In this document: positions 1-64,000 of the stretch, piece after piece
Position numbering within the stretch: the first letter of the stretch is position 1
How the letters are laid out: every line of letters begins with the position of its first letter
Virus record (IMG/VR): IMGVR_UViG_3300044656_000027
Coordinates: 47,290 to 111,289 of that record
Reading direction: 5' to 3' (one strand)
From: a virus
Taxonomy: Duplodnaviria > Caudoviricetes
DNA length: 64,000 nt
Made by a program: the position numbers and the translations under genes
Notes under the pieces: model-generated
The model's database searches: none
What the model saw: the letters and a program-made list of their open reading frames with translations, nothing else
What the model was told of the DNA's origin: nothing

Positions 1-1121
1 GATTCATTGATATCTTCCTGGCGGTTCATTCTTGTGGAGTTCAAGTTACGTTGAGCTTCAAAGGCAGACTGGCCAACCCCAATGGACTTAAGCTGATTGC
101 GTGCTGCTAAGCCTGCCTTGGAATTGGAGGACGCTTGATTCATCAGAGAGACATACTGGCTCTGGGACATTCCCTTGTTCTGAGCAAGAACCATTCCTTG
201 TAGGTATCCCATGTACTCTTGCTGAGTTTGTCCACTCCAACCCATCTGCGCACCAAGACTTCTCAAGGTTGTAGCCAAGGAACCGTTTTGAGTTATGGAC
301 TTACCAAATCCTTGAGAGGTGATCTTCTGATTTCCAAAGACATAACTATACAGACTTTGAGCAACATCTCCTACGTTCTGAGTATTGGGATTAATGTTCA
401 GTCCGAATGCTTGTCCCATCATAATGCTTCGTGCAGAGAACGTCTGCTGTGCAGTAGTAGCCGCAGTGCTGAAACCTAGAGTTGGGTTAGCATATGCAAA
501 ACCACCAACAGCACTCATCTGCTGACGGTAGTAAGCATTCTGAGAACCATTAGCATTCATCGAAGGACCGAAAGTGTACTGCCCCGTGTACTGACCCTTG
601 TAAAGATCCTGTGCGGATAGTGCTCCATAGGATTGCTGCATTGCATAACGCGCGGCATTGTTGATATTTGCTTGGGTTACATTACCAGCAAGTTGAGAAG
701 CCTGGACACCGTAGTAATCCTGCTGCATCATGCCAGCCATGTTCTTGTTACCGTAATCAGCCGCAGCCGTTCCAATGGCAGCTAGAGCAGCAAATCCAGC
801 AGACAGGCGAGATCCAGAACCCAAAGCACCAAAGCTTCCGCCCCCACCATTAGCATTGCGGTTAAGCATTCCTCCAAGAGTGAACTTACCGCCGCCCCCA
901 TTAGCGGAGTAGTTAGCGCGATTAGATGACGAGTTCCAATTGTAGGAGCTAGTAGATCCAGTGGCACGGTTGTTGGAGCTGGTCAGTGCATTCATCGCAC
1001 CAGCCAACTTCTCCACATTCATATTCAGTTTATCGATTTTGGCATCTAATGAATCAACCGCCTGTTGAAGACCATTGGTCCCCAACAAGCGGCTGGCTCC
1101 GATGTTGTTTTCCTCAGCCAC
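1..1121 (-). CDS. Tape measure protein, N-terminal part (runs off window)
   Basis: GTG at 1121 with AGGAG RBS; reads MAEENNIGASRLLGTNGLQQAVDSLDAK...; follows tube and chaperone genes. Confidence 0.75.
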   Translation of the reverse strand, partial: MAEENNIGASRLLGTNGLQQAVDSLDAKIDKLNMNVEKLAGAMNALTSSNNRATGSTSSYNWNSSSNRANYSANGGGGKFTLGGMLNRNANGGGGSFGALGSGSRLSAGFAALAAIGTAAADYGNKNMAGMMQQDYYGVQASQLAGNVTQANINNAARYAMQQSYGALSAQDLYKGQYTGQYTFGPSMNANGSQNAYYRQQMSAVGGFAYANPTLGFSTAATTAQQTFSARSIMMGQAFGLNINPNTQNVGDVAQSLYSYVFGNQKITSQGFGKSITQNGSLATTLRSLGAQMGWSGQTQQEYMGYLQGMVLAQNKGMSQSQYVSLMNQASSNSKAGLAARNQLKSIGVGQSAFEAQRNLNSTRMNRQEDINE

Positions 1122-1142
1122 TTGGTCTCCTATGTTAAGTCG

Positions 1143-1403
1143 TTACCTTCCATTATACCTAAATGGCTTTCCGCTGAAAGTAACTCCCTGACCAATAGAG
1201 CCAGTGACGACCTGAGGCGCGTTATTCTGTTGGTGCATTCTCTGGTATTTCTGTTCCAATTCCCAGAGCACTCTGTTAACCCAATGTAGGCGTTCTCTTC
1301 TATTAAGTCTTTTAATATCGGAGAGTGGCCAATTGTAATTATCTACTAATTGTTCATAATCTTTATAGAGTAATTCTAAATTAGATACCGCGAAATAGGG
1401 CAC
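1143..1403 (-). CDS. Tail assembly chaperone, downstream (possibly frameshifted) segment
   Basis: Overlaps the end of the upstream chaperone in the +1 frame; lies between chaperone and tape measure. Confidence 0.6.
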   Translation of the reverse strand: MPYFAVSNLELLYKDYEQLVDNYNWPLSDIKRLNRRERLHWVNRVLWELEQKYQRMHQQNNAPQVVTGSIGQGVTFSGKPFRYNGR

Positions 1404-2253
1404 CCACGCTTAGAGGAATGGTTAGCTCCCCTTCGCAACTTGGGCAAGAACCTGAGACCTCATCATAGCGAGGACCAGGATTGATGTTGTAAATGAAATC
1501 CTGTACAGCTCTGCGGTCAGCTAGACCTAGCTTCTTCACATCATTCAACCCGTTGCATGGAGTCTCATTGCCTGTAGCGTCTACGAAAGACAGAATGCAA
1601 TGGGCAAGAGTTACCGTATTCATTTCGGGAATGGTCAGTGGCTTCTTGAAAAGCTCCGTCTGTAGAGCACCCGTAGGCAGAGTAATACGAGCCTTGCGAC
1701 CCTTACGCAGGTCAACAACATATTCTCTCTGCTCTGGATCTTCCAGCTTACGTACTGGGATATCAGAGAGATTAAGCTGGAGATCATTAGCCTCACCACA
1801 GTGAGGACACTCAAGACCATTAAGCTCAAAGTCTTCTCCGAAGGTAGCACGACGAATACCAAGGATCAGCATGTCTAGGTCTCCCTGTAGCATGCCGTCC
1901 AGAATGGCTGGAGTGGCCTTTACATCGCCGATCGATACCACGCCGCACTGGAGTAGCGTGCTGATGAACTTAGCAGGGTTAGGAGCCTGTCTGGCCTTTG
2001 CCAACAACTCTTCATGCTCTCCAGTAAGTTCCTGTACCTCAGCGTCCTGAAGAACTTCTCCGTCATCTGCTACAAGTCCACCAGGAAGCTGGACATAACA
2101 TTCTGGATATGGCTCGATGACAGGGGCAGATTGCGGAGTAAGAGAACTCAGTACCTTCTTAGTCAATGCATTAAGGTCTGATGTTTCTGCCGTGTGAATC
2201 TGCCCCTGATCATCATCAAAGGACATACTGTATTGTGGCTTCTCGTATTCCAT
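1381..2253 (-). CDS. Tail assembly chaperone / baseplate-hub-assembly-like protein
   Basis: Directly after tail tube; two CPxC motifs (CPHCG, CPSCEG). Confidence 0.65.
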   Translation of the reverse strand: MEYEKPQYSMSFDDDQGQIHTAETSDLNALTKKVLSSLTPQSAPVIEPYPECYVQLPGGLVADDGEVLQDAEVQELTGEHEELLAKARQAPNPAKFISTLLQCGVVSIGDVKATPAILDGMLQGDLDMLILGIRRATFGEDFELNGLECPHCGEANDLQLNLSDIPVRKLEDPEQREYVVDLRKGRKARITLPTGALQTELFKKPLTIPEMNTVTLAHCILSFVDATGNETPCNGLNDVKKLGLADRRAVQDFIYNINPGPRYDEVSGSCPSCEGELTIPLSVGALFRGI

Positions 2254-2291
2254 TTAAACTTCCTTTAGTAGTTCGATTTCAGACTAGCTCT

Positions 2292-2867
2292 TTAGAATGA
2301 TACTCCATTTAGGCCCGTCTTAGAAGCGAGCTTGAAGTCGAATCCTTCGTGTGCCAAGGACATCTGCTGCATAAGAACTGCATTAGCTCCAGCGTCCAAG
2401 TCAGAGAAGGCGATGCTTGTTGGCCATGCGTTGTACACACGATAGATTGCCTTTACAGGAACCTGTGGTGTAGTAACAGGGTGATCAAGAACCATGATGT
2501 CAACCGTTGCGCGGAAGTCCGCACCTGGGAAACCGGTTCCTGTTCCCTGCATAACAGCGAACAATTCCTGCATCCATTGCCATAATGGACCAGAGCCGAC
2601 AGCTACTCCTTGGCTCAACGTGATCGGGGCGAAGTCGCTCTGACCAGGCATCTTCTGAGTTGTCGTGTTCATTCCACCCTCACGGTACGGAATTACTTCC
2701 GTCGTGATGTTTAGTCCACTGACTGTCATGAATCCTAGGTTAGCGAAGCCGCTAATCTTAGGGTGCATGATATTTACGTTGAACTTAAAGTTTCTCAACG
2801 GATCAGTGGCAAGGTGGGCAATAGAGGGAGTCGCCTTTAGGATTGGCGCATTACCTACTGTAGCCAT
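2292..2867 (-). CDS. Tail tube protein (T4 gp19-like)
   Basis: DPLRNFKF...GFMTVSGL...YREGG...KMPG...ITLSQG...NAWP motifs. Confidence 0.9.
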   Translation of the reverse strand: MATVGNAPILKATPSIAHLATDPLRNFKFNVNIMHPKISGFANLGFMTVSGLNITTEVIPYREGGMNTTTQKMPGQSDFAPITLSQGVAVGSGPLWQWMQELFAVMQGTGTGFPGADFRATVDIMVLDHPVTTPQVPVKAIYRVYNAWPTSIAFSDLDAGANAVLMQQMSLAHEGFDFKLASKTGLNGVSF

Positions 2868-2880
2868 TTATCTATTCTCC

Positions 2881-4800
2881 TTAGGCTGAGGTGGTTGTGG
2901 AAGCAGCCATCTGGTTGATGTTAATGACGATGAACTCAGCAGGTGTATTCAAGGCAATACCAACCTGAACGTGAACTTCACCAGCGGCGATTGTGGTTGG
3001 GGTATTTACTCCAGAGTCACACTGTACGTAGTAAGCCTGCTGTGGAGTGTCACCCTGTAGAACTCCTGCCTGCCAAATTCCCTGTAGGTACTGAGCAACT
3101 ACAGCAGACAGGCGAGCCCATAGCTGAGAGTTGTTGTTCTCGAATACCGCGAACTGAGTCAGGTTGTTCAAGTTGTAGGTGATGTTCAACAGCGTACGCT
3201 CAATAGATACATAACGTGTTGGAAGATTTGTCAGGGTAGTACGTGCACCCATTACGCAATATCCATAGGAAGCTACGTTACGAATTACGTTGATACCCTG
3301 AACATTCAGTGTATCCAGGTTGGAGTTCTGGAATGTTAATTCTGTAGAAGCCACACGAAGAAGTGGAATGGTTACACCAGCAGGGGACTTCTGTACTCCG
3401 TAGAGAGCATCAGTCTGGCTGATCAAACCAAGTACAGCGCCACCAGGAGGCAGCGTACGCGTAGCACCAGGAGTCGTAGAGATTGGATCAGGTACATTCA
3501 ACCAAGGACCATAGATAGCGGCTCCAGAAGTCAATGGTGAGATTGAGTTGGAACCAACCACCATAGACAGGTAGTTGTTAACTGTGGAAGTTTCGTTAGG
3601 CGTTACACCATCAGATCCAATTACTGCCTGAGGAGTATCCACAACCACAAACATGTTCGGAGTTGAGGAGGTGTAAGCAAGTAGAGGATTCAGTGTAGAG
3701 GTGGAACTGATTCCTGGGAAGTTGATATCAAGCGTTCCCTGGATTGTTCCAAGCTGTTGTACCGCAGTTAGTAGAGAAGGTGAAGCTACACCATCAGAAC
3801 CAGATGCCAGTGCTACACCGCTTTGAGCTTGTGGCGTCATAGCAGAGGTCCATGTGGTGTATGTTCCTAGGTCAACTGCACGAATGTACTTAGATCCCAG
3901 AAGTGTGGAGTTGATCATAGATACAGCGTATCTTTGGTCAGTGCGGTTCATGGACATATCTAGGAAACGCTCTACGATTGTGGCGTCTGTAGTTCCACCG
4001 TAGTGGACAATTAAGTTGAAGCGCCCGGCTCCAGTGTTGGAGTCAACGATGTCAACGTAGATATTGTTTCCCCACGCACCAGCGGATACACAAGAAAGCT
4101 TTAGGATTGGAACTGGAGTACCTGTGGTGTTGTACAGAGGAATAGCACCAAGAGGTGTGTAGGAACCATTGTCAGTAAAGGTTAAGGTTCCTGCTGCTAC
4201 AGAGCTGAGCTTCAATGGTGTAGCAAGCGGTCCACCAGTAGTCAGGTTACGACGGTAGATGTTGTAACCCGTAATGGTTCCAGAGGTGGCAGTCCATGTC
4301 AGTACAACGTTGTTCGTGTTGGAAAGAGTCTGATTAGCCACAGCAGTTGCAACTACAGAGCCATTGGTCTCTCCACCAGCAGTGGTAGCTGTTACGGTGT
4401 ACTCGTAAGTGTAAGAAGGAGTTACAGTTCCACCCGGAGTAGCTACAAGGTTAGTAGGCGGAAGAACAGCGCCAGCTCCAGCCTCACGGTCATTCATGGT
4501 TAGCGTTGCAGTTACAGCGTCAGAAGCAGTAGCGCGAACTACATAGCACTGGTTACCGTTGTTCTGGAAGTACTGCCATACCGCAAAAGGCAAGTAGTTG
4601 GTAGAGCTGGAAGCAGTAGCGTTTCCGAATCCACCAAAGAGGTTCTGGAAGTCATTCCAGCTCTTTAGAAGGGTAGGGGTGGTTGGTCCCTGTGTGTGAA
4701 CTCCGACGAAGGCAGCGGTAGATTGTCCGGGTGATGTACTCCCCGTTGTAATCGGAGTCAAGAGCGTATTAACATATACGCCTGGACGAGAGTAAGGCAT
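2881..4800 (-). CDS. Contractile tail sheath with inserted Fn3-like domain
   Basis: PYSRPGVYV N-terminus, YFQNNG, LPPGG, GINVIR, GART, PAEFIVI C-terminus. Confidence 0.93.
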   Translation of the reverse strand: MPYSRPGVYVNTLLTPITTGSTSPGQSTAAFVGVHTQGPTTPTLLKSWNDFQNLFGGFGNATASSSTNYLPFAVWQYFQNNGNQCYVVRATASDAVTATLTMNDREAGAGAVLPPTNLVATPGGTVTPSYTYEYTVTATTAGGETNGSVVATAVANQTLSNTNNVVLTWTATSGTITGYNIYRRNLTTGGPLATPLKLSSVAAGTLTFTDNGSYTPLGAIPLYNTTGTPVPILKLSCVSAGAWGNNIYVDIVDSNTGAGRFNLIVHYGGTTDATIVERFLDMSMNRTDQRYAVSMINSTLLGSKYIRAVDLGTYTTWTSAMTPQAQSGVALASGSDGVASPSLLTAVQQLGTIQGTLDINFPGISSTSTLNPLLAYTSSTPNMFVVVDTPQAVIGSDGVTPNETSTVNNYLSMVVGSNSISPLTSGAAIYGPWLNVPDPISTTPGATRTLPPGGAVLGLISQTDALYGVQKSPAGVTIPLLRVASTELTFQNSNLDTLNVQGINVIRNVASYGYCVMGARTTLTNLPTRYVSIERTLLNITYNLNNLTQFAVFENNNSQLWARLSAVVAQYLQGIWQAGVLQGDTPQQAYYVQCDSGVNTPTTIAAGEVHVQVGIALNTPAEFIVININQMAASTTTSA

Positions 4801-4810
4801 TTAATATCTC

Positions 4811-5431
4811 CTAGTTTTGAGGCGGCAGGACAGTAATGTTGTTAACTGTCTTCTGGACCTGGTAGTAGGTATCGATCTCTACTGGCAATAGTTCAGTAGA
4901 TACACGAACAGTGTATACATTGTGGAACAATCTCTTGCCATCGGCATCATGAGTGTTCTGTCTTTCTGGACCTGCCATCAGATCCATTCTGCGCACCGTG
5001 CCATCTTCGGGTATAGCTAGATAGCCATGACGTACGCTGAGGAAATCCGGACCGGACAATATTGCTGTAAGCAAAGTAGAGTGCTTATTGTTCTGGGATA
5101 GGACTTCTATTTGATAATCAATATTATACGGGATTGGCGTGAAAGCCCAGTACGGGCTATTAGTCACATCTAGATTACCATCATTGATCCATTGTGTGAA
5201 ATTCTCCGGAGTATATGGTAATTGGTACCAACCTGACCCAGCTCTCTCTGCATCGAATGAGAGCCCAACATTACAGATAACGATGGATGGGTAGGTCAGG
5301 TTGACTAGTTCAACATCGGGGTCCAACCAAATAGCTTGGACTGGTCTACCCGTGTCTGGCGCGTTCACGTCCGGTACTACTAGGTTGGAGAACTTGTCCT
5401 TCATTGCTCTGTCTTCATTGAAGATAAACAT
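4811..5431 (-). CDS. Probable tail terminator/neck protein
   Basis: Immediately upstream of sheath; YPSI and PIPYNIDYQIEV motifs. Confidence 0.55.
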   Translation of the reverse strand: MFIFNEDRAMKDKFSNLVVPDVNAPDTGRPVQAIWLDPDVELVNLTYPSIVICNVGLSFDAERAGSGWYQLPYTPENFTQWINDGNLDVTNSPYWAFTPIPYNIDYQIEVLSQNNKHSTLLTAILSGPDFLSVRHGYLAIPEDGTVRRMDLMAGPERQNTHDADGKRLFHNVYTVRVSTELLPVEIDTYYQVQKTVNNITVLPPQN

Positions 5432-5447
5432 TGTTCTCCTTTAGGGA

Positions 5448-5723
5448 TTAGTAATTAGCAGAAACGTCAGTTTCAGTCTCAGTTATAAATTCTACTTGGA
5501 ATAAGCTTAGATGCGCACCAGTTCCATAAAGGCTTACCCAGTTAAAACTAGTTAAGTCAGCCTTTATAGCAGAGATCATTCTATTGAGTTGCGTAGATGT
5601 AGCAGAATATTGATTGATGTATATACCAACATTTTCTACTATACTGCCAGAACCGTCTTGTACCTGATATCCAATTAGATATACTGGATAATCAAATGTC
5701 TGACCATTTCTAAATAGAGACAT
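5448..5723 (-). CDS. Hypothetical protein (AT-rich)
   Basis: ATG just after the stop of the fibre gene; start trimmed from ORF track. Confidence 0.5.
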   Translation of the reverse strand: MSLFRNGQTFDYPVYLIGYQVQDGSGSIVENVGIYINQYSATSTQLNRMISAIKADLTSFNWVSLYGTGAHLSLFQVEFITETETDVSANY

Positions 5724-5724
5724 A

Positions 5725-8007
5725 TTAAGCCATTCTTCTAATGTCCCCACCCAACAAGCTTACAGTCTGAGCAGAACTCAGGTTGATCTGTACAGCTAGA
5801 GCAGATGTGGACGTGGTTACGATGGTGACTGGTGCGCTTGATGTGATCAAGAATGGGGTAAGAGCACCTGTAGTTGATGAAGTTCCGATCTGGAATTCCA
5901 GAACACCTACAGCAGAAGTAGTGCTTCGGATGTTTACTACTCCTCTAAACGCAAATGGATACGTCAGAGAAGCAGTTAGAGAAGGAGCAGTACCTATAGT
6001 TGCCAACGCTGTACCTGCCCAGTACAATCCAAAGCCCATTGTAGTGGCCGTGGAGTTCGTAGTGATTGTTCCATATCCATTAATCTCGTATACAGCACCA
6101 GCAATAGCATCGTTAGCAGGAACATTGAAGGTGTATAACGCCTGCAAACCTGTAGTAGTTACGGAGGCCGTAGCCGTTACCTGGTTTGCTAGACCCGCCT
6201 CAGTAAGAACAAGACCATTTGAATTACGTGTCTTTAAGTTTCCACCTTGGCTATACAGCAAACCTCCACCAGTAGGATTGGTAGTTGGAACAGTCGTAGC
6301 GTTAGCTAGCTTAAGCTCACCAACACCATTATCTCCCAGATCCGTAGCCGTACCTACAAGAAGGTTGGGCTGAGCATAGAACACAGTTGCCGCTGCACGG
6401 CCCGTAAAGGCATCTCTGGCGGCCGATCCTGACCCGTAAGCCTGAGAACCATCTCCGAGCAGTCTGTATCGGTCAAACGTGTCCGCACCGTTTACGTTGC
6501 TGGAGATAATAGTGTTTCCTACAACTGTTGGCTGCGAGGCAATCAGACCGTTGGTAATGATGGCGTTACCTGAGGCAGGCAGGAATCTAGTGGTAGTAGC
6601 AAAGGTGTACTGACCGCTGGTTGCCTCTAGCACTCCCAAGGGGGAATTAGTAAACCAGTTGGTAGAAGAAGCACCAGTTCCACCAAACGCACAGTTGAAT
6701 ACACGAACAGGAGCAGAAGCCGGGAAGTTGATAGTCTGCTGAACTCCAGCTACACCAGTGGAAACAATAGGAGAATCGAAACGACATCCACTGATGTACC
6801 CATTGGAAGAACCAGACCAGTTGATGTCATAGTTCGTACCCGTTGCACCAGCACCAGAAGTGGAGAAGAACACGTCAGTGAAGTGAACTACAGCACCAGT
6901 ACCCGTAATGGCAGCGCCATGTGTCTGGTTGTTGATGAAGCGCAAGGTATTGAAGCGAAGCTGTGTAGCTCCACCTGTTACATTCAAACCAATAAGACCC
7001 TGCTGAATAACTCCACCATTGAGCTGAACGTTTTGCGGAGAACCATTGGGTCCGTCCTCAATCAATACACAGTTACCCGTGCTTGGTCCGAGACCGTCGA
7101 AGTTCTTGATGAACTGCGCTGCACAGTTTCCCTTAATGTGGAGTGACGCACCAGTTCCCAAAGAAGTCCAGACCAGGTTGTTGCTAGTCAGAACATCCCA
7201 AGAGTCTTCGATGTGAATACCGTCAAGGTTGGCAGAAGCTCCCGTGGTGACACCACCAGAGATGATCTCGTTGTTCAGAATGAAGGAGTTGACAGCGAAA
7301 CCTGATGCAGTGTTTCCGATGAATCTAATTCCCCCAGCAGAAGAGCGGATGATGTTGTGGGAGATCATCGTTCCGTCAGGGTTGTTGCTTGTTCCAGTTC
7401 CACCAATGATGTTGACTGCCCAACCGTTAATGAACCAGAACACACAACGAGAAACCTTACCTCTACGAACCGAGTTGACTTGGATAGCATCAGCCACAGG
7501 GTTGCTGGTGGTCGTAGAGTTGTTTCCCTGGATAGTCAAGTCAGTAACTTCACAGGTATTGGCTGTGATGTTGAAGACGGTAGAACCCGCGAAGGATGTA
7601 CCAATAGTAATCTTGGCGGCTTCGGCCCCAGCACCCATAATCTTGGTGCCCACATTGGAGACCGTTACGGCTGAGCTGTTGAACAGGTAGTTACCTGGTG
7701 GAACGTATACAGTTCCTCCCGCAGTGGCAGCATTACACGCAGCCTGGAAGGCAGCAGTGTCATCAGCGACACCATTACCTAAAGCGCCATAGTCCTTGAC
7801 GTTGTAGTTGTTTACACCAGAGACGGCACCTGAGGAGATACCTAGATTCTGTCTGGCGAGAGGAACGTTAGTCAGGTCAGATAGATTGTTGGCAGCCTGT
7901 AGAGAGGACGCAATGGCACCAGTAGTATTCGCGTCCAATTGCGCCAAGATGGTATTAAGAGGTGCGTCCCAGTTAAGGGTTCCTCTTGCGATAGGAGTAA
8001 TAGCCAT
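5725..8007 (-). CDS. Fibre/spike protein with pectate-lyase-like right-handed beta-helix
   Basis: NVKDYGALGNGVADDTAAFQAA...GGTVYVPPGNY; AANNLSDL repeat. Confidence 0.85.
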   Translation of the reverse strand: MAITPIARGTLNWDAPLNTILAQLDANTTGAIASSLQAANNLSDLTNVPLARQNLGISSGAVSGVNNYNVKDYGALGNGVADDTAAFQAACNAATAGGTVYVPPGNYLFNSSAVTVSNVGTKIMGAGAEAAKITIGTSFAGSTVFNITANTCEVTDLTIQGNNSTTTSNPVADAIQVNSVRRGKVSRCVFWFINGWAVNIIGGTGTSNNPDGTMISHNIIRSSAGGIRFIGNTASGFAVNSFILNNEIISGGVTTGASANLDGIHIEDSWDVLTSNNLVWTSLGTGASLHIKGNCAAQFIKNFDGLGPSTGNCVLIEDGPNGSPQNVQLNGGVIQQGLIGLNVTGGATQLRFNTLRFINNQTHGAAITGTGAVVHFTDVFFSTSGAGATGTNYDINWSGSSNGYISGCRFDSPIVSTGVAGVQQTINFPASAPVRVFNCAFGGTGASSTNWFTNSPLGVLEATSGQYTFATTTRFLPASGNAIITNGLIASQPTVVGNTIISSNVNGADTFDRYRLLGDGSQAYGSGSAARDAFTGRAAATVFYAQPNLLVGTATDLGDNGVGELKLANATTVPTTNPTGGGLLYSQGGNLKTRNSNGLVLTEAGLANQVTATASVTTTGLQALYTFNVPANDAIAGAVYEINGYGTITTNSTATTMGFGLYWAGTALATIGTAPSLTASLTYPFAFRGVVNIRSTTSAVGVLEFQIGTSSTTGALTPFLITSSAPVTIVTTSTSALAVQINLSSAQTVSLLGGDIRRMA

Positions 8008-8016
8008 TAAAACCTC

Positions 8017-9909
8017 TTATACAGTAAACCACTTAGTAGTATTGCCCCCGCCAGGAACAACCTTTACGTGCTGGTATTGGGTGGTTAGGGAAACAGTTGC
8101 AGCACCATCAATAGTATCTCCTGCGTGTGCCGCAACGGTTACTGCGTTAGCGGTACTGTCGATCTTCTTAACTGTATACGTATTAGGAGTCCACGCTGCT
8201 GGAATCAATGTAATGGTTACAGGTCCAGCAGTAGCATCAACTAGGATCGTGTCATCTACTACGCTAACCGTGTAGTTAGCAGTCTTCGTAACGATCGGAT
8301 AAGCACTCTGACCATTGATGATCTTCAAACCTGTAGGGGAAGTTGTCACGTTGGCCACGGTGTACAGACCGGTCAGCTTGATAGTTCCCAAACAAGACTG
8401 CAAAGCTGCGCCACTTTGTCTGTCTACGAATGTAGGTGCACCAGCTTCAGTGTCTAGTTGAACAATGTCAATGAACGGACCAATACCAGCGGAACCCGCA
8501 CCGAAAACATTCATGACATTAGTGCAAGCCTCAATGGAAAGCTGGGCTGCATAGAAAGCGTGTGTGGCACCAACTCCACCAAAGTAAGCCCCCGTTGGAC
8601 AGTAACCAGACCAGCAGTAAAGGATACGTGCTGAATCAATAACTGTGTGTTCAGTAGCCAGGAATCCGAAGGTGTACCCACCGTGACAGGTCAGGTTGCG
8701 AACCTCACACAGGTCATTGTTTCCATTGGCAGGCATAAGCCAACCGATAACCACACCGTTAGCCAGTAGTCCACCGACATTAAGCTCGTTGGATGGAACA
8801 GTCCCCGTGGTTCCATATCCGAAATCAATTAGAGTGCAGTTGGACATTCCACTCATGTCTCCCGCGCTGTATCCGATTCCATAAGCCGTGTACGCAGTAA
8901 GGATAGACATGTTGGTGAAGGTCACACCCATGTTGCTGAATACACCAGGGCTGACCCCATATCCACCTGGCTGAGACGGACCACCAATAACACACGCATT
9001 TCCGTTGTTATTGATAGCAGTATTCTGTGCAGCAACGCTGGCAAAGGAACCGAAGGATACCCAGGTAGATCCAGAGAACTGTGGAATAGTCTGCTGCCAG
9101 TGCTCAAGCAGTGCACCGTTTCCAATTCCACGGAATGTGATGTTGGACTTGTTTCCAGTGGTTACAACAGGTGGCAAGTAAAGCTGAGCGTTCCCATTGT
9201 GGGAGGTGTTAAGCGGGCCAGCGATTACATAGAACAGCTTAGAGGGTGCAGGAGTGAATACCTCAGCGGCACCGTGCGATGCTGCGTAGCTCACAGCATT
9301 ATTAATCGCCGTCTGAATAGCTAAAGTGTCGTCTGTTCCCCAGAAGAAGTTAACATTGGAAACTGTGGTAGACGCAGTAGCGCTAACGACAATTTGATTT
9401 GCGCTGTTAACCGTAGTAATAGTTCCGGTCAAAACATACTGTGCTGTTGTGCCTGCCTTGTGGAGCATGAAGCTCTTGCCTTGGTCCGCAACAGTGAATG
9501 AACCTCCAGTGAAATTAATGACATTCTGTCCGGAGGTCATAGAGGCGGTACCAATGATCTGTCCATCACCGACAGCACCATAGGACTGAACGTTAAACTG
9601 ATCTGTGCGCGCTGGGGCAAACGCACTAGCGGAAGCTGTTGCAGCGGTTCCTAGACCTAGGTTCGTACGTGCGGTGGATACATTGGTCAAGTCACTCAAG
9701 TTATTGGCTGCAACAAGGCTTCCAGGCGTTCCTGTGGTCCATGCGGCGGTAGCTGTACCTGTGGCAGCGAGAACTTGTCCAACCGCTGGTGCATTTGTGA
9801 CAGAGACACCGTTGATTTGCCCTGTTTGAGCGTCTAGGTACAGCAAAGCATTATTCAGGGTCACATCCCAGCCGGGCTGCCCTGCTGTTGGTAATACAAA
9901 TCCTGTCAT
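8017..9909 (-). CDS. Second fibre/spike protein (beta-helix-like)
   Basis: FNVQSYGAVGDG...DDTLAIQTAIN; C-terminal TKTANYT...DATAGPVTITL...DTIDG module. Confidence 0.8.
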   Translation of the reverse strand: MTGFVLPTAGQPGWDVTLNNALLYLDAQTGQINGVSVTNAPAVGQVLAATGTATAAWTTGTPGSLVAANNLSDLTNVSTARTNLGLGTAATASASAFAPARTDQFNVQSYGAVGDGQIIGTASMTSGQNVINFTGGSFTVADQGKSFMLHKAGTTAQYVLTGTITTVNSANQIVVSATASTTVSNVNFFWGTDDTLAIQTAINNAVSYAASHGAAEVFTPAPSKLFYVIAGPLNTSHNGNAQLYLPPVVTTGNKSNITFRGIGNGALLEHWQQTIPQFSGSTWVSFGSFASVAAQNTAINNNGNACVIGGPSQPGGYGVSPGVFSNMGVTFTNMSILTAYTAYGIGYSAGDMSGMSNCTLIDFGYGTTGTVPSNELNVGGLLANGVVIGWLMPANGNNDLCEVRNLTCHGGYTFGFLATEHTVIDSARILYCWSGYCPTGAYFGGVGATHAFYAAQLSIEACTNVMNVFGAGSAGIGPFIDIVQLDTEAGAPTFVDRQSGAALQSCLGTIKLTGLYTVANVTTSPTGLKIINGQSAYPIVTKTANYTVSVVDDTILVDATAGPVTITLIPAAWTPNTYTVKKIDSTANAVTVAAHAGDTIDGAATVSLTTQYQHVKVVPGGGNTTKWFTV

Positions 9910-9918
9910 TTAAATTCC

Positions 9919-10698
9919 TTATGAGGTAGGTTGGTAGCCACCATAGCCACCCGCACCATATAGCCCAGAGCCATACGTACCGATTGGATATTGTAGATAG
10001 GCTCCATTCAATCGGGGAGTTACCTGAGCCAACTGCTTAGCAAAATTAGCCGCAGGGGCAGGAGTCTTGTAAGTCAGTGGATAAACGTTCTGGCCTACAT
10101 TAACTGGATCGTACTTGGCTACGTTTAGGTTCCACTGCTGCTCAAAGTTATCACCAGACTGAGATACATGAGGGATAGCGTACTGAGCGAATTGAACATC
10201 ATTGACCATTTCACTAGGCTTTACCTGTGTAGCGTCAACAGCAACAATGATATCTCGCTGCTGGATCTGACCAAGGATCTGGAAGCTCGTTACTCTGAAT
10301 ACTTTACCATCATAAACGAATCTATCCTTTAGGTAATTCTGAGTATTGATATCCATATTATTCAGACCAAGGCGCTTTAGCTGGTCGAAAGACATAGTGA
10401 CATGGGCTCTGTCGTTGGAATAGAAACCATACTCAGTATTGTCGTTGTCACCCTCAACGTGGATGACATGGAGAGCGGGAATTAATCCCTGCTCAAAGTA
10501 AATACGCCCAAGGGGGGAGTCAGCTTCTCCATAGACGGGATCTACAGAGGACTGATCATAAGCGAATCTGTAGTAGTAGATTTGGTCGCCTGTCCATCTC
10601 TGCCAATCACGAAGACCCCCATAGATAGAGCCTGTCTCGAAATCGACAGAGAAGCGACCACCTTTCCAACCAGCACGGTCAATCAAGGGAATCACCAC
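9919..10698 (-). CDS. Probable head-to-tail stopper/neck protein
   Basis: Position after adaptor; DRFVYDGKVFRV motif; start trimmed to avoid overlap (uncertain). Confidence 0.5.
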   Translation of the reverse strand: MVIPLIDRAGWKGGRFSVDFETGSIYGGLRDWQRWTGDQIYYYRFAYDQSSVDPVYGEADSPLGRIYFEQGLIPALHVIHVEGDNDNTEYGFYSNDRAHVTMSFDQLKRLGLNNMDINTQNYLKDRFVYDGKVFRVTSFQILGQIQQRDIIVAVDATQVKPSEMVNDVQFAQYAIPHVSQSGDNFEQQWNLNVAKYDPVNVGQNVYPLTYKTPAPAANFAKQLAQVTPRLNGAYLQYPIGTYGSGLYGAGGYGGYQPTS

Positions 10699-10735
10699 AC
10701 TCTTTCTATGAGGGTCTTCAAGTAGGATGGGGAGG

Positions 10736-11560
10736 TTATAGACCCCACATCCCTCCATAAATCGGGCTTTGTATATTTGATTCGTCTTCGTCTCTTGTAG
10801 AGATCGGAGGCAACTGACGGCGTGGTAGCTCGTAGTCGTCGTACTCTCTGTCTTCGAAGATCGGTACCAGACGGTTTGTGGTCTTGGATACGCGACGAAT
10901 CTTAGATACTTCGATTGCGTCAAGTCCTACATTCAGCATTGCACAGAGATGGTTGTATCTCTCGGTCATTCCGTCAATCTGCTCACGGAGCTGCTGATAA
11001 CGCTGGCTACGGGGCACTGTAGTCCCGTCAGCGGAGGAGATGTCAATATCTGTGGAAGCGTCCGTTGCAAGCGCCCAGAGGGCATCTATGGACGCTCTGA
11101 TGGCCACTAGGGACTCTTCTATCGGAGGAAGGTTTGATAGATCCATAGGGACACGTACGTACTTGATAAATCCGTTATTGTCCTTGAATCTCGTCTCCAC
11201 GTAACGCCCGTTGGTGTGCTGGAGAACTGCTCCATTGATGAACTGCGTTAGCTCATCATCAGAGAACATTCCACCTGCTTGCCCAGAAACTACTAAGGTG
11301 TCTCCCTGAGGCAAGGGTGAGGATGGTCCTTGTAGATAGACTCTTCCCTCTTGGGTGTTCAATGTGTAGTCCGTATTAAGGACCAGCACGATTGGAGACT
11401 GGTTGTGAATCCATGTGATAGTGACATTCCATACATTGAAATCAGTCAAGTCATACGTGGAGACCATTCCCGTACCCAAGAAAGTGTTTGAGAACGGGGC
11501 TCCAGTATCACCTAACTCCATGCGGACTCTGTTAATGATGTCCTGAGTAGTGAAACCCAT
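10736..11560 (-). CDS. Probable head-to-tail adaptor
   Basis: RVRMELGD...FSDDELTQF motif; position after capsid. Confidence 0.6.
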   Translation of the reverse strand: MGFTTQDIINRVRMELGDTGAPFSNTFLGTGMVSTYDLTDFNVWNVTITWIHNQSPIVLVLNTDYTLNTQEGRVYLQGPSSPLPQGDTLVVSGQAGGMFSDDELTQFINGAVLQHTNGRYVETRFKDNNGFIKYVRVPMDLSNLPPIEESLVAIRASIDALWALATDASTDIDISSADGTTVPRSQRYQQLREQIDGMTERYNHLCAMLNVGLDAIEVSKIRRVSKTTNRLVPIFEDREYDDYELPRRQLPPISTRDEDESNIQSPIYGGMWGL

Positions 11561-11568
11561 GGCACCCC

Positions 11569-12021
11569 TTACTGTAGCGTGAAGGTCAGGTTACCAATTG
11601 GAATAGTGATTGACTGATTCTGTGGAGCCAGAATTGGGGTGTCCCACTGCCAAGTAAGGATAACCTCACCAGTAGTACCAGATGCAGCGTTTACCAGCGC
11701 ACCAAATGTAGTGGCTGTACCCGAACCATTGGCAGAGGTGAAGACACCAAAGCTGACAAGGTTGGCGTTCTGAATCTGTGAGACTCCACCAGTAGGAGTA
11801 GTAGCAGACGTAAAGGTAACCACCTGACGGGAGTACCCAGTTGCTACTAACTCAGTAAGCTCAGAGAGCTGAGGATTAGTAGGGATCGCAGCAGTAGTTG
11901 TTGGGTCAGCAGTCAAAAGCATGATGTATGCAGTTGATGGAGGAGTCCAACCACCAAGAGAGGTACCTGTAATCCAGTTGAGAATAGCGCGATCCGTCGC
12001 GTCGGTGCAATTACCTGCCAT
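11569..12021 (-). CDS. Virion structural protein
   Basis: YIMLLTADP...GYSRQVVTF pattern common in phage virion proteins. Confidence 0.55.
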   Translation of the reverse strand: MAGNCTDATDRAILNWITGTSLGGWTPPSTAYIMLLTADPTTTAAIPTNPQLSELTELVATGYSRQVVTFTSATTPTGGVSQIQNANLVSFGVFTSANGSGTATTFGALVNAASGTTGEVILTWQWDTPILAPQNQSITIPIGNLTFTLQ

Positions 12022-12032
12022 TAGTTAGTTCC

Positions 12033-12413
12033 TTATCTAACGTATCCACCAGTCCATAGCAATCCCTTTGACTCAAGGTGCTTCGCCAATTCTACAGGAA
12101 CAACGTACTTACGTCCCTCTTCGAAATTGTAATGCTTACCTGCGCCGAAAGTCATGGACTCTAGAGTGGTGTTTGGAATGATGGTACGAGTAGGAGCCTC
12201 AAGCTCAATGTCCTTAAGGACAGTTAGGTCATCCTCTACTGGCTGAACGATAGGACCGTTTGAGTAATCAACTGGAGTAGCCGCTTCTTCATCGCGGACC
12301 TCCTGCATCATGGAGATTTCCTTGGCGCGCTCCTTTAGCGCTTCCTGGTTCTCCTTCTGTAGACGCTCAGTCTCAATACCGGTCAAGTCTCCTGCACGCT
12401 TACGTGGTGGCAT
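12033..12413 (-). CDS. Hypothetical protein
   Basis: ORF with AGGAG RBS and upstream extended -10 (TGATATAAT). Confidence 0.6.
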   Translation of the reverse strand: MPPRKRAGDLTGIETERLQKENQEALKERAKEISMMQEVRDEEAATPVDYSNGPIVQPVEDDLTVLKDIELEAPTRTIIPNTTLESMTFGAGKHYNFEEGRKYVVPVELAKHLESKGLLWTGGYVR

Positions 12414-12461
12414 TCTGTTCTCCTAATAAGTCACGATTGTTAGTTAGATTATATCAAGAAG

Positions 12462-12497
12462 AAAAGCCCCGCCCGAATATAGAAGGCAGGGCTTTTC
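12462..12497 (-). terminator. Intrinsic terminator after major capsid
   Basis: aaaagcccc...ggggctttt hairpin with T tracts. Confidence 0.7.
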
Positions 12498-12507
12498 TAA
12501 ACAAGAA

Positions 12508-13545
12508 TTAGTTGGTGGATGCGATAACCACAGAGATGTCTGTGATCAAACCAAGTCCCCAGATAGCGTACCACGCCAAGGCGTGCTCTCTTCCGAAATC
12601 TAGGATACCACCATCACGCAATTCTACTGGAAGAGAAATAGCGTGACCGAATGCATTATCTCCAATAAAGATGGAGTCATAACGGTTAGCGGAACCATTA
12701 CCAGTGGTTACTCCACCAGTTGTAGTATCAGCGGTCCAACCAGTTCCGGCACCACCGACTACATTTCTAACCTGAGTAGTTTCGATAAATACTACGTCAT
12801 TCAATCTACCAATTTCACCAAGCATGAAATTCCCTGGGGCCGCATACTTAGTCATTTCGATAAATTGAGGATCGTTTCTCAACCAACGGCTCTGGTGAGG
12901 GTGTACGAAACATACATATGTCTCGCCCAAACGTGGAACATTCTTCGTAGCCAAAGTTTCTACGGCATCGAATACAACCTGAGAAGTCAAGTTGAAGTCA
13001 CCAGTCATAGAAGCGTTAGAAGTACCAGGAGTACCGATGTTGTAGTAAACCTGGTTGTTAAGTGCGCCAGTGTCCTTCTGGTATCCGAAGATTTGTGAAG
13101 AAGCCTGTAGAAGAGTGTTACGTGCACTAACGTCTAGGTAGGTGGCCATGTTACGCCCTAGAAGACGAGAAGCAGAAGCCATAACGTCATCGAAGGAAGC
13201 GTTAAGCAATAGCTCAGAAACAGCAACAGCGAATCCCTGCTCAGCCACGGTGATGGAGAACTGAGAAGCTGTCAATGGAGCAGTCTGCATACGAATACCT
13301 TCAACAAGCTGGCTAGCCTGTCCTAGGTTATTGTAACGCATAAAGTTAATTGTGAGACCAGGAGTTACCCCGAGCTCAGTCTTCTTTACGGCAAATTGCT
13401 CGAATCTTAGAATCGGCATTGCCTGGAAGAGGATTTCCTTTGACCATATGGTCTGAATTGCTGGGGATAGCGCGGTGCTACCACCAGGGTAGGAAGTAGG
13501 GGCACCAGAGATATTCGGAGTACCCGTGATGGCTGATCCTGCCAT
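12508..13545 (-). CDS. Major capsid protein (N4 gp56 family)
   Basis: LRFEQFAVKKTELG..PGLTINFMRY; YVCFVHPHQ; GEIGRL..VVFIETT; DFGREHALAWY. Confidence 0.92.
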   Translation of the reverse strand: MAGSAITGTPNISGAPTSYPGGSTALSPAIQTIWSKEILFQAMPILRFEQFAVKKTELGVTPGLTINFMRYNNLGQASQLVEGIRMQTAPLTASQFSITVAEQGFAVAVSELLLNASFDDVMASASRLLGRNMATYLDVSARNTLLQASSQIFGYQKDTGALNNQVYYNIGTPGTSNASMTGDFNLTSQVVFDAVETLATKNVPRLGETYVCFVHPHQSRWLRNDPQFIEMTKYAAPGNFMLGEIGRLNDVVFIETTQVRNVVGGAGTGWTADTTTGGVTTGNGSANRYDSIFIGDNAFGHAISLPVELRDGGILDFGREHALAWYAIWGLGLITDISVVIASTN

Positions 13546-13603
13546 ATTTAGTCCTTATCATTTGTATGGGCTAGGCACCAGCCGCCCAGAGATGTTCTTA
13601 AAC

Positions 13604-14419
13604 TTAGCCTAGGATGCCACGGTCACTAGCTGCTGTACGGGCAGCCATTCCCGACTCCTGGCGGAACTTCGCATACTCACTCATGGACATGTTTGCAATG
13701 TCCTGTGGGGAGAGCTGCTTCTGTCCCATAGCCCCGTCCATTGGACCAAGGGCGGTATATCCCGTAGCTGATACTCCACGCATCTGGGACATCTGTTGTT
13801 GTCTAGCCGCAGCCACTTCATCGGCAATGGACTGAGTAGCAATCTTTGCCTGTGCTATAGCGTTATCGATCTGTTCCTTAGTTTCACCTGTGATGAAGTT
13901 ATGGAACTGCGGTGCGATCTCGTTAGAGTTAGCCGATAGTGCCTGGCTTCTGTACTCTACAAGTTCATTATATGCTCTTTCCTTGGCAAGTAGTGCACGC
14001 TCATTCTCGCGCTCCATCTGGAGCTGATTAAAGCGGGATTCCCAAGTCTCGTTGGTCTCCTTAAGCTTGGCCTCTAGGAGAGCCTTTGCAGACATCTCTT
14101 CTTCCTTTTTGGCCTTCTTAGCGGATTCCTTTTCCTGACGTTCACGCTCTAAGACGCTGAGCTCTTCCTGGCGCTGCTTCTGTAGATCCTGCAATAGCTT
14201 CTGAGAGCTACTGAACTGCTCCTTTAGGGAAGTGATCTCACTGTATAGCTTATCCTTCTCCTGCTTGCGTGCTGCGGCGATATCTGCCTCAGTGAATGTA
14301 CGCTCTCCCGTAGCTCCATGCTGGAATGCTACTGGGGAAGGAGCTGGACTCTGTGCGCCGTTGTCTGGGGTTGGAGACCCAATTGCCGCGTCCAAACCCG
14401 GTTGTACTGGAGTGCCCAT
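13604..14419 (-). CDS. Scaffolding protein
   Basis: Coiled coil between portal and capsid; FTEADIAAARKQEKDKLY; C-terminal MSMSEYAK. Confidence 0.8.
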   Translation of the reverse strand: MGTPVQPGLDAAIGSPTPDNGAQSPAPSPVAFQHGATGERTFTEADIAAARKQEKDKLYSEITSLKEQFSSSQKLLQDLQKQRQEELSVLERERQEKESAKKAKKEEEMSAKALLEAKLKETNETWESRFNQLQMERENERALLAKERAYNELVEYRSQALSANSNEIAPQFHNFITGETKEQIDNAIAQAKIATQSIADEVAAARQQQMSQMRGVSATGYTALGPMDGAMGQKQLSPQDIANMSMSEYAKFRQESGMAARTAASDRGILG

Positions 14420-14486
14420 TATATTATCTCCTGAATTCTCACTGTAAGTTTTCCGAATATATCCCGAATGAATTAACTTCTAAGTC

Positions 14487-16208
14487 TTACTTATTATCGT
14501 CTGTAGGAAGCTGACGTGAACCTAGCTTCGTACCGTAAGCGTCGTTTACCATTGCTCTAAGAGCTTCCATGGAACCCGCACCATCCATAGCCTGTAGGTT
14601 AGGGCTGTTGTCGATGGTTCCTGGTCCTCCGCCTGTTGGCTTCGGATTACCCTCAGAATCTAGCTGAGGTTGTGCGTTCGGGTTAGGCTCTGATCCGTCA
14701 GGACCAGGCATAAGCCCAGTGGTCTCAACCACAATGGAATCAATCTGTGCTCTCAGCATACGTAGAGCACCGTCACGAATTGCATCCTCGTGTAGTTCGT
14801 CGTAAATTTCCTGTAGCTTGTCGTCTGGGAATTGCTCTCCCAGGTCCTTAAGCGCACCGCGACGTGATTCCAGATCCAGATTCATCATTGCCATAATCTC
14901 ATTCAGCTTGACAAGTCTGTCTACTGGCAGTGGAGATGGCCATGTGATATCTGAGAAATAAACTAGAGGGTCATTAGGATCTAATACTGGAGGCTGACCC
15001 TCTTGCATAATTCCTTCTGTATCAGGATTATACACTAATGCTTCCGGCTCGAAGATAAATAGAGTTCTTAAAGCTAACTCATTAATCTTCTGTAGTCCCT
15101 TACCATATTGTATCTTCTTTAATTCGAACTTTTGGATAAGGGGGAAGAATTGAATTGCTAGAGCTACACCTGATGTATTTGAAATAGGCTGGCTCTGTCC
15201 AAGTGCAGACTCAGGTACTCCAGTCATCTCGTGCATAGCACGCTTGATGGTGTTCAGTACCTCTAGTGGCCACTGTAGGTCTACACCGTTCTCAAGGTTC
15301 TGTACAGATACTTCCTTGTTTCCGATGGACCATACTCGGTTGGTACCCTTCTCAAGCTGAGATGGCTTGGCACCGATAACCACAGTAATGGGAGCTGCGT
15401 GGTAATTAACAATGTCAGCAATGTCCGTAGCAGTTTCATTGTACTGACGATTAAGCGTAATCAAGTCCTGCACATCGGACATTCCCCAAGGAGATCCGGA
15501 AGCAGGGTGATTAGCAATGTGAACGATAGGAATAACGCCAAGTACGTTTGGACGCTCGTCAATAAGCTCGTCATTTACATACTCGCGAATAACATCAGAA
15601 CGAATCAACTCAGTGTATGTGTAAACACTTCTGGTTCCCTCTGTGTTGGTTCCCCAAAAGCGATACTTTAGTTTGAACTCTAGCAAACGGTCACGGTCGT
15701 GTGGGTGCCAAGTGGGGAAGCAGAATGCAGAGTTAAGCGGGAGGATACGTACTCTACCCTCATGCATATTTCCTGCGTTGTCTTCCCAAGCTGGTTCGTA
15801 GGCCACCTTGATAAACGTATCTCCAGAGACACCACCTTGCTGACCCATCTCCCAGATTACGGACTTCATATTGTTATCCTGCTGCCAAATGCGCTTTAGC
15901 AGTGCAGGAACAATGTGGTCGTATTCCTTAACGGTGTCGAATGTGATGCCTCTGGAGAAACAGAAGTTATTGATATAGTCAGCAAAAGCCTTGATGTAAT
16001 TGAAGACAAGTTGTGGATCACCAAATTCACGACGGGTTCCCCAGTGATGTCCAAGATACCAAGCCCAGTATTCTGCATAGCGATTGAGTCTTGGTCCGTG
16101 CATTTCAAATTCTTCATCGGAAAGCTCAACTAGACCTAGTGGCGAAATTGCAATCGCTAGGTCTGAGGCTGCTGCTCTCATTGATGGAGAGTAGAAAGAT
16201 GTTGACAT
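14487..16208 (-). CDS. Portal protein
   Basis: GGVSGD, NVLGVIPIVHIAN, GMSD, SNTSGVAL motifs. Confidence 0.9.
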   Translation of the reverse strand: MSTSFYSPSMRAAASDLAIAISPLGLVELSDEEFEMHGPRLNRYAEYWAWYLGHHWGTRREFGDPQLVFNYIKAFADYINNFCFSRGITFDTVKEYDHIVPALLKRIWQQDNNMKSVIWEMGQQGGVSGDTFIKVAYEPAWEDNAGNMHEGRVRILPLNSAFCFPTWHPHDRDRLLEFKLKYRFWGTNTEGTRSVYTYTELIRSDVIREYVNDELIDERPNVLGVIPIVHIANHPASGSPWGMSDVQDLITLNRQYNETATDIADIVNYHAAPITVVIGAKPSQLEKGTNRVWSIGNKEVSVQNLENGVDLQWPLEVLNTIKRAMHEMTGVPESALGQSQPISNTSGVALAIQFFPLIQKFELKKIQYGKGLQKINELALRTLFIFEPEALVYNPDTEGIMQEGQPPVLDPNDPLVYFSDITWPSPLPVDRLVKLNEIMAMMNLDLESRRGALKDLGEQFPDDKLQEIYDELHEDAIRDGALRMLRAQIDSIVVETTGLMPGPDGSEPNPNAQPQLDSEGNPKPTGGGPGTIDNSPNLQAMDGAGSMEALRAMVNDAYGTKLGSRQLPTDDNK

Positions 16209-16322
16209 GGAATCCCATTCTACGAATTAGTGTCTCTTGGTGTAAATCTTATCACATATTAGTATTCGGCCCAGAGTATCTGTAGGTTCCAAACCTGATT
16301 AGTATTTCCTGCTGCTGTGCTA

Positions 16323-16622
16323 TTAGACACCTACCTGCACAGTGAAGTTAGCTGCTGCTGCGGAAATAAGTCTTACATCAGTGCTGGAGGTAATTCCAGA
16401 TCCAACCTGTGGACTGACCTTAGGATTGTTAACAGAGAGAGCGCTGTTAGCTGCAATGAAGAAACAGTCATCTCCTGCAATAGTTGGATCAATTCCATCA
16501 AAGCGAGCCCACATATCTCCTGTGGATCTGTTCTCTACTTCAATGCCACGGAACCAACCGAAGGTGAGGCGCGATACTGTGTTTGCCACAGTCGTACCGC
16601 TAGTGATGTGTACACCAGCCAT
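16323..16622 (-). CDS. Small beta-rich virion/decoration-like protein (paralog 1)
   Basis: WARFDGIDPT motif shared with 16632 and 17206 ORFs. Confidence 0.55.
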   Translation of the reverse strand: MAGVHITSGTTVANTVSRLTFGWFRGIEVENRSTGDMWARFDGIDPTIAGDDCFFIAANSALSVNNPKVSPQVGSGITSSTDVRLISAAAANFTVQVGV

Positions 16623-16631
16623 AGTTACTCC

Positions 16632-16970
16632 TTAGGAAGCATATACAGTGAAAGGAATGGCTGTATCAGATACAAGCAATACGCTAGTACCGTTTACGCT
16701 TCGGGTAATTGGTTCCTGAGTCAGGACACCATTCGGGAATGTCACAGCCTGTCCGGGAAGCACAGGATAGCTGTCATCTGTGTCTGTAGGAGAAGACGGA
16801 TTCCAAATCTTAGGGTTATTACCGTCTGTACGGAGCCAGATGGTTCCTGTCGTTCCTCTGTGAATGACTGTGATGTTTGCAAAATACTGAGGGAAGTTCA
16901 CAGGATATACAACCTGATTGGTTACTATACTCGCTGTGAGAGTATCTGAGTGTGATCTACTTGCAGCCAT
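16632..16970 (-). CDS. Small beta-rich virion/decoration-like protein (paralog 2)
   Basis: WLRTDGNNP motif. Confidence 0.55.
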   Translation of the reverse strand: MAASRSHSDTLTASIVTNQVVYPVNFPQYFANITVIHRGTTGTIWLRTDGNNPKIWNPSSPTDTDDSYPVLPGQAVTFPNGVLTQEPITRSVNGTSVLLVSDTAIPFTVYAS

Positions 16971-16977
16971 AGCTTTC

Positions 16978-17196
16978 CTATCTCATGTTAACGACCGCAG
17001 TAGTTTGGTCTAGAGGATACTTTACTGGAGACGCACCAGGTATCTGTCCTCCGCTGTATCCGAATTCGTTGAGCAGATGAGCATGCATTTGTGCGTCAGC
17101 ATTAGATTGACCGGGAATAGGAACGAACATGTAGTCGCCGCTATTCCCGGTCAGCTCTTCATATGCGGCGGTACGTCTATTATGAAATACCGTCAT
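16978..17196 (-). CDS. Hypothetical protein
   Basis: Compact ORF in operon. Confidence 0.5.
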   Translation of the reverse strand: MTVFHNRRTAAYEELTGNSGDYMFVPIPGQSNADAQMHAHLLNEFGYSGGQIPGASPVKYPLDQTTAVVNMR

Positions 17197-17205
17197 TAAT
17201 CAACC

Positions 17206-17601
17206 TTAGGCTAGAACAGTTGCAGCACCAGGGCTGTTGGACAGTTCAATATTATAGGTTGGTGGATTGGTAGCAAATGTACCAATCAAAGACACCTTGG
17301 TCTGTGCAGTTGTAAACGCTGGCACAGCAGATGGGTCAGTTGCAGCAGGAGTAGTTGCGGACAACTCGGCAGCTGGCAATAGGTTCTTTAGAACTGCGGT
17401 AACAGAACCGGTTGCTGGTACAGAGATTGCAGTGCAGTCTGCTCCACCAACGGTTGGGGTAGATCCATCAACGGTTGCATAAACAATACCAGCAGTACCA
17501 GTACCGTTAAGGGTGATGGATACCCACTTCTGCCAAGAAGTTAAAGTATTTGCGGCCACAGTGTTAGACACAAGAGTACCGCTAACTGCGTGTACAGCCA
17601 T
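17206..17601 (-). CDS. Small beta-rich virion/decoration-like protein (paralog 3)
   Basis: YATVDGSTPT motif. Confidence 0.55.
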   Translation of the reverse strand: MAVHAVSGTLVSNTVAANTLTSWQKWVSITLNGTGTAGIVYATVDGSTPTVGGADCTAISVPATGSVTAVLKNLLPAAELSATTPAATDPSAVPAFTTAQTKVSLIGTFATNPPTYNIELSNSPGAATVLA

Positions 17602-17625
17602 ATTTCACGTCCAATAATAGAAGGA

Positions 17626-17898
17626 TTACTTAGCGGCTGAGTCCACTGCGGCATCCGCAGAATCAACAACCTTATCAACAGTGTCCACATCAGAACGCAG
17701 GGTATCTGCGACCTTCTCTACGTGAGAGGCAGCGTCGTGGACCTTAGAAGCAATGTCCGCCTTTACAACGTCCTCAATTGGGGACTGGTGTACGCGCTGG
17801 AAAATTGCCTCAAGCTTTAGAGTCAGAGCGTGAAGGTCACCCTCCACCTTTCCCTTGACATCTGCAAGCTTCTTCTCTACATCAGCAAATACGCTCAT
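17626..17898 (-). CDS. Hypothetical helical protein
   Basis: ORF with RBS; amphipathic Ala/Asp/Val-rich. Confidence 0.55.
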   Translation of the reverse strand: MSVFADVEKKLADVKGKVEGDLHALTLKLEAIFQRVHQSPIEDVVKADIASKVHDAASHVEKVADTLRSDVDTVDKVVDSADAAVDSAAK

Positions 17899-17907
17899 TG
17901 TTATTCC

Positions 17908-18114
17908 TTAAGAGTTTCGTGCGACAGAGGCATTGAAATGCATGACCGCTTCATCTAACTTTGTAATTGCAGAGGATAATTCTCTGCTTGCCGGGGCGTG
18001 TTCGTCCATCCACAAAGCGAACTCTAAGGCTCTTGAACGTGCCTCCTCATAGAGAAGACCCTGTTCCGGTGTAGCAGGATGGAAAGTAAATCTATTCTGG
18101 ATATCGCTGTTCAT
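17908..18114 (-). CDS. Acb2/Tad1-like helical-hairpin protein (putative cyclic-nucleotide sponge)
   Basis: NRFTFHP...SRELSSAITKLDEAVMHFNASVAR. Confidence 0.65.
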   Translation of the reverse strand: MNSDIQNRFTFHPATPEQGLLYEEARSRALEFALWMDEHAPASRELSSAITKLDEAVMHFNASVARNS

Positions 18115-18138
18115 ATTATGCTCCGAATGGTTTTGGAA

Positions 18139-18576
18139 TTAGTCAGTTACGATAGCACCGTGTAGACGCTCGTAACGACCACCGGAGCGAGATACTTGCT
18201 CAAATCTCTTTGCTGCATTGGAGTCAACCTGTACTCCATGCATAAACTCACCATTCATACCAGCAGAGTCAATCCATGCAGCAGAACCAACGTGAGCACG
18301 CTCACGAAGGGTCTCAGCAGCAGGCTTGATGAATACTGGTAGATTGTGGTTTGGCTTGCCGGGAGCTGTGCGATAACCCTGCATTGCGCCAAGTTGGAAA
18401 TCGTTAGGTACATCTGTATCTGTAGCGATTCCTTCCTCAAAGCGCAGAGGTCCACGACGCTCGCTATTAACGGCTGCCTTGCCCTCATAATTGACCGCTC
18501 CACGGTCTCTTTCTGGGAATCTAGGAGTAGGCGCTAGATTGGTTACGCGGCCTGCTTCCTGGTACATTTCTGCCAT
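18139..18576 (-). CDS. Hypothetical protein
   Basis: ORF with AAGGA RBS downstream of terminase. Confidence 0.6.
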   Translation of the reverse strand: MAEMYQEAGRVTNLAPTPRFPERDRGAVNYEGKAAVNSERRGPLRFEEGIATDTDVPNDFQLGAMQGYRTAPGKPNHNLPVFIKPAAETLRERAHVGSAAWIDSAGMNGEFMHGVQVDSNAAKRFEQVSRSGGRYERLHGAIVTD

Positions 18577-18618
18577 ATGGTTTCCTTAAGTCAGATATCT
18601 ACTAGATATGATACCGCA

Positions 18619-20196
18619 TTACGATCTGCGTCTATCATAGAACGGATTATTGCTGACTTCGATCTCCTCTTGTACTGACTCAGGAATGATACTGAGTGCA
18701 ATAGCCAGAGAGTCACAATAGTCATCGTGAGCATTGGCTTCCTTCGGAGCCTCAGCCAACATGTATGGTCCTTCAAACTTCACCTGTAGGTCAGACATTT
18801 GCTGGATGAAGTTACGGTATGTACGCAGAGAACGTGTCTTAGCGTGAGCGGGCCAACCGATCTTGCCTCTATCGATTACTTCACGAAGGTACTTCCAACG
18901 ATCAGACTGTGCCTGTCGCTGTGAGGATACATCGATAATTTCTATATGAGGCAATAATACCCTAAGTCTGTCAACAACTAGGTCACCCATTCCACCTGAG
19001 TCAACTCCAATTGCGAATACATTGTATTTCGAAACGAATTCAACAATTCGGTGATACTGTGTTTCCCAATCTTGTCCCTGTAAATCAAGCCAATTAAGAA
19101 CTCGGCAATTGTAATATCCGAATTCATCTCTGTGCTCCCAGTCAACAAACATAGCTGTGACAATAGTGGAGTCGATCTTACGTGCAGGGTCAATTCCAAT
19201 AACGATAGGAGTAGTGTAGTAAGCCTTCACTGTCTCCATAGTCTTATCTCCAAGCTCATCAAGGCGCTCGGAGGTGGTAAACATTCCCTGTTCCAGAAGC
19301 CACATGAGGCGGTAGGACAGCTTGAATTCGTCTGAGTCGTAACCCATACGCAGCATGTCTCCCGCTACAGCCTTCTCATACTTCTTATTCCACTTGGATA
19401 CTTCCCTGTAGTCAGCTTCGTAGTGGTTGGTACGAGCTCCGCGCTTAGTGGCATTACGCTTGTTCTGCTGAATCTGTCGGTAGAAAACACCCTTCTCATA
19501 CGTGGGTGTTCCAGTCATGATGAAGGTACCGGCAGTAGAAGCAAGCATCGGGCGAATTGACTTGTCAACAACTCTCTGGTCGGCAACCTGTGCCTCATCC
19601 AAAAGAGCGATGTGATAAGTCTTACCTTCAATAGATGCGCGAGGGTGAGCTGTCTGCCTGCGTACTAGAGAGCCACACTTCTCTAACTTGATCTCAGCTC
19701 CCTTACCCTTGATACGATCATCAATACCAGGGTCCAGAAGAATTGCTTGCGCGCGCTCGGATGTCAGCATGGACACGATACGGCTAAAGAGGGTCTTAGC
19801 CATGTCGTCAACGGGTGCGAAGGCTCCTACCCATACGCCTTCCTTGAAAGAGTCCAGAAGGTCTGCGTAGCGCTCCAGCTTCGCTAATCTGGGAAGCATG
19901 ATCATCATCGTAGCAATGGCAGCCGATACTGTCTCAGTCTTGCCGCTCTGACGGCTAAAAAGGGCTGTCACAGTCGCGTTGTCGTTGATGATGACCGATT
20001 CCATGATGCGCGCTGCAAAGGGTCTCTGATAGCCATACAGAGGGTGTCCTGACAGCTCGTCGGCAAAGATCAGCAGCTTCTCCACCAAGAGATCCACGGA
20101 TGCCTGAGACATCGGGTCTAGTTCGATCTTGGTGGAGTTGAGGGCTTCCAGCTCTTCGGTTGTTAAATCTTCATACGTTTCGTCGTACATTGTCAT
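18619..20196 (-). CDS. terL: Terminase large subunit
   Basis: Walker A SRQSGKT, Walker B LLDEAQ, TGTP, nuclease GIDPAR and DDYCDS; start set at AGGAG-preceded ATG. Confidence 0.93.
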   Translation of the reverse strand: MTMYDETYEDLTTEELEALNSTKIELDPMSQASVDLLVEKLLIFADELSGHPLYGYQRPFAARIMESVIINDNATVTALFSRQSGKTETVSAAIATMMIMLPRLAKLERYADLLDSFKEGVWVGAFAPVDDMAKTLFSRIVSMLTSERAQAILLDPGIDDRIKGKGAEIKLEKCGSLVRRQTAHPRASIEGKTYHIALLDEAQVADQRVVDKSIRPMLASTAGTFIMTGTPTYEKGVFYRQIQQNKRNATKRGARTNHYEADYREVSKWNKKYEKAVAGDMLRMGYDSDEFKLSYRLMWLLEQGMFTTSERLDELGDKTMETVKAYYTTPIVIGIDPARKIDSTIVTAMFVDWEHRDEFGYYNCRVLNWLDLQGQDWETQYHRIVEFVSKYNVFAIGVDSGGMGDLVVDRLRVLLPHIEIIDVSSQRQAQSDRWKYLREVIDRGKIGWPAHAKTRSLRTYRNFIQQMSDLQVKFEGPYMLAEAPKEANAHDDYCDSLAIALSIIPESVQEEIEVSNNPFYDRRRS

Positions 20197-20235
20197 GTCG
20201 TTCTCCTGATCAATATCTCGTTCCTCCATTGTACC

Positions 20236-20264
20236 TTGACAAAGGGTTGACCCTGCGGTACGTT
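20236..20264 (+). promoter_or_regulatory. Housekeeping-sigma promoter for the opposite-strand membrane gene
   Basis: TTGACA-N17-TACGTT. Confidence 0.6.
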
Positions 20265-20298
20265 GGTGGTACCACAACTAAACACCAAGGAGATCATC

Positions 20299-20547
20299 AT
20301 GGACGAGTTCGACCCTTTCGAGCAGATGTCTCAGCACGATCACTCTGGGGAGTTCATGAGACCCTTCGTGGGTGGAATGGTAGGCGGCTTCATTGGCCAC
20401 CAGCTCTCCAAGACACGGTTGGGTCAGCGATTCGAGAACAGCCGCATCGTCGGTTGGATCATTGGTCTGATACTGCTCGGAGTTGCCGGGTACGCTGCAT
20501 TCTGTTGCGTAGTCTTTCTAGGCTTCCTGATTCACGCGTTCCTCTAA
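20299..20547 (+). CDS. Small membrane protein with glycine zipper
   Basis: AAGGAG RBS; VGGMVGGFIG and a C-terminal hydrophobic helix. Confidence 0.65.
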   Translation: MDEFDPFEQMSQHDHSGEFMRPFVGGMVGGFIGHQLSKTRLGQRFENSRIVGWIIGLILLGVAGYAAFCCVVFLGFLIHAFL

Positions 20548-20787
20548 GACTTGGATAGCAGCCAGCAATGATACTGCCCCTTGTCTCATATCCTCTAGAT
20601 GCATAAGAGCCTGAGCCGGATCACTTCGGTTCAGGTTCTTTTGCGTTTCACGCATGTTCTGGCCAATGCCTGTGATCGTATTGTCAGCCCAACGAATGAC
20701 TTCTCCTGTGGTGATGTTGCGAAGTCTGCTGACCACCTTACGTCTGATCTTGTCTCTGGGATTCTCATCCCTCTTGAAAATACTCAT
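20518..20787 (-). CDS. Hypothetical protein
   Basis: ATGA-coupled to upstream ORF. Confidence 0.6.
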   Translation of the reverse strand: MSIFKRDENPRDKIRRKVVSRLRNITTGEVIRWADNTITGIGQNMRETQKNLNRSDPAQALMHLEDMRQGAVSLLAAIQVLEERVNQEA

Positions 20788-21170
20788 AGGTCCAATACCT
20801 CTATTAGTGTCTCTTGTTGATCTGCGGAAAATTGCTTCTTGATAAGGTTTCTGCGGATGTGCACTTTCTCTGCTTCTGTAAACTCTTCATCGGTCATCTG
20901 ACGGCCTTGCATGGCGTCGATGAGCATCTGTTCCTCTGTGCGGTCAGTCGTGTGCCAGCGCCCCACTACAAGCCCGTATGGGGTCAGTGGGAGGTGGAGG
21001 ATCAGTGAGTTGGACCAGCGGAACGGTTCCTCTGTCTCGTGAGAAGGAAAACGATGAGCAACAGAGGATAGAGGCTTCAATCGGATACTGTGCCAGAAGT
21101 AATCCTTGAGTCGGGGTAGTAGCTTGACTATGCGCGGATAGTCTGTCATTTCGTGAGTCGTATAGTGCAT
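20784..21170 (-). CDS. Hypothetical protein
   Basis: Compact operon ORF. Confidence 0.55.
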   Translation of the reverse strand: MHYTTHEMTDYPRIVKLLPRLKDYFWHSIRLKPLSSVAHRFPSHETEEPFRWSNSLILHLPLTPYGLVVGRWHTTDRTEEQMLIDAMQGRQMTDEEFTEAEKVHIRRNLIKKQFSADQQETLIEVLDL

Positions 21171-21171
21171 T

Positions 21172-21675
21172 CTAGTAAATACCTCTTGAGTACGGATAAT
21201 TGTTCAATGTGCTGTTGATGTATCGGCCGGGTGACTGAGCACGCTGAAACTTCCACCATACTGACGGAGGTACCTGGTAATAGGTGTAGATTTCTCCTTC
21301 ACGGAATTGAATACGTAAAGTCATGGACTTCTCGTCATATCCGGCTCGTAGAGTTCTAGGTCTACCAGGATTGATGGTCGGGGTTGGATCGTATGGCAGA
21401 AGTTCATCGAGATCCCCATTAATAGCCATAGCAATGGCATTCTGCATATAGTCATCAGTTAAGTCCTCTGCGCGTTGGCGAATCTGAGGAAGTTCAAACA
21501 TTGACTGCTGACTACGTAAAGGGACTCGACCGATACTGTCTCGCGTATTATATCGGTTATCCCCAGTGTATTGCTTATCCTGATCTGCACGATTTAGAAA
21601 TACGTCATCCCAAGCACCCGCACGACGTGTTGTACGTTGCGGTGTAATTCTTGATGATGCCTTACGTCTCGCCAT
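21172..21675 (-). CDS. KTSC-domain protein
   Basis: GYDEKSMTLRIQFREGEIYTYYQVPPSVW..F..AQSPGRYINS. Confidence 0.85.
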   Translation of the reverse strand: MARRKASSRITPQRTTRRAGAWDDVFLNRADQDKQYTGDNRYNTRDSIGRVPLRSQQSMFELPQIRQRAEDLTDDYMQNAIAMAINGDLDELLPYDPTPTINPGRPRTLRAGYDEKSMTLRIQFREGEIYTYYQVPPSVWWKFQRAQSPGRYINSTLNNYPYSRGIY

Positions 21676-21694
21676 AATTTGCTCCTAAATACAG

Positions 21695-21732
21695 AAAAGC
21701 CCCTACCAGTATATAGGCAGGGGCTTTCTTTT
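21695..21732 (-). terminator. Intrinsic terminator
   Basis: aaagcccct...aggggcttt hairpin with T tracts. Confidence 0.65.
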
Positions 21733-21922
21733 ACTCGTCTACTGGCTCATCCTCTTCAATCCAGAGACCATAGCCTGCACGGTAAAGGTCTGGATCAACC
21801 CCACCCTTTCGCTGCTGCTCTGGATCAGGAAGCTGATCCTTTGTGAATGTCTGTCCTACTGCGCCAGGATCTTCAATCCAAGCGCTCTGAGACTGTGCTG
21901 TCCAGCCATGATTAGTATCCAT
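21731..21922 (-). CDS. Hypothetical protein
   Basis: Coupled small ORF. Confidence 0.5.
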   Translation of the reverse strand: MDTNHGWTAQSQSAWIEDPGAVGQTFTKDQLPDPEQQRKGGVDPDLYRAGYGLWIEEDEPVDE

Positions 21923-22145
21923 CTACTGTCCTTTGCTGTTGTACTGTCCAGCCAGGAGTGATGTCTTCCGGCTGATTGTGAGGACAAGCATAACCCTCAT
22001 AAATATGCACTCCATCATGGAAGACACATACGTCTACGTCCATAGGGAGATACTGTCCTGCATGAGAGCCAGTGTGGAAGGTCCAGCTTTCTTCCTCCCA
22101 CACTTCGCCTTCGTCCCAAACTGGATGATTAAACTGTACGCTCAT
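21912..22145 (-). CDS. Hypothetical acidic protein
   Basis: Coupled small ORF. Confidence 0.5.
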   Translation of the reverse strand: MSVQFNHPVWDEGEVWEEESWTFHTGSHAGQYLPMDVDVCVFHDGVHIYEGYACPHNQPEDITPGWTVQQQRTVDGY

Positions 22146-22551
22146 GGATAAAACTCAAATCTGGTGGGGAATAGGTGGGAGGCTTTAGAACCTTCCCAAG
22201 CTCATTTCTATGAACCTCTCCATCATCCCATACCTTTGACATATTTGAGTTATGTACTGCTTCAAATACCTTATCCAAGGGGATCTGAAACTCATCAGCA
22301 GTTCCATACACTACGTATAGTAGGTCAGCAAGCTCCTTAGCCAGATGCTCCTTGGACTTCTTGTAGTTGTCCCATTCATCTAACGTATGCCAATTACTAT
22401 CAACAGTCTTAAGAGCCTCTATCGTCTCCTCAAATTCCTCAGTAATAAGAGCAATTCGACGCTTGGTTCTATCCGCATGTATATCCTGATATTGCTCAGG
22501 AGAGAAAGTCACATGGAATATACGGACATCATTTTGTGGAGTATATGTCAT
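22129..22551 (-). CDS. MazG-like (PRA-PH type) NTP pyrophosphohydrolase
   Basis: LITEEFEE...KELADLLYVVYG...VHNSNMSK...GKVLKP. Confidence 0.88.
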   Translation of the reverse strand: MTYTPQNDVRIFHVTFSPEQYQDIHADRTKRRIALITEEFEETIEALKTVDSNWHTLDEWDNYKKSKEHLAKELADLLYVVYGTADEFQIPLDKVFEAVHNSNMSKVWDDGEVHRNELGKVLKPPTYSPPDLSFIHERTV

Positions 22552-23687
22552 CAGTATTCCACACCATCCACAGAGAATCGGCCATCCTGAACAGTAATGA
22601 GACGCGGGTAAACACGGTCACCATGAACCTCAAGAATTCCGAATGCCTGCTGCCAGTTAGCCGCAACACCCTTCTTCTTCAGATAGTCAGCCTTGGTAAG
22701 ATCCATGAAGTGTCCAACCTCAAGACCATAACGGGTGTCACGGATCTTGCCGTTGTAACCAGTGGACTCAGAAGTGACTCCAGCACGGTGGGTGTGACCA
22801 CAAACAACGTTGGCACCGAACTTGTTCTTAGCCAGGTTGAATGCGGTACGTCCAGCGATACTGTTCAAAGATCCCTCATCACCATGCGCCATAAGCCAGG
22901 GCTTATCAATTCCAGGTGTAAGTTCAACGACCTCATCACGGATGAACTCCACATCGTACTCATCGAATCCAGCGAGATATTCGATGTTAAGTTCGTCGTC
23001 CATGAGGGATGCAAGTCCAGCGGCACAACCTTCGATGTAAAGTTCCAGCCTGTCATCGTGGTTGGAGCGGACGATTCGGAATCGTCCATCGAAGACGTTT
23101 CGAATGTCTCGAAGAATTGACTTAGCAGTGCGGAAGCCTCCTGCAAGGTCTCCTGCGTACTCAGTCTTCTTTCCGCGTACCCATCGAGAAATCTCTGTGG
23201 AATCCGTAAAGTCACCAACCTGTCCCAACTCTGTAGGCTCGAAGTCCCCAAGGAACTTGACGAACTTGTCAACCAACTCCTGATCGTGCAGTGGAGCCTG
23301 AACGTCTGGCATGATGACAATCGTGTTCGCCTTACGCGTAGAAAGCAGGATCGGAGATACTGCCTTCTCTGGAGCAGGGTTAGTGGTATTCACCGTAATT
23401 GTCTTGCTGGTGTTTCCCAGTAGCCCATAAGGATCAGTTATCGGGAATGGCTCAAACGGATTATACTTCTTCAGTTCATTCAGACGACGCAGCGTCTCTG
23501 CATGCGCAGGCTCTACCGTCTTCTTGCGCCACGTACGAATCAGCTTCTCACTGACCTTGTAGCCCCACTCCGCAAGCATCATGGATGCTCGTGCTCGGCT
23601 GACATCCTCATCGTCCAGAAGAGTCCAGATGTCATCGTGAATGTTCGCCAGAGCGTCAAGCTCCTTGAAACTTGTGATGTGCTTCAA
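22551..23687 (-). CDS. Calcineurin-like metallophosphoesterase
   Basis: PDVQAP, GDFTD, SNHD, HGD, GHTHR motifs. Confidence 0.88.
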   Translation of the reverse strand: MKHITSFKELDALANIHDDIWTLLDDEDVSRARASMMLAEWGYKVSEKLIRTWRKKTVEPAHAETLRRLNELKKYNPFEPFPITDPYGLLGNTSKTITVNTTNPAPEKAVSPILLSTRKANTIVIMPDVQAPLHDQELVDKFVKFLGDFEPTELGQVGDFTDSTEISRWVRGKKTEYAGDLAGGFRTAKSILRDIRNVFDGRFRIVRSNHDDRLELYIEGCAAGLASLMDDELNIEYLAGFDEYDVEFIRDEVVELTPGIDKPWLMAHGDEGSLNSIAGRTAFNLAKNKFGANVVCGHTHRAGVTSESTGYNGKIRDTRYGLEVGHFMDLTKADYLKKKGVAANWQQAFGILEVHGDRVYPRLITVQDGRFSVDGVEY

Positions 23688-23752
23688 CTTGCCTCCTTAA
23701 AAAGAAACTGCATAGTGTAGTACATCCTACACTATGCATCTTCTGTTGTCTA

Positions 23753-24169
23753 CTACTTGTGCTTCATTACAAGATCCACAATGGCAATACCAAGGGGAAT
23801 CATGACCATGGACACCAGCCAGCGGAACTGTGCTTTCTTTGCATCCAAGAATTCCTTAAAAGTCTTCTTACGATCGTCCGTTTCACTCGCTAACGCTGCT
23901 GTTAATTCGTGTCTTAATGCTGTAAGCGCTTCTCTTAGTTCATTGTGCACTCGCGCAATATCAGTCTCGTTGTCGTCAATCTTCTCGTTGATGCCTTGCA
24001 TTTGAATTTCTGTAACGCGCTTATCTGCACGATATTCAGTTAGAGTCAAGAGCTTGTCCAGACGAGTGTAAATGTCCGCAAATCTTGCATCGACGCTTCT
24101 TTGCAAACCGTCCAACTCCCTCTGAACTGCCCCTGACCAGTTGTTCTCTGGCTGTGTAGTCATGGTCAA
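23753..24169 (-). CDS. Coiled-coil protein with C-terminal membrane anchor
   Basis: Heptads followed by WLVSMVMIPLGIAIV. Confidence 0.55.
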   Translation of the reverse strand: MTMTTQPENNWSGAVQRELDGLQRSVDARFADIYTRLDKLLTLTEYRADKRVTEIQMQGINEKIDDNETDIARVHNELREALTALRHELTAALASETDDRKKTFKEFLDAKKAQFRWLVSMVMIPLGIAIVDLVMKHK

Positions 24170-24313
24170 CTCGCTTGGGGCTCGATATTTACGGGGGAAA
24201 TGTAGCTCAGCCTCCCGTATTAGTTCTGCAAGTGAGTGTCCCTTTTATGAGTGGTGGCCTAGCTATCGTCTTTTAAGGATAGCATAGACCACCACTTGAT
24301 TGACCACGCTCAG

Positions 24314-25450
24314 TTACTCTGCGGTAGGCTTGATGATATCCCAAATTGTACTTGAAATATCCTTACCATCTAGCAAAAGAAACATAATTCCAGGGTGCGT
24401 AAGGTTTGCGTCCTTGACTGCAAGAGCAAAATCCTTACGAGTAAAATCTCTAGGAAGAGAGCTTACGATGCCGTCATAAAACAAAGTCTTCAAGATGAAG
24501 ACCTTACGGTCATAGTGATCCTGCAATTCCTTGTAAGTCTCCTGCAACCACGCGTGCCACTCATCCGGAACGATCTCAAGCAAGTCCGCAAGAGTCTTAC
24601 CATCCTTCATGTTCTCCCAGACGCGCCGCTTGGTCAAACCTGTGACAACACGGTGCAGAGCAACGTAATCATCCTGCTTCACCTTGATACGGTAGTCAAG
24701 GTTCGGAAAGTAGACCACGTAACCCTCTGCATTAGCCCGTGGAGGGCACTCCAGCGCCTCTCTAAGCGTCTTGTAGGGAAAGACCTTGGTCTGCTCCCCA
24801 TACCACTCGTATTGGCTCGGAGAGAGCCGTACAAGCCCTGTGGAAAGGTTACGCGCACCTAGCCACGTAAGTCCCTTACGGTCACCGTAGTTGACGACGA
24901 TTCGGTTCTCAGGGTAGATGATCTCTACCATGTATGTCCAGTTAGGATCAAGCAGACCTGTGTGCTGCTCCGCAAGCTTGCGCCCCATTACAGCCTGATC
25001 CGAATCGTAGGAACCCCGAGTGATAAGGGTCCACTTAGGCTCCCAAGGAGCGTAGTAAACAGCCGGAACAGAACGAACTGGGGTAGGGTCATGCCATCGG
25101 TCCTCAGGGAACTGCTGGTTGTAACAGAAGAGGATACCAAGAGACCCGTCCATCTTGTCAGAGACGTGGACTGGCTCATCCATAAGCTGCTTGTCATCCT
25201 CAGACAGGTTCATGAACTTGTCGAAAGGACGAGCCAGGACATTCCAGTTCTCATCAATTACAAGACCACGGCACTGCTTAGTTACCTCGTTCCACAGGTT
25301 ATCGAACTGCGCCTTCTCGGTATACCCCAAAATTCTAAAAGTCTTCTTGTGCAAGTAGCTTACTTCAAGAGTAAACTCATTAACCCGAATATACTTCTCT
25401 CGAACCATTTGACGGTAAAGATCCATATCCATCAAGTCCCAGAGCTTCAC
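24314..25450 (-). CDS. RNA ligase, T4 Rnl1 family
   Basis: CRGL, RPFDKF, KMDGSLG, EIIYPENRIVV, EGYVV, KVK; GTG start after GGAGGAGG. Confidence 0.92.
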   Translation of the reverse strand: MKLWDLMDMDLYRQMVREKYIRVNEFTLEVSYLHKKTFRILGYTEKAQFDNLWNEVTKQCRGLVIDENWNVLARPFDKFMNLSEDDKQLMDEPVHVSDKMDGSLGILFCYNQQFPEDRWHDPTPVRSVPAVYYAPWEPKWTLITRGSYDSDQAVMGRKLAEQHTGLLDPNWTYMVEIIYPENRIVVNYGDRKGLTWLGARNLSTGLVRLSPSQYEWYGEQTKVFPYKTLREALECPPRANAEGYVVYFPNLDYRIKVKQDDYVALHRVVTGLTKRRVWENMKDGKTLADLLEIVPDEWHAWLQETYKELQDHYDRKVFILKTLFYDGIVSSLPRDFTRKDFALAVKDANLTHPGIMFLLLDGKDISSTIWDIIKPTAE

Positions 25451-25862
25451 GATTTGCCTCCTCCTCATAGGTTTCTAGAATCTCACGCGCCCAAGCTACC
25501 AGGTCTTCAACCCTTTGTCCAAGAGGTTGCTTAGTTACCCAAAGTTCTAGATTTTCAAGACGATTGTCGTCTCGTACGCCATTCTTATGGTGCACATTCT
25601 CCCCTTTTCGAAGGGGTCTGTCAAGGTGTCTAGACATCACTAGCACATGCTCTAAAATAGTTCCATTTGCTTGTGCATTTGGATGTTCAGGAGCGTATAC
25701 ACGTCTATAACCTTGCTCAGTAGTTGTGCCAGCTCCGTTAGCCGCACGTCGTCTCACGGGGCGTAGTTCTTGACCTTTAGACTGTTGCCAATAGTGTGCC
25801 CCACACAGTCCGCGTCCTGTCACTTTGCCTCCACAATCAGGGAAGCTGCATGTCTTCTTCAT
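25380..25862 (-). CDS. HNH homing endonuclease
   Basis: EHVLVM...VHHKNGVRDDNRLENLELW; N-terminal CSFPDC...LCGAHY Zn finger. Confidence 0.9.
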   Translation of the reverse strand: MKKTCSFPDCGGKVTGRGLCGAHYWQQSKGQELRPVRRRAANGAGTTTEQGYRRVYAPEHPNAQANGTILEHVLVMSRHLDRPLRKGENVHHKNGVRDDNRLENLELWVTKQPLGQRVEDLVAWAREILETYEEEANREALGLDGYGSLPSNGSREVYSG

Positions 25863-25880
25863 AAACTTAATTGTAGCATA
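25863..25880 (-). promoter_or_regulatory. Extended -10 promoter, probably giving leaderless HNH mRNA
   Basis: TATGC-TACAAT then 7 nt to ATG; no SD. Confidence 0.55.
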
Positions 25881-25937
25881 GTTTAGATTCTAGTGTAAAA
25901 GAAAACCCCTGTCAAGAGACAGAGGCTTTCAGTGGAG

Positions 25938-26019
25938 TGGGTAGAGAGGGACTTGAACCCCCAGATCCGAAGAACGGGTTTTACAGACCCGCGCGCTACC
26001 AATTACGCTTTACCTACCC
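25938..26019 (-). tRNA. tRNA-Tyr(GTA)
   Basis: Cloverleaf by eye; cgggt-CTGTAAA-acccg; variable arm. Confidence 0.9.
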
Positions 26020-26020
26020 A

Positions 26021-26095
26021 TGGGGTGACCAACGGGGATCGAACCCGCGATACTTGAGTCACAGTCAAGCGTGTTACCGCTACACCATGGCCACC
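26021..26095 (-). tRNA. tRNA-His(GTG) with encoded G-1 and CCA
   Basis: cttga-CTGTGAC-tcaag. Confidence 0.92.
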
Positions 26096-26104
26096 ATGTG
26101 AAAG

Positions 26105-26175
26105 AGGGAAGCTAGGGACTCGAACCCTAAATGGCGGGGACACAATCCGCTATGTTACCGTTACATTAGCGACCC
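26105..26175 (-). tRNA. Atypical tRNA-like gene, GTG anticodon
   Basis: Good T and D arms; two acceptor-stem mismatches; loop TTGTGTC. Confidence 0.55.
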
Positions 26176-26181
26176 ATAGAC

Positions 26182-26211
26182 ACTATATCGGATTGGAACA
26201 GTAAGTGTCAA
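26182..26211 (-). promoter_or_regulatory. Internal tRNA-array promoter
   Basis: TTGACA-N18-TATAGT. Confidence 0.6.
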
Positions 26212-26212
26212 G

Positions 26213-26284
26213 TACGAACACCAAGAATTGAACTTGAAATTAGACTTTATCAGAGTCTCGTGATAACCGTTTCACCATGCTCGC
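26213..26284 (-). tRNA. tRNA-Ile(GAT)
   Basis: agact-CTGATAA-agtct. Confidence 0.88.
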
Positions 26285-26289
26285 ATTAT

Positions 26290-26598
26290 TTAAATATCCT
26301 CTAGCATGCGCTTAATGAAGCTCTTTGGCTTAGCTCCAACTGCATACTTAATGATACTGCCTTCGCGGAACAAAAGCAAGGTTGGTATAGATGAGATGTC
26401 GTACTTCTTAGTGAGGTTAGGATTCTCATCTGCGTTTACCTTGATGACCTTGAGCCAGTCGTTCTCTTCTGAGATAGACTCTAGCACAGGTGCCATCATC
26501 TTGCAAGGACCACACCACTCAGCCCAGAAGTCAACTAATACGTACTTGTTATCAGCAATTACTGAATCGAATGTTATTTCTGATACTGCCTGCATCAT
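26290..26598 (-). CDS. trxA: Thioredoxin
   Basis: LVDFWAEWCGPCK...SSIPTL. Confidence 0.95.
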   Translation of the reverse strand: MMQAVSEITFDSVIADNKYVLVDFWAEWCGPCKMMAPVLESISEENDWLKVIKVNADENPNLTKKYDISSIPTLLLFREGSIIKYAVGAKPKSFIKRMLEDI

Positions 26599-26610
26599 CT
26601 CTCCTTTACG

Positions 26611-26683
26611 TAGGGCATAGAGGAATTGAACCTCTTATCGTTGGGATATAAGCCCACTGCATCGACCGTTATGCTAATGCCCC
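26611..26683 (-). tRNA. tRNA-Ile(TAT)
   Basis: tggg-CTTATAT-ccca; canonical D and T arms. Confidence 0.8.
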
Positions 26684-26795
26684 AAAGCCCTGTCGCACAT
26701 TCTCCGACTCTCTATGTAACCTCATTCGGACTACTGTGAGACTTCTCTACTAACCCTCGTTACACAGGGTGTTTGATGGCTCGGACTAGCCAAAG

Positions 26796-26879
26796 CGGAG
26801 GATGAGGGATTCGAACCCCCACGGCTTTTACACCGTATTGTTTTCAAGACAACTCCACGCCACCGATGTTAGATCCTCC
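26796..26879 (-). tRNA. tRNA-Ser(TGA)
   Basis: ttgt-CTTGAAA-acaa; long variable arm; G discriminator. Confidence 0.85.
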
Positions 26880-26925
26880 ATGTGATAAGCCTTTTGGTTA
26901 GTAGGGCGCTTATCTAATCCCTAAG

Positions 26926-27013
26926 CGGAGATAGAGGGATTCGAACCCTCGGGGCGATTTGAATACCCGCTGCCTTTCCAAGACAGTGCACTAGACCTCT
27001 ATGCGATATCTCC
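26926..27013 (-). tRNA. tRNA-Ser(GGA)
   Basis: ctgtc-TTGGAAA-ggcag; long variable arm. Confidence 0.9.
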
Positions 27014-27022
27014 ATTATTTAA

Positions 27023-27127
27023 TTAGCGTGGATCAGGATTCTTTGTTCCACACTTTGGGCAATACAGATTTCTCTTATCAGAAGGCATATAGCACTTTGG
27101 ACAATAGAAGATACTTCCACCAGACAT
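27023..27127 (-). CDS. 34-aa Zn-ribbon microprotein
   Basis: MSGGSIFYCPKCYMPSDKRNLYCPKCGTKNPDPR; TAATG-coupled; absent from ORF track. Confidence 0.75.
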   Translation of the reverse strand: MSGGSIFYCPKCYMPSDKRNLYCPKCGTKNPDPR

Positions 27128-27210
27128 TATCGTGCCACCTTGCAGTTATAGCAGTGACCGTACTTGTCCATGTTGATGTGACCACAATACTTACACTTCC
27201 AAAAGCTCAC
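27127..27210 (-). CDS. 27-aa RanBP2-type Zn-finger microprotein
   Basis: MSFWKCKYCGHINMDKYGHCYNCKVAR; GTGA-coupled. Confidence 0.75.
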   Translation of the reverse strand: MSFWKCKYCGHINMDKYGHCYNCKVAR

Positions 27211-27299
27211 TTTGGCTTACCCTTCATCCATCGACAGTGCCAGCACTTTGCTTTTGCTTCATTGTTGTACGAGCCGCAGTTATTGCATTTCCAACCCAT
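27207..27299 (-). CDS. 30-aa RanBP2-type Zn-finger microprotein
   Basis: GGAGG RBS; MGWKCNNCGSYNNEAKAKCWHCRWMKGKPK. Confidence 0.8.
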   Translation of the reverse strand: MGWKCNNCGSYNNEAKAKCWHCRWMKGKPK

Positions 27300-27312
27300 A
27301 ATATCCTCCAAG

Positions 27313-27392
27313 CGGAAGGAGGAGGATTCGAACCCCCAGCTATTCACTGAACGGTTTAGCAAACCGTCTGCCAGACCCCTGACTCACCTTCC
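27313..27392 (-). tRNA. tRNA-Ser(GCT)
   Basis: acggt-TTGCTAA-accgt; variable arm. Confidence 0.85.
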
Positions 27393-27396
27393 AAAG

Positions 27397-27473
27397 AGCG
27401 CAGCAGGAGAATCGAACTCCAAACCAATCGCTTTGCAGGCGATCCCCAGACCATCCGAGTTAGGACACTGCGC
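27397..27473 (-). tRNA. tRNA-Cys(GCA), enlarged D region
   Basis: atcgc-CTGCAAA-gcgat; U discriminator. Confidence 0.8.
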
Positions 27474-27478
27474 ATAAG

Positions 27479-27558
27479 TGGAGCTGCGGGGATTCGAACC
27501 CCGGTGCTGATAACTTCCGACATGCGGTTTTAATCACCAGACGAAACCAACCAGCCCC
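27479..27558 (-). ncRNA. Minimal tmRNA-like RNA (tRNA-like domain only)
   Basis: GGGGCTG/CAGCTCC-A acceptor with G3.U70; GGTTTCG loop without D stem; P2-like helix; T arm; no tag ORF. Confidence 0.75.
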
Positions 27559-27655
27559 ATTGTGTCTGGCCTCATACGGGCTATTACCAGACTTGAAGTG
27601 CCCAGAGCCCGCACTTAGGGCTACTGTCCCGTAAAGGAATCTCGTCAGATTCCAG

Positions 27656-27726
27656 TACCCAGTGAGGGAATCGAACCCCCGCATGTGGTGTGTAAAACCA
27701 CTGGTCTCCCATTAACCTAACCGGGC
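27656..27726 (-). tRNA. tRNA-Val(TAC)
   Basis: gtggt-TTTACAC-accac. Confidence 0.88.
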
Positions 27727-27758
27727 AGGTAGAAGAACCGAAGTTCTTCTAGTATAGC

Positions 27759-27965
27759 TTAACTGCGATAGGCGATAAAGTCAACCGGCACGCTTTCCTC
27801 AACTCCATCGTGCCATCTGACATCTACGCAAGTGGTTCCCATCCAGTCGTACTCAGGGCAAAGAGTAACGCCTGAGTGATTACGACGAGAACCATTCCTA
27901 CCAACAACATTGATCCCTCGGAAGTTGGAAGGTGCTTCCTTCTTCTTACGACCAAACAGACCCAC
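27759..27965 (-). CDS. Hypothetical protein
   Basis: AAGGGG RBS. Confidence 0.55.
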   Translation of the reverse strand: MGLFGRKKKEAPSNFRGINVVGRNGSRRNHSGVTLCPEYDWMGTTCVDVRWHDGVEESVPVDFIAYRS

Positions 27966-27997
27966 TGTGTTCCCCTTCGTTAGTTGGTGTGTCTATC

Positions 27998-28276
27998 TTA
28001 GACCAGGTAGGACCAAGTGTCAACACTACCGTCAGTGCGCTTGAGGCTAATGGATCGATTGACCTCACCCTCCTCAAACGTCCAAGCCATCAGACGCAGG
28101 TGGTACTCAGTGTCAAGGTGCTGGGGAAGACCCATCTCCTCAAGCTCACACAGAGCCTCCATCGTCTTAGCCACGTTGTAAGCGGCAACGGCAAAGCTCT
28201 CAACAGGAACCGTAGAGCTCTTCTTAAAGCCGTCCTTGGACTCGACATCAATAGTGAGTGTAGCCATTTTGTGCAT
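27998..28276 (-). CDS. Hypothetical protein
   Basis: ORF between tRNAs; phage-like codon use. Confidence 0.55.
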   Translation of the reverse strand: MHKMATLTIDVESKDGFKKSSTVPVESFAVAAYNVAKTMEALCELEEMGLPQHLDTEYHLRLMAWTFEEGEVNRSISLKRTDGSVDTWSYLV

Positions 28277-28298
28277 CCCTTCGATTGATACTATGACG

Positions 28299-28371
28299 TA
28301 CCCTAGACAGGATTCGAACCTGCATTGAACAGCTTAGAAGGCTGGTGAGTTATCCGTTACTCTACTAGGGC
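28299..28371 (-). tRNA. tRNA-Arg(TCT)
   Basis: cagc-CTTCTAA-gctg. Confidence 0.9.
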
Positions 28372-28398
28372 AAGAGGGACCGAAGTCCCGGATACTGC

Positions 28399-28953
28399 TT
28401 AGTCCCACCACATAGCCTTAGCATATAGTGGATTCTCTTCTATGTCAACGTCCCACCAGTTATCAACCTCAGCCCAACGCCAGATCGTTCCCCAGTCGTC
28501 GTATCCATTAGGTACTTCGATAGCAGAATTTGGATCAGTGTCAGCATGGTGTCCCATGTAGTTAATAGCCTGCTTGAGTTGCTGCTTGACGTTGTGTCTG
28601 CGAGCCTGACTTACAGCCTTCTTAGCGCCGTGTCGTGGCCAACCGTAGCCTATATCAGTTGCGTAGTATTTGCAACCATCACGCCAACGATTGTGCGTAT
28701 GTGTCATTGGCTCATCAATATTACAAGGAACTTCCTCAGTCCAACGATCCCAGACGTGAACGGATTCTTGACGCTCTGGAATCTTGTAGTAACGCATTTC
28801 ATCCCAATCCCAAACATACTTGGAAGGGATGGTAGTTACATCCGTACGAACATACTCTCTTCGATGACGCAGATGATTATGGACAGCCTCACGGCGTTCC
28901 TTAGAGTCATTAGAGCGAACCCAGTAAGGACGATCCTTGCGAGTGCGGGACAT
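28399..28953 (-). CDS. Hypothetical basic/Trp-rich protein
   Basis: GGGAG RBS; MSRTRKDRPYWVR N-terminus. Confidence 0.6.
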   Translation of the reverse strand: MSRTRKDRPYWVRSNDSKERREAVHNHLRHRREYVRTDVTTIPSKYVWDWDEMRYYKIPERQESVHVWDRWTEEVPCNIDEPMTHTHNRWRDGCKYYATDIGYGWPRHGAKKAVSQARRHNVKQQLKQAINYMGHHADTDPNSAIEVPNGYDDWGTIWRWAEVDNWWDVDIEENPLYAKAMWWD

Positions 28954-29064
28954 ATTTACTCCCTTGTTAGTGCTAAAGCAAATGCCAGTATTTAGAGGAA
29001 CTGGCTGGCCTCCCGTTCATTGAGACTTTCTAGGGTGTGTTTCAGAACGGCTTAGATATCCCTG

Positions 29065-29140
29065 CACGGATGACAGGAGTTGAACCTGCATGTGTCCTTT
29101 AACCTTTCTACGCGTTCGTAGCGCGAGGGTATACATCCGC
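29065..29140 (-). ncRNA. Non-canonical tRNA-like RNA with ACG anticodon and no D arm in the usual place
   Basis: GCGGATG/CATCCGT acceptor; CGCG-CTACGAA-CGCG; 21-nt post-anticodon segment; T arm. Confidence 0.65.
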
Positions 29141-29551
29141 ATTAAGTTGCCACCAATTAAACTGTCTGGCAGTTCTGTATCTGTGACATTTGACACAACG
29201 AATATCGCACTTAGCGATCTCAGTTTGTAAAACTTCTAAACTAAGCTTTCGCTTAATACCATCCGCTATATTAAAACTTTTGGTTTCTGGATCTCGATGA
29301 TCAAAGTCCAGAAGGACTATATCAGACTCGCCACAATCTATACAGGGATTCTGATCATAGTAATTTACTAAGTAAGTTCTAACCTTTACTAGGTACTTCT
29401 CATCATTACGCCGTGCCTTAGCCAAGTAGCTTTGCTTATTAGCTTGATAATGCTCACGAGTATACTTACGATGACAAGGCTTACACATTGCACTCTTAGT
29501 TGCGAACTCTTCTTTGGCCAACTCTTGGTTGCACCTACTACATGTTTTCAT
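29108..29551 (-). CDS. HNH endonuclease
   Basis: KTCSRC...CKPC; PCIDCGE...LDFDHRDP...CDIRCVKCHR. Confidence 0.85.
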   Translation of the reverse strand: MKTCSRCNQELAKEEFATKSAMCKPCHRKYTREHYQANKQSYLAKARRNDEKYLVKVRTYLVNYYDQNPCIDCGESDIVLLDFDHRDPETKSFNIADGIKRKLSLEVLQTEIAKCDIRCVKCHRYRTARQFNWWQLNADVYPRATNA

Positions 29552-29571
29552 GCTACTAATTATAGCATAGG

Positions 29572-29609
29572 TTCGTAGGCAAGTGCTCTATCCGTTGAGC
29601 TATAGCACC
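29572..29609 (-). pseudogene. 5' half of tRNA-Arg(ACG), truncated at the anticodon loop
   Basis: GGTGCTA-TA-GCTC-AACGGATA-GAGC-A-CTTGC-CTACGAA followed directly by the HNH promoter; no matching 3' half seen. Confidence 0.75.
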
Positions 29610-29617
29610 ATACTTTG

Positions 29618-30121
29618 TTACTTCTTTAAACTTAGCAGATAATCTCTTATAGCACCAGGACTTGTCAAGTATGCTGGCTTGTTAGACAGCTTGGAACCCG
29701 CCAAATCGTAATCCTCAGCACAGAGTTGAGAGCAGATCAAGTGCTTGCTGTTAAGAACTCTAGCAGAGATCCAAGGAAGAGGCAAGTGCAGTCTCTTCGT
29801 GAAAATCGCAAAGTAATCCAGGAAACTGTATGGTGTGCCAATCTGATTGGTTGCTAGAGTAACGATAGTCACTCTTTGCTGAGCTGTCAAATCAATCAGA
29901 CCAGAGGACCACAGGATCTCTCGTCCATCGTACTTCGACAAGTTAGTTCTGATAGCACCACCAGGTTGAGCTTCTACGATCTCACCATTACCAATGTAAA
30001 TGAAGGCATGCTCATAGTTGGAGAAGCCATCTCCGTTAAGCCACTGGCCTAAGCGAATCAGCTTGCCCACAGTACCGTTGATACTTACTAAGCCTACATC
30101 ACCTGGTAATAGTTCCGCCAC
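29618..30121 (-). CDS. Permuted papain-like NlpC/P60 (YiiX/YaeF-like) protein
   Basis: PGD...YEHAFIYIG...VEA...GTPY...ICSQL (His before Cys); start trimmed. Confidence 0.8.
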   Translation of the reverse strand: MAELLPGDVGLVSINGTVGKLIRLGQWLNGDGFSNYEHAFIYIGNGEIVEAQPGGAIRTNLSKYDGREILWSSGLIDLTAQQRVTIVTLATNQIGTPYSFLDYFAIFTKRLHLPLPWISARVLNSKHLICSQLCAEDYDLAGSKLSNKPAYLTSPGAIRDYLLSLKK

Positions 30122-30251
30122 TACACTTCTCCTTGTGCTTAAAGAATGCTTTCTCTGCTTCACCCTCAGAGTCAAATGGACCCTCAGAATGCCTACCAGT
30201 AGCGCACTCGTGAGTAAACTTCCACTTACCTGGTCTATGTTGAATGACCAT
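30099..30251 (-). CDS. Small hypothetical protein
   Basis: AGGAGG RBS; MVIQHRPGKW... Confidence 0.5.
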   Translation of the reverse strand: MVIQHRPGKWKFTHECATGRHSEGPFDSEGEAEKAFFKHKEKCSGGTITR

Positions 30252-30266
30252 CTTTCCTCCTTTACG

Positions 30267-30339
30267 TACCCCCAGTGGGACTCGAACCCACACCACGCGG
30301 ATTAAAAGTCCGCTGCATTAACCGTTGTGCTATAGGGGC
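30267..30339 (-). tRNA. tRNA-Lys(TTT)
   Basis: gcgga-CTTTTAA-tccgc. Confidence 0.92.
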
Positions 30340-30363
30340 ATAGGGCCGAAGCCCTCTTTCGAA

Positions 30364-30798
30364 TTACTTACCAGTGCCAGCCTGAGCAGTAATGGTAGGA
30401 ATACCACCCTGACCAGAAGGAACGTAAACAACAGTGTTGTTCTTGCCAGACTCAGCGATACGCTCAAGAGCCTGAGTCATCTCGTACTGAACGTAGATGG
30501 GAGTCAGAGTCTTAGCGATCTCATCCTGAGCCTCACGGACACCAATGGCGTCCTGGAGACGAATCTCAGCCTGCTGCTTAGCAATCTGAACTCGCTGCGC
30601 CTGATTCTGGATCTCAATGTTAGAGACCTCAACCTGGTTATTCGCAGCAATAATATTCGCCTGAGCCTTGTTCTTAGCATCCTGGATATTCTGGTATCGA
30701 CCAAAAGCCTGGAAACCCGCAATGGCACCCATGAAGATACCGATTACAAGAGCCAGACCAAGAATCGCAGCAACACCCTTGCCCAGAATCTCAGACAT
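30364..30798 (-). CDS. Membrane-anchored coiled-coil protein (band-7 C-terminus-like)
   Basis: N-terminal TM; KTLTPIYVQY...TVVYVP. Confidence 0.6.
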   Translation of the reverse strand: MSEILGKGVAAILGLALVIGIFMGAIAGFQAFGRYQNIQDAKNKAQANIIAANNQVEVSNIEIQNQAQRVQIAKQQAEIRLQDAIGVREAQDEIAKTLTPIYVQYEMTQALERIAESGKNNTVVYVPSGQGGIPTITAQAGTGK

Positions 30799-30847
30799 TT
30801 AGTTATTCTCCTTCTTAATACTCCGAGTACCGATCTAATGATCGGAG

Positions 30848-30921
30848 AGCCCACTATGGGATTCGAACCCATGACCTCTTCATTACCAATGAAGTGCTCT
30901 GCCAGGCTGAGCTAAGAGGGC
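30848..30921 (-). tRNA. tRNA-Thr(GGT)
   Basis: cttca-TTGGTAA-tgaag. Confidence 0.92.
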
Positions 30922-31028
30922 AAAACAAGATTGAGATCGGGACGCCGAACTTGTCACTTCCCAGCGATACTGCCTGCATACAGTTCAATCTCTGGAACTC
31001 ATCTAAGCGCTTAGAGTGTTGTTCGTTG

Positions 31029-31100
31029 TACTCCGCCAGGGACTTGAACCCTGATCCATGGATTAAGAGTCCATTGCATCACCATTAATGCTTGCGAAGC
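31029..31100 (-). tRNA. tRNA-Lys(CTT)
   Basis: atgga-CTCTTAA-tccat. Confidence 0.9.
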
Positions 31101-31129
31101 ATAAGGCTCCTATTGGAGCCCGTTTTACG

Positions 31130-31435
31130 TTACTTACCAAAGAGCCAACGTGCAAGACCCTTTGTCTCTCGATAAGGCTCGTTCTCCTGGTATCCTCCAC
31201 CGAAAGTGCTCTCATACGCAAGACGCTCAGCAGAAACCTGTGCGTGACCCTCAGGAGTTAAAGGGGTACCACGAGAGAACTCCTTGCGCATACCGTCCTT
31301 GGAGGTATACTCGTTCACCTTGAAGTTAGGTGCTGGAGTATCGGAACCATCGTCCTTAAGATACTTATCGTAATAAGCATCGTAATGAACTCCGAGCTTC
31401 TTCTGCTCCTTAGGCGTAAGCCACTTCTCAGGCAT
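31130..31435 (-). CDS. Hypothetical protein
   Basis: GGGAGG RBS. Confidence 0.55.
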   Translation of the reverse strand: MPEKWLTPKEQKKLGVHYDAYYDKYLKDDGSDTPAPNFKVNEYTSKDGMRKEFSRGTPLTPEGHAQVSAERLAYESTFGGGYQENEPYRETKGLARWLFGK

Positions 31436-31469
31436 AAGGTTTTGCCTCCCTTATATTGGTTATAAAACG

Positions 31470-31541
31470 TGGAGCCACGGGGAATCGAACCCCGAACTTC
31501 GGATTGCAAAACCGATGTGTTTCCGTTAGCACCATGGCCCC
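31470..31541 (-). tRNA. tRNA-Ala(TGC)
   Basis: G3.U70; loop TTTGCAA. Confidence 0.9.
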
Positions 31542-31603
31542 AGTGTTCTCATCTAGTGTACCACACTCTAGATGAAATAAAAAGCCCAACTTAATGGGCT
31601 AAG

Positions 31604-31675
31604 CTCTCACAGCTGGATTCGAACCAACAACCTTGGAGTTAACAGCTCCCTGCTCTGCCATTGAGCTATGCGAGA
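31604..31675 (-). tRNA. tRNA-Asn(GTT)
   Basis: ggag-CTGTTAA-ctcc. Confidence 0.9.
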
Positions 31676-31746
31676 ATAAGCCTCAACCACTAGGGAAGAG
31701 GTGGTGTATGTTGTTTATCTTAGCAAACTCTCGTTAGAGAGTCAAG

Positions 31747-31817
31747 CAGGCCACCCAGGAGTCGAACCCGGCCGAATTGGGTTGGAACCAATCATGCTTC
31801 CGATACATCAGTGGCCT
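31747..31817 (-). tRNA. tRNA-Trp(CCA)
   Basis: attgg-TTCCAAC-ccaat. Confidence 0.88.
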
Positions 31818-31863
31818 ATATGGTTCCGTTGTTTCCCACGCACAACGGTTTCCTAAAAGCTCG

Positions 31864-31936
31864 TAGCGCCCGTCGGATTCGAACCGACACTGATTAGTTC
31901 CTAAGACTAATGCCTCTGCCATTGGGCTAGAGCGCC
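31864..31936 (-). tRNA. tRNA-Leu(TAG), short variable loop
   Basis: ttagt-CTTAGGA-actaa. Confidence 0.88.
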
Positions 31937-31976
31937 ATACGCACTCAGTGGCCAAAGCGGGTGAGTGCTTGTGTTA

Positions 31977-32420
31977 CTAGCTTATCAGATTATGAACGTA
32001 ATGGGAAGCTTCATAGTCTGACGCTGATGCATTGTGGATGCCTCCGTGTCCTCTGTGGTGCTTAGCACACAGGAACATGAAGTTCTCTTCTGATTCTACC
32101 CAAGCGCCCACTTCATTAGGATCAGAGATCCCAGGGAAGTCCTGCTCTAGGTACTTCAAGTCTACACCCTGCTGCATGCTGAATTCAACATGGCTGTGGT
32201 GTAGCTCCAGACCTCCAGCACACTCGGAAGTATCTCCGCCACGACGTAATGCGAATTCGCATACAGCGTCCTTGACGTGAGTCTTACGATAGTGCTCAAA
32301 GTCACGATAATGTGGATCATCCTTTCTAGCTGGATGAGCCGGAAATGCTACTGTGTAATGCTTAGTTTCAGCTTGTGTATGCGCTTCTACTACCTTACCC
32401 ATACTGGCCCTATCTGTCAA
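31977..32420 (-). CDS. His/Cys-rich protein, HNH-like
   Basis: LELHHSHVE...LCAKHHRGHGGIH. Confidence 0.5.
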   Translation of the reverse strand: MTDRASMGKVVEAHTQAETKHYTVAFPAHPARKDDPHYRDFEHYRKTHVKDAVCEFALRRGGDTSECAGGLELHHSHVEFSMQQGVDLKYLEQDFPGISDPNEVGAWVESEENFMFLCAKHHRGHGGIHNASASDYEASHYVHNLIS

Positions 32421-32998
32421 TAGCCCTTAGGTGGGCGTGTTGGATCAAATTGCTGAACCTTGGCAGCTAGGTCATGTCCATCTCTGGATACTCCATAGAA
32501 CTGTACCACATAGTTCATAGCCGCACAAGTGTTGGCTACGGCATCGTAAATGTCATATGACGTTCCAAGTTGGTGATACTTTGCAAAGGTTGGTGGAATA
32601 CATTGTAGAACACCACGAGAACAATTTGCAGGATGACCATCAGCAACGATAGGTCCAGTAGCGTTTAGATCATAAGTGTTTACTGCGTTAAAGTCATAAC
32701 TGCTTTCACGGTTGGCCGCAGTAACAAGTCCAGTCTTCCAATAACTCTGTGCTGTCGGATCAGTAATAGACATGATCTCGAATACCTTTGGCAGCACAGT
32801 AGAGGTAAAGGATACAGAGTTGTCTACTAGGCCGTAACTAACAGCACCTACACTAATAGGAGAAGGTGTAAATCCAGTGTCTACTGATATTTCGATACTG
32901 TTCTTAGTCAGCTTAGTCTTAGTTGTTATACCGTTAACAGTAATAATTGCAGTGGCCCCAAGAGGCAATGTGCCGGATGTAAATAAGTGCTCTATCAT
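32417..32998 (-). CDS. Lytic transglycosylase (SLT) domain protein
   Basis: RESS...AVNTYD.NA...SRGVLQCIPPTF...AAMNYV..YG; start trimmed. Confidence 0.85.
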   Translation of the reverse strand: MIEHLFTSGTLPLGATAIITVNGITTKTKLTKNSIEISVDTGFTPSPISVGAVSYGLVDNSVSFTSTVLPKVFEIMSITDPTAQSYWKTGLVTAANRESSYDFNAVNTYDLNATGPIVADGHPANCSRGVLQCIPPTFAKYHQLGTSYDIYDAVANTCAAMNYVVQFYGVSRDGHDLAAKVQQFDPTRPPKGY

Positions 32999-32999
32999 A

Positions 33000-33344
33000 T
33001 TATTCCAATTCAGTAATCGGTATCCAGCCCTTGCCCTCACGGCCCTCTACTAGAAGGTTACGAGGCTCCATGTCTCTGGCTACTCTGTCTTCAACCTTCT
33101 CAAGCCCATGAAGGGTCCTGTGTGTCCATATGCGGAACTTTGAGGACTCTGCCATACGTCTGAATGCCAAACGCTTGTTGATCAGCTGAGAGCGCTCCTC
33201 ACGGCTTTCACCTACAGCACCGGAAGGCTTATGAATTACTCTTACGCCCGTTTCGCGCTTATTCTGATTCTGACCACCCTTTCCTCCTGAACGGAAGGTT
33301 TGGACCTCACAATCATGAATAGTCACGCTAAATGCTTTTTCCAT
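33000..33344 (-). CDS. Peptide chain release factor (RF-1/GGQ) domain protein, ArfB-like
   Basis: [26 protein letters not shown]...ERSQLINK. Confidence 0.9.
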
Positions 33345-33345
33345 G

Positions 33346-33419
33346 TAGTCCTACTCGGATTCGAACCGAGAACCTTCACATTTTGAGTGTGACGCCTCTG
33401 CCAATTGGGCTACAGGACC
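33346..33419 (-). tRNA. tRNA-Leu(CAA), short variable loop
   Basis: tcaca-CTCAAAA-tgtga. Confidence 0.88.
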
Positions 33420-33472
33420 ATTTCTGCCCCCGATGGGCCTTGTGCACTGGAATTTCCAGGATCGGGGTAAAG

Positions 33473-33546
33473 TAGTCCTTGTCGGACTCGAACCGACACC
33501 TGAACAGGGTTTAAGCCTGTTGCCTCTTCCATTGGGCTAAAGGACC
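33473..33546 (-). tRNA. tRNA-Leu(TAA), same decoding as bldA
   Basis: acagg-CTTAAAC-cctgt. Confidence 0.88.
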
Positions 33547-33554
33547 ATAATGTG

Positions 33555-33625
33555 AGCCCTGCGAAGGAATTGAACCCTCATTTGCGCATTACGAAAGCGC
33601 TGTTCTGCCGTTTAACTAGCAGGGC
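33555..33625 (-). tRNA. tRNA-Thr(CGT)
   Basis: gcgc-t-TTCGTAA-t-gcgc. Confidence 0.85.
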
Positions 33626-33629
33626 AATG

Positions 33630-33769
33630 TGGATAGTTGGATTCGATGATTACCAACAAGGCATTTCCTACGTCATACAGTAAATACCTACCATCCCTTT
33701 GGGTGCTACCCAAGACCGCTAAGTCAGGATGTGCGTTCGACCCATAGGCGAGTCTTTTCCGCCATATCC
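33630..33769 (-). ncRNA. Expanded tRNA-like multi-helix RNA
   Basis: GGATA/TATCC-A closing stem; D-like and T-like arms; internal helices. Confidence 0.45.
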
Positions 33770-33795
33770 GGTCAGCATGATCAGTGCCGACTTTG

Positions 33796-33868
33796 AGCCC
33801 CCAGTCGGATTCGAACCGACGACCTACGCTTTACAAGAGCGTTGCTCTGGCCTCTGAGCTATAAGGGC
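33796..33868 (-). tRNA. tRNA-Thr(TGT)
   Basis: acgct-CTTGTAA-agcgt. Confidence 0.92.
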
Positions 33869-33910
33869 ATAGGGAGTCTCCGGAAGGAGGAAACAGAGAC
33901 TCCCAGTATA

Positions 33911-34204
33911 TTAGGCAGTTCCCGTAGCGGTAACTACCCAGTCTGTGTTTGCGTTCAGAGTAAAGTCAATTGGCTTGCTGAACGCGTTACCAGTTAGGTA
34001 AACAGTCCAAAGACCGTCAGTAGCACCAGCACCAGGAGCGTTAACTGCCTGCTGAATTGACGCAACTGTTGGATATCCCAGTCCAGAACCAGACGCAGGA
34101 GCGGTTTGCACGTAGCAGTGACCATCTGCGGCTGCTGCAAGAACAACCTGAGTACCCACAGTCAAAGCATTAACTCTGATTGGAGCATTGTAAGTAATTG
34201 CCAT
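33911..34204 (-). CDS. Hypothetical protein (virion-like composition)
   Basis: Ala/Thr/Gly-rich; start trimmed to ATG. Confidence 0.5.
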   Translation of the reverse strand: MAITYNAPIRVNALTVGTQVVLAAAADGHCYVQTAPASGSGLGYPTVASIQQAVNAPGAGATDGLWTVYLTGNAFSKPIDFTLNANTDWVVTATGTA

Positions 34205-34273
34205 AAGTGGCACCTTTCATGAAAGGGATTGAGCGCTATAGCATTCTCAATAATATCATGAAAGATTATTGTG

Positions 34274-34347
34274 CACCGAAGACGAGATTTGAACCCGCAA
34301 ATACCCAGCTTGAAAGGCTGGTGACTCTACCATTCGTCCACTCCGGC
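34274..34347 (-). tRNA. tRNA-Glu(TTC)
   Basis: ccagc-CTTTCAA-gctgg. Confidence 0.9.
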
Positions 34348-34496
34348 AAGCGCAGAGATGACACCAACCCCTGCGGTTATTACATAGTATTTAATAGGCA
34401 GCCTATCTCTTTTCGGCTAGCGGGAGGACAGGTAGCCCTTTAGCTCAGGCTTCCAACTCTTCCTTTATCCCTAGAGACCTATTATGGTGTCTTACG

Positions 34497-34570
34497 TACT
34501 CCGTACGGGATTCGAACCCGTATTCTCCCGGTTGAGAGCCGGGTGAGATGTCCTATTACTCTAACGGAGC
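34497..34570 (-). tRNA. tRNA-Glu(CTC)
   Basis: cccgg-CTCTCAA-ccggg. Confidence 0.9.
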
Positions 34571-34616
34571 ATACATCTCCTTGGTTGGCGAAGGAGATGG
34601 TTCCTCAATGTACGCG

Positions 34617-34689
34617 CGCCCCTGACGGGATTCGAACCCGCCCTTGCACCTTGACAGGGTACCGTGCTACTCCCATACACTACAGGGGC
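34617..34689 (-). tRNA. tRNA-Asp(GTC)
   Basis: gtacc-CTGTCAA-ggtgc. Confidence 0.9.
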
Positions 34690-34695
34690 TTTTAT

Positions 34696-35154
34696 TTACA
34701 CCATCTTAAAAGCTGCCGTACGCATGGCTTCTGCGAACTCCGTGTCAGGAAGTTTCTTGGCGTCTTGTGGTGCTTCTACATTACCAGTGAACACATCGTA
34801 TGTCAACTCACGTGTGTACTTGTTAGCGATCTTCTCCATCTGAACATACATGTCATTCAGCATGTTCATCATGTCGTTCTGCGCTCTCTGTGATAGAGAC
34901 CTTATACCATCCTGGCGTCCTCTGTCAACAGCAGCCTTGGTGTCCGCAGCAAACTCAGGTGTGTGAATTAGCGCGTCATTTTCGTTGTAGAGCTCTCGAA
35001 TCTTCTTCTCAGTCTCAGATAGCTTCTGACGTAGCGTAAGCGCCTCAGACTGCCATCTAGCCATGCCTAAGCGTGCTTCCTCAAGCTCCCACTTGGTGTC
35101 CTTGAGTTCATCTGACACAAGGGACAACGCGTTTCTAATTGCGGACTTCTTCAT
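34696..35154 (-). CDS. Coiled-coil hypothetical protein
   Basis: AGGAG RBS. Confidence 0.6.
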   Translation of the reverse strand: MKKSAIRNALSLVSDELKDTKWELEEARLGMARWQSEALTLRQKLSETEKKIRELYNENDALIHTPEFAADTKAAVDRGRQDGIRSLSQRAQNDMMNMLNDMYVQMEKIANKYTRELTYDVFTGNVEAPQDAKKLPDTEFAEAMRTAAFKMV

Positions 35155-35238
35155 TATATTCTCCTAGTTATTATCACAATGTAGTGACAGTATATCAGAG
35201 AATAGAAAAAGCCCCTGTAATACAACAGGGGCCTTAAG

Positions 35239-35529
35239 TTACTCAGCAGGCCAAGTAATGTTTGGTCGTTGAAACTTAACTCTGCCATTTCTTACAATGG
35301 CACGTTCAATATCTGGGGATTCCTCACCATAGCGAATCATAATCAGATACTTATCTGGATACTGGTACGCGATCTGCTGTAAATCCTCGTCCCAGTTATA
35401 CCACTTAGCGCTATACATGCAACCATCGTCATCCCAAGACGGACCATAATTGCCTGTATTAGCAGCAAGGACATCCTTAATATCAGGAATGTCCGTGTCT
35501 ACAGTTTCAAAATTTGAGTAATATCCCAT
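35239..35529 (-). CDS. Hypothetical protein
   Basis: AGGAGG RBS; MGYYS...KWY...GEE pattern. Confidence 0.65.
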   Translation of the reverse strand: MGYYSNFETVDTDIPDIKDVLAANTGNYGPSWDDDGCMYSAKWYNWDEDLQQIAYQYPDKYLIMIRYGEESPDIERAIVRNGRVKFQRPNITWPAE

Positions 35530-35652
35530 TCTTACCTCCTACGTAAGTGGTCTTCCCGTAGTCAGTGTGCACCTGACTTTTCCCGTACGTTCCTGCTGCT
35601 AGCTAGCGTTCACGTCTGTAGAGTGTTGTATCCCAGTTAAGGGACGGGGGCG

Positions 35653-35723
35653 CTGGGGCGCAGAGATTCGAACTCCGATAGGCTGATCCAAAGTCAGCAG
35701 TCCTGCCATTAGACGAAACCCCA
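35653..35723 (-). tRNA. tRNA-Gln(TTG)
   Basis: gctga-CTTTGGA-tcagc. Confidence 0.88.
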
Positions 35724-35739
35724 TTAAATTTGCTGCAAG

Positions 35740-35810
35740 CTCCCCGACATGGATTCGAACCACGATTTCTTCGTCCAGAGCGAAGCGTGCTGCCCTTACA
35801 CCATCAGGGA
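35740..35810 (-). tRNA. tRNA-Gln(CTG)
   Basis: cttcg-CTCTGGA-cgaag. Confidence 0.9.
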
Positions 35811-35848
35811 ATAAGTGCCCTGCTATTGCTAGCTGTTTATGGGCTAAG

Positions 35849-35921
35849 TACCGTATAGGAGACTCGAACTCCTTCGTTCACTTTGGAAGAGTGACATGCT
35901 GCCATTAAACATCAATACGGC
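35849..35921 (-). tRNA. tRNA-Gly(TCC)
   Basis: tcact-CTTCCAA-agtga. Confidence 0.9.
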
Positions 35922-35998
35922 ATTGCTTGTAGTCAGGCGGTTCTTTCAGGTTCTACAAGCTCCTCTGTCGCTACATATCGCAGCAACCGCCAGGAAAC

Positions 35999-36394
35999 TT
36001 AGTAATCGTCGTGAGATTCGTCTTCATCCCATTCAGGAACACACCAACCGCAATCACACCAGTCTTCGTAGTATTCCTCTTCCTCTTCGTCCTCATAACC
36101 AATCAAAGTTACTACAGGACCCGCAGAGGTTACATCTACGTCAACAATACGGTCAGAACCATCCTGAACCTCAGCAGATACTCCCCAACCCGTTTCAGAA
36201 CCATATTCAGCCTTCATAAGCTCCTCAATGAGGATACGAGTCAGATATGGAGTATCGTACTTGCGATTAAGTGCTCTTCCGACGCTTAGACCTGTCATAA
36301 CCATTGCTGGCAGGTCCGACCCATTCCAGTGAGTGTAAATGTACACACCTGGACGATTTCCTTCATGAATGTATACGTTAGCTCTATCTCCCAT
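35999..36394 (-). CDS. Hypothetical protein with acidic tail, probably leaderless
   Basis: MGDRANV..IYTHWNG; ATG 7 nt after -10. Confidence 0.65.
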   Translation of the reverse strand: MGDRANVYIHEGNRPGVYIYTHWNGSDLPAMVMTGLSVGRALNRKYDTPYLTRILIEELMKAEYGSETGWGVSAEVQDGSDRIVDVDVTSAGPVVTLIGYEDEEEEEYYEDWCDCGWCVPEWDEDESHDDY

Positions 36395-36401
36395 GTGAGA
36401 G

Positions 36402-36430
36402 ACTGTACTACATTCACTTGAAGATGTCAA
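36402..36430 (-). promoter_or_regulatory. Promoter (leaderless)
   Basis: TTGACA-N17-TACAGT, 7 nt to ATG. Confidence 0.65.
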
Positions 36431-36431
36431 G

Positions 36432-36515
36432 TGGTAGCGGAGGCGGGATTTGAACCTCTTTGTGCGATCTCTAGCTTATGAGGCTAGCGAGATGACCTAG
36501 CTTCTCTACTCCGCG
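36432..36515 (-). tRNA. Initiator-like tRNA-Met(CAT) with T-stem insertion
   Basis: C1:A72 mismatch; encoded CCA; ctagc-CTCATAA-gctag. Confidence 0.75.
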
Positions 36516-36517
36516 AG

Positions 36518-36589
36518 TACCGGGAGTGGGAATCGAACCCACGACGACAAGGTTATGAATCTTGCGTTCTACCATTGAACTATCCCGGC
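36518..36589 (-). tRNA. tRNA-Met(CAT) elongator (or Ile2)
   Basis: Loop TTCATAA. Confidence 0.82.
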
Positions 36590-36599
36590 AAAAGATATG

Positions 36600-36672
36600 T
36601 GCCGCCTGTAGGACTCGAACCTACGACCTGTCGGGCTTCAACCGACCGCTCTTCCAACTGAGCTAAAGCGGC
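36600..36672 (-). tRNA. tRNA-Phe(GAA)
   Basis: gtcgg-TTGAAGC-ccgac. Confidence 0.9.
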
Positions 36673-36746
36673 AATACGAGTAATTACTATGTTTAGTACC
36701 CTAGTCCATTATATTTAGCGGTATTTACTAGTCTATTACTCAAACT

Positions 36747-36821
36747 TGGTCGTCTTTGTGGGGCTGGACCCACTCCTCTGCCCTCCCACGGACAGTGTGC
36801 AACCGGTTACACCATTAGACG
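36747..36821 (-). tRNA. Degenerate tRNA-Pro-like gene with 8-nt anticodon loop
   Basis: C1, A73, CCA; ctgtc-CGTGGGAG-ggcag; aberrant T loop. Confidence 0.45.
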
Positions 36822-36826
36822 ATAAG

Positions 36827-36898
36827 TCGGGTACCGGGGAATCGAACCCCGTTTATCCTGATCCCAAATCAGGCGGATTACCATCTTCCTCGTACCCG
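36827..36898 (-). tRNA. tRNA-Pro(TGG)
   Basis: cctga-TTTGGGA-tcagg. Confidence 0.9.
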
Positions 36899-36955
36899 AG
36901 GGCTCATAGGACGGAAGGGAAACATCCTATGAGCTTTTCGAAAGGAGGCAAGATC

Positions 36956-36984
36956 AGTATAACTCATCTTCTTCCTTAATGCAA
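36956..36984 (-). promoter_or_regulatory. Promoter at head of tRNA array
   Basis: TTGCAT-N17-TATACT. Confidence 0.65.
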
Positions 36985-37126
36985 ATCAAGTCTTACGATA
37001 CTGCTTAACGTGCTTATCGCACATCTTGCGCCATTCTCCTTTGAACCATACTAGCTCAGCCGCCTTGTTATGGCAAGCTCTGAACCAGCATTGCTTACCG
37101 ACTGGATAGTATTTAAAAGGCATGAC

Positions 37127-37351
37127 TTACAGTAGCACGGTCGCCACATCGTTGTCAACGTGTGCGATAAGGATCTCACCAGAACGCAAGCTTAGTCTGA
37201 TACCGATTTCGTCCTTGGTGGGCTCTACGTGCTCCCATACTATATTCCAGCCGCCTTGCTTGTCAAGCTGTTCCTCTGTGACGTACAGATGACCACCAAG
37301 TTGCTTGATAGCCGCTACAAGCATTCTAGCTAACTGTTGCTCCGTTGTCAC
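37127..37351 (-). CDS. Hypothetical protein
   Basis: Coupled small ORF. Confidence 0.5.
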   Translation of the reverse strand: MTTEQQLARMLVAAIKQLGGHLYVTEEQLDKQGGWNIVWEHVEPTKDEIGIRLSLRSGEILIAHVDNDVATVLL

Positions 37352-37538
37352 GCTTGCTCATCTCCCGAACTGTGCGGTTAAGGTGTTCGTTGGCCTCTAA
37401 GACCTCTGAGAAATGGCTCTGTGCCGCCTTACAGGCGATTTGAGCTACCTCATGGACGAATGTGTTCTCGTCTGGAGTATAGGGCTTTAGAGAGGCTGTC
37501 AGAGCATCTAGGATCTCTGTGAATAGTTCGTTCTTCAT
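37326..37538 (-). CDS. Hypothetical protein
   Basis: Coupled small ORF. Confidence 0.5.
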   Translation of the reverse strand: MKNELFTEILDALTASLKPYTPDENTFVHEVAQIACKAAQSHFSEVLEANEHLNRTVREMSKRDNGATVS

Positions 37539-37539
37539 A

Positions 37540-37728
37540 TTAAAGCTCCGGGTATCTCAACTTCTCGTCATCCGGAACCTCAAGGTTGTCAACTAGCTTC
37601 TCAAGCACAGTTCGGATGTAAACGGTAATTCCTAAGCCAAGCTTATCTGCTTCCTTCTGCAAACGCTCAAGAGTGTTCTTGTGCAACCGCAGAGAGCGGG
37701 ATACCATGGCCTTGCTTTCCTGACTCAT
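37540..37728 (-). CDS. Ribbon-helix-helix DNA-binding protein
   Basis: SRSLRLHKNTLERLQKEADKLGLGITVYIRTVLE. Confidence 0.7.
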   Translation of the reverse strand: MSQESKAMVSRSLRLHKNTLERLQKEADKLGLGITVYIRTVLEKLVDNLEVPDDEKLRYPEL

Positions 37729-37743
37729 TCTTCTCCTATCGAT

Positions 37744-38208
37744 TTATGAGGTTGGTGCAGGAAGAGCAAGTGTAGCACAGATTACCAGAGCTACTGCAAC
37801 GATTGAGACAGCGAATGTCTGTACCAGAGCAGTCTTCCAACCCAGATCCTCCTTCTTCATGTACGCTACCACAAAGGTCATACCAATGTAAATACCAACA
37901 GCAGACCAGAGGGCTACTGTTCCTCCTATGAACGCAAAAGGTATCACAGGAGCGAAACAGCCTATAGCAGTAAAGATACCCATATAAGTAGCAGAACGTA
38001 GTCTAGTTCTCTTGGGTATAGACTTATCTGAGGATAGATATTCTCCTAGTCCCATAGAGATAGCTGAACTAACAGCTAATCCTATACAAGTAACAAAGAC
38101 TAGTACATGAGAGAAAGCTAATAGAGGGATTAATACTCCTAGTAAAGAAGTTAATCCATCAAACATTCCAAATATAGAAGGCTTAAGTAAGTCTTTATCT
38201 ATCTTCAT
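37744..38208 (-). CDS. VIT1/CCC1-family Fe/Mn transporter
   Basis: IFGMFDGL...SAISMGLGEYLS...GCFAPVIPF; about 5 TM helices. Confidence 0.85.
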   Translation of the reverse strand: MKIDKDLLKPSIFGMFDGLTSLLGVLIPLLAFSHVLVFVTCIGLAVSSAISMGLGEYLSSDKSIPKRTRLRSATYMGIFTAIGCFAPVIPFAFIGGTVALWSAVGIYIGMTFVVAYMKKEDLGWKTALVQTFAVSIVAVALVICATLALPAPTS

Positions 38209-38233
38209 AACTATCTTTCTAATATAAATATTA

Positions 38234-38296
38234 AGGGTAGCAGAGAGTGGTACATCTGTCAAGTCCTTGACTTTGTACTACGATCTCTGGTAGAGT
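38234..38296. promoter_or_regulatory. Back-to-back divergent promoters
   Basis: Minus TTGACA-N17-TACCCT; plus TTGACT-N18-TAGAGT; at the strand switch. Confidence 0.65.
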
Positions 38297-38346
38297 CTAC
38301 CTAACGGGGGAAGTGGTGGGGGTACACCAATGATAGAAGGTCAACA

Positions 38347-38538
38347 ATGGCTCTTGGTAACTATCGTAGCGTAGAAGATTGCAGCTACGGAAAGATTGGT
38401 CCTTGTCTCTTGAAGAGTCATCCTCAAGAGCATAAGCTAGAGGCTACATGCCTTAATGCTATGTCTGGTTTCTTCTACAATCAGGGCAATTTCGGAAAGA
38501 CATTCCAGCAATTCTTGGATGCAGTAAGAAAGAAGTAA
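38347..38538 (+). CDS. Hypothetical protein
   Basis: First ORF after promoter. Confidence 0.5.
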   Translation: MALGNYRSVEDCSYGKIGPCLLKSHPQEHKLEATCLNAMSGFFYNQGNFGKTFQQFLDAVRKK

Positions 38539-38540
38539 TA

Positions 38541-38960
38541 ATGGAACGCTTGGGACAGAAGAACCAAAGCTCCTATTATTCTAAACCGATTACACGGATA
38601 CACGCTGACTTCAACGGTATCTGTGCTTTATGCGGTGGATATGTGGAGCTTAAGGATGCATCCCGAGACCATATCATCCCTCGCTCAGAAGGCGGGGGTA
38701 ATGGCCGGGATAACATTCAATTAACGCACAAGAAGTGCAATAACCTAAAGGGTAACGTCGTTTACCCGAAGAATTGGCAAGAACAGCTCCAGCGGGAGAT
38801 GGTGATCCCACAGGGATATCGCTGCCGTTACTGTGAAATGCCGATTACCAATCAGCATAAGAAGCACAAGTGGGTAGTCAAGGTTATGAGCCATAAGGGT
38901 CATGTAGAGGCGCTGCACTCTTGGTGTAACGAAGAGAGGATCAAGTATGGTAAGCGTTGA
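38541..38960 (+). CDS. HNH endonuclease
   Basis: CALCG...DHIIPRSEGG...NIQLTHKKCNNLKG. Confidence 0.88.
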   Translation: MERLGQKNQSSYYSKPITRIHADFNGICALCGGYVELKDASRDHIIPRSEGGGNGRDNIQLTHKKCNNLKGNVVYPKNWQEQLQREMVIPQGYRCRYCEMPITNQHKKHKWVVKVMSHKGHVEALHSWCNEERIKYGKR

Positions 38961-39138
38961 TGAAATTCGCAATATGACCATGTCCGAGTATGCTATTTGG
39001 CGCAATACTGTGCTTATTCCTACTGGAGACTATACAGAAATCAAAGATTATGATTATTATCGTGAATTGTATGTCACCACAGGAGACTGGCGCTATTTCT
39101 ATTCAATGCTAGAGAAAGTAGACCCAAATGGCTGGTAA
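38947..39138 (+). CDS. Hypothetical protein
   Basis: Coupled ORF. Confidence 0.5.
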   Translation: MVSVDEIRNMTMSEYAIWRNTVLIPTGDYTEIKDYDYYRELYVTTGDWRYFYSMLEKVDPNGW

Positions 39139-39667
39139 TACGCCAATAATGCTATTAGACGTTGACGGACCACTTAATCCTTATGCGGCTAAGGCAAATA
39201 AGCGTCCAGAGGGCTATACAGTCCATAGAATGACTCCAACCGGCTGGGAAGACAATCCTTTGCACGTTTGGCTCAATCATTCAATGGGTGCGCAGCTAAA
39301 AAGCCTTGGATATGAGATTATTTGGGCTACAACTTGGGCTAAGGATGCCAACGAGTGGATTTCTCCGCACATTGGCCTTCCTACGGACCTAGAGTGCATC
39401 GAATGGGGTCCACATGGAGCAGAGATCGAGCAACCGGGTCTTAGAAAGCTCTATTGGAAGACTCCGCAGATCGCAGCCTGGATGCATGAGCATTATCCGG
39501 ATCGTCCGTTCATTTGGGTGGATGATGAGGCTTTCAAGAAGGATGAGAAATATTTGAAGTCAAAGCTAGGCCAGCCTTTGAAGGTTTTCACCATTAATCC
39601 TGCAAAGGGCATTGATGATGACGATTTAAAGGACTTCAAGGACTGGAAGGACGATTTGGGTGGCTAG
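39128..39667 (+). CDS. HAD-superfamily phosphatase (RNA-repair-associated type)
   Basis: LLDVDGPLNP, WATTW, K, FIWVDD. Confidence 0.82.
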   Translation: MAGNTPIMLLDVDGPLNPYAAKANKRPEGYTVHRMTPTGWEDNPLHVWLNHSMGAQLKSLGYEIIWATTWAKDANEWISPHIGLPTDLECIEWGPHGAEIEQPGLRKLYWKTPQIAAWMHEHYPDRPFIWVDDEAFKKDEKYLKSKLGQPLKVFTINPAKGIDDDDLKDFKDWKDDLGG

Positions 39668-39851
39668 ATTCAGTGAGGAGGAGGTATTTACCCTCCTCCT
39701 TCTGGTTAATTACGAGAAGAATCAGGTTTTGGACAACTCTCGGGAAGCTTACGTGCCTGAATATGTTGGCCATTTGACTAATCTCGGTGAAAAGTTGAAC
39801 AGATATTACGATAAGCACTATCCAGAGGACGAATACGATGGCGGACATTGA
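39660..39851 (+). CDS. Hypothetical protein
   Basis: Coupled ORF. Confidence 0.45.
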   Translation: MARFSEEEVFTLLLLVNYEKNQVLDNSREAYVPEYVGHLTNLGEKLNRYYDKHYPEDEYDGGH

Positions 39852-40026
39852 CAGAAGAGCCTTTAGAAGTTTCACTTACCGCAAATGTCGTGCGGAATGG
39901 GACGCTGAGAAGGGTTTGTGGGTTACAGCAGACCCAAATGGCCATCATTTGATCAGTTCTTCTGACAAAGACGGCATTAAGAGTTATCTCGATGATTATT
40001 TGGAGGTATATTATGAGCTTGTTTAA
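39838..40026 (+). CDS. Small hypothetical protein
   Basis: Coupled ORF. Confidence 0.5.
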   Translation: MADIDRRAFRSFTYRKCRAEWDAEKGLWVTADPNGHHLISSSDKDGIKSYLDDYLEVYYELV

Positions 40027-40177
40027 CAAGGACGCGTTTAACTACAAGGGTTATAGCATTTACAAGGACCCTGAGAACGGTAAATGGATAATCCGTAAGG
40101 GTGGCCGCTATGGTGTAAACGTCGATCAGGCGGATAGTAAGGACCAGGCCAAGCGTATTGTGGATAACTTGACGTAA
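40013..40177 (+). CDS. Small hypothetical protein
   Basis: GGAGG RBS; start trimmed. Confidence 0.55.
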   Translation: MSLFNKDAFNYKGYSIYKDPENGKWIIRKGGRYGVNVDQADSKDQAKRIVDNLT

Positions 40178-40211
40178 ATTGGACTTATAAATCAAAGGAT
40201 CGGAAGAGGCA

Positions 40212-40379
40212 ATGAGAAAGCCGGATATCCATTACAGAGGTTTTACTATGTCGTGGAACGAATATCAAGGTTACTGGGCTATCTATAAGGATGGCGAGAG
40301 TATGTCCTGGAAGTCAAAGCCTAATGAAGCTGACGCCAAGAGGGCAATCGATAAGTATTTGAAGGGTGAAGACGACTGA
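40212..40379 (+). CDS. Small hypothetical protein (55 aa)
   Basis: MRKPDIHYRGFTMSWNEYQGYWAIYKDG...; TGATG-coupled to next gene; not in ORF track. Confidence 0.55.
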   Translation: MRKPDIHYRGFTMSWNEYQGYWAIYKDGESMSWKSKPNEADAKRAIDKYLKGEDD

Positions 40380-40987
40380 TGAAGTATTTTATTGACACCG
40401 AGTTCCTTGAGAACGGCATTACTATTAAGCCGATCTCTATTGGAATCGTCCGAGAGGACGGCGAAGAGTATTATGCCGTTAATTCAGACCTTAGTTTGAT
40501 GGAAAGAGCCTATGAACACCCATGGCTCAATAAGAATGTCCTGTGTCATCTTCCGCTTTTCGTGGATTATGATGGTGATCTGGTCTGGGATCAGTCCCAC
40601 GAGGACTTCAAGAACGTAAAGTCTCTTGCACAGATCGCGGATGATGTGAAGTATTTCATTAGCCAGGACGCTCAGCCAGAGCTCTGGTACTACTATGGTG
40701 CTTATGCCCACGTTGTTCTTGCCCAGTTGTTCGGGACTATGGTACATATGCCTATGGGTATCCCACAGTGGGGACATGAGCTGATGCAGGAGATTGAGAA
40801 GGAGCGTGGATTCACCCCCAAGGCGCAGCTTGAAGGGGCTCACAACGCTCTAGCAGACGCTCGGTGGACCAAGAGCGTATATGACGACATTGAGCACCGG
40901 AGAATGGCTTCTGCGGTCATGGGTGGAAAGGCTCTTCCTATTCCTGCTTTTCCAACCGCAAACCCCGGAAGAACACGAATGTGGTAG
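40379..40987 (+). CDS. DEDDh 3'-5' exoribonuclease, Rv2179c/RNase AS-like
   Basis: YFIDTEF...ISIGIV.EDG.EYYAV...HNALADAR. Confidence 0.88.
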   Translation: MKYFIDTEFLENGITIKPISIGIVREDGEEYYAVNSDLSLMERAYEHPWLNKNVLCHLPLFVDYDGDLVWDQSHEDFKNVKSLAQIADDVKYFISQDAQPELWYYYGAYAHVVLAQLFGTMVHMPMGIPQWGHELMQEIEKERGFTPKAQLEGAHNALADARWTKSVYDDIEHRRMASAVMGGKALPIPAFPTANPGRTRMW

Positions 40988-41174
40988 ACGAAATAGAAGA
41001 GGAAAACATGGGTTACAAGGACAAAGGTAGACCTGAGCGTCTACAAGGTAAAGCTAATCCAAAGAAGGTCATGGTGGCGTGTAACCAGTGTATTCAGGGT
41101 TACCACGACGAATGTCTGGGACTGGCAGCCAACTATGAGCTAAAGTGTCTGTGCGCATGGAATAAGCATAAGTA

Positions 41175-41432
41175 ATGTACATAAAGCGAACAGTGAAAAA
41201 CTGGCTGCTCGGGGGAACCGTTTGTAGAAACTGCTGGCGGTTCCCTTTCGCTTGTACACATATGCCCTGGACTAGAAAGCAGCGTAAAGAAATAACAGCC
41301 AAAGTAGCTAAAGATGGTCCTATGTTTCTCAGGGATGAGAATGGGCAGGCTTATCACAACCCTGCTTGGTTTTATGGAGATGATAGCCCTATTAAAGTTA
41401 GAAAGATGAGGAAACGTGAGCTGGGTGAATAA
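41175..41432 (+). CDS. Hypothetical protein
   Basis: Coupled ORF. Confidence 0.45.
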   Translation: MYIKRTVKNWLLGGTVCRNCWRFPFACTHMPWTRKQRKEITAKVAKDGPMFLRDENGQAYHNPAWFYGDDSPIKVRKMRKRELGE

Positions 41433-41745
41433 CGCTGTAGTCTTCTACGGTATGGAAGAGAAGTACCGCATGGAAGAGGTCAATGACTATCTCCTTGAGC
41501 ACGACCACAGACAGCAGCAATTCCGTATGGGCGACGACTGGTACGGCGGAGTCAAGTTCATGGAAGGCCACGTGTGGGGAGCAGCATTCAACTATGTCAG
41601 CTTCGATACGGTTATGGAAGCCCTCCAAAGTGCCAAGTGGAGATATCCAGAGAAGGTCATTCTCGTCTGGAAGGGTCAAGATGACTTTGAGTGGCGCGTA
41701 TATAAACTCGGAGACGAAGAGATCGTGGAAGAGTATTGGAGATAG
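41416..41745 (+). CDS. Hypothetical protein
   Basis: WYGG.KFME..VWGAAFNY...WRYPE. Confidence 0.6.
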   Translation: MSWVNNAVVFYGMEEKYRMEEVNDYLLEHDHRQQQFRMGDDWYGGVKFMEGHVWGAAFNYVSFDTVMEALQSAKWRYPEKVILVWKGQDDFEWRVYKLGDEEIVEEYWR

Positions 41746-42038
41746 TTATGTGCGGATTATGCAGTGACTATGTAGACTCCTGTGAGATCTGTAAAGAGCT
41801 AAGGCAGTCCAAGAGAAATGTAAACTTTTATATCTTAGATAACTTTTGTGATCATCTCGCTGAGAAATGGGGAACCAGAAGTGCCTCTATGTACTATCAC
41901 GTACAGTACGACCACGGCTGGGAATTCAAGGACGGTTCAGCGTACACATGTGAGGATGAGTGCCTTGAAAATGAGTGGTGGACATACGAAGAACTTGATA
42001 GGGTAATTCAGTCGATACGAAAGGAATACGAGGATTAA
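41736..42038 (+). CDS. Cys-rich hypothetical protein
   Basis: CxxC pairs. Confidence 0.5.
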   Translation: MEIVMCGLCSDYVDSCEICKELRQSKRNVNFYILDNFCDHLAEKWGTRSASMYYHVQYDHGWEFKDGSAYTCEDECLENEWWTYEELDRVIQSIRKEYED

Positions 42039-42239
42039 TGCCGGATAAGCGTGGAGAGAATCCCGTATACAAGAACTACTACACAGGGGATATAACAAGT
42101 GGGGAAGACCGACACAGGAGAGATACGTAAAGCGGTTCGCAGAGTATCTTGACTATGAGGTAGTCTTTCTAGAGGACGGGCTCGTAACTATAACCCTTCC
42201 AAAGGCAGAAGGACGTAAATACACCTTTAAGAGGTACTA

Positions 42240-42554
42240 ATGGCAACTATCACATCTCTCACCAATCCCGATCTATTCCAGAACGCACAAGTACTCCCAT
42301 CGGGCTTTATCTATGTACTGAGCCAGACATCCAACACCTATGCTTTCGGAATAAAGCAGCCTCTCTATCAGATCAGCATCGTCCGACAGAGCGACTCGGC
42401 GACGGTAAACGGAACTCCTTTCTATCCCTCCGATGCTTATCCAGATGCACAGACAATGATCACAGATGAATGTGATAACGTCTACGGCCCGTGGCAGACA
42501 GCATTCAACCAAGACGCAATGACAACGGCAGCAAAAGCCCTAATTGGTTTTTAA
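42240..42554 (+). CDS. Hypothetical protein
   Basis: GAGG RBS. Confidence 0.55.
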   Translation: MATITSLTNPDLFQNAQVLPSGFIYVLSQTSNTYAFGIKQPLYQISIVRQSDSATVNGTPFYPSDAYPDAQTMITDECDNVYGPWQTAFNQDAMTTAAKALIGF

Positions 42555-42562
42555 GGAGAACT

Positions 42563-42706
42563 ATGGCTAAGAACGGCAAGGCAGAAGTAATAAACGGATG
42601 GACCATCAGTCAGTCCAATGGATACTGGCAGGCGGTAAAGAATGGCGTAGTCGGCTTTACAAGTGACAGCTACAACGTAGTAGTCGAATGGGCCAATAGA
42701 AGCTAA
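42563..42706 (+). CDS. Small hypothetical protein
   Basis: AAGGAG RBS; MAKNGKAEVINGW... Confidence 0.55.
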   Translation: MAKNGKAEVINGWTISQSNGYWQAVKNGVVGFTSDSYNVVVEWANRS

Positions 42707-42707
42707 T

Positions 42708-42749
42708 AAAGAAAGACCCCCAATCCTAATCGGAAAGGGGGTCTTTCTT
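42708..42749. terminator. Bidirectional terminator at convergence point
   Basis: aagaaagacccc...ggggtctttctt. Confidence 0.75.
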
Positions 42750-42754
42750 ATGTA

Positions 42755-42940
42755 TTACTTCGGTGGATTCAAAACGATCCAGTAACGGCGCTTGATAGAG
42801 ACAACGGTAAGTGTGTATCCAAGCTTTCGGTGAGTATCAAACTTACCAGCGTTCCAAGGTCCCATGTACTTCTGCATCAGAACCTTCCAAGCCTCATCAG
42901 CACTATCAAAGGACTCCAACCCTACTTGTTCTTTCTTCAC
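42755..42940 (-). CDS. Hypothetical protein
   Basis: GGAGGAG RBS; promoter TTGACG-N17-TAGACT at 42968-42996. Confidence 0.6.
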   Translation of the reverse strand: MKKEQVGLESFDSADEAWKVLMQKYMGPWNAGKFDTHRKLGYTLTVVSIKRRYWIVLNPPK

Positions 42941-42981
42941 GTTGCTCCTCCCCTAGTTGGTGGTACGAGTCTACATGACCT

Positions 42982-43107
42982 CCGATACTGCGTCAAGTCC
43001 CCGGATACTGTACTACGTAAAAATCATGAAGTCCATTCGTTTTACCGATACTGCTTCCAAATTAAAGATACTGTACTACGCGAAAAGTTGTAACTCTATT
43101 CGTTTTA
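42982..43107. repeat. Two imperfect 63-bp tandem units, each with two GATACTG boxes
   Basis: ccgatactgc..gatactgtactacg..attcgtttta repeated at 42982 and 43045. Confidence 0.8.
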
Positions 43108-43532
43108 TCAGGGGCCCCTTCCTACGTGCTCGAATCTTTTAAAGGTAGGGGGGTCTGTATTTCAACGAACTAACAACGGAATTCGTTGTCCTTCTCTAGG
43201 CCAACTAAACGAAATCCGCATAGTTAGGGCACATATTAGAGGGAATTAGTGGTGAATAGGCTCTGGAGTGCAATTACACACCATATTCGGGCATGAATAG
43301 GGGGATACTGCAATTCGTGGGCTATGTAGGGATCTATTCGTGTTGCCTGATATAGGACCAGGGGGAGGCTTAGATCAGTTGGTGCTCTGTATGTCAATCC
43401 ATACTCATGGGTAATATAGAGCAGCACTCACAGTGATAACGGACATATGGTCTGGTATGGCGTCTATGGTGCATGGGTGTGAGTTGACATGTCATCCATG
43501 GGCAACCATTGCAGGTCAGAGGGCATACCAGT

Positions 43533-43581
43533 AGTGGTCTAGACAACATGGTCTGAGATTGGTCTAGTGGTCTATACCTCT
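43533..43581. promoter_or_regulatory. Two DasR-responsive-element (dre)-like boxes
   Basis: AGTGGTCTAGACAACA and AGTGGTCTATACCTCT, each 14/16 to AGTGGTCTAGACCACT. Confidence 0.6.
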
Positions 43582-43952
43582 ACGGAGAGTGAAAATCCTC
43601 TGTAAGCCACGATCTCCCCTGTGTTGGATAGGGAGGACCAGAGAGGCTAAACGATCTCATTAGAGAGCCGTACAGAGCTTTTTGACGTATCTCTGTAGTG
43701 TGTGTTATACGCGTGTGCGTGTGTATGTTGAGCCCGTAGGTGTCATCCATGCTTCCCCCGCCGATTCCCTTCCCCCGCCTTCCCCGCTTGGGTGCCCGCC
43801 TGTGCGTTGGGCGCGCGGTTATCTCATGTGCCATGAGCCTGTGTCAAGAGAGTAGGACTGTCTTTTATGTCACACGAGAAATGGCGTTTGGAGTGTCAGG
43901 CATAGGGCAGGATGGAGGCACAACGACAGAGCAACGCGAGAGGGCAGGGATC

Positions 43953-44927
43953 ATGATCAACGCGCTTGAGATGATGCAGACCACGCTTCCCGTTCAGTTC
44001 AACCGTTCCAAGATCATCCACGCTGGCACGGGTGAGGATGGCCACACGCTCTGTGGCCGTTCGGGAGGTTGGCAGGGGGGCTACTACGGTGAGCCCGTGA
44101 TGATCACGTGCAAGCGTTGCCTTTCCATCAGTGAGCGTGTGGCGCGTGAGGCCAACACTGGGGAGATGATCAAGGAGTCTGACGCGCGTATCGCTGACGC
44201 CACACGTGGTGAGGTGACCGCTCCTAGCGTCGTCATGGACGTTGCCCCATGGGATGGTGAGAACGGTCCCGATCTTGCCAACCTGGATGAGTTCCCGCGT
44301 GACTGCTACTTCGGCGACACGGCCGATGTGGTGGGAGTGTTCTTCGACTACGTGGGGAACGTGGAGGGTGTCTGTGCTCGCCATGCCGCACTGGTTCAGC
44401 GTCCCGTGACCATGTTCCCCGAGGACGCGGGTTTTCACGAGACAGATGTCTATGACCACATTCCGTTTGGCCGCATGCAGGTGGCTACCGTCTTCACTGA
44501 GTTCGCGGGTGAGCCTGTGAACCCTGACTTTCGTCAGCTTCGCCCGTTCAAGCCGATTCCGGGCATGTCGGATGAGTCCTCGTTCCACGCGGTCATTGAC
44601 ATGGCGCGTGCTGGTGAGTGCAACGCGTACCGCCTGCCCGATGGCACATGGGTGCTGGCTCATGTCACGGGTGAGGGTGAGGTGTTGGCGTGCTGGCTGA
44701 TCGGTGACGCTCCCTTGGCTCCCTACGTCGTAGAGGGACGCGTCATGATCAAGATCCCCGGACTCAAGGGGGTTGAGCTTGACGAAGGGACGGAACAGTT
44801 CGTCATCACGCCTGGTTACTCGGACCTCTCGGACTGCGCGCACATGACCTCTATTAAGCGGTACGGGCGACGTAACCCGAACGTTCGCGTCACTCATCTC
44901 CGGTACATCGGTCTGTTGAACCGCTAG
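43953..44927 (+). CDS. Early-region hypothetical protein with N-terminal Zn finger
   Basis: H..TLCGR...CKRC; host-like GC3; start trimmed. Confidence 0.65.
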   Translation: MINALEMMQTTLPVQFNRSKIIHAGTGEDGHTLCGRSGGWQGGYYGEPVMITCKRCLSISERVAREANTGEMIKESDARIADATRGEVTAPSVVMDVAPWDGENGPDLANLDEFPRDCYFGDTADVVGVFFDYVGNVEGVCARHAALVQRPVTMFPEDAGFHETDVYDHIPFGRMQVATVFTEFAGEPVNPDFRQLRPFKPIPGMSDESSFHAVIDMARAGECNAYRLPDGTWVLAHVTGEGEVLACWLIGDAPLAPYVVEGRVMIKIPGLKGVELDEGTEQFVITPGYSDLSDCAHMTSIKRYGRRNPNVRVTHLRYIGLLNR

Positions 44928-45022
44928 GAAGCCCTGTAAGGGGGTATAGAGCGTCTGTACCCCCTTCCTAGGTCATAGTTATCCAACCAACCTGAATGAT
45001 CTTGTCTGAGAGGCTTACAGCC

Positions 45023-45514
45023 ATGCGCTCTGTCTACGCCTACACGTCCCACACGTACACGCTCACCTACGTCACTGAGTCAAGGAAGGTGTTTGAGTAC
45101 ACCAACATGAGCCGTTCGTGGGTGGCAGACCGACTCAAGATCGTTAAGGCCATGATTGAAGAGGGTTACGTCACTGGCTACACGCTGAACCACAAGGCCA
45201 CCCACGTGGAGCCTTACGAGACTGACATCTGCTACGGCTGCAAGGCGCGTCCGTCCCTGTGGGACATGGACTGTGACGGTCCCTACGCGACCGCTCAATG
45301 TGGCGAGTGCGATTGGTGGGCATGCGTCAACGCGCGTGAGCTGGTGTGGTGTAAGGCCATGCTGACCGCGTGGAGGAACGGAGCGTGTGACTACGTGTCC
45401 GACACCATTTCCTACGTGTGTGCCCGTTACGTGTGGCTCACTGAGGGGCACCAACCTGCGAACGACAACTTCCGTGCTCCGAGCGTGGTTTGGGAAGTGG
45501 CTAACCGGTTCTAA
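45023..45514 (+). CDS. Cys-rich hypothetical protein
   Basis: GAGAGG RBS in repeated leader. Confidence 0.6.
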   Translation: MRSVYAYTSHTYTLTYVTESRKVFEYTNMSRSWVADRLKIVKAMIEEGYVTGYTLNHKATHVEPYETDICYGCKARPSLWDMDCDGPYATAQCGECDWWACVNARELVWCKAMLTAWRNGACDYVSDTISYVCARYVWLTEGHQPANDNFRAPSVVWEVANRF

Positions 45515-45595
45515 CCATCTTCTTACCGTGTGGGGGTCTTGACACTGAGACCCCCACATAAGAGGGTGTGAACGTTGGCAGTCACGAGAGGGGAA

Positions 45596-46624
45596 ATGAT
45601 CATGATCACTGGAGCTCGCAAGGGTGGCGCAGTTCGCCACTACGCGCACAGTGCAGACGCGCACAGCCTGTGCGGCCGGTACATGATCCCTGGCATGGGT
45701 GAGGCTCTTCGTGACTGCCGTTCGTGCGTGCGTATCGGCAAGCTTGTTGGACAGGGTGCCAACGATCTTGAGCTGTTGGCCGCTACTCGTTACAACGGCA
45801 ACGTTGCTCACGTGCGTGAGGTAATCGCTAAGCCGCTCACGTCCTCCCGTCGCTCGTTCCTTCGTGAGATCTTGCGAGACACGTCCGGTGACCTTGACCC
45901 CGCTTGCCGTGCGCTTTACATCCTGTGGCTTGAGTACGCGCCGAATGCCGGTATCGACGCGGGCATGTACGCGGACCCTAAGCGTGTCTCTCGCTCTAAC
46001 CCGAATGCGGGAATGATCGATCCGAAGAACGCTCGTCCGGCGCGTTCCATTCTCACGGACAATCAGCGCAACGCGCTCATCCGCATGAGCAACTTTGAGA
46101 ATTCCCTCATTGCGCAGATTCGAGAGGCAGAGGGCAACGAGATTCCGGAGTTGTCTCCGGTCGGGGATGAGTTCTTCGCAAAGCTCGCCAATCGCACTGA
46201 GATTGACAAGGCTTTCACCACGATTTCCGCGAGCATTGACAAGCTCAAGGCGCGGTTGTCTGAGGTGAAGCGCGCCGCTCGTGTGGCCGCACCTGTTGCC
46301 CCTAAGGCTGCATTCAAGGCAGGCGAAATGGTCAAGGGTGGCGTTTACGAAATGGATGGTGAGCTTTACCGCTACGCCATTGCACAGCGCTCCGGTTACG
46401 CCTACGCACTCAAGTGGAATGGCAGTGAATGGGATTACGACAGTGCGCGTGGCATTGTCCGCAAGCTCACTCCCGAAATGGCTATCAGTGCGGAGCGCGC
46501 TAAGGAATTTGGCCACACGCACCACTGCTGTGTCTTCTGCTCTCGCCCGCTGAACGACCCGCGTAGCGAGGATGCCGGTTACGGCTCCACCTGTGCGGAC
46601 AACTATGGTCTTCCTTGGGGCTAG
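45596..46624 (+). CDS. DUF6011-like Zn-finger protein
   Basis: C-terminal CVFCSRPLNDPRS..AGYGSTCA. Confidence 0.7.
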   Translation: MIMITGARKGGAVRHYAHSADAHSLCGRYMIPGMGEALRDCRSCVRIGKLVGQGANDLELLAATRYNGNVAHVREVIAKPLTSSRRSFLREILRDTSGDLDPACRALYILWLEYAPNAGIDAGMYADPKRVSRSNPNAGMIDPKNARPARSILTDNQRNALIRMSNFENSLIAQIREAEGNEIPELSPVGDEFFAKLANRTEIDKAFTTISASIDKLKARLSEVKRAARVAAPVAPKAAFKAGEMVKGGVYEMDGELYRYAIAQRSGYAYALKWNGSEWDYDSARGIVRKLTPEMAISAERAKEFGHTHHCCVFCSRPLNDPRSEDAGYGSTCADNYGLPWG

Positions 46625-46719
46625 GAAGCTCTCCAGGGGGTCTAGGACACGCTTAGACCCCCTGCCCTAGGCAGTCAGTCCAACCACCATGAACGATCTT
46701 GTTAGAGAGGCATACAGCC

Positions 46720-47259
46720 ATGATCAACATTCTTGACGCTGCGATCACTGAGGCTCAGGACCGTGCACGGGAGGCTCAACGCGCAGCGCTTGGCAGTAGC
46801 AGTCTCATTCTGCGAGAGGCACGAGACCGCGCAGAGGATGAGTTTCACGCGCTGCTCACCTGCGCGGGTTACACCTTCCCGCACACGGACGCAGACGACA
46901 ACGACGTGATGGTGTGGGACTACCACATGCGCGGAGTGTGGAGCTTCACTATCAACGACGCTCAGGCGTACGTCAGTTGGAACGGCTCAGGTCTGTGGTC
47001 ATACGTGATCATTGACATTTCCGCGCCTGGCACGCTCATGCGTGATGAGATCATGGAAATCGGGGAGCGTGTTGGTGATGGTTTGCTGCCCAGTTGGGCG
47101 CGTGGTCCTCTCGGGATTATCGCGTACAAAGCGGCTGACCATGACATGAGCATTGCCCAGGCCAACGAGGGTGAGCCGTACGAGGATTACGATGCGGTTG
47201 ACGTGTCGTATGACTACGACGATTACGACTTGCCGGACACGGGTTACTACGGCTACTAG
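46720..47259 (+). CDS. Hypothetical protein with acidic Tyr-rich tail
   Basis: GAGAGG RBS in repeated leader. Confidence 0.6.
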   Translation: MINILDAAITEAQDRAREAQRAALGSSSLILREARDRAEDEFHALLTCAGYTFPHTDADDNDVMVWDYHMRGVWSFTINDAQAYVSWNGSGLWSYVIIDISAPGTLMRDEIMEIGERVGDGLLPSWARGPLGIIAYKAADHDMSIAQANEGEPYEDYDAVDVSYDYDDYDLPDTGYYGY

Positions 47260-47362
47260 AGCCTGTCTCTTCTGGGGCACTGAGAGGCTGTGAGAGAGCC
47301 CTTCAGTACCTCAGTGGACACAGGGTCCAGACACCACAATTGATCTTGTTAGAGGTGCCATT

Positions 47363-47551
47363 ATGGAGCGTTACCAATGTCCTGGATGTGATTACGTGGT
47401 TCCGTGGCAGGGTCTTACGTGGGATCAAGAGACACAGCACGGGAAATGCCCTACCGGACATGCTGTCTGGCGTATCCGCGACACTGACCATGTGTCTGGC
47501 TATTCGTATTGGTTCCTTACCGATTTCATCATGGTCATTACGGAGGGGTAA
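47363..47551 (+). CDS. Small Zn-ribbon protein
   Basis: CPGC...CPTGH; GAGG RBS. Confidence 0.5.
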   Translation: MERYQCPGCDYVVPWQGLTWDQETQHGKCPTGHAVWRIRDTDHVSGYSYWFLTDFIMVITEG

Positions 47552-47832
47552 TGTTCAAGAGTGCAGAACGCAAAGAGCGTAAGGCATTCTCTGACATCAT
47601 CAGTGGTTTGGGAGATGTCAGAGCTACCGAGAGGTTTACTGTTCAGCTCTTCACCATAGGTGGACAGACAATGACTGTCTATGGGATGACCAGAGAGGAA
47701 TTGGACAAGCTCCAAATTCTCTACGCGAATAAGAAAAAGCGTGGTATTTACTACTACGTTCTGAATAAGAAAGAGACTCAGATTGATCTGAGTATGGTTA
47801 CCTCTATTCATGCAGAATATGAGGAGAATTAG
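47551..47832 (+). CDS. Hypothetical protein
   Basis: TAATG coupling; GGAGG RBS. Confidence 0.55.
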   Translation: MFKSAERKERKAFSDIISGLGDVRATERFTVQLFTIGGQTMTVYGMTREELDKLQILYANKKKRGIYYYVLNKKETQIDLSMVTSIHAEYEEN

Positions 47833-47836
47833 TAAT

Positions 47837-47925
47837 TAATATTAAAGAGAAATAGTCACAGTAATACTAGATTATTTCTCTTTAATATTAGATATTAATT
47901 CTAATTAATATCTATATAGTATATA
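47837..47925. repeat. Very AT-rich inverted repeats (18-bp and 11-bp arms)
   Basis: taatattaaagagaaata/tatttctctttaatatta; agatattaatt/aattaatatct. Confidence 0.85.
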
Positions 47926-47962
47926 AATACTAGAGGGTACACCCTGGATTGGAGTCTGTCAA

Positions 47963-48271
47963 GTGCCTAGCTTTACCCTGAATCTTCCTGGTATTGTCCG
48001 TGTGGAAGACACTCACACGTACAAGGGACACCCTGCTACCGTGCTTTACATTTTCGATCAAGCGGTAGCCTATTTCGTTGGTAAGGATAATTACCTTTCC
48101 AATCAGGATTGGGAGGAATGCATTCAATTGCATCTCGCCCGATTCTTTGCGGAAAAGGTAATGGAGCGATTCCCAGACGAGTGGGTAAGTGAGCACCCTT
48201 CTGGACGTGAATTGTATTCTCAGCGCCCCCGTACTATTGAATTCATCGAAGAGAGGCCAGACAGTGAGTAA
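47963..48271 (+). CDS. Hypothetical protein
   Basis: GGAG RBS. Confidence 0.5.
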   Translation: MPSFTLNLPGIVRVEDTHTYKGHPATVLYIFDQAVAYFVGKDNYLSNQDWEECIQLHLARFFAEKVMERFPDEWVSEHPSGRELYSQRPRTIEFIEERPDSE

Positions 48272-48488
48272 GCTTGGTGACATTCCCGTTCCCGTTATGC
48301 TTACGCGTGATCAAGTGCGTTTGATCCGTGGCATGATCTACACCGTTACTCATGATGGGGCAATCAGTATTCCCCTGTTTGATGAGTTGCGGCCTATTCT
48401 GGACAATGCAGAGGACACAGCCACTGTGGAGCACGCTAAGCGGCGTACGCCTGTCGTTGCTTGGTTGGCGACCACGCATAAGGAGTAA
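48264..48488 (+). CDS. Hypothetical protein
   Basis: GAGG RBS; start trimmed. Confidence 0.5.
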   Translation: MSKLGDIPVPVMLTRDQVRLIRGMIYTVTHDGAISIPLFDELRPILDNAEDTATVEHAKRRTPVVAWLATTHKE

Positions 48489-48490
48489 TC

Positions 48491-48823
48491 ATGATCTCTG
48501 TCAGTAGTCACAGAGAATCCCTTACTCTGTCATTGGAGGAGTGGGACACGTACCCTGTGGAGATAGCCAACAAGCGCGGGAGCAATTGGGTAACCATCAC
48601 CCGTGTGGAGCTCAGCTATTCCATTGGAGTGATCAAGGGTCCCAAGCGAGTGACAGTGCACATTCATGGTTGGTACATGGGTGATGCTCGGAAAGTGTGT
48701 GAGTGCACCAACACCATGACTCACAAGCACTTCGAGAGCCGCACGTTTCATGATCTTGACGACGAACGCATGCCCAACTGGGTACGCAAGCTAGCAGAGG
48801 ACTACGCGCCTCACTGGTGGTAG
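48491..48823 (+). CDS. Hypothetical protein
   Basis: AAGGAG RBS. Confidence 0.55.
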   Translation: MISVSSHRESLTLSLEEWDTYPVEIANKRGSNWVTITRVELSYSIGVIKGPKRVTVHIHGWYMGDARKVCECTNTMTHKHFESRTFHDLDDERMPNWVRKLAEDYAPHWW

Positions 48824-48955
48824 CACAGACACAGAGAGCCCCATGGGAGCCCGTAAACGGCCCTGTGGGGCTCTTTGCTGTGTCGGATGGACTGTGAGTC
48901 ATAGGGCTATGTCACAGAGCCTCACAGGGGCATTCAGAGACTTTCGCAATGGGGC

Positions 48956-48984
48956 TTGCGCTAGGCCATACGAGTGTGTAGTGT
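48956..48984 (+). promoter_or_regulatory. HrdB-type promoter
   Basis: TTGCGC-N17-TAGTGT. Confidence 0.5.
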
Positions 48985-49210
48985 TCTTCTTGTCAGCACG
49001 ACAGAGCACAGCCCGAGCGAGACAGCCCAAGTGGCCTAAAACGACGCGACGGACGCTCACAAGAGCGAGTTGACAAGCAACACAGCAAGATGCAAGGATG
49101 TAGCACAGAACGAAACGCACAGCACGACCAGAGGGAAACCCTGGTGTTCCTTGAAAACTAAATGCGCACTCGGCAGCGCTAAAGCCGCTGGATTCTGGAA
49201 AGGTGTCCTT

Positions 49211-49525
49211 ATGGAGACCATGCGCAGTATCCGCGAGGCTTGTGAATTCTTCACGAAAATGTGGAACTATGAGCCCTCTAAGGGCATCGCTCAGGAGTAC
49301 GTATATCCTGAGCGACTGGAATTGACGTTCGCAAATGATTATGGCTTGTCTGTAATCAGGGGACGCAATACCTATGGTGGCCACGAAGGTAAATTCGAAA
49401 TTGCGGTTTTGCTTGACGGCGAAATTACCTATTTCGAAGGCATTACCGAAGAGTGTGACGCGGTTATTGGTTGGCTCACTGCTGACGAAGTAATCGACCT
49501 TGCTCTTACGGTTGCTTGTAAGTAG
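49211..49525 (+). CDS. Phage hypothetical protein
   Basis: FANDYGLSVI...YGG..GKFEIAVL...VIGWLT; start trimmed. Confidence 0.65.
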   Translation: METMRSIREACEFFTKMWNYEPSKGIAQEYVYPERLELTFANDYGLSVIRGRNTYGGHEGKFEIAVLLDGEITYFEGITEECDAVIGWLTADEVIDLALTVACK

Positions 49526-49583
49526 TAATTACGATGAAGAATCCAGCGGCTCTAGGGTTGTCGAGACCGAAAGGATACCCAAA

Positions 49584-49967
49584 ATGCTGGTGGTTTACGA
49601 CGGTGATTTTCTTCCTCTCGCATCCATCGCTGAGGTTGACGACGCGGTATTTCTCTGGGGTTCTCAGGGAATTGTCATTCCCGATTACGTCGCCCAAACC
49701 ATTGCGTCATGGTGGCACTCGCCCGGTAATGAGAGCGCCGCTCTCTCCACTCGTGGTGTTGTCACAGCAACCATGACCATGGCTGATTTCGTCAGCACTG
49801 AGGAGCGGGAAAGTCCGTTCCGCACTACTGAGGAAATCGCGGAATTGAATGCGCTTGAGGCGTACATCAATTCCAAGAAAAGCGATGCAGGAATGGAATT
49901 CTGTCACTGGTGTGAGGAATTCAGCATCCTTGACGGTGAGTGCGTGATCTGCGAAGAGGAGAATTGA
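49584..49967 (+). CDS. Acidic hypothetical protein with C-terminal Zn ribbon
   Basis: AAGGA RBS; start trimmed. Confidence 0.55.
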   Translation: MLVVYDGDFLPLASIAEVDDAVFLWGSQGIVIPDYVAQTIASWWHSPGNESAALSTRGVVTATMTMADFVSTEERESPFRTTEEIAELNALEAYINSKKSDAGMEFCHWCEEFSILDGECVICEEEN

Positions 49968-49968
49968 A

Positions 49969-50178
49969 ATGGCTATGACCAAGCGTGACTTTGCGGCAAT
50001 CGCCGCGATTGTCTACAAGGCGGATCAGGACTCAATCAGTGAGGGAGTCAACTACGGTGCAGAGGTGGAATTCCACGCGTACCGAGAGATGATCCGAAAC
50101 GGGCTGGCGGACTATTTCGCCACCCAAAACCCGCGCTTCGATCGTGAGAAGTTTATCGATGCGTGTTTCGGTGAGTAA
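49969..50178 (+). CDS. Phage hypothetical protein
   Basis: MTKRDF..IA...NPRFDREKFIDAC. Confidence 0.65.
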   Translation: MAMTKRDFAAIAAIVYKADQDSISEGVNYGAEVEFHAYREMIRNGLADYFATQNPRFDREKFIDACFGE

Positions 50179-50273
50179 TTAGCTCAGCTTTCCATTCGGA
50201 ATCACGTAGGGATTGTGTCTCTATAGTCCGAATGGGTTACTGGCCCAATTACTTAACAAAGGGGTGGGACAGA

Positions 50274-50756
50274 ATGATCACGATTGGTGACTACCTCAAG
50301 GGTAAGACCAACGTGGAAGAGAGCCCGTTCTTTGCGGGTTACAGGGACCTGGCTGAGGTTCTGGAGATGTGGACGGGAGACGTTAACGCTTGGATGCGTT
50401 GCCCGTGCTGTTCGTCCGTCAGTCGGCGCTACAGGGAATCTCAGGCACGCTGCTTTGACTGGTGTGAGGCTCCCTCTCGTGAGCTTGTCTCTTGCAAGAC
50501 GGTTGGTGACATTCTCCAGGGAAAGCGACAGGACCCCGGTTACCAGCGGCTTAAGCTCATGATTCAGACTCAGGGCTTTACGTCCATGATTTGGATTGCT
50601 GAGCGTCAGTGGAATTACGAACTTGGGCAATACGTGCCCTGTGTGCGCAATGGTAATCACCGTATCGCGGTGTGTGCCGAATTGGGAATTACTCGCATTC
50701 CCTACACGCACGCGCCTTACTGGGAATTCGATCAGGGTCCTGAGGTTGCCTGGTGA
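50274..50756 (+). CDS. ParB/Srx-like domain protein
   Basis: LKLMIQTQGF...VRNGNHRIAVCAELG...IP. Confidence 0.55.
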   Translation: MITIGDYLKGKTNVEESPFFAGYRDLAEVLEMWTGDVNAWMRCPCCSSVSRRYRESQARCFDWCEAPSRELVSCKTVGDILQGKRQDPGYQRLKLMIQTQGFTSMIWIAERQWNYELGQYVPCVRNGNHRIAVCAELGITRIPYTHAPYWEFDQGPEVAW

Positions 50757-50814
50757 TTAGCTTTAGGGATATTCGGGGAAACTCGAATATGCCTATGGCC
50801 AATCAGGAGGTTAA

Positions 50815-51126
50815 ATGCTTTACTCAATTCGCATTACGGAATACGACCTTGACCGTATTCTCTCCGATTACATTCCGGGTCTTTACGTGAACCCTGAGGC
50901 TTTCGAGCGTTACGAGCCTGATGTGGACGTTTTCGACCAGTCCGCAGCATCATGGGAGCATATGTACATCCTTGGCACGGAGTACACAGACGTGATGGTG
51001 TGGCGTACCTGGCTTGAGGCTAAGGAAGCCCCTCACGGGGTCTACGCGGCCACGTGGGACGGTCGTTGGGCTATCGGTACCAACCTGAACGTTGAGAGCC
51101 TTACAGAGCAGTACAGCCGTTTCTAA
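50815..51126 (+). CDS. Hypothetical protein
   Basis: AGGAGG RBS. Confidence 0.6.
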   Translation: MLYSIRITEYDLDRILSDYIPGLYVNPEAFERYEPDVDVFDQSAASWEHMYILGTEYTDVMVWRTWLEAKEAPHGVYAATWDGRWAIGTNLNVESLTEQYSRF

Positions 51127-51197
51127 GACACAGGGCTGTACCACTTGACACAGGCTCATGGCACATGGTTAGCTAGTGCCAACGAAAGGGGAGCGCG

Positions 51198-51542
51198 ATG
51201 GAACAGGCAATCAGGGAATACCGTGTGTGGTGTGAGACTGGCGACCTGATGGGTTGTGCCAGTGTGTACAAGCGCCGTGCGTGGTGGACGGTTGAGCTTG
51301 AGCCGTTCTATGTGGAGGACCGTAAGACCCTTAGGCCCAAGGGTTTCCGTTCCAAGGAAGCCGCGTACGCTTACGCCAAGGAATATGCGGAAACCTATCG
51401 TGATCAGGCGATTGAGGAAGAAAGGAAGATGCACGAAGCAGATGGCTGCTGTGTTATTCTGCCTGACTTCCTAATTGACAGCTACCGCCTACAGGTGGTG
51501 GATTCCGAAGAGGGGCGCACGCTCGAAGAGTGGGAAATCTAG
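51198..51542 (+). CDS. Hypothetical protein
   Basis: GGGGAG RBS. Confidence 0.6.
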   Translation: MEQAIREYRVWCETGDLMGCASVYKRRAWWTVELEPFYVEDRKTLRPKGFRSKEAAYAYAKEYAETYRDQAIEEERKMHEADGCCVILPDFLIDSYRLQVVDSEEGRTLEEWEI

Positions 51543-51618
51543 TAGCTTTTCTGAGTCTAGGTCTTGATAACCCTAGATTCAGGATGGAATACTGGAATCC
51601 TTAGGGAGGGAAATACAA

Positions 51619-52074
51619 ATGCAGCACCGTTACGCAATCGGCACCCGAATTACCGTTGACTCCACAGGTCTCGGTAAGGCTCTCTCAGGTACGATCATCG
51701 GACAGGTCAAGGACGCTGAGGTTTACCGCGTCGTGTTCGATCACACGTGGGAGAGTGAGGGAATTCTCATCACTGGTGAGCGCATCACCCGCGCTGTTAC
51801 CAAGGGTGCTGTGGAGAACCGTTGCCGTAAGGGTGAGGTGATCAAGGTTCTCCATGAGTTCAACGACATGTTGAAGAACAACACCAAGACTCAGATTCTC
51901 GCATCGGGTGACTCGGCATACTTCTATGAGTATGACGAATACACTTCCAAGGGAATCGCTGAGATCAAGTTGGGTACGATCGTGGAATACCTGCCTTCTT
52001 CCATGTTCTACAAGATCGTTGTGCCTGGTGGCAGGGTCTTCCACCGAACGCGCTCTGAGCTCATTCCTGCATAA
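51619..52074 (+). CDS. Hypothetical protein (tandem SH3-like repeats possible)
   Basis: GGAGG RBS; two GTI..YR/YK.V motifs. Confidence 0.55.
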   Translation: MQHRYAIGTRITVDSTGLGKALSGTIIGQVKDAEVYRVVFDHTWESEGILITGERITRAVTKGAVENRCRKGEVIKVLHEFNDMLKNNTKTQILASGDSAYFYEYDEYTSKGIAEIKLGTIVEYLPSSMFYKIVVPGGRVFHRTRSELIPA

Positions 52075-52154
52075 TCCGCTTTAATCATTCCCAAGAAATT
52101 GGGAGTGGTTATGGCTGGTTATTCCAATCAGCAAATACCCGAGAGGATTTACAA

Positions 52155-52436
52155 ATGTCTGTCAGCCTGCCCCTGACTGAGATTGAGATTGCTGCCCGCG
52201 TCTACGCTCACCCGCTCATTGCGGCGTATGACAAGGCAATCGCACGACTGCACAAGCGTCACACGGAGGCTTATGGAGCTCAGTTCATGGATGACATGGA
52301 CACGGACGCGGACGGCTTCCTGATCTCCGAGCGTGGTTACGACCGCTGGACGGAGCAGGAGGAGGCTCAGTTCATGGGGCTCTACAAGGCGGCTCAGACC
52401 ATGCGTGAGCACGTCCGTAGCTCTCTCCTCAAGTAA
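52155..52436 (+). CDS. Hypothetical protein
   Basis: GAGGA RBS. Confidence 0.6.
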   Translation: MSVSLPLTEIEIAARVYAHPLIAAYDKAIARLHKRHTEAYGAQFMDDMDTDADGFLISERGYDRWTEQEEAQFMGLYKAAQTMREHVRSSLLK

Positions 52437-52481
52437 TCACCCCACCCACCCTCTCACAGGCTCTCAGAAAGGCTTACAACC

Positions 52482-52655
52482 ATGCTGAACCCCCGTTCTT
52501 ACGTCTCTGTCCTCCCGTCCGGTTCTGTCGTGACGCTCCCGTTCAGCGCCAGCAAGCGCGCGGCCGGACAGTACATCAAGGCTCTCGCCAAGATGGACAA
52601 GCGTTACCAGGGTGCACGCACGGTCATGGTCAAGACGGCTTTCAAGGCGTCCTAA
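52482..52655 (+). CDS. Small basic protein (57 aa)
   Basis: GAAAGG RBS; MLNPRSYVSVLPSG...; not in ORF track. Confidence 0.55.
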   Translation: MLNPRSYVSVLPSGSVVTLPFSASKRAAGQYIKALAKMDKRYQGARTVMVKTAFKAS

Positions 52656-52752
52656 AAGATCATGCGGGGAGAGGTTGACAGCCTCTCCCCACCATGCAAG
52701 ACTAGAGGTATCGCAAGGGGGGAAACCAAACCGGAACCATCGGAGGTTTCCA

Positions 52753-52986
52753 ATGCTTATCATGAACTACAACGGTCGTCGTCTCTCGATCCGTCCGACC
52801 GAGCGTGTTGGTGTCTCGCTTGACCTGTACGTCAACCGACACTATGTTGGTTCGACGCGTAGGGGAGCAAGCGTGGAAGCGTACATCGCAGCACTGGAGA
52901 AGTTGACCACTATGGTTGACCGTGCGGACAACAACCGCAAGCCTGAGAAGTACGACGATTTCTGGTTCGAAACCCTCGCGGCCTAA
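52753..52986 (+). CDS. Hypothetical protein
   Basis: GGAGG RBS; start trimmed. Confidence 0.6.
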   Translation: MLIMNYNGRRLSIRPTERVGVSLDLYVNRHYVGSTRRGASVEAYIAALEKLTTMVDRADNNRKPEKYDDFWFETLAA

Positions 52987-53067
52987 CAGGTCCGGTTTCT
53001 CTTACGCTAGTGCGTGAGAGATTCCGAATCGGTTAAACCCGAGACAACCAAATAGGAGGGGACTCAG

Positions 53068-53226
53068 TTGGAAATTGAGATTATCGAAACCATTCCGGTG
53101 TGTCTTTGCGGCCGGTTTATGGAGGTCGTCACGGACGATTTCGGTTTCGAAATGCTCATCTGCTTCTCTTGTTCCGCACCTGTTGAGGTGTTCGGATTCG
53201 AATACGAAGACGATGGGATGTTCTGA
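53068..53226 (+). CDS. Small acidic Zn-ribbon protein (52 aa)
   Basis: AGGAGG RBS, TTG start; CLCG...CFSC; TGATG-coupled. Confidence 0.55.
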   Translation: MEIEIIETIPVCLCGRFMEVVTDDFGFEMLICFSCSAPVEVFGFEYEDDGMF

Positions 53227-53474
53227 TGGAAGATATCGAAGCAATGATCGATCGGCTCAGCAAGGATGCCGACAACGAACTGATGGACGATTCCCTTGGG
53301 AATGCCTACACTTTCGGGTGGCATGCTCTTTTCAGTGCCGATCAGACGATTCTGACTGAGAGGCTTGACAAGATCACCGTAGAGGTGTACCAGGATTACG
53401 GTTCGCTCATGATCGCTTGGAAGCGACTTGAGGACGAGTGGGAAGCCTACGCAAAGATTCACGGCACGGACTGA
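53226..53474 (+). CDS. Acidic hypothetical protein
   Basis: Coupled ORF. Confidence 0.6.
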   Translation: MEDIEAMIDRLSKDADNELMDDSLGNAYTFGWHALFSADQTILTERLDKITVEVYQDYGSLMIAWKRLEDEWEAYAKIHGTD

Positions 53475-53483
53475 GCTAGTGGC

Positions 53484-53512
53484 TTGACAGGGAGAATGGT
53501 ACCTAGTAGCGT
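53484..53512 (+). promoter_or_regulatory. HrdB-type promoter
   Basis: TTGACA-N17-TAGCGT. Confidence 0.65.
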
Positions 53513-53560
53513 TCTTCCTATCAGGCTCCTAACCGGGAGCCACAAACAGGAGGTAATATC

Positions 53561-54412
53561 ATGGCTGCACGTCGTAAGAACGCTGAGGCTGTCGAGATGC
53601 CCGTTTCCCCGTTCGACGTTCTCGTGACCCTGGTGGAGATGGAGAGCAGCGAGGAGAACCCGACCACGGTTGACGACATCGCGTCGGACCTGGCGGAGTT
53701 CCCGGAGCAGATTTCCACCGTGCTGGACCGCTTCAAGGCGGCTGGAATCGCTGAGAAGGGGGCAGACGGTTGGTACCTTCTGATGGAGGTCACCAAGAGC
53801 ACGGCGGCTCAGGTTCTCTCGGAGTACATGGACGAGAGCCCTACGGCCAAGCTTGCTGAGCCCGTGCCCGCTGAGAAGGTCGCGGTTCTCGCCGAGAATG
53901 CCAAGCCCAAGCGGACGCGTCGCACCAAGGCTCAGATTGCGGCCGACAAGGAGAAGGAGCGGGGGCGTCTGGAGTACGCCACGCGCGCCGCTGAGAGCCA
54001 GGATGCGGTTATGTCTCAGGCTCCCGAGCACAAGGCCCCTAAGCCCTCTGCAAAGCTCTTCAAGCCTGCCCCTGACGCTCTGCCAAAGGGTGCTAAGGTC
54101 GTCCTGTCGGATGGCTCCGTGGGAACAGTAATCTCCGATGAGGTGATCAAGGTCAAGGCTCCTGACTACGTGGCTCTGATCACGGGCATGATCGAGACCC
54201 TGACTGAGGAGCACGCGAACGCCACGAACGTCCGTGACGGTTACGGAGAGCCCTCGGAGATCCAGCCTCCCGCGCTTCCTCAGGGTGTCGCAGAGAACAC
54301 GTGGAATGGCGTCTTCAACGCCTACAGCGTGAGTCCTCGTGACACGTTCTCCGCGCGGCTGTTCTACGCCAAGAGGGCTCTTGCCCAGCACACGGCGGCA
54401 ATCGCGGCCTAG
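53561..54412 (+). CDS. Putative DNA-binding protein (N-terminal winged helix)
   Basis: TVDDIASDL...ISTVLDRFKAAGIAEK..GWY; KRTRRTKAQI basic motif. Confidence 0.55.
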   Translation: MAARRKNAEAVEMPVSPFDVLVTLVEMESSEENPTTVDDIASDLAEFPEQISTVLDRFKAAGIAEKGADGWYLLMEVTKSTAAQVLSEYMDESPTAKLAEPVPAEKVAVLAENAKPKRTRRTKAQIAADKEKERGRLEYATRAAESQDAVMSQAPEHKAPKPSAKLFKPAPDALPKGAKVVLSDGSVGTVISDEVIKVKAPDYVALITGMIETLTEEHANATNVRDGYGEPSEIQPPALPQGVAENTWNGVFNAYSVSPRDTFSARLFYAKRALAQHTAAIAA

Positions 54413-54559
54413 TAATTGATGGTGGAGACCCTGACAGTTTAGGGGTCAGGGTTTCTGCCATGGATTCCTAGGAGGGGATTTCAGTCGAGTAATGAGCTTT
54501 AGTGAAGCCCCGTTAATTCGGGGCTTTGCTATGGTCCATTAGTCGAAAGGAAATAGTAA

Positions 54560-54850
54560 ATGGCACTTATTGACAGGATCGAAAGGGCTGCTGATGACGT
54601 TGCAGTCCTCAGCGTGACACTGGCAGATGGGAACAAGCTTCCCGAGGGTGGCACCATCGATCAGGTAGAGCGAGGATTTACCCTCTTCTACGGTCTGTGG
54701 GGCTCTCTGGTCCTTCTGGTCACTCTGGTGTCTGCTCTGTTCGGAACGGCTGTGCTGGCCGTTGTGGGCACGCTTGGCGTCCTCTGGCTCCTGTTGCTTG
54801 CTGCGGGTGGTACGAGGGTAGAAAAGAAGATTCGAGCCGCTAATCGCTAG
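54560..54850 (+). CDS. Two-TM membrane protein
   Basis: Hydrophobic hairpin; AAGGA RBS. Confidence 0.6.
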   Translation: MALIDRIERAADDVAVLSVTLADGNKLPEGGTIDQVERGFTLFYGLWGSLVLLVTLVSALFGTAVLAVVGTLGVLWLLLLAAGGTRVEKKIRAANR

Positions 54851-54913
54851 TGAGCTTTAGTCTCTCTCGGAGCAATCCGAGAAAGGCTATGGCCTACTAG
54901 AAAGGAGACAGTA

Positions 54914-55078
54914 ATGGAAAGCTGGATCGCTCTGGAGACCATTGGAGAGCTCAGGGATTTCATTAAGAAGCTTCCTGACTCTGCCACATTGCAGACCCAA
55001 GAGTTTTGGGATGGTGAGGTTCAATTGACTTACATTGAGGCCACCATCACAGAGGACGGAAAGCTTATCGTCCGCTAG
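54914..55078 (+). CDS. Small hypothetical protein (54 aa)
   Basis: AAGGAG RBS; TIGELRDFIKKLPD. Confidence 0.55.
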   Translation: MESWIALETIGELRDFIKKLPDSATLQTQEFWDGEVQLTYIEATITEDGKLIVR

Positions 55079-55083
55079 AAACA

Positions 55084-55122
55084 CGAAAAGCCCTCTACCC
55101 AAATCGGTAGGGGGCTTTCGTT
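55084..55122. terminator. Terminator at convergence point
   Basis: aaagccctctacc...ggtagggggcttt. Confidence 0.65.
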
Positions 55123-55244
55123 GTATCTGATGGTTGTACTTTGCAGCGAAGACACAGGAGCCTGTCTAACAAGATCGTTCTATGGGGTACGTCTCTCAGT
55201 CCACCTAGACACTGACAGGCTCTCAGAAGGGCACACAGGACCGT

Positions 55245-55406
55245 CTAGGCTCCCTTCTTGGCACCATGGCCGAACTCACTAGCCGCTATGGCTCTGATCT
55301 GTGCGGCGGCTTTCTCTCGGCTCATGGGGTGCTTGCTGTAGGTCTTGCTGGTCCCCTTATGGGCGGCCTTGAATCCGCCCTTGACCTTACGTACCTCATA
55401 TGGCAT
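55245..55406 (-). CDS. Small basic protein (53 aa)
   Basis: MPYEVRKVKGGFKAAHKGTSKTYSKHPMSREKAAAQIRAI...; not in ORF track. Confidence 0.6.
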   Translation of the reverse strand: MPYEVRKVKGGFKAAHKGTSKTYSKHPMSREKAAAQIRAIAASEFGHGAKKGA

Positions 55407-55657
55407 AGCTCTATCCCTTACAAGTCCCTGTGTGGCTCTGTGACGCGCTCTGAGATGGTGTCTGGGGTGATGGGCTCAGTGTCCCTGTCCAGGCTCCCAG
55501 AGAGAGCGTCAGCAGACTTGCTAGGGCTAGTGCGGCTAGGGCTTGAATGCATGTGCCCTTATCCCATAAACGAAATGATGGTGACTCCATGAAAAACTCC
55601 TATAAACGACAAAAAGGCTTACCCCCTATTTTAGAGGTAAGCCTTTGAGTCTTGATA

Positions 55658-55906
55658 TTAGACGTACATGTCTTCGTCAATCTCCTCGCACTGAATGTCA
55701 ACGTAATCCGAGACATTCAGCCAACGAGTTGCAGCAAGGATGACATAGTTCTCGTTGTACTCATCCCAAATGGGATCAGACTCAGCGATGAACGTACGGT
55801 TATATCCCTTGTCGCGAACAACATCACCCGTACGGACAGAGGTAACCGGCTCATTCGGGTAAGTCTTGAGCATGGTAAAGCCTTTCATGTAATGGAGACT
55901 AGCCAC
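55658..55906 (-). CDS. Hypothetical protein
   Basis: ORF; true start probably the later MLKTYP. Confidence 0.5.
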   Translation of the reverse strand: MASLHYMKGFTMLKTYPNEPVTSVRTGDVVRDKGYNRTFIAESDPIWDEYNENYVILAATRWLNVSDYVDIQCEEIDEDMYV

Positions 55907-55959
55907 TCAGCTAGCCATAGTAAAGCCCCCGATTTCTCGGGGACTCCACTAAAGCTGTC

Positions 55960-56460
55960 TCAGTAGTTCAGATCAAAGATGTAGAACCAGCCCTCAAATT
56001 CAACCAGCTCGTAACCGTAGTAATCGGCGTAAGCCGTAACGGTCTCCTCAGCGTCCAGCACAACCCAAGAGGGGATGTTCAACATCTCCTCTTGGTACTC
56101 CTCCACAGCAGCCCACAGGTACTCAAGGCAAGAGCCCTCAGCAAGCTTGGCGTAGGTCATGTTCGAGAAGTTCGCAGACTCATCCACAGTGAGCCATGCC
56201 GCGATGGTGTGCGCGTCGTAGTCGCTTTCCTTGAGCTGATCGAACAGCTCAATCACGTCACGCTCAGAGCTGAGGTCCTTAAGAGCCTCATACTCGAAAG
56301 AGTTACCGTCGATCACAACGGACACCATCTCATAGCCCGCGCCGATCAGTCGAGAGTAAACACCCTCAAAGCGGTAGGTGTCGTGGTCCTCATTCAGGTT
56401 CACGTTAACGAACCGCTCACCCTTGTTGAAGACGACGCGAAGCTCACGGAAGTCAGACAT
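55960..56460 (-). CDS. ArdA-like acidic antirestriction protein (putative DNA mimic)
   Basis: Highly acidic; C-terminal IPSWVVLDAEE..AYAD..GYELVEFEGWFYIF resembles the ArdA C-terminus. Confidence 0.5.
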   Translation of the reverse strand: MSDFRELRVVFNKGERFVNVNLNEDHDTYRFEGVYSRLIGAGYEMVSVVIDGNSFEYEALKDLSSERDVIELFDQLKESDYDAHTIAAWLTVDESANFSNMTYAKLAEGSCLEYLWAAVEEYQEEMLNIPSWVVLDAEETVTAYADYYGYELVEFEGWFYIFDLNY

Positions 56461-56537
56461 TGTGTTTCCCTTCGGTGTGTTGGTTCTAGTGAACCAGACG
56501 GACTAGGGAGTGTCAACCCCCTAGACCATCCTACCCA

Positions 56538-56810
56538 CTAGAGCGTTTCGTAACGCCACGTGTAGGAAATACCTGCGTTGTCAATCCAGTTGAACTCGAA
56601 CGGTGCCCCACCATCGTGCGCCAACCACATGGCCATGATCATGGCAGCAGCGGACACATCCGTGGTATGCACCAGCTCATCCGCCACAGCAAGAGTACAC
56701 ATCGGCCAGTGCAGCGCAAGGTGTTCCCCGTGCTCGCAAGACTCAAGGCTGATCAGCTCGTTGGTGTAGACACCATCCAAGCCAATCTCAGTGATCGTGA
56801 CAGAAGTCAT
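56538..56810 (-). CDS. Hypothetical protein
   Basis: GGAGGG RBS; promoter TTGACA-N17-TAGCGT at 56858-56886. Confidence 0.6.
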   Translation of the reverse strand: MTSVTITEIGLDGVYTNELISLESCEHGEHLALHWPMCTLAVADELVHTTDVSAAAMIMAMWLAHDGGAPFEFNWIDNAGISYTWRYETL

Positions 56811-56886
56811 TGTGTTGCCCTCCCTTTCGTCGTAGCCCCGTTGGGCTGACGAGAAGAACGCTACACGTCTAGGCCGAACGTGTCAA

Positions 56887-57162
56887 CTAGGGCTTGTACG
56901 TGGCCTGTGCTCCTACGCTCCCACCGAAGTTCATAGCGTGTGTCGTAAGGGCTGCATTGCTGGTCACACGGTTCTGAAAGTTGGTTGCGTGGGTTGCGGC
57001 CTGTGCGGCTCTCGCTGTGCTACCTAGGGCCGTCTGTAGCTTCGTGGCAGCGTCTGCCACAGAGGTGCACGCGATCAGTTGCGGATCGCCAATGGTCTGG
57101 TGTGCCGTGTATGCTGTGGTCTGAGCCACAATCTTTGTGTTGTACAGTACGAGTGTTGGCAT
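56887..57162 (-). CDS. Ala/Thr-rich hypothetical protein
   Basis: AAGGG RBS before MPTLVL; start trimmed. Confidence 0.5.
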   Translation of the reverse strand: MPTLVLYNTKIVAQTTAYTAHQTIGDPQLIACTSVADAATKLQTALGSTARAAQAATHATNFQNRVTSNAALTTHAMNFGGSVGAQATYKP

Positions 57163-57332
57163 GGTGTGCCCTTTCTGTAGTTGGTACATCCATGGTACTT
57201 GACACAGCCTCTAGCGTGTGATTGACTGTAGTCATGAACGGAGCGCTTGCGCTCTAAGCCCCACTGGTCGGGGGAGTCGGCCACCTACGGATTCGTACCA
57301 AGCCTGCCCGAAAATAATTAGGAGGAGCACGA

Positions 57333-57578
57333 ATGGATAACGCGACTGCTCGTGAATTCGTGATCTACAGCGCGAGCTTGATCACTCTGGCCAAGCAGAT
57401 GCGAGATCGTCTGAGTGTCAGTGACTTCCTTGAGGTCTACTCGGGGGATGGTCGTGGACAGAAGAAGCGGGTGCTGAATCTGATGATCGATCTTGGTCTG
57501 GTAGTTGTGGAGGCTCGTTACGATAATGGGGAGCCCGCAACTGTTCGTTGGGCACGAAAGCTTCTTCCCTCTATCTAA
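57333..57578 (+). CDS. Small winged-helix-like protein
   Basis: AGGAGGAG RBS; KRVLNLMIDLGLV. Confidence 0.55.
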   Translation: MDNATAREFVIYSASLITLAKQMRDRLSVSDFLEVYSGDGRGQKKRVLNLMIDLGLVVVEARYDNGEPATVRWARKLLPSI

Positions 57579-57649
57579 TTTCACATGAAAAATCCCCCGA
57601 TTTCCACTTAGGATTTCGGGGGATTTCTGCTCCGACTTTTCAGCCATTT

Positions 57650-58111
57650 CTACTTCTCGTAGTATAGAAATTCCGTTTCACTCTTTAAGTAGATTATGGC
57701 TTTTTCGAGTTCTGCAATGCTGTCGTGGAACTTTCCCAGAGCTGTATTGTGATCCATGCACAGCAGTCCTCTAAGGCGACCTGTTTTGTGATCATGGTCA
57801 ATGGCCAAACGCTCAGTGCTTCCGCAAATGAAACAGCTACGGTTAGCCTTTAATTCTTCCACTTCCCTCATCGGAATATTAAAAATGGGATGCAGCTTGT
57901 CCTTCTTGGCTTCCTGACGAAGTTTCTTGGCGGCTGCTCTGGCTTCCTTGGCTCGCTTATTGATTTCATCGCGTGATTGACGGTACTTAACCCCACAAGA
58001 CCAACGAGCGCCATTGCTATTGGTCATCATATCTACTGGGCCACACTCTGAGCAGTCTGCTGTAAGAAGATCAAAATCCTTGTTAGTCAGACGATGCGTC
58101 CATTTACCCAT
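57650..58111 (-). CDS. Endonuclease VII-family (HNH-like) nuclease
   Basis: CFICG...LAIDHDHKTGRLRGLLC..HNTALG. Confidence 0.88.
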   Translation of the reverse strand: MGKWTHRLTNKDFDLLTADCSECGPVDMMTNSNGARWSCGVKYRQSRDEINKRAKEARAAAKKLRQEAKKDKLHPIFNIPMREVEELKANRSCFICGSTERLAIDHDHKTGRLRGLLCMDHNTALGKFHDSIAELEKAIIYLKSETEFLYYEK

Positions 58112-58169
58112 GAAAAACCTCCTGTGTAGTAAGTCTAGAAAACTTATTATACAGGAGGTTTTTCGTTAT

Positions 58170-58436
58170 TTAATTTCCGTTTAGCAGATTGTCCCAATTA
58201 GTCTCATTGACATTAGCCTGTGCTGCGAATTGTGTTTCCAGGAACAGCATCAAATACTCTCTGGCTTCTCCAGAGATTACGATATCTGTCAGGTGTCCAG
58301 GTTGATCAATAGTAATGCCGATCTTATCCAGATCATAGGCTGAGATAGTCATACCGTCATCAAACTCAGCTACCAGTCCCTCACCATCAAGAACTGCGTC
58401 AACCATCTCATCAAAGTCATTAAACTGCGAAGCCAT
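58170..58436 (-). CDS. Acidic hypothetical protein
   Basis: Coupled ORF. Confidence 0.55.
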   Translation of the reverse strand: MASQFNDFDEMVDAVLDGEGLVAEFDDGMTISAYDLDKIGITIDQPGHLTDIVISGEAREYLMLFLETQFAAQANVNETNWDNLLNGN

Positions 58437-58605
58437 CTACGTACCCTTCTCCGAAGCAAACAATACAATCTGTGTCATATTCTCGATCTAAGCCACTACC
58501 ATAGCAAGCCTGGCATCTGAATCCCTCAGGCTCAGTGTCAAACCATTCAGGTTCGATATCGTCTTGGTAATCCCAATCGACATCTTCCTCATCAAATTCT
58601 AACAA
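58420..58605 (-). CDS. Small acidic Zn-finger protein
   Basis: CQACYGSG...CIVCFGEG (DnaJ-type CxxCxGxG). Confidence 0.6.
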   Translation of the reverse strand: MLEFDEEDVDWDYQDDIEPEWFDTEPEGFRCQACYGSGLDREYDTDCIVCFGEGYVDGFAV

Positions 58606-58611
58606 TGGTAG

Positions 58612-60129
58612 TTACTCCTGTTCAATTTCATACACGGGGATATCAATAAAATCGTCATTGAATCCGAGGGCTTGAGCGGCGCTCTGAACGTTCTGTGGGG
58701 CCGGTAGGGCATGCAAAGGCTTGGTGTTGGCTACGTCTCCGAAGATCCTGTCAACCATGCTCATTTCACCCTGTTGCTTGGCTGTGATGGTCAGTGAGAA
58801 GCCCTCTTGCTCAATGGTGTGCTTCTTTTCAATGAGCTTTCCAAGTCTGTCAATTTCGGCAGAAAGAATAGGATCAGCACTTCCACCTTCGATGTCTTCC
58901 ACCATTTTCATAAACATAACACGCTGTGTTTGCATGGAAACCAAGGCATTCATGAGGCTTTGCATTTGTTCCTTAGTTTCCACCTGAATTGGGATGTCAT
59001 AGGCACATGTTGCATTATTCTCAAACATTGGGCACTTGGCAGCCAGGAAACAGGTGTCACAGATACGCATAGAATCAGAACGTACATGGATCATGGAGCG
59101 CTCTACGTATTCTGTCTCGCCCGTGTCCTTATTGCGCTTCTTCTCTGTGTCTACAGTGAAATTCAGCAGTGGAAGGATGGTTCTTTCAGAGGCTTCTCGC
59201 GGTCTCGCAGTTGGTACTCTATTCTGGGGTGTTTTCTCAACAGTACCAACATCGTCATAGTCAAATTCCGTGAAGTCCTCATCGCTGGAATTCATTGGTG
59301 AAGTTACTCCTGTGCTCTTTCTATTGATCTTATTCTCCAATTGGGTCCAAGACCAAAGGGAGAGTCGTAGTAATTCTTTTGGATCGTTGGCCTGAATCTT
59401 ATCATAATCAAATCCAGATCGAATGATTACAGCCTTTTCCTTCTTACGCGCCTGTTCCTTCATGCTTTTTGGGTAGCGCTTTAGCTGATTGTGAGACCAA
59501 ATAATAGTGTCACCATACCTCTGTGGAGTAGTCCAAGAGGTCGAAGATACACTAGTCCATGGCAAAGCCTGCATAATATCAGGCTTGGTCATTGCCAATC
59601 CGTGAATTTCTATTCCGAAGGAAGCCATTCGACTGAGTACGGGGATGAGGTCACGGCCATTGAGAGTAGTCTGCGTAACTCCGACCCTGCCAAAACGCTC
59701 TCCCAGCTCACGTAAGTCTCCAGAGGTACTATCGTCTCCTCGCCAGATTGGTAGAACCTTGTCGTAGTACAGGTCATGGAAACTATTCCGCATTTCTTCA
59801 AGGTATCCAGTACCCAACTGTAGAGCATCAAATTCGGAGAAGAGTTCAATGGACTCGATATTCTGGCCAACCCATGAATAGTAATTGTCTGCAATGGTTC
59901 TGAGTTCATCGTATGTGTATTTCTGCTCCACTGAATTGTTGAGGGTAGAACATCCTGAGTCCACAAATAGGTGGTGACCTTCTGGAAAGTATTTGGTCAC
60001 AGCCCATTTCTCTGGTGTCTTGGTTCGTTTTAATAGTCCGAGAAAAGACATAGAACTCCCACCTATGTTCATCTCCTTAATGAGATTTCTATAGGTTGGG
60101 AGTTCTGCGCCTTGGAAGTAAATGCGCAC
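58612..60129 (-). CDS. TGT/DpdA-like TIM-barrel protein with C-terminal Cys cluster
   Basis: LFVDSG, VLPIW, IHGLAMT, W.SVSSTSW; CDTC.....CP.......C. Confidence 0.6.
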   Translation of the reverse strand: MRIYFQGAELPTYRNLIKEMNIGGSSMSFLGLLKRTKTPEKWAVTKYFPEGHHLFVDSGCSTLNNSVEQKYTYDELRTIADNYYSWVGQNIESIELFSEFDALQLGTGYLEEMRNSFHDLYYDKVLPIWRGDDSTSGDLRELGERFGRVGVTQTTLNGRDLIPVLSRMASFGIEIHGLAMTKPDIMQALPWTSVSSTSWTTPQRYGDTIIWSHNQLKRYPKSMKEQARKKEKAVIIRSGFDYDKIQANDPKELLRLSLWSWTQLENKINRKSTGVTSPMNSSDEDFTEFDYDDVGTVEKTPQNRVPTARPREASERTILPLLNFTVDTEKKRNKDTGETEYVERSMIHVRSDSMRICDTCFLAAKCPMFENNATCAYDIPIQVETKEQMQSLMNALVSMQTQRVMFMKMVEDIEGGSADPILSAEIDRLGKLIEKKHTIEQEGFSLTITAKQQGEMSMVDRIFGDVANTKPLHALPAPQNVQSAAQALGFNDDFIDIPVYEIEQE

Positions 60130-60999
60130 TTACACACGCTTTCTTGGTTCTGGTAGTGTCATCTTCTTTTGCATCAATCCTGCTTCCAAACGAGCACCCA
60201 TAGCCGCAAGACCCTGAGTGTTGCTGGAAGGCTTCTTAGTACCAACAGAGAAGTTGTTCTCTCGCCCTGTCTTAGCTGTCTCAGTGTCGGAGAGCTTAGG
60301 AAGACGTGTCTGAGGGCTTCCAGCGGGGTTCTGATGCTCTTTGAAGCTCCCAGAGCGGGGTTGTACCGTCAAGGGCTGTGCGGGCTTTCCTGGGGCTGGT
60401 GTAGGGCTTTGAGGAGTCATAGCTGCATTCATCTTGAGCGCCTGTCCATGAGCAGTGTTGATCTGCTGCTTTAGTGTACGCGCATGCTGCGCCTGTGTCT
60501 GTGCTGCTTGACGATTCATTTGATTCTGCATTGCAATAGCTTGACCATGAGCATGGTTGCGCTGTTGCTGCATGACCTTGGCTGCTTGAGCAGATGCCGC
60601 AGCGTGAGCCTGTGCAGCCTGTCCCTGAGGACCAGCAGGCATGGCAAAGGTTCTAGGTGCTGCCCCCTGTGCTGGGGCTGCTGTACCCGCCTTTACGTTC
60701 TTTGCATGAGCGGCTGCTGCCTTCTTTGCTGTTGCTTGTTGTGCAGCCGCAGCCTTGGCGGCATTCTTCTTTCTTGCATCGAATGCCTGATTTTCAAGCT
60801 TTGCATTGGCGTGAGCCTGATTATAGGCAGCCTGAGCCTGTCTTGCGTTCTGCTGCTGAGCTGCTGTAGCCATACGCTGCTTGCGTGCCTTGTTCTGCAA
60901 AACCTTGTGTTGGAGTTCACCAGCCATCTTAAATGCATTAGGCTTTGAAGCTTCGGCTGCTGCTACATGGTTGATATTCTCCATGTTTGGCATAACCAT
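60130..60999 (-). CDS. Ala/Gln-rich low-complexity protein
   Basis: Repeated AHGQA/AHA motifs. Confidence 0.55.
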   Translation of the reverse strand: MVMPNMENINHVAAAEASKPNAFKMAGELQHKVLQNKARKQRMATAAQQQNARQAQAAYNQAHANAKLENQAFDARKKNAAKAAAAQQATAKKAAAAHAKNVKAGTAAPAQGAAPRTFAMPAGPQGQAAQAHAAASAQAAKVMQQQRNHAHGQAIAMQNQMNRQAAQTQAQHARTLKQQINTAHGQALKMNAAMTPQSPTPAPGKPAQPLTVQPRSGSFKEHQNPAGSPQTRLPKLSDTETAKTGRENNFSVGTKKPSSNTQGLAAMGARLEAGLMQKKMTLPEPRKRV

Positions 61000-61007
61000 A
61001 TTGTCTC

Positions 61008-61508
61008 CTAGAAGATATCGGTAAGTCTAGTATCGGTTGCTCTAGCTTCCTGCTGTCTGATCTTCTCTGCCAATAGATCATCCCAAGGAGTTATCTCAGT
61101 TCTGAATCCAGGGCGGTGCTCAGGATGAGTGTACTGAGGGTGTAGGTAAAGGAATGAAGGAATACCAGCATTGAGTAATGCAGTAGCTACAGTGGTATCA
61201 GCTTCGAATACCAGAGACAGTGGACCTTGCTTTCGCAATCTACCAACCTGAGCTATTCGTCTGGAAGGAGCATCATCAGGATCAATGTCTTCCCAATAGA
61301 TTTCATTAACATGATCAGTAAGGCTGTTCATCAATAACCAATACTGAACCTTCTCTTTAGCTGCACTATCAATGATAAGGCTTACTCTATGATCCTTAAC
61401 TAAAGACTTATATAGTAAGAGACCTTGTACCAGAACACCACTGTCATTAGGTTGCTTAAGGATTCCATCAACAACAATAGCTACGTGATTACCCCATGAA
61501 TCCGCCAT
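61008..61508 (-). CDS. Degenerate HAD-like protein
   Basis: IVVDGIL N-terminus; Rossmann-like pattern. Confidence 0.45.
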   Translation of the reverse strand: MADSWGNHVAIVVDGILKQPNDSGVLVQGLLLYKSLVKDHRVSLIIDSAAKEKVQYWLLMNSLTDHVNEIYWEDIDPDDAPSRRIAQVGRLRKQGPLSLVFEADTTVATALLNAGIPSFLYLHPQYTHPEHRPGFRTEITPWDDLLAEKIRQQEARATDTRLTDIF

Positions 61509-62371
61509 TAATAGCTCCCAATTATATTATTTAGAGCCATTACAAGACCGTCTTGCTTAGCTCTTTGCCATTGGTAATTGTAGTAATCGCCATAGCCTTC
61601 TCCATTACCTGTGAAAGCTGCACGTCTACCCAAATGGATGGAGTCTAGCAGGTTGCGAGCCTCTTCGACAATCAGACGCTTATGAGCTGCTGCGTTGACA
61701 GCGTAGGGTGAACCTGGTAGCGTCTGAGCTTCTTCTCTCTGTACTGCATTGTAACGGTCCACTATAGCCTGTGTGGTCTGGATATTCAAGTCAGCAGCTC
61801 TGGCGAACTCTTCGGGATGCTGGAATACTGGACTTCCGCTCTTAGCTGGCTTGGTAGTCCATTCATCTTGCGTTAGATCGTATGCAGCATAAGGATGAAT
61901 ATTCATAATATCTTCCTTACCTGCACCAACTCCAGGATTAAGAAAGAACGTAACTTCGTAATGGTTGTAGTTATAGAGGTCATCATCCGTTAACGGAAAA
62001 CTTATATAAGCAGTGCTAGGCCAAAGATTAGTGCGCAAGTCAGCATCTATCTGTTCGGCGATCTCTTCTCTGGTGTCATATGCGAAGCGAGGATTACTCT
62101 GTACGAACTTGTCATAGTCTAGCCCGAATAGAACGTCAAGATCACCATTGCCACGTGCAGCACTCCATTGATAGCTGATACCAGAACCAGCCAGCCATAT
62201 ACGAGTCCAGCTATTGGCATCGCGATAACGAGAATCAAGATAATCCAGAAGAAGATTGATGAGGCGCGTTCTGACATTTTCCTTTAAGTGCGTCCCGTCG
62301 AATAGAAATGGATCAAGTGTTTCAGTCGGTCTGGAGAAATATCCGCTTTCTCCTGGGGTAATTGTTAGCAT
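61508..62371 (-). CDS. Pol-beta-superfamily nucleotidyltransferase
   Basis: LAGSGISYQW...GDLDVL...YEVTFF...AAYDL. Confidence 0.75.
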   Translation of the reverse strand: MLTITPGESGYFSRPTETLDPFLFDGTHLKENVRTRLINLLLDYLDSRYRDANSWTRIWLAGSGISYQWSAARGNGDLDVLFGLDYDKFVQSNPRFAYDTREEIAEQIDADLRTNLWPSTAYISFPLTDDDLYNYNHYEVTFFLNPGVGAGKEDIMNIHPYAAYDLTQDEWTTKPAKSGSPVFQHPEEFARAADLNIQTTQAIVDRYNAVQREEAQTLPGSPYAVNAAAHKRLIVEEARNLLDSIHLGRRAAFTGNGEGYGDYYNYQWQRAKQDGLVMALNNIIGSY

Positions 62372-62441
62372 GACTTTATCCTACCGTATAAAACGACAAA
62401 GGGGAAGCCCTATAAAGAGCTTCCCCTTAAGTCTAGCTGTA

Positions 62442-63371
62442 TTAGACAGCCTTACCGTTTACGTTAACTGTAGCTGTAATAGCTGTGCTGGCAACGGCCT
62501 TTTCGACGGCTGCGGATAGCTCAGATACAACCGCAGGGTCTAGCTTGCCCAAAACGCCTGCTAGCTCGCTTTGTAGGCTGTTTACCACGTTTTGAATCTG
62601 AGTGTTGGCAACAGTAATTGGCTTTCCGCTGAATACGTCAACGAGCCAGTATAGGTTAGCGAAAGCAAGCTCATCACGAACTGCCTGTGAAGAGACAGCC
62701 TTCACTACCTCAGAATTGATGATGGTGCGCAGTTGCGCCTCTGTGTATGGCAAGTCATCCTCCACTGGTGGTGGTGTTGGGTTGGTCTTATTGAAAGAGT
62801 TGATCCAAGACTTTAGATCAGCTACAGAACTGAAATTACCATAATCCTTGTCTACCGGATCAGCGGAATACTGGTGGAACTTCCATGGAGCCTTGATACC
62901 AGGATCTCCAGCAGCTCTACCAGCGGTAGCAATCCACAGGAAATCTCCAGCGTGCCCAGTTGTATCTACGTTGTACCAATAATCGGTATTGCAGTACATT
63001 CCAACTGGATTGTTAGGGAATTCCTTCTTCATAAGAGTAAGGAATTGCTCCTTGTAAGCAAGCTTCTCCGCATTGGAAAGGCCAGCATTGTTACTATCGT
63101 AACCTTCCCAGTCCAGAACGATCATCTCGCCTGGCTGAATCTGTGCGTGCGTCTTGAAGTAGTCAATCTCTCCAGGAACACTATTGTGCATGTGAGGGTA
63201 GTGGTACTTTCCAATAGCTGCGCCAGCCTTTAATGCGTCAGCCTTCTGTGACTGCCAATAAGGATTGACGTAAGACTCACCCTCAGTGATCTTTAAGAAT
63301 ACAAATGCAAGACCAGCAGCAGGAGGATATGTCCCCTGGAAGCTAGCCCAGTCTTGCCCATAAACTCCCAT
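62442..63371 (-). CDS. Endolysin, GH25 muramidase
   Basis: GQDWASFQ, FVFLKITEG, YVNP, YHY, LDWE, LWIA, WKFHQY. Confidence 0.9.
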   Translation of the reverse strand: MGVYGQDWASFQGTYPPAAGLAFVFLKITEGESYVNPYWQSQKADALKAGAAIGKYHYPHMHNSVPGEIDYFKTHAQIQPGEMIVLDWEGYDSNNAGLSNAEKLAYKEQFLTLMKKEFPNNPVGMYCNTDYWYNVDTTGHAGDFLWIATAGRAAGDPGIKAPWKFHQYSADPVDKDYGNFSSVADLKSWINSFNKTNPTPPPVEDDLPYTEAQLRTIINSEVVKAVSSQAVRDELAFANLYWLVDVFSGKPITVANTQIQNVVNSLQSELAGVLGKLDPAVVSELSAAVEKAVASTAITATVNVNGKAV

Positions 63372-63722
63372 TTACTTCCCCTTAAGGTTTAACTGCTGTG
63401 CGATCTGCTGGTTCTGATATGCCTGCTGCATGGCGTGTGCCTGCTGCTGCATCATGGAGACAGTCTGGAAGGCTGTAATCTGTGCCTGTGCGCCTGTCTG
63501 GATGGCCGCTGAACCGCCGATAATGTCATCAATGGTAGCTGCACGCTCTGGAGCCAGTTCGAAGCTGCTCCAGTCGTGTAGGGCCGTCCACTGGCCATTC
63601 GTGTCCTGAACAACAAGGAAGGCTGTTGTAACTGGTCGTCCCTCTGGCTGAGTCTCCTTGCGCTCTGCTTCTAGCGCTTCCGCAGCCTTCTTCTGACGTA
63701 GCTCTTCCAAATCAATTGTCAT
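63372..63722 (-). CDS. Hypothetical protein
   Basis: GGGAG RBS; adjacent to lysin. Confidence 0.6.
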   Translation of the reverse strand: MTIDLEELRQKKAAEALEAERKETQPEGRPVTTAFLVVQDTNGQWTALHDWSSFELAPERAATIDDIIGGSAAIQTGAQAQITAFQTVSMMQQQAHAMQQAYQNQQIAQQLNLKGK

Positions 63723-63909
63723 TCTTATTGTTCTCCCGGTTTAGTTTCTTATGAATTGCCATGTGGCTAACAGCCATGGGGTAAGCCCAAACAGCAGACG
63801 CTTCTAAGTTGCCTTGTATATCTGCTGTGCGAAAGAATATCAGATAAAGACAATATAGTCCATAGATAATATCTATCGCCAGGGCACTCTTGGAAGCATA
63901 TCTCTTCAT
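63712..63909 (-). CDS. Small membrane protein
   Basis: Hydrophobic segment; coupled. Confidence 0.45.
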   Translation of the reverse strand: MKRYASKSALAIDIIYGLYCLYLIFFRTADIQGNLEASAVWAYPMAVSHMAIHKKLNRENNKNDN

Positions 63910-64000
63910 TACTTTCCTAGCTCTGTACGAACACTCTGATGGTACGGGCAGTATTCACAGATGAAAGACTTACGAATCTTTGTCTCGTCGTATGTAGGCA

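Follow-up and report, generated by a model that had tools for sequence, protein, structure and literature searches.

Does the tRNA-rich region of this viral genome encode a single system for taking over host translation, or a set of parts that have come together separately? The window, a stretch of 64,000 nt from a tailed-phage record (IMGVR_UViG_3300044656_000027), carries on one flank of its tRNA genes an RNA ligase and on the other a phosphatase and an RNase, and within the array a reduced tmRNA and a release-factor-like protein (Table 1). A sequence-only reading had taken these elements, together with RNA hairpins and leaderless genes, as components of one machine. Nearly all of the listed parts were verified in the phage genome with ARAGORN, Rfam and Pfam. 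The proposed coupling fared differently: judged by the relatives, the parts are independent add-ons and not a single machine. In our account, which we consider probable as a whole, including the tRNA, TLD (tRNA-like domain), GGQ and repair roles described below, the region is an island supporting translation in a soil Streptomyces phage that is BRock-like (Borockvirus-type), and its modules are each acquired and lost separately from the others.

Table 1. Features of the island and its surroundings (positions in the window unless marked as genome positions)
Feature	Position	Strand	Evidence or remark
MazG-like pyrophosphohydrolase	22129-22551	-	Downstream of ligase
Metallophosphoesterase, phrog_221	22551-23687	-	Downstream of ligase
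Rnl1-family RNA ligase	24314..25468 (likely start GTG 25450)	-	PF09511, E 7.6e-15, 55.8 vs 28.3 bits
HNH endonuclease, leaderless candidate	25380..25862	-	Extended -10 TGCTACAAT ends 7 nt before ATG
tRNA array, 32 genes, all 20 amino acids	25937..36898	-	ARAGORN; small ORFs and HNH genes interspersed
Thioredoxin, inside array	26290..26598	-	Conserved in relatives
TLD-only (CDS-less) tmRNA, DS6A type, 83 nt	27476..27558	-	Rfam RF00023, 58.2 bits vs cut-off 47
HNH endonuclease (phrog_2255), leaderless candidate	29108..29551	-	Extended -10 TGCTATAAT 7 nt before ATG
Accessory cassette, 1.4 kb: GGQ gene, 193-aa ORF, 141-aa HNH-like ORF	31977..33344	-	Genome-specific
Free-standing GGQ protein (RF-1 domain), 114 aa	33000..33344	-	Pfam RF-1, E 4e-16, 59 bits; phrog_3122
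Hairpin, loop UUUCCUCCUUC	33872..33904	-	After conserved 97-aa ORF
Two hairpins just upstream of first tRNA (Pro)	36902..36977	-	Conserved in G068, not in BRock
HAD phosphatase, RNA-repair 'Swiss army knife' type (HAD_SAK_2)	39128..39667	+	Domain match
Rv2179c-like DEDDh 3'-5' exoribonuclease	40379..40987	+	Domain match
T4-type Pnkp (kinase + HAD_PNKP)	genome 29914-30801	-	AAA_33, E 3.5e-15; HAD_PNKP, E 7.6e-47

The full amino-acid set reported earlier for the tRNA array was confirmed, with a count of 32 genes instead of 31; 28 of the 32 were recovered by Rfam at the gathering score. The gene order of the array is syntenic with that of the uncultured phage G068 and Streptomyces phage BRock. 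The portal protein shares 86% identity with its G068 counterpart and 78% with the portals of BRock, Alone3, GiJojo and pSt2308, all Streptomyces phages, and judging from these relatives the host is predicted to be Streptomyces-type. The phage has a GC content of 48% and a GC3 of 0.47, A/U-ending codons dominate, and ARAGORN assigned UAA-Leu, UCU-Arg and UAU-Ile tRNAs to the array. The 32 tRNAs would mainly supply readers of A/U-ending codons, which are used by the 48% GC phage and would be poorly read in a high-GC host. The proposed tRNA supply is supported by homology, through the GC3 value and the Streptomyces hosts of the closest isolates.

The Rnl1 ligase is genuine, as indicated by the PF09511 match and by motif I (KxDG), which reads KMDG with the lysine at residue 99. 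Its likely GTG start is preceded by an AGGAGG Shine-Dalgarno (SD) sequence, and the gene is conserved in G068 and BRock. Against the NCBIfam equivalog TIGR02308 the protein scored 42 bits (cut-off 242), so it is a distant member of the Rnl1 family. A T4-type Pnkp is encoded 41 kb from the ligase, and the two appear to make up a T4-type healing-and-sealing pair (5' kinase and 3' phosphatase plus RNA ligase). In phage T4, tRNA repair by Pnkp and Rnl1 counters the PrrC anticodon nuclease. By analogy, the Rnl1 ligase and the distant Pnkp are predicted to mend tRNAs that anticodon nucleases of the host have cleaved, and a role of the phage in tRNA repair is in this way backed by homology. The HAD phosphatase and DEDDh RNase noted near the island were also found, as HAD_SAK_2 and Rv2179c-like matches. 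These two genes are located on the plus strand in a divergent block and are therefore not co-oriented with the other parts, whereas the tRNAs, TLD RNA, GGQ gene and ligase all lie on the minus strand.

The 83-nt RNA matched the Rfam tmRNA model above its gathering threshold and carries G3:U70, which bears out its identification as a TLD-only tmRNA. Its 7-bp acceptor stem, in which GGGGCUG is paired with CAGCUCC, contains the G3:U70 alanine mark, the T arm reads CGGGG-UUCGAAU-CCCCG, and CCA is not encoded. A D-loop analogue is followed by a short helix-2 hairpin. Both acceptor strands, G3:U70, the D-loop analogue, one short hairpin replacing helix 2 to pseudoknot 4, and the T arm place the RNA in the CDS-less DS6A-type class of RNAs of about 75-85 nt, as judged from an alignment that took in DS6A, BRock, G068 and IMG/VR members. 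The mRNA-like domain (resume codon, tag frame and pseudoknots) is absent from the 83-nt RNA: no tmRNA or tag peptide was called by ARAGORN, and the RF00023 alignment skips the interior of the model. Compensatory changes between this RNA and those of relatives fall in the acceptor stem, the hairpin stem and the T stem. A perfect acceptor stem was found in 104 of 120 pattern matches in IMG/VR, with G3:U70 in all 104, and the family comprises 89 unique sequences with abundant covariation. By their sequence patterns, TLD RNAs of the DS6A type occur widely among viral contigs, with at least 104 members, which extends past the literature found. The RNA is unannotated in the BRock record, and no conserved protein neighbour of it was found. 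In many small phages it sits amid late structural genes.

No SmpB gene was found in the phage genome, and the 83-nt RNA must therefore use host AlaRS, SmpB and EF-Tu. The DS6A form of tmRNA, when expressed in E. coli, inhibits endogenous tmRNA (PMC11915505, PMC4131195). The most likely role of the phage RNA is competition with the host's tmRNA on stalled ribosomes, where degradative tagging would be blocked or short-circuited. An alternative that we regard as rather unlikely is that the RNA is not an inhibitor and instead performs rescue itself without a tag: Ala-TLD with SmpB would take over the stalled chain, the peptidyl-TLD would be freed either through drop-off plus the host's Pth or through a GGQ factor of any kind, ribosomes would be recycled, and phage proteins would stay unmarked for proteolysis. 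The universal retention of G3:U70 and of an SmpB-binding TLD architecture is consistent with such activity, as is the late-gene setting in small phages. A similar mode of action has been suggested for CDS-less organellar tmRNAs, and mitochondrial CDS-less tmRNAs that co-occur with SmpB are thought still to aid on incomplete mRNAs (PMC11915505). However, the sole cited experiment, that with the DS6A RNA in E. coli, gave tmRNA inhibition (PMC11915505, PMC4131195), and the release step is so far hypothetical.

The 114-aa protein contains the GGQ catalytic-domain motif, and its ATG lies 1 nt past the discriminator of tRNA-Leu(CAA). It matched phrog_3122 over its full length (E 2.6e-42, with residues 2-111 aligned to positions 22-131 of the 136-position profile) and is 55-69% identical, also over the full length, to a 114-aa mycobacteriophage 'RF-1 peptide chain release factor'. 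The family is large and mostly metagenomic, with members in phage genomes as well (phrog_3122). Like ArfB (YaeJ)/ICT1, the protein is a small stand-alone GGQ domain with no stop-codon recognition domains, and it is a plausible codon-independent peptidyl-tRNA hydrolase. ArfB senses the empty mRNA channel by means of a basic C-terminal tail or helix. This tail is missing here: the C-terminus is acidic (5 K/R versus 8 D/E in the last 30 residues, net charge -3), and the protein carries a distinct, conserved mini-domain at its C-terminal end (F70, W73, M92 and W107). The ArfB model NF006718 of NCBIfam gave 22.5 bits, short of its 100-bit cut-off, and covered residues 4-37 only, so of the earlier label 'ArfB-like' the catalytic domain is what can be kept. 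Assignment as PrfH was also rejected (TIGR03072, 53.3 bits against a cut-off of 166-167, GGQ domain only; 114 versus about 200 aa, PrfH having an RF2-like domain 2/4 as well). The gene belongs to a cassette in which the 193-aa ORF has weak SLT/tape-measure-like matches; the corresponding site measures 169 nt in G068 and 13 nt in BRock, and no conserved protein neighbour of the GGQ gene was found. We propose that the protein is a candidate codon-independent peptidyl-tRNA hydrolase, probably acquired recently on this small cassette.

The TLD RNA, the GGQ protein or both could instead serve in counter-defence and not in general rescue, as decoys that sequester RNase R or nucleases directed at tRNA or tmRNA, or by freeing ribotoxin-stalled ribosomes as PrfH does with RtcB2. 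The scores of the GGQ domain, closest to domain 3 of RF1, RF2 and PrfH, and its fold, which ranks nearer to these than to ICT1, point in this direction, as do the RNA ligase and Pnkp; moreover, tRNA and tmRNA fragments act in an anti-CRISPR complex (PMC11662646), and damaged ribosomes are rescued and repaired by PrfH with RtcB (PMC9304027). Nevertheless, PrfH domains 2 and 4 are absent from the GGQ protein, the PrfH model was missed by a wide margin (53 versus 167 bits), and the ligase belongs to the Rnl1 type and not to RtcB, besides being kept in relatives that have no GGQ gene, all of which makes this explanation very unlikely.

Leaderless expression and anti-SD RNAs were the remaining elements of the proposed system. 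Three genes (ATGs at 25862, 29551 and 36394) lack an SD sequence and have a -10 element placed 7 nt ahead of the ATG, and as candidates they agree with the claim of leaderless phage genes, but clear SD sites of the AGGAGG type precede most of the others. One of the three, the HNH gene at 29551, has been inserted behind the anticodon loop of a tRNA-Arg(ACG) 5' half. CCUCC is carried by two or three hairpins (33872-33904, 36942-36977 and 34574-34599), so such hairpins do exist, yet the motif occurs at about chance frequency: matches of at least 6 nt to the 16S 3' tail numbered 2, with 0.76 expected (P 0.19). Relatives have a hairpin at the 33872..33904 site without the CCUCC loop. In the first of the two hairpins preceding tRNA-Pro, GCCUCCUU is paired with AAGGAAG, which encloses the anti-SD stretch in a stem. 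With the motif at chance level, one loop not conserved and the other stretch paired, a bias of ribosomes by anti-SD RNAs is not upheld.

The distribution of the two central parts is most informative for the question of coupling. The TLD RNA was present in 5/5 close relatives tested (G068, BRock, Alone3, GiJojo and pSt2308) and the GGQ gene in 0/5; G068 and BRock, the two whose arrays were read, also retain the ligase and a tRNA array in synteny. Of 50 viral records in which a TLD-only RNA occurs, two had a GGQ gene, and 50 records with a GGQ homologue comprised eight with a full-length, tag-encoding tmRNA, two or three with a TLD-only RNA, and a majority with neither. The tmRNA tags that were read in the GGQ-bearing family end in ALAA or VLAA. 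Because the components assort independently, an outcome that the earlier reading had itself set as a refutation, a TLD decoy coupled to GGQ release, by which the phage would swap SsrA/SmpB rescue for GGQ release, is unsupported.

The broader model, in which the TLD RNA sequesters SmpB or prevents tagging by SsrA, the GGQ protein provides tag-free release, and tRNAs, repair enzymes, anti-SD RNAs and leaderless genes complete one coordinated takeover, is accordingly very unlikely in our estimation. It draws on the occurrence of every part in one genome, co-oriented within 12 kb, on the recurrence of the TLD and GGQ pairing in G008, G037, G067 and perhaps G030, and on trans-translation biochemistry, from which Ala-TLD would be expected to leave a peptidyl-RNA requiring a hydrolase. 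Against it stand the five closest relatives that keep the TLD RNA with no GGQ gene, the 48/50 TLD-bearing records in the same state, the GGQ-bearing records that mostly lack a TLD RNA (8/50 having full-length tmRNAs), the genome-specific cassette around the GGQ gene, anti-SD motifs that are at chance level and not conserved, and SD sites before most genes. From the earlier interpretation, tRNA repair and tRNA supply are retained on the basis of homology, while the coupled decoy and release, the ArfB-like label, the ribosome bias and the claim of an undescribed combination are not. Least probable of all is a two-step tag-free rescue in G008, G037, G067 and the present phage, with host SmpB delivering Ala-TLD to a stalled ribosome and a GGQ mini-factor, devoid of an mRNA-channel sensor, specifically recognising and hydrolysing the peptidyl-Ala-TLD complex, and DS6A-type TLD RNAs more broadly being a widespread phage device that rewires host trans-translation. 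Some form of tmRNA was found in 9-10 of 22 near-complete GGQ-bearing viral records, far more than the 2.3% of phage genomes in general (PMC9004378), so a looser functional link between tmRNA and GGQ proteins is possible, though both features also track large tRNA-rich phages.

When the independent-module island is compared with known systems, BRock (Borockvirus brock), Alone3, LuckySocke, GiJojo and pSt2308 share with it the order metallophosphatase, RNA ligase, tRNAs and thioredoxin, and have the TLD RNA at the same site, in the tRNA-Cys/tRNA-Val interval. Unlike the present phage, they are without the GGQ cassette and the two HNH insertions, and their tRNA-Arg(ACG) is intact. The T4 Pnkp and Rnl1 pair has the same composition, an Rnl1-family KxDG ligase and a two-domain Pnkp with P-loop kinase and HAD phosphatase, but here the genes are 41 kb apart and the ligase is a distant family member. 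The CDS-less tmRNA of DS6A (Hudson, Lau and Williams 2014, PMC4131195; PMC11915505) resembles the present RNA in its size of about 80 nt, G3:U70 acceptor stem, D-loop analogue of UUCGAC type, short hairpin whose loop reads AAAACCGCAYG(Y)CGG, T arm and absence of a tag frame, and neither phage has SmpB. The D-loop analogue here is UUUCGUC, differing from that of DS6A, which is a 60-kb phage with no GGQ gene, whereas the present RNA lies inside a 32-tRNA array of a 111-kb Streptomyces-type phage that has one. In related Mycobacterium prophage-type IMG/VR records the tmRNAs are full-length with ALAA/VLAA tags, while the tmRNA here is reduced to the TLD. Mycobacterial and mycobacteriophage tRNA array units (PMC5966550; cluster C1 Bxz1-like, Nanosmite/EniyanLRS-type) likewise combine large tRNA arrays with HNH genes and a tmRNA gene, although the host lineage differs (Streptomyces-type here). 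RF-1, Pth and tmRNA genes had already been described in such arrays (Morgado and Vicente 2018, PMC5966550), so the claim that the combination is undescribed is not supported, and mycobacteriophage tRNA arrays with tmRNA and RF-1 genes, together with the TLD-only tmRNA of DS6A, are the closest precedents for this island.

The window covers bases 47290–111289 of an IMG/VR virus record of 111,289 bp with direct terminal repeats. Its portal protein is 78% identical to those of the cultured Streptomyces phages BRock, Alone3, LuckySocke, GiJojo and pSt2308, and 86% identical to that of an uncultured relative, G068 (a 111,138-bp record). The runs listed as matching the phage stretch were DNA metagenomes only, from soil, rhizosphere and root. 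Transcription is leftward from ∼38.3 kb down to 22.1 kb, through small genes, the tRNA array and the genes for RNA ligase, metallophosphoesterase and MazG. The structural module (terminase, portal, capsid) comes after this leftward block, and a divergent rightward block begins at 38.3 kb. The first leftward gene encodes a membrane protein of the VIT1/CCC1 family (iron/manganese transporter-like), which is unusual in a phage. The GC content is 52–59% at 44000–58000 versus ∼48% in the rest of the window, which hints at a gene block of different source; the gene of a DUF6011 protein falls within this stretch.

Features of the tRNA island and related loci, in window positions unless another record is named
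Feature	Position	Strand	Remarks
Rnl1-family ligase ORF	24314–25450		KMDG at residue 99
tRNA array	25937–36898	−	32 tRNAs, all 20 amino acids (ARAGORN)
Zinc-ribbon ORFs	27014–27311	−	between two tRNA-Ser genes
TLD-only tmRNA	27476–27558		83 nt; Rfam 58.2 bits, gathering score 47
tRNA-Arg(ACG)-like RNA	29065–29140	−	no D arm; Rfam tRNA 27.1 bits, slightly below cut-off
tRNA 5′ half	29572–29609	−	stops directly after anticodon loop CUACGAA
GGQ block	31977–33344		1.4 kb
GGQ gene	33000–33344	−	114 aa, RF-1 domain
Hairpin	33872–33904		loop displays UUUCCUCCUUC
Hairpin pair	36902–36977	−	directly upstream of the first tRNA (tRNA-Pro)
CCUCCUU stem	36942–36977		paired to AAGGAAG
VIT1/CCC1-family gene	37744–38262	−	
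HAD_SAK_2 gene	39128–39667	+	
Rv2179c-like DEDDh exoribonuclease gene	40379–40987	+	
DUF6011 protein gene	45575–46624		
T4-type Pnkp gene, whole phage genome (G000)	29914–30801	−	outside the window; AAA_33 kinase and HAD_PNKP, E 8e-47
TLD-only tmRNA, BRock KX925554.1	97140–97220	−	80–81 nt, between tRNA-Cys and tRNA-Val, over cut-off
TLD-only tmRNA, GiJojo PP725410.1	17025–17105		80–81 nt, between tRNA-Cys and tRNA-Val, over cut-off
TLD-only tmRNA, pSt2308 PV588686.1	33356–33436		80–81 nt, between tRNA-Cys and tRNA-Val, over cut-off
TLD-only tmRNA, Alone3 OR725492.1	18155–18234		between tRNA-Cys and tRNA-Val; T-stem mismatch, weaker at 36.8 bits
Selenocysteine tRNA model match, IMG/VR record G008 (L018/L083)	6196–6277		in the tRNA array of this relative; 47.2 bits, at gathering score

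The sequence-only reading had coupled a tmRNA reduced to its tRNA-like domain (TLD) with the product of the stand-alone RF-1 domain (GGQ) gene. G068 shares the tRNA order as well as the TLD and the ligase with this phage; the block with the GGQ gene, a 193-aa ORF and an HNH-like ORF is replaced there by 169 nt, at a site away from the contig break. In the syntenic BRock genome, 13 nt stand where this block sits, and PF00472 had no match in BRock, GiJojo, pSt2308 and Alone3 (0/4). The GGQ gene is present, and TLD and Rnl1 are both absent, in the viral record G028, whose portal is 54% identical. Conserved in the clade are the ligase, thioredoxin and a number of small ORFs; the GGQ gene, the two ORFs that follow it and the pair of HNH genes are not. 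The gene content of the relatives thus indicates that the components assort independently, which contradicts the coupled reading as far as sequence comparison bears on it. Both the GGQ factor and the mini-tmRNA are accessories in their own right, which argues against models coupling them.

Co-occurrence was also counted from either side. For the GGQ side, 71 IMG/VR loci encoding homologues were fetched; with flanks of up to 10 kb each side, 22 of the 71 had at least 10 tRNAs and 29 had none. Whole-record scans of 50 GGQ-bearing records gave 10 tmRNA matches above the cut-off, eight of them full length, and a TLD-only form in two records (G008 and G037; G030 was slightly below the cut-off). In the mycobacterial prophage-type GGQ family, the tags read by ARAGORN end in ALAA or VLAA. 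Some form of tmRNA was present in 9 to 10 of the 22 GGQ-bearing records at least 90% complete, versus 2.3% of phage genomes in general (PMC9004378), so tmRNA is enriched in GGQ-bearing viral records. The enrichment is mostly with tag-encoding tmRNAs and is thus at odds with a logic of rescue without tagging, and both the tmRNA and the GGQ gene also track large tRNA-rich phages. From the TLD side, an RF-1 domain gene was found in 2/50 TLD-bearing records (2/20 of those at least 90% complete), and it was looked for and absent in DS6A, the type TLD phage.

The TLD-only tmRNA itself was confirmed. It has the acceptor stem GGGGCUG/CAGCUCC with G3:U70 and a T arm, and a short hairpin takes the position of helix 2, the tag frame and the pseudoknots; an SmpB gene was not found anywhere in the phage genome. 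Searches with a single TLD sequence as nhmmer query returned next to no matches, and the exact pattern of the phage's own TLD loop matched one further contig. A more general pattern was then used, which gave at least 120 matches in IMG/VR viral loci. Among the 120 matches listed, at least 104 viral loci have a perfect 7-bp acceptor stem, with G3:U70 in 104/104, and at least 89 TLD sequences are unique, mostly of 75–82 nt. The acceptor and T stems covary extensively across the family. The at least 104 contigs with DS6A-type RNAs come from loci L094–L212; many are small high-GC phages with the RNA within the structural block, near portal, protease, capsid, HNH and terminase genes. Among the TLD-bearing loci listed, a search for a conserved adjoining protein partner gave no consistent family. 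Sub-threshold 75-nt 'tmRNA' matches in two further viral records (G031 and G034) were ordinary tRNA-Ala and were excluded from the counts. The cultured Streptomyces phages carry the RNA as well (see table), unannotated in the BRock record, the sole annotation checked among them.

The GGQ protein had been described as ArfB-like, a likeness that does not extend beyond the catalytic domain. With 5 K/R versus 8 D/E among the final 30 residues, the C-terminus is acidic. The protein reaches 22.5 bits with the ArfB model, whose cut-off is 100, and ∼50–55 bits with those of RF1, RF2 and PrfH, the latter matches being confined to the GGQ domain. In an AlphaFold model (pLDDT 84), the best matches are domain 3 of RF1, RF2, mtRF1 and PrfH, with ICT1 in 47th place. 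The protein is assigned to phrog_3122 (E 3e-42), and its family comprises >3,000 proteins of about 105–130 aa, with a C-terminal mini-domain conserved among them (F70, W73, M92, W107). The ATG of the gene starts one base past the discriminator of a CCA-less tRNA-Leu(CAA). A search for a conserved protein neighbor of the GGQ gene found none, and the downstream 193-aa and 141-aa ORFs showed no linkage to it elsewhere.

The tRNA set is complete as proposed, with 32 genes rather than the 31 counted before. Phage genes have a GC3 of 0.47 and prefer A/U-ending codons (e.g. CTT, CTA, AGA, GTA, GCT, GGT and CCA), and U34 species are plentiful among the tRNAs, including Leu-UAA, Arg-UCU and Ile-UAU (ARAGORN). 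Codon supply in a high-GC Streptomyces-type host, itself presumed, is the simplest explanation of the set; the repertoire is also compatible with replacement of cleaved host tRNAs. At the site where G068 and BRock have a single intact tRNA-Arg(ACG), the phage has a tRNA-like RNA overlapping the final codons of an HNH gene and, shortly before the promoter of that gene, a tRNA 5′ half of normal appearance. Of the phage Arg codons, 40% are CGT. A group I intron for the HNH gene was ruled out by zero Rfam intron matches and too little space for an intron core. The three tiny tandem zinc-ribbon ORFs lie in three different frames, each with a CxxC...CxxC pattern, and the first, GWKCNNCGSYNNEAKAKCWHC, looks RanBP2-like. 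The strong hairpin pair ahead of the array, kept in G068 and not in BRock, may serve in processing or attenuation of the array transcript.

The proposed anti-SD RNAs were not supported. The intergenic minus-strand RNA, 2,880 nt in all, contains two matches of at least 6 nt to the 16S 3′ tail versus 0.76 expected (P 0.19), and there are equally many on the opposite strand. Relatives have a hairpin at the 33872–33904 site without the anti-SD motif, and the CCUCCUU at the array's start is not displayed, since it is paired within a stem, a structure kept in G068 only. As to leaderless genes, the two HNH genes (at 25862 and 29551) and ORF 36394 have a −10 element 7 nt ahead of the ATG and no SD. 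Strong SD sites precede most of the other genes. Since leaderless messages are common in actinobacteria, these cases do not set phage messages apart. The idea of a common leaderless promoter motif was rejected (TGCTAYAAT occurs twice in the window versus ∼1 by chance).

For RNA repair, the Rnl1 ligase was verified; the HAD phosphatase and DEDDh RNase are indeed nearby, but on the plus strand and not co-oriented with the island. By its sequence, the Pnkp encoded 41 kb from the ligase would be its missing healing partner. The 378-aa metallophosphoesterase was dismissed as a Pnkp-like enzyme, as it has no P-loop; the genuine Pnkp lies elsewhere in the genome.

In summary, the listed parts are real, but one integrated translation-takeover system is not supported. 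The useful output of the island is comparative: the separateness of GGQ and TLD, the wide occurrence of TLD-only tmRNAs among phages and the finding that cultured Streptomyces phages conserve them, the latter two being an advance over the literature found. With these results, the gain to a phage from a tag-less tmRNA is now directly testable in a tractable host. The island adds one more case to the known phage tRNA arrays with rescue genes, for which arrays with tmRNA and RF-1 genes are a precedent (PMC5966550). The precedent for the TLD RNA is the tag-less tmRNA of DS6A (PMC4131195, PMC11915505), the only one from a phage in the literature found, whereas such RNAs are common in viral contigs.

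Follow-up and report, generated by a model that had tools for sequence, protein, structure and literature searches.

Three putative coupled zinc-ribbon microprotein genes between two tRNA-Ser genes of an uncultured phage

Three overlapping micro-ORFs in a tRNA-gene spacer

The DNA described here belongs to an uncultured phage whose sequences come from soil, rhizosphere and root metagenomes; nine soil and rhizosphere studies contain the locus. Its IMG/VR record (IMGVR_UViG_3300044656_000027) measures 111,289 bp and has direct terminal repeats, and the stretch that was analysed (the window; 64,000 nt, to which positions refer unless another sequence is named) is part of that record. By megablast and blastn, its tRNA genes resemble those of Streptomyces phages. 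ARAGORN predicts a minus-strand array of 32 co-oriented tRNA genes that spans 25937-36898. Within this array, three overlapping open reading frames (ORFs A, B and C; 27023–27299, minus strand) fill the spacer between tRNA-Ser(gct) (27312..27392, minus strand, also matched by the tRNA clan of Rfam) and tRNA-Ser(gga) (26925..27013, minus strand, also found by Rfam), which confirms the placement among tRNA-Ser genes that a first-pass annotation of the sequence had noted.

ORF A (27207..27299, minus strand) begins with ATG 12 nt after the 3′ end of tRNA-Ser(gct) and encodes 30 residues followed by TGA. The 12-nt gap holds a GGAGGA Shine–Dalgarno (SD) site (27304..27309, minus strand), which lies 2 nt after the tRNA 3′ end and 4 nt before the ATG. 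ORF B (27127..27210, minus strand) has a GTG start, 27 residues and a TAA stop, and is preceded at 9 nt by an SD-like GAAGGG (27220..27225, minus strand) that lies within ORF A. ORF C (27023..27127, minus strand) has an ATG start, 34 residues and a TAA stop, with an SD-like AAGGTGG (27135..27141, minus strand) 7 nt upstream and within ORF B; tRNA-Ser(gga) begins 9 nt past its stop. The TGA of A overlaps the start of B by 4 nt (GTGA) and the TAA of B overlaps the ATG of C by 1 nt (TAATG), so the GGAGG ribosome-binding site and the chain of three ORFs joined by these overlaps, as first described, are borne out by the sequence. So are the motifs attributed to the products. ORFs A (W3, C5, C8, N12, C19 and C22) and B (W4, C6, C9, N13, C20 and C23) both fit the RanBP2-type consensus W-x-C-x2-C-x3-N-x6-C-x2-C exactly, and ORF C, which has neither the Trp nor the Asn, is a CPKC-x10-CPKCG zinc ribbon. 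All three have C-x2-C-x10-C-x2-C in common.

The cassette is not the only coding insertion in the array. A thioredoxin gene (26290-26598, minus strand) sits between tRNA-Ile(tat) and tRNA-Ile(gat) with spacers of 11 nt and 5 nt, and its SD site directly follows the 3′ end of a tRNA, the same ‘tRNA-punctuated’ layout as that of the cassette. Coding genes packed into tRNA spacers are therefore normal for this array. Between tRNA-Cys and tRNA-Val, Rfam also reports a tmRNA match of about 83 nt (27476-27558, minus strand) at 58.2 bits, above its gathering score of 47. Elsewhere in the window, a 61-codon ORF (58420-58605, minus strand) combines a CxxCxGxG...CxxCxGxG pattern with an N-terminal half that is acidic, and a similar 65-codon frame is found near position 22726 of a related phage genome, G001.

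The clustering of the shared motif is far above chance. C-x2-C-x10-C-x2-C occurs four times in the six-frame translation of the 111,289-bp genome, against a mean of 0.2 per genome in first-order Markov resamples; three of these occurrences are the cassette ORFs, within 277 nt, and the fourth is an off-frame Cys-rich stretch. A looser pattern, CxxC-x6-20-CxxC, matches 13 of the genome's 1,702 ORFs with 20 codons or more, and the three adjacent cassette ORFs are among the 13. Codon-usage log-likelihoods for these very short ORFs are −1.9 bits (A), +4.0 bits (B) and +3.7 bits (C), compared with +32 bits for the thioredoxin gene.

Further evidence comes from a variant strain whose assemblies stem from two other studies: one (run X10) yielded a contig of 111,309 bp and the other (X11) shorter contigs from a root metagenome. 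Across 27023-27299, the variant differs by nine substitutions and no indels (3.2% divergence), and the changed codons comprise five silent changes and three conservative replacements. ORF A has one silent change; ORF B has two, one of them TGC>TGT in Cys20, together with N22S; and ORF C has two, one of them in Cys12, together with S2A and S5T, both in the tail that precedes the first knuckle. Two of the five silent changes are thus TGC>TGT in Cys codons, and all 12 cysteines, both overlaps and every stop are intact. The cysteine spacing, to which the first-pass annotation had looked for a sign of conservation in relatives, is therefore kept in this strain. When the same kinds of substitution were re-placed at random in the region, at least five silent codons with no change to a stop arose with P = 0.042; given that this figure draws on one variant lineage and eight changed codons, we regard the apparent purifying signal as real but small.

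The same substitutions bear on a 158-codon ORF on the plus strand (27001..27477), which runs antisense over the cassette and two tRNA genes. In its frame they amount to one silent and seven replacing changes, because of which we consider it spurious; an automatic gene caller might report this ORF instead of the micro-ORFs. Putative joints linking 26951 to 27350 were considered as a cassette-free form of the phage and rejected. They are best read as bacterial tRNA-Ser contigs, each half of which matches one of the two phage tRNA-Ser genes. Beside the cassette, the 103-nt spacer at 27560-27664 is replaced by 89 other letters in the X10 contig of the variant strain, and a loose end of an X11 contig at this spacer resembles a tRNA T-arm (GGGATTCGAACCC), which suggests that the tRNA-like element beside tRNA-Val is not the same in the two strains, one having been swapped for another.

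Two accounts that would deny the existence of three separate genes can be weighed against these observations. If the spacer were non-coding, with ORFs arising by chance and with a function as RNA or none, the extreme shortness of the frames and the uninformative codon usage of ORF A would be expected. The concentration of the motif, the SD sites, the coupling overlaps and the retention of all the cysteines despite silent changes in two of their codons speak against such a spacer, as do the confident predicted folds described below and the lack of any Rfam family inside the cassette at E ≤ 1 in a search that detected the flanking tRNAs. We therefore give this account next to no credence. It is also very improbable that the cassette is a single three-finger gene broken by two frameshifts, whether as a pseudogene or through assembly error. 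The three fingers are indeed alike in spacing and fold, and tandem fingers of this kind exist in single larger proteins from metagenomes (a scan for them gave seven matches, all inside larger proteins, and no relative of the cassette). However, none of the ORFs lacks a start codon or an SD-like site of its own, both junctions are canonical 4-nt and 1-nt coupling overlaps, the same frames recur with no indels in the independent assemblies, and the substitutions are biased towards silent sites in three separate frames. The claim that the three ORFs are stand-alone genes is accordingly supported by the motif statistics, the SD sites, the overlaps and the mostly silent changes in the second strain.

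Family, fold and binding residues of the predicted microproteins

The assignment of A and B to the RanBP2-type fingers, which was first made from the consensus with a profile search suggested as a check, holds in part. Neither ORF matches PF00641 (zf-RanBP) in Pfam at E ≤ 10 (its gathering cutoff being 27 bits). The likeness nevertheless stands on the exact consensus, on matches to sequences in the PDB and on the predicted fold of A. Among PDB sequences, A is closest to the RBM10 finger (E = 0.016), with Nup153 and RBM5 next, and B to the Npl4 NZF (E = 0.0026), ahead of MDM2 and ZRANB2. ORF B also matches the phage family PHROG 17317 (31 positions) at E = 1.5e-4. ORF C, which shares the CPxC...CPxCG knuckles of the prokaryotic families Zn_Ribbon_1, Zn_ribbon_3 and DZR (PF13240, PF13248 and PF12773), matches these three in Pfam at E-values of 3e-4 to 8e-4 and 19.6-20.4 bits, below their cutoffs (25-27.3 bits). 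Weak PDB matches (E = 0.1-0.2) raised the idea of a mimic of the ribosomal protein bL32, which we rejected because only one knuckle aligns.

AlphaFold2 (AF2) models of A (pLDDT 91) and C (pLDDT 84.5) have an identical fold of two short hairpins. The A model thereby shows the pair of orthogonal β-hairpins, the zinc knuckles, that characterizes RanBP2/NZF fingers. In Foldseek searches, at least the top 20 matches of the A model are RanBP2/NZF fingers, including TRABID NZF1, Nup153 and RanBP2, with query TM-scores (TMq) of 0.76-0.88 and superposition at 0.3-1.7 Å over 24-29 residues. The C model likewise ranks the fingers of Nup153, RanBP2, TRABID, RBM5 and ZRANB2 at the top (TMq 0.72), and the r.m.s.d. 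of both models to the best fingers is often below 1 Å. Given that ORF C, which has neither the Trp nor the Asn, yields the same matches, the fold search identifies a minimal ribbon with ten residues between the knuckles and not the RanBP2 family as such. We conclude that the three proteins are, as modelled, isostructural zinc ribbons, and that A and B stand at the border of the RanBP2 and DZR families, which belong to one clan.

Larger sequence collections point the same way. A phmmer search of A against 1.84 billion representative proteins returned eight matches at E ≤ 0.001, all in proteins of 194-688 residues, seven of which are cysteine-rich zinc-ribbon or multi-finger proteins. In Pfam, four are assigned to PF00641 and others to DZR, Zn_Ribbon_1 or DUF7577. 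The same representatives include no stand-alone homologue of A at this threshold, which weighs little because gene callers seldom report such short ORFs. A 51-codon form of A, extended upstream, shares no words with any protein in the homologue search, NCBIfam gave nothing useful for the cassette proteins, and the Protein Atlas scores for the cassette query, of up to 0.88, are leads only.

We compared the residues that define each mode of binding by eukaryotic RanBP2 fingers. One subclass (ZRANB2, FUS, EWS and RBM5/10) binds single-stranded RNA. Asp and Asn contact the bases of GGU, and putative RNA-binding members have been picked out by requiring that the residue which follows the conserved Asn, ‘position 17’, be aromatic (PMC6384913). 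At this position A has Asn13 and B has Met14, neither of them aromatic, and the flanking Asp, Arg and Asn contact positions of the RNA-binding fingers also differ in both. The single-stranded RNA binding that the first-pass annotation cited for eukaryotic RanBP2 fingers therefore does not carry over to A or B. NZFs that bind ubiquitin have Thr-Phe directly after the second Cys and a hydrophobic residue about ten positions later, and fingers that bind Ran have a Leu-Val pair in place of the Thr-Phe. In A and B the residues after the second Cys are Gly-Ser and Gly-His, respectively, which correspond to neither pair. With the signature residues replaced, none of the three characterized eukaryotic binding modes can be transferred to A or B.

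Distribution among relatives and across phages

The cassette was not found in cultured phages: megablast and blastn searches of the locus against 50,697 phage records returned only tRNA matches to Streptomyces phages, and tblastn searches of these records with the three ORF products yielded nothing beyond marginal matches (E = 0.05-9), which led to the ORFs of phages CF1 and Kahlid described below. Related metagenomic contigs are more informative. All eight (L083 and L285-L291, of which L288 is the G001 genome) have the same tRNA order, G001 being the closest with 60% identity in thioredoxin, and in all eight the syntenic spacer is without the cassette. The cassette is therefore dispensable, and by this comparison it appears to be an accessory element at the level of the strain or species, outside the core of the tRNA array.

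Three of these relatives, phages of about 111 kb, carry a different RanBP2-like micro-ORF of 29 residues on the plus strand (L288:1688-1777, L289:1178-1267 and the same ORF in L290), with the pattern W-x-C-x2-C-x10-C-x2-C and a basic tail. Within the tRNA array it immediately follows a conserved gene, with tRNA-Ala some 60-70 nt further on; four other relatives do not have it, and the adjoining conserved gene is absent from our phage altogether. The G001 copy is about 55% identical to those of L289 and L290, as counted from the alignment, with the Trp and the four Cys kept, and ORF A is 40% identical to the L289 copy (pairwise E = 0.002). In another relative, L291, a 35-residue micro-ORF with repeated CxxCxG (about 5696-5800, plus strand) lies directly upstream of tRNA-Ser(gct). 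In the two whole genomes examined, our phage and G001, stand-alone zinc-ribbon micro-ORFs occur only inside the tRNA array. The array ORFs of the relatives thus suggest that the tRNA arrays in this group gain and lose small zinc-ribbon genes. Such a pattern hints weakly at a functional link between zinc ribbons and the array, and would fit equally well with an array that is a hot spot for small accessory genes.

Outside this lineage, similar proteins are common. A degenerate DNA pattern for W-x-C-x2-C-G-x2-N-x6-C-x2-C matches at least 120 loci in IMG/VR, with a chance share estimated at a few. Among the matches listed, about 40% of 123 motifs fall in ORFs of at most 60 codons, and many of the motif ORFs have 26-30 codons and start one to three residues before the Trp. 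PF00641 is matched at E ≤ 1 by 17 of 27 motif microproteins (best E = 7.3e-8), a set chosen by the motif itself, and a profile of the motif microproteins matches, in the PDB, an ArnA-type finger (8s05_C; E = 3.9e-7) and RBM10 (E = 4.5e-7). Because the set was selected by the motif, these profile matches show what the class is and do not constitute independent homology. A subfamily resembling A, of 29-33 residues, is kept in three contigs, where it adjoins terminase genes. Among the motif loci, L137 and L168 carry RanBP2/NZF-type ORFs with an acidic tail. The exact motif of ORF C, by comparison, lies mostly within large proteins, many of about 506 residues, and 2 of its 66 occurrences in IMG/VR are in ORFs of at most 60 codons.

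One member of the class is already annotated, as the 31-residue product of Cf1_00275 in Citrobacter phage CF1. In the Mycobacterium phage Kahlid (MN586052.1; L086:1501-1584, plus strand), the space between gp135 and gp134 is taken up by an unannotated ORF of 27 residues, which matches the RanBP2 consensus exactly and begins 1 nt past the gp135 stop. Matches of the same length in tblastn suggest that the ORF is also present in Wilder and LilDestine; the Kahlid copy is the one that was translated.

The cassette thus belongs to a kind already known, the stand-alone zinc-ribbon microproteins of phages that are filed as PHROGs and ‘hypothetical proteins’. PHROG 17317, Cf1_00275, the Kahlid ORF and ORFs on contigs L156, L276 and L277 resemble it in size, in cysteine spacing and in start/stop overlaps with their neighbours. 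Other stand-alone phage ribbons are usually not near tRNAs, whereas the cassette has three of them in coupled tandem, and what is distinctive here is this tricistronic, coupled arrangement wedged between two tRNA genes. Compared with the eukaryotic RanBP2/NZF fingers of PF00641 (RanBP2, Nup153, ZRANB2, RBM5/10, Npl4, TAB2 and TRABID), A and B share the consensus and the one-domain size of about 30 residues, but they are whole proteins and not domains of larger ones, and they have Gly after the second Cys, like bacterial ribbons. Earlier work had already noted RanBP2-like motifs in proteins of prokaryotes (PMC6509490 and PMC12458937). One is the N-terminal finger of archaeal ArnA (PDB 8s05 and 5a8i), a prokaryotic motif that has been assigned to the RanBP2 type (PMC6509490) and that is a fold match to A and C as well as the best profile match of the class; it forms one protein with an FHA domain and cooperates with the vWA protein ArnB, whereas no such partner gene is seen near the cassette. 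Bacillus phage G has about 35 zinc-ribbon copies in a lineage-specific expansion, for which roles as transcription factors or in DNA binding were suggested (Iyer et al. 2021, PMC7824862). By description, that expansion resembles the cassette in consisting of multiple small stand-alone ribbons in a large phage genome, but the cassette has only three copies in one operon inside a tRNA array.

This distribution bears on the proposal that the fingers are directed at RNA, binding tRNAs, their precursors or processing enzymes, and that they protect or regulate the phage tRNAs, for example against anticodon nucleases of the host. The position between tRNA-Ser genes, the restriction of such micro-ORFs to the array in the two whole genomes, the other zinc micro-ORFs at the array loci of L289, L290 and L291 and the precedent of single-stranded RNA binding by some eukaryotic RanBP2 fingers (PMC6384913) all fit with this proposal. 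Nevertheless, the residues expected at the RNA contacts are replaced in A and B, the position in the array varies between relatives, most of which have no cassette, and a tRNA is present at 8 of the 120 motif loci, among the matches listed. Moreover, location is weak evidence, because tRNA arrays in general attract small accessory ORFs. The tRNA-protecting role suggested at the outset finds no support outside the lineage, and we regard a tRNA- or RNA-directed function as quite unlikely. It is doubtful, to a slightly greater degree, that stand-alone RanBP2-like ribbons of 26-35 residues, as a large class of phage microproteins most of which lack annotation, are functionally tied to the tRNA array in this tRNA-rich lineage of phages of about 111 kb. 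If this were so, the ribbons might interact with precursors of tRNAs or with enzymes that process or repair them, or protect the phage tRNAs against nucleases of the host, and tRNA processing itself would release the mini-mRNA of the microproteins.

Proposed expression and action

The nearest upstream promoter candidate in a consensus scan is TTGACA-17-TAAGAT (27995..28023, minus strand) and a second promoter-like site lies at 28448..28420 (minus strand), in a scan for which the count of such sites is not above that in shuffled sequence. No minus-strand terminator-like site was found between these sites and the cassette, so that the three genes would be transcribed together with the co-oriented tRNA array. 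Excision of the flanking tRNA-Ser genes would then leave a tricistronic mRNA of about 300 nt, to judge from the gaps of 12 nt and 9 nt, with a leader of 12 nt that would contain hardly anything but the SD site. Through their overlaps (GTGA and TAATG), B and C would be translationally coupled to A. Each product would carry four Cys in two knuckles, presumably holding one Zn2+, and our best guess is that each acts as a minimal single-zinc module that attaches to a macromolecule of the host or the phage.

On balance, we consider it probable that the cassette comprises three genuine, coupled accessory genes, each encoding a one-domain zinc-ribbon microprotein that serves as a binding module, with a protein a likelier target than RNA. 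An RNA or tRNA target is the less likely because the RNA-binding residues are missing in A and B. The best PDB match of the class profile, a chain of the ArnA finger, is from an entry titled as the ArnAB complex, and by that title it counts towards a protein target. The most likely role would then be that of a modulator of a host or phage protein, possibly in counter-defence, and it is unlikely that the cassette has no function at all.

In a specific form of this protein-binding model, the microproteins, for which the first-pass annotation had raised a possible anti-defence role, would act in anti-defence or host takeover, each blocking a host protein such as a defence sensor, a nuclease, RNA polymerase or a component of the ribosome. 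Small, patchily distributed accessory genes beside other accessory genes are the typical pattern of counter-defence genes, and the cassette, which is small, accessory, patchy among close relatives and next to other accessory genes, follows it. In addition, RanBP2-like zinc modules are found in defence proteins such as YprA helicases (PMC12458937). Against this, the microproteins have no similarity to a known anti-defence protein: searches with NCBIfam and PADLOC gave nothing, the latter result being limited by the fact that PADLOC models describe defence-system proteins and not phage counter-defence. We therefore judge the anti-defence form unlikely, while retaining the broader model of protein-binding modules.

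Our result is one of careful annotation rather than of a new mechanism. Genes as short as these escape the cutoffs of most gene callers, and a copy of the consensus stands unannotated even in the well-curated mycobacteriophage genome of Kahlid. The tRNA-array spacers of large phages can contain tightly packed, coupled microprotein genes, and the RanBP2-like consensus, usually regarded as eukaryotic, is common among stand-alone phage proteins. If a target is found, few folded phage effectors would be smaller than the cassette products, which could be useful as minimal binding scaffolds.

Follow-up and report, generated by a model that had tools for sequence, protein, structure and literature searches.

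We identified an 80-nucleotide RNA gene in the tRNA array of a bacteriophage genome that encodes the tRNA-like domain of transfer-messenger RNA (tmRNA) without a tag reading frame. This mini-tmRNA is of the kind published for the mycobacteriophage DS6A, and it belongs to a large, conserved and for the most part unannotated phage family that goes beyond the literature record; the literature we searched describes neither the size nor the conservation of the family. A tmRNA reduced to its tRNA-like domain had originally been predicted at this site, and its sequence, strand and coordinates are as that prediction gave them. With a probability of roughly 55%, we propose that the RNA is charged and vies with host tmRNA for both SmpB and stalled ribosomes, a role for which we infer expression, charging, binding and the effect on the host. 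The evidence for the gene, its family and its possible functions is described below.

The stretch of DNA that we analysed, 64,000 nucleotides long and called the window here, belongs to a viral record of 111,289 bp that carries direct terminal repeats and has a G+C content of about 48%. The nearest cultured relatives of this phage are the Streptomyces phages BRock, GiJojo, Alone3, LuckySocke and Mandalore, and the sequencing runs listed for this stretch are of DNA from soil and rhizosphere. ARAGORN predicts 32 tRNAs in the window, and the mini-tmRNA gene lies inside this array, where we infer that it is co-transcribed with the neighbouring tRNAs. Sites resembling promoters or terminators are no more frequent near the gene than in shuffled sequence. 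The phage genome contains neither an SmpB gene nor a Pth gene.

The Rfam tmRNA model (RF00023) matches positions 27476-27558 on the minus strand with 58.2 bits (gathering score 47; E = 3e-20 for the whole 64-kb window). As had been anticipated for an Infernal search, both ends of the model are matched and the interior is skipped: the alignment extends from model position 1 to 374. It includes the tRNA-like domain from end to end (acceptor stem, G3.U70, discriminator A, D-loop analogue and T arm), so that the likeness to bacterial tmRNA (SsrA) comprises this entire domain and the start of helix 2. In contrast, the roughly 290 internal model positions that are passed over correspond to what bacterial tmRNA has and the mini-tmRNA lacks, namely pseudoknots 1-4, the resume codon and the tag frame with its stop. 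The alignment, a reading of the sequence and ARAGORN all place the resume codon, tag frame and stop codon among the missing elements. No stop codon occurs after nucleotide 29 in any frame, and there is thus no terminated tag frame, as originally proposed. PK1-PK4 are likewise absent, and the approximately 18 nucleotides between the strands of helix P2a form a single 3-bp hairpin that occupies the place of the pseudoknots and tag frame. Lacking the messenger domain, the RNA has no means of performing the messenger part of trans-translation. Across the 111,289-bp record the mini-tmRNA is the only above-threshold match of tmRNA type, and a full-length tmRNA is found nowhere in this genome.

Several other identities were considered and rejected. 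The mini-tmRNA is not a canonical tRNA-Ala, having no D stem or anticodon arm, and ARAGORN calls neither a tRNA nor a tmRNA at 27479-27558. The normal tRNA-Ala(tgc) that was expected separately near 31470 was located by ARAGORN at 31469-31541. This true tRNA-Ala scores 29.5 bits on our covariance model of the mini-tmRNA family (R1) versus 85.5 bits for the mini-tmRNA, whose sequence was itself part of the R1 seed. A Ro-like protein in relatives prompted us to consider a Y RNA or YrlA; however, the ends of the RNA pair into an acceptor stem whose 3' end is free, and the Rfam Y RNA families give no match in the window at the gathering threshold, nor in the mini-tmRNA region at E values up to 10. 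A fragment of an attP site was also dropped as an explanation, as the tRNA-like domain is complete at both ends, which make a free acceptor end.

Table 1. Coordinates in the window of the mini-tmRNA, its structural elements and selected neighbouring genes. RNA nucleotides are numbered 1-80, with nucleotide 1 at window position 27558.
Feature	Position	Strand	Basis or remark
Whole mini-tmRNA gene, 80 nt (tRNA-like domain, P2a, P2b stub)	27479..27558	-	RF00023, R1
Acceptor stem 5' strand, nt 1-7, including G3	27552..27558	-	Sequence; pairs fully with 27480-27486
D-loop analogue, nt 8-18, unpaired, GG then UUUCG(U)	27541..27551	-	Alignment to Rfam consensus
Helix P2a 5' strand, nt 19-26	27533..27540	-	Pairs with 27507-27514; covariation
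Capped 3-bp hairpin, nt 32-42, equivalent of P2b stub	27517..27527	-	Second P2 segment of Rfam model
Helix P2a 3' strand, nt 45-52	27507..27514	-	Sequence, covariation
T arm, nt 56-72: 5-bp stem, 7-nt loop UUCGAAU	27487..27503	-	Sequence, Rfam alignment
Acceptor stem 3' strand, nt 73-79, including U pairing with G3	27480..27486	-	Sequence
Discriminator A80	27479..27479	-	Sequence; CCA not encoded, next bases CUU
tRNA-Val(tac), upstream neighbour	27655..27726	-	ARAGORN; marks slot Val, mini-tmRNA, (Cys), Ser(gct)
tRNA-Cys(gca), atypical, downstream neighbour	27396..27473	-	ARAGORN; begins 5 nt past mini-tmRNA discriminator
RF-1-domain protein, 114 aa, intact GGQ motif	33000..33344	-	PF00472, 59.3 bits vs cut-off 35; phrog_3122

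The structure of the mini-tmRNA consists of an acceptor stem, an unpaired D-loop analogue, helix P2a with its hairpin cap, and a T arm (Table 1). All seven acceptor pairs (1-7/73-79) are standard, and G3.U77 is the equivalent of G3.U70, so the alanyl identity that was noticed at the outset, G3.U70 with discriminator A, lies in a fully paired stem. The D-loop analogue holds GGUUUCGU, and this loop, which was recognized from the start as replacing a D stem, aligns where the Rfam tmRNA consensus reads GGaUUCGA. A P2-like helix had also been described and is present; however, it was given as 7 bp, and we count eight pairs (19-26/45-52), a U.G pair included. P2a is followed by an internal loop and then by the hairpin (32-34/40-42) with its 5-nucleotide loop, and the triplet CAC precedes the T arm. 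At the base of P2 the window copy carries U and C (GUC ... GCAC), unlike most members, which have A and G (GAC ... GGAC); this combination also distinguishes it from the DS6A RNA. The U is accompanied by C in 12 of the 13 family cases in which it occurs, and the U/C combination is a recurrent variant rather than damage. When folded as a single sequence the RNA has a z-score of -2.46, and the minimum-energy fold is an alternative pairing that differs from the structure supported by covariation. The real support for the structure comes from covariation in the family rather than from the fold of one sequence.

Ten related sequences, comprising the window, three cultured phages (GiJojo, Alone3 and BRock) and six IMG/VR contigs, have the mini form in one and the same slot of the tRNA array. 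The order in this slot is tRNA-Val(tac), mini-tmRNA, sometimes tRNA-Cys, and tRNA-Ser(gct). The copy in LuckySocke is identical to that of GiJojo, and pSt2308 carries a copy too. Among the related copies acceptor pair 4 is G-C, G-U or U-A and pair 5 is C-G or U-A, the T stem exists in four different versions that are all fully paired, and P2a has been rewritten in sequence with its pairing kept. The original prediction had recognized that an intact tmRNA in relatives could mark the short form as a recent deletion remnant. However, searches of the whole records of GiJojo, Alone3 and BRock yielded only the form of approximately 80 nucleotides, in the same slot, and no full-length tmRNA. Because the slot is conserved, the changes are compensatory and these three relatives have no full-length form, the mini-tmRNA of the window is not a deletion remnant; it is most likely a working gene.

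Model R1 recovers the BRock copy at 81.4 bits. In Alone3 four pairs of the RNA are broken and the D-loop analogue is altered; this copy falls below the Rfam threshold and scores 62 bits on R1 versus 81-91 for the other related copies. This copy appears to be decaying, and its four broken pairs indicate that the gene can be lost or can decay. In the five cultured BRock-like phages, and in the Streptomyces phage Shaeky, the mini-tmRNA is either unannotated or overlain by a coding sequence. The 'hypothetical protein' gp44 of GiJojo (stretch L006, 25157-25399) starts 2 nucleotides upstream of the mini-tmRNA and spans all of it; a shorter frame, beginning immediately after the RNA gene, seems more probable.

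The neighbouring genes in this slot have peculiarities of their own. The tRNA-Cys(gca) is 78 nucleotides long with an oversized D-arm region and discriminator U, and the Rfam tRNA model covers it partially with 19.9 bits. Sequences resembling tRNA-Cys are located at the same site in GiJojo and Alone3, both unannotated, and the BRock counterpart is an annotated tRNA-Cys on the opposite strand. Alone3 also has an unannotated tRNA-like sequence between tRNA-Val and the degraded mini-tmRNA (stretch L007, approximately 18590-18712 on the minus strand). It has an acceptor-like start, a good T arm and an insertion of about 60 nucleotides in the middle, and may be an interrupted or intron-bearing tRNA.

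The closest precedent is the RNA of DS6A, which was named in the original prediction and is indeed listed as 'Mycobacterium phage DS6A (TLD only)' by Hudson, Lau and Williams in 2014 (PMC4131195) and as tmID 11587 in the tmRNA Website. This sequence comprises little beyond the tRNA-like domain of tmRNA (PMC4131195). The part of that paper that concerns its activity, citing Mao 2009, describes strong inhibition of tmRNA by a molecule similar to that of DS6A, perhaps through titration of SmpB, and a passage of PMC11915505 that cites the same work states that endogenous tmRNA of E. coli is inhibited by the RNA in its DS6A form. The 2025 tmRNA database contains nine entries classed as 'standard, no CDS' among 97,179 sequences (PMC11915505). 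Model R1, which was built without the DS6A sequence, matches DS6A at 28478-28557 with 64.7 bits (E = 4e-15), and it also detects the copy in Shaeky, a temperate phage, at 89.3 bits. Both the window and the DS6A genes are phage-encoded and approximately 80 nucleotides long, and their products share an acceptor stem carrying G3.U70 and A73, the D-loop analogue of tmRNA, helix P2a with its capped 3-bp stub, and a T arm, with no tag frame and no pseudoknots. On the evidence of sequence and predicted structure under one covariance model, the two can be assigned to the same family. Their settings differ: in the 60-kb mycobacteriophage DS6A it is alone between protein genes, whereas the window copy resides among 32 tRNAs in a large, tRNA-rich phage whose kin grow on Streptomyces.

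Natural tmRNAs that have been cut down to the tRNA-like domain, and that are thought to act with SmpB, are also known from organelles, where tmRNAs without a coding sequence are found in jakobid mitochondria and, at approximately 65 bp, in Mallomonadaceae plastids (PMC11915505). However, an organellar RNA of this kind is the organelle's own sole tmRNA and is derived from a full tmRNA there, whereas the phage mini-tmRNA comes as an addition to the complete tmRNA that the cell already possesses. Phages can also encode full-length tmRNAs, often in tRNA arrays, as in cluster C mycobacteriophages (e.g. Bxz1), cluster BE Streptomyces phages and prophiGD54-2, and some of these are accompanied by a small RF-1-domain protein homologous to that of the window. 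In contrast to the mini form, these RNAs are about 370-390 nucleotides long, have an annotated tag peptide and are detected by ARAGORN. A paper on anti-CRISPRs (PMC11662646) was set aside as a precedent; it concerns fragments of host tmRNA and not phage mini-tmRNAs.

Scanning IMG/VR viral contigs with a pattern that describes both ends of the RNA yielded at least 119 stretches, with 84 distinct sequences among the matches listed. Among these listed matches the RNA is 75-82 nucleotides long (mostly 77-80), the contigs range from 29% to 71% G+C, a tRNA is nearby in just 27 of 120 loci, and ARAGORN makes no call. The same two-ends pattern found 28 stretches in 185,579 bacterial and archaeal species, each represented by one genome, and nearly all of these stretches are on contigs of metagenome-assembled genomes. 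Given this difference between viral contigs and species genomes, the mini-tmRNA is overwhelmingly a phage feature. Annotation pipelines based on ARAGORN miss such genes, and the Rfam tmRNA model finds them. In all 50 of the larger viral records that carry the gene, RF00023 detects the form of about 80 nucleotides, above threshold in 47; it is the sole form in 49, and one record has a full-length tmRNA (392 nucleotides) in addition.

Base pairing was examined in an alignment of 48 members with D-loops of equal length, leaving out a 114-sequence alignment with misaligned 5' ends. Standard pairs occupy 97% of cells in the 48-member alignment, and both partners have changed in 16 of the 21 pairs. 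Covariation scores 0.669 in this alignment, compared with 0.14 for shuffled alignments and at most 0.135 when pairing partners are slid (n = 48). The acceptor helix was partly selected by the search pattern; P2a, the cap hairpin and the outer pairs of the T stem were not. Among these 48 members P2a has compensatory changes at all six pairs counted, the cap hairpin is paired in 88% of cells with compensatory changes at two of its three pairs, and the three outer T-stem pairs covary with 100% of cells paired. Acceptor positions 4-6 also covary across the family, and the GG and UUCG of the D-loop analogue are invariant or nearly so.

A second scan of viral sequences was anchored on the D-loop analogue and T loop only, leaving the acceptor free and thereby avoiding the bias of the first pattern. 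It recovered at least about 120 stretches, and a perfect 7-bp acceptor stem is present in 85 of 95 distinct sequences among the matches listed. Where six or more acceptor pairs form, again among the matches listed, G1-C72 occurs in 87 of 88 sequences, G2-C71 in 84, G3.U70 in 85 and the discriminator A in 86. In the same scan, pairs 4, 5 and 6 exchange freely among G-C, C-G, U-A and A-U. G3.U70 and A73 are the identity set for alanyl-tRNA synthetase. The SmpB-binding surface comprises the D-loop analogue, the T arm and the base of P2, and EF-Tu binds the acceptor-T arm. Since G3.U70 and A73 are nearly invariant while neighbouring pairs covary, the pattern of conservation points to selection for alanine charging, beyond mere folding. 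It similarly argues against a purely passive SmpB sponge, and a pure decoy would leave the strict retention of G3.U70 unexplained.

No conserved protein gene flanks the mini-tmRNA, the commonest flanking family being present at 15 of 145 loci. In the lineage that has this family (L089, L042, L121 and about 12 more viral loci), the mini-tmRNA is embedded in a head-morphogenesis operon on the same strand, after the prohead protease gene and approximately 116 nucleotides upstream of the major capsid gene.

According to the model that we favour, the mini-tmRNA would be transcribed with the surrounding phage tRNAs, excised by host tRNA-processing enzymes and given its CCA by the host. Host alanyl-tRNA synthetase would charge it through G3.U70 and A73, and host SmpB and EF-Tu would bind it as they do the equivalent domain of tmRNA. 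It must rely on host factors, because the phage has no SmpB gene and the family has no recurrent flanking partner. Having neither resume codon nor tag frame, the RNA would add no SsrA degradation tag, and its competition with host tmRNA would mean that fewer of the proteins synthesized in the infected cell are tagged and broken down. Tagging is known to be triggered when ribosomes stall at codons that the host seldom uses, and in E. coli it is well established that too little tRNA for rare codons leads to tagging. A benefit to the phage is plausible, given that its codon usage is far from that of Streptomyces, that it has 48% G+C and 32 tRNAs of its own, and that the hosts of its cultured relatives are high-G+C Streptomyces. 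However, blocked ribosome rescue could leave ribosomes trapped and thereby harm the phage, and a record that carries a full tmRNA as well as a mini-tmRNA is odd if the sole role of the mini form is to shut down trans-translation.

The main alternative is a rescue RNA that adds no tag, which had been put forward originally beside an SmpB decoy; it may involve the RF-1-domain GGQ protein encoded in the same array. The match of this protein to the ArfB model is weak (22.5 bits versus a cut-off of 100, over the first 37 residues). The gene is part of a 1.4-kb stretch of three open reading frames between tRNA-Leu(tag) and tRNA-Leu(caa); these two tRNAs are approximately 40 nucleotides apart in GiJojo, with no open reading frame between them. 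The best homologues are in mycobacteriophages, namely WXIN (69% identity), prophiGD54-2 and cluster C phages (54-55%), and tblastn against the phage collection found none in Streptomyces phages. The cluster C phages and prophiGD54-2 that encode homologues carry full-length tmRNAs. In prophiGD54-2 (L213, 5992-7870) the homologue is followed by one tRNA gene and then by an RtcB-like RNA ligase gene, in an array that holds the full tmRNA, an arrangement that recalls the bacterial PrfH-RtcB pairing. Genes for RF-1, Pth and tmRNA have been noted together in mycobacterial tRNA arrays (PMC5966550). A general link between mini-tmRNA and GGQ protein is ruled out: the protein is absent from all five cultured carriers searched (GiJojo, Alone3, BRock, Shaeky and DS6A) and from 48 of the 50 larger viral records that carry the RNA, and WXIN encodes the protein with no tmRNA of either kind. 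In the window itself, the GGQ protein is a possible associate of the mini-tmRNA.

We regard it as possible, although tentative, that the alanylated mini-tmRNA enters the empty A site with SmpB and EF-Tu, accepts the nascent chain and leaves a hydrolase to release it with one alanine added. The hydrolase could be the phage GGQ protein, host ArfB, or Pth after drop-off, and the outcome would be recycled ribosomes and proteins left unmarked for destruction. Such an activity would agree with the alanine identity, whose near invariance suggests that charging matters, with an acceptor-T arm that is intact for EF-Tu, and with the presence of the GGQ gene in the same array, of its close homologues beside full tmRNAs, and of RF-1, Pth and tmRNA genes in the mycobacterial arrays. 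However, an RNA without resume and stop codons offers no template after peptidyl transfer, so a second factor would be needed. Given its distribution the GGQ protein cannot be a general partner, the phage has no Pth gene, and the protein matches the ArfB model weakly. The narrower proposal that the phage itself runs such a pathway, with host SmpB helping the charged RNA to take the chain and release falling to the GGQ protein in the window and to ArfB or Pth elsewhere, is doubtful. If it were true, phage proteins from stalled ribosomes would escape the SsrA tag, the family would represent a minimal natural version of the first half of trans-translation, and phages would possess a widespread counter-measure against a core quality-control pathway of the host. 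Rescue and competition overlap, as in both the charged RNA enters the ribosome.

Other explanations were also considered. The RNA might be a ligand or decoy for different proteins that bind tRNA-like domains, such as the SPB domain of CoCoNuT defence systems, for RNase R regulation through SmpB, or for toxins directed at the acceptor end of tRNA-Ala. SmpB-like domains that bind tmRNA have been predicted in defence systems (PMC11090510), and the mini-tmRNA is specific to phages with contigs of very different G+C. However, this idea explains conservation of the alanine identity no better than competition does, and we judge it unlikely. A carrier of alanine for a non-ribosomal reaction, for example a cell-wall or lipid aminoacyl transferase with no involvement of SmpB, would account for an alanine identity that is kept in the absence of an anticodon arm. 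This is very unlikely, as the D-loop analogue, the motif preceding the T arm and helix P2 are specific features of tmRNA, an acceptor minihelix would suffice for such enzymes, and the phage already has a normal tRNA-Ala. Least credible for the family is a functionless, decaying remnant of a full-length phage tmRNA. Full-length genes do exist in other Streptomyces phages (cluster BE) and the Alone3 copy is degraded; in contrast, the size is constant at 75-82 nucleotides, covariation is strong, position is conserved with compensatory changes between related copies, GiJojo, Alone3 and BRock have no full-length form, and hundreds of copies occur in unrelated phages. Competition with host tmRNA by a charged RNA remains our preferred reading.

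These results show that BRock-like Streptomyces phages carry a kind of RNA that has been published for one phage, and the cultured members, which can be grown on laboratory strains, allow direct testing of what it does. The large size of the family, its phage-specific nature and the apparent selection on its alanine charging suggest that interference with trans-translation is practised by many phages. The family would also be a natural tool with which the tRNA half of tmRNA function can be separated from the mRNA half.

Two unusual arrangements were observed in the wider collection. The one larger viral record with both forms is 123.6 kb long and low in G+C; it has a full-length tmRNA (77588-77979), in which ARAGORN calls a tag, and a mini-tmRNA (46486-46567). 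The two have identical T stems and T loops that differ by one base; their acceptor stems differ, both encode CCA, and they seem to be non-redundant. In addition, forms of 68-70 nucleotides without the cap hairpin are present on five genome contigs (L185, L189, L196, L197 and L181), which were binned to Saccharibacteria, Peregrinibacteria, a metagenome-assembled gammaproteobacterial genome and an unclassified bacterial one.
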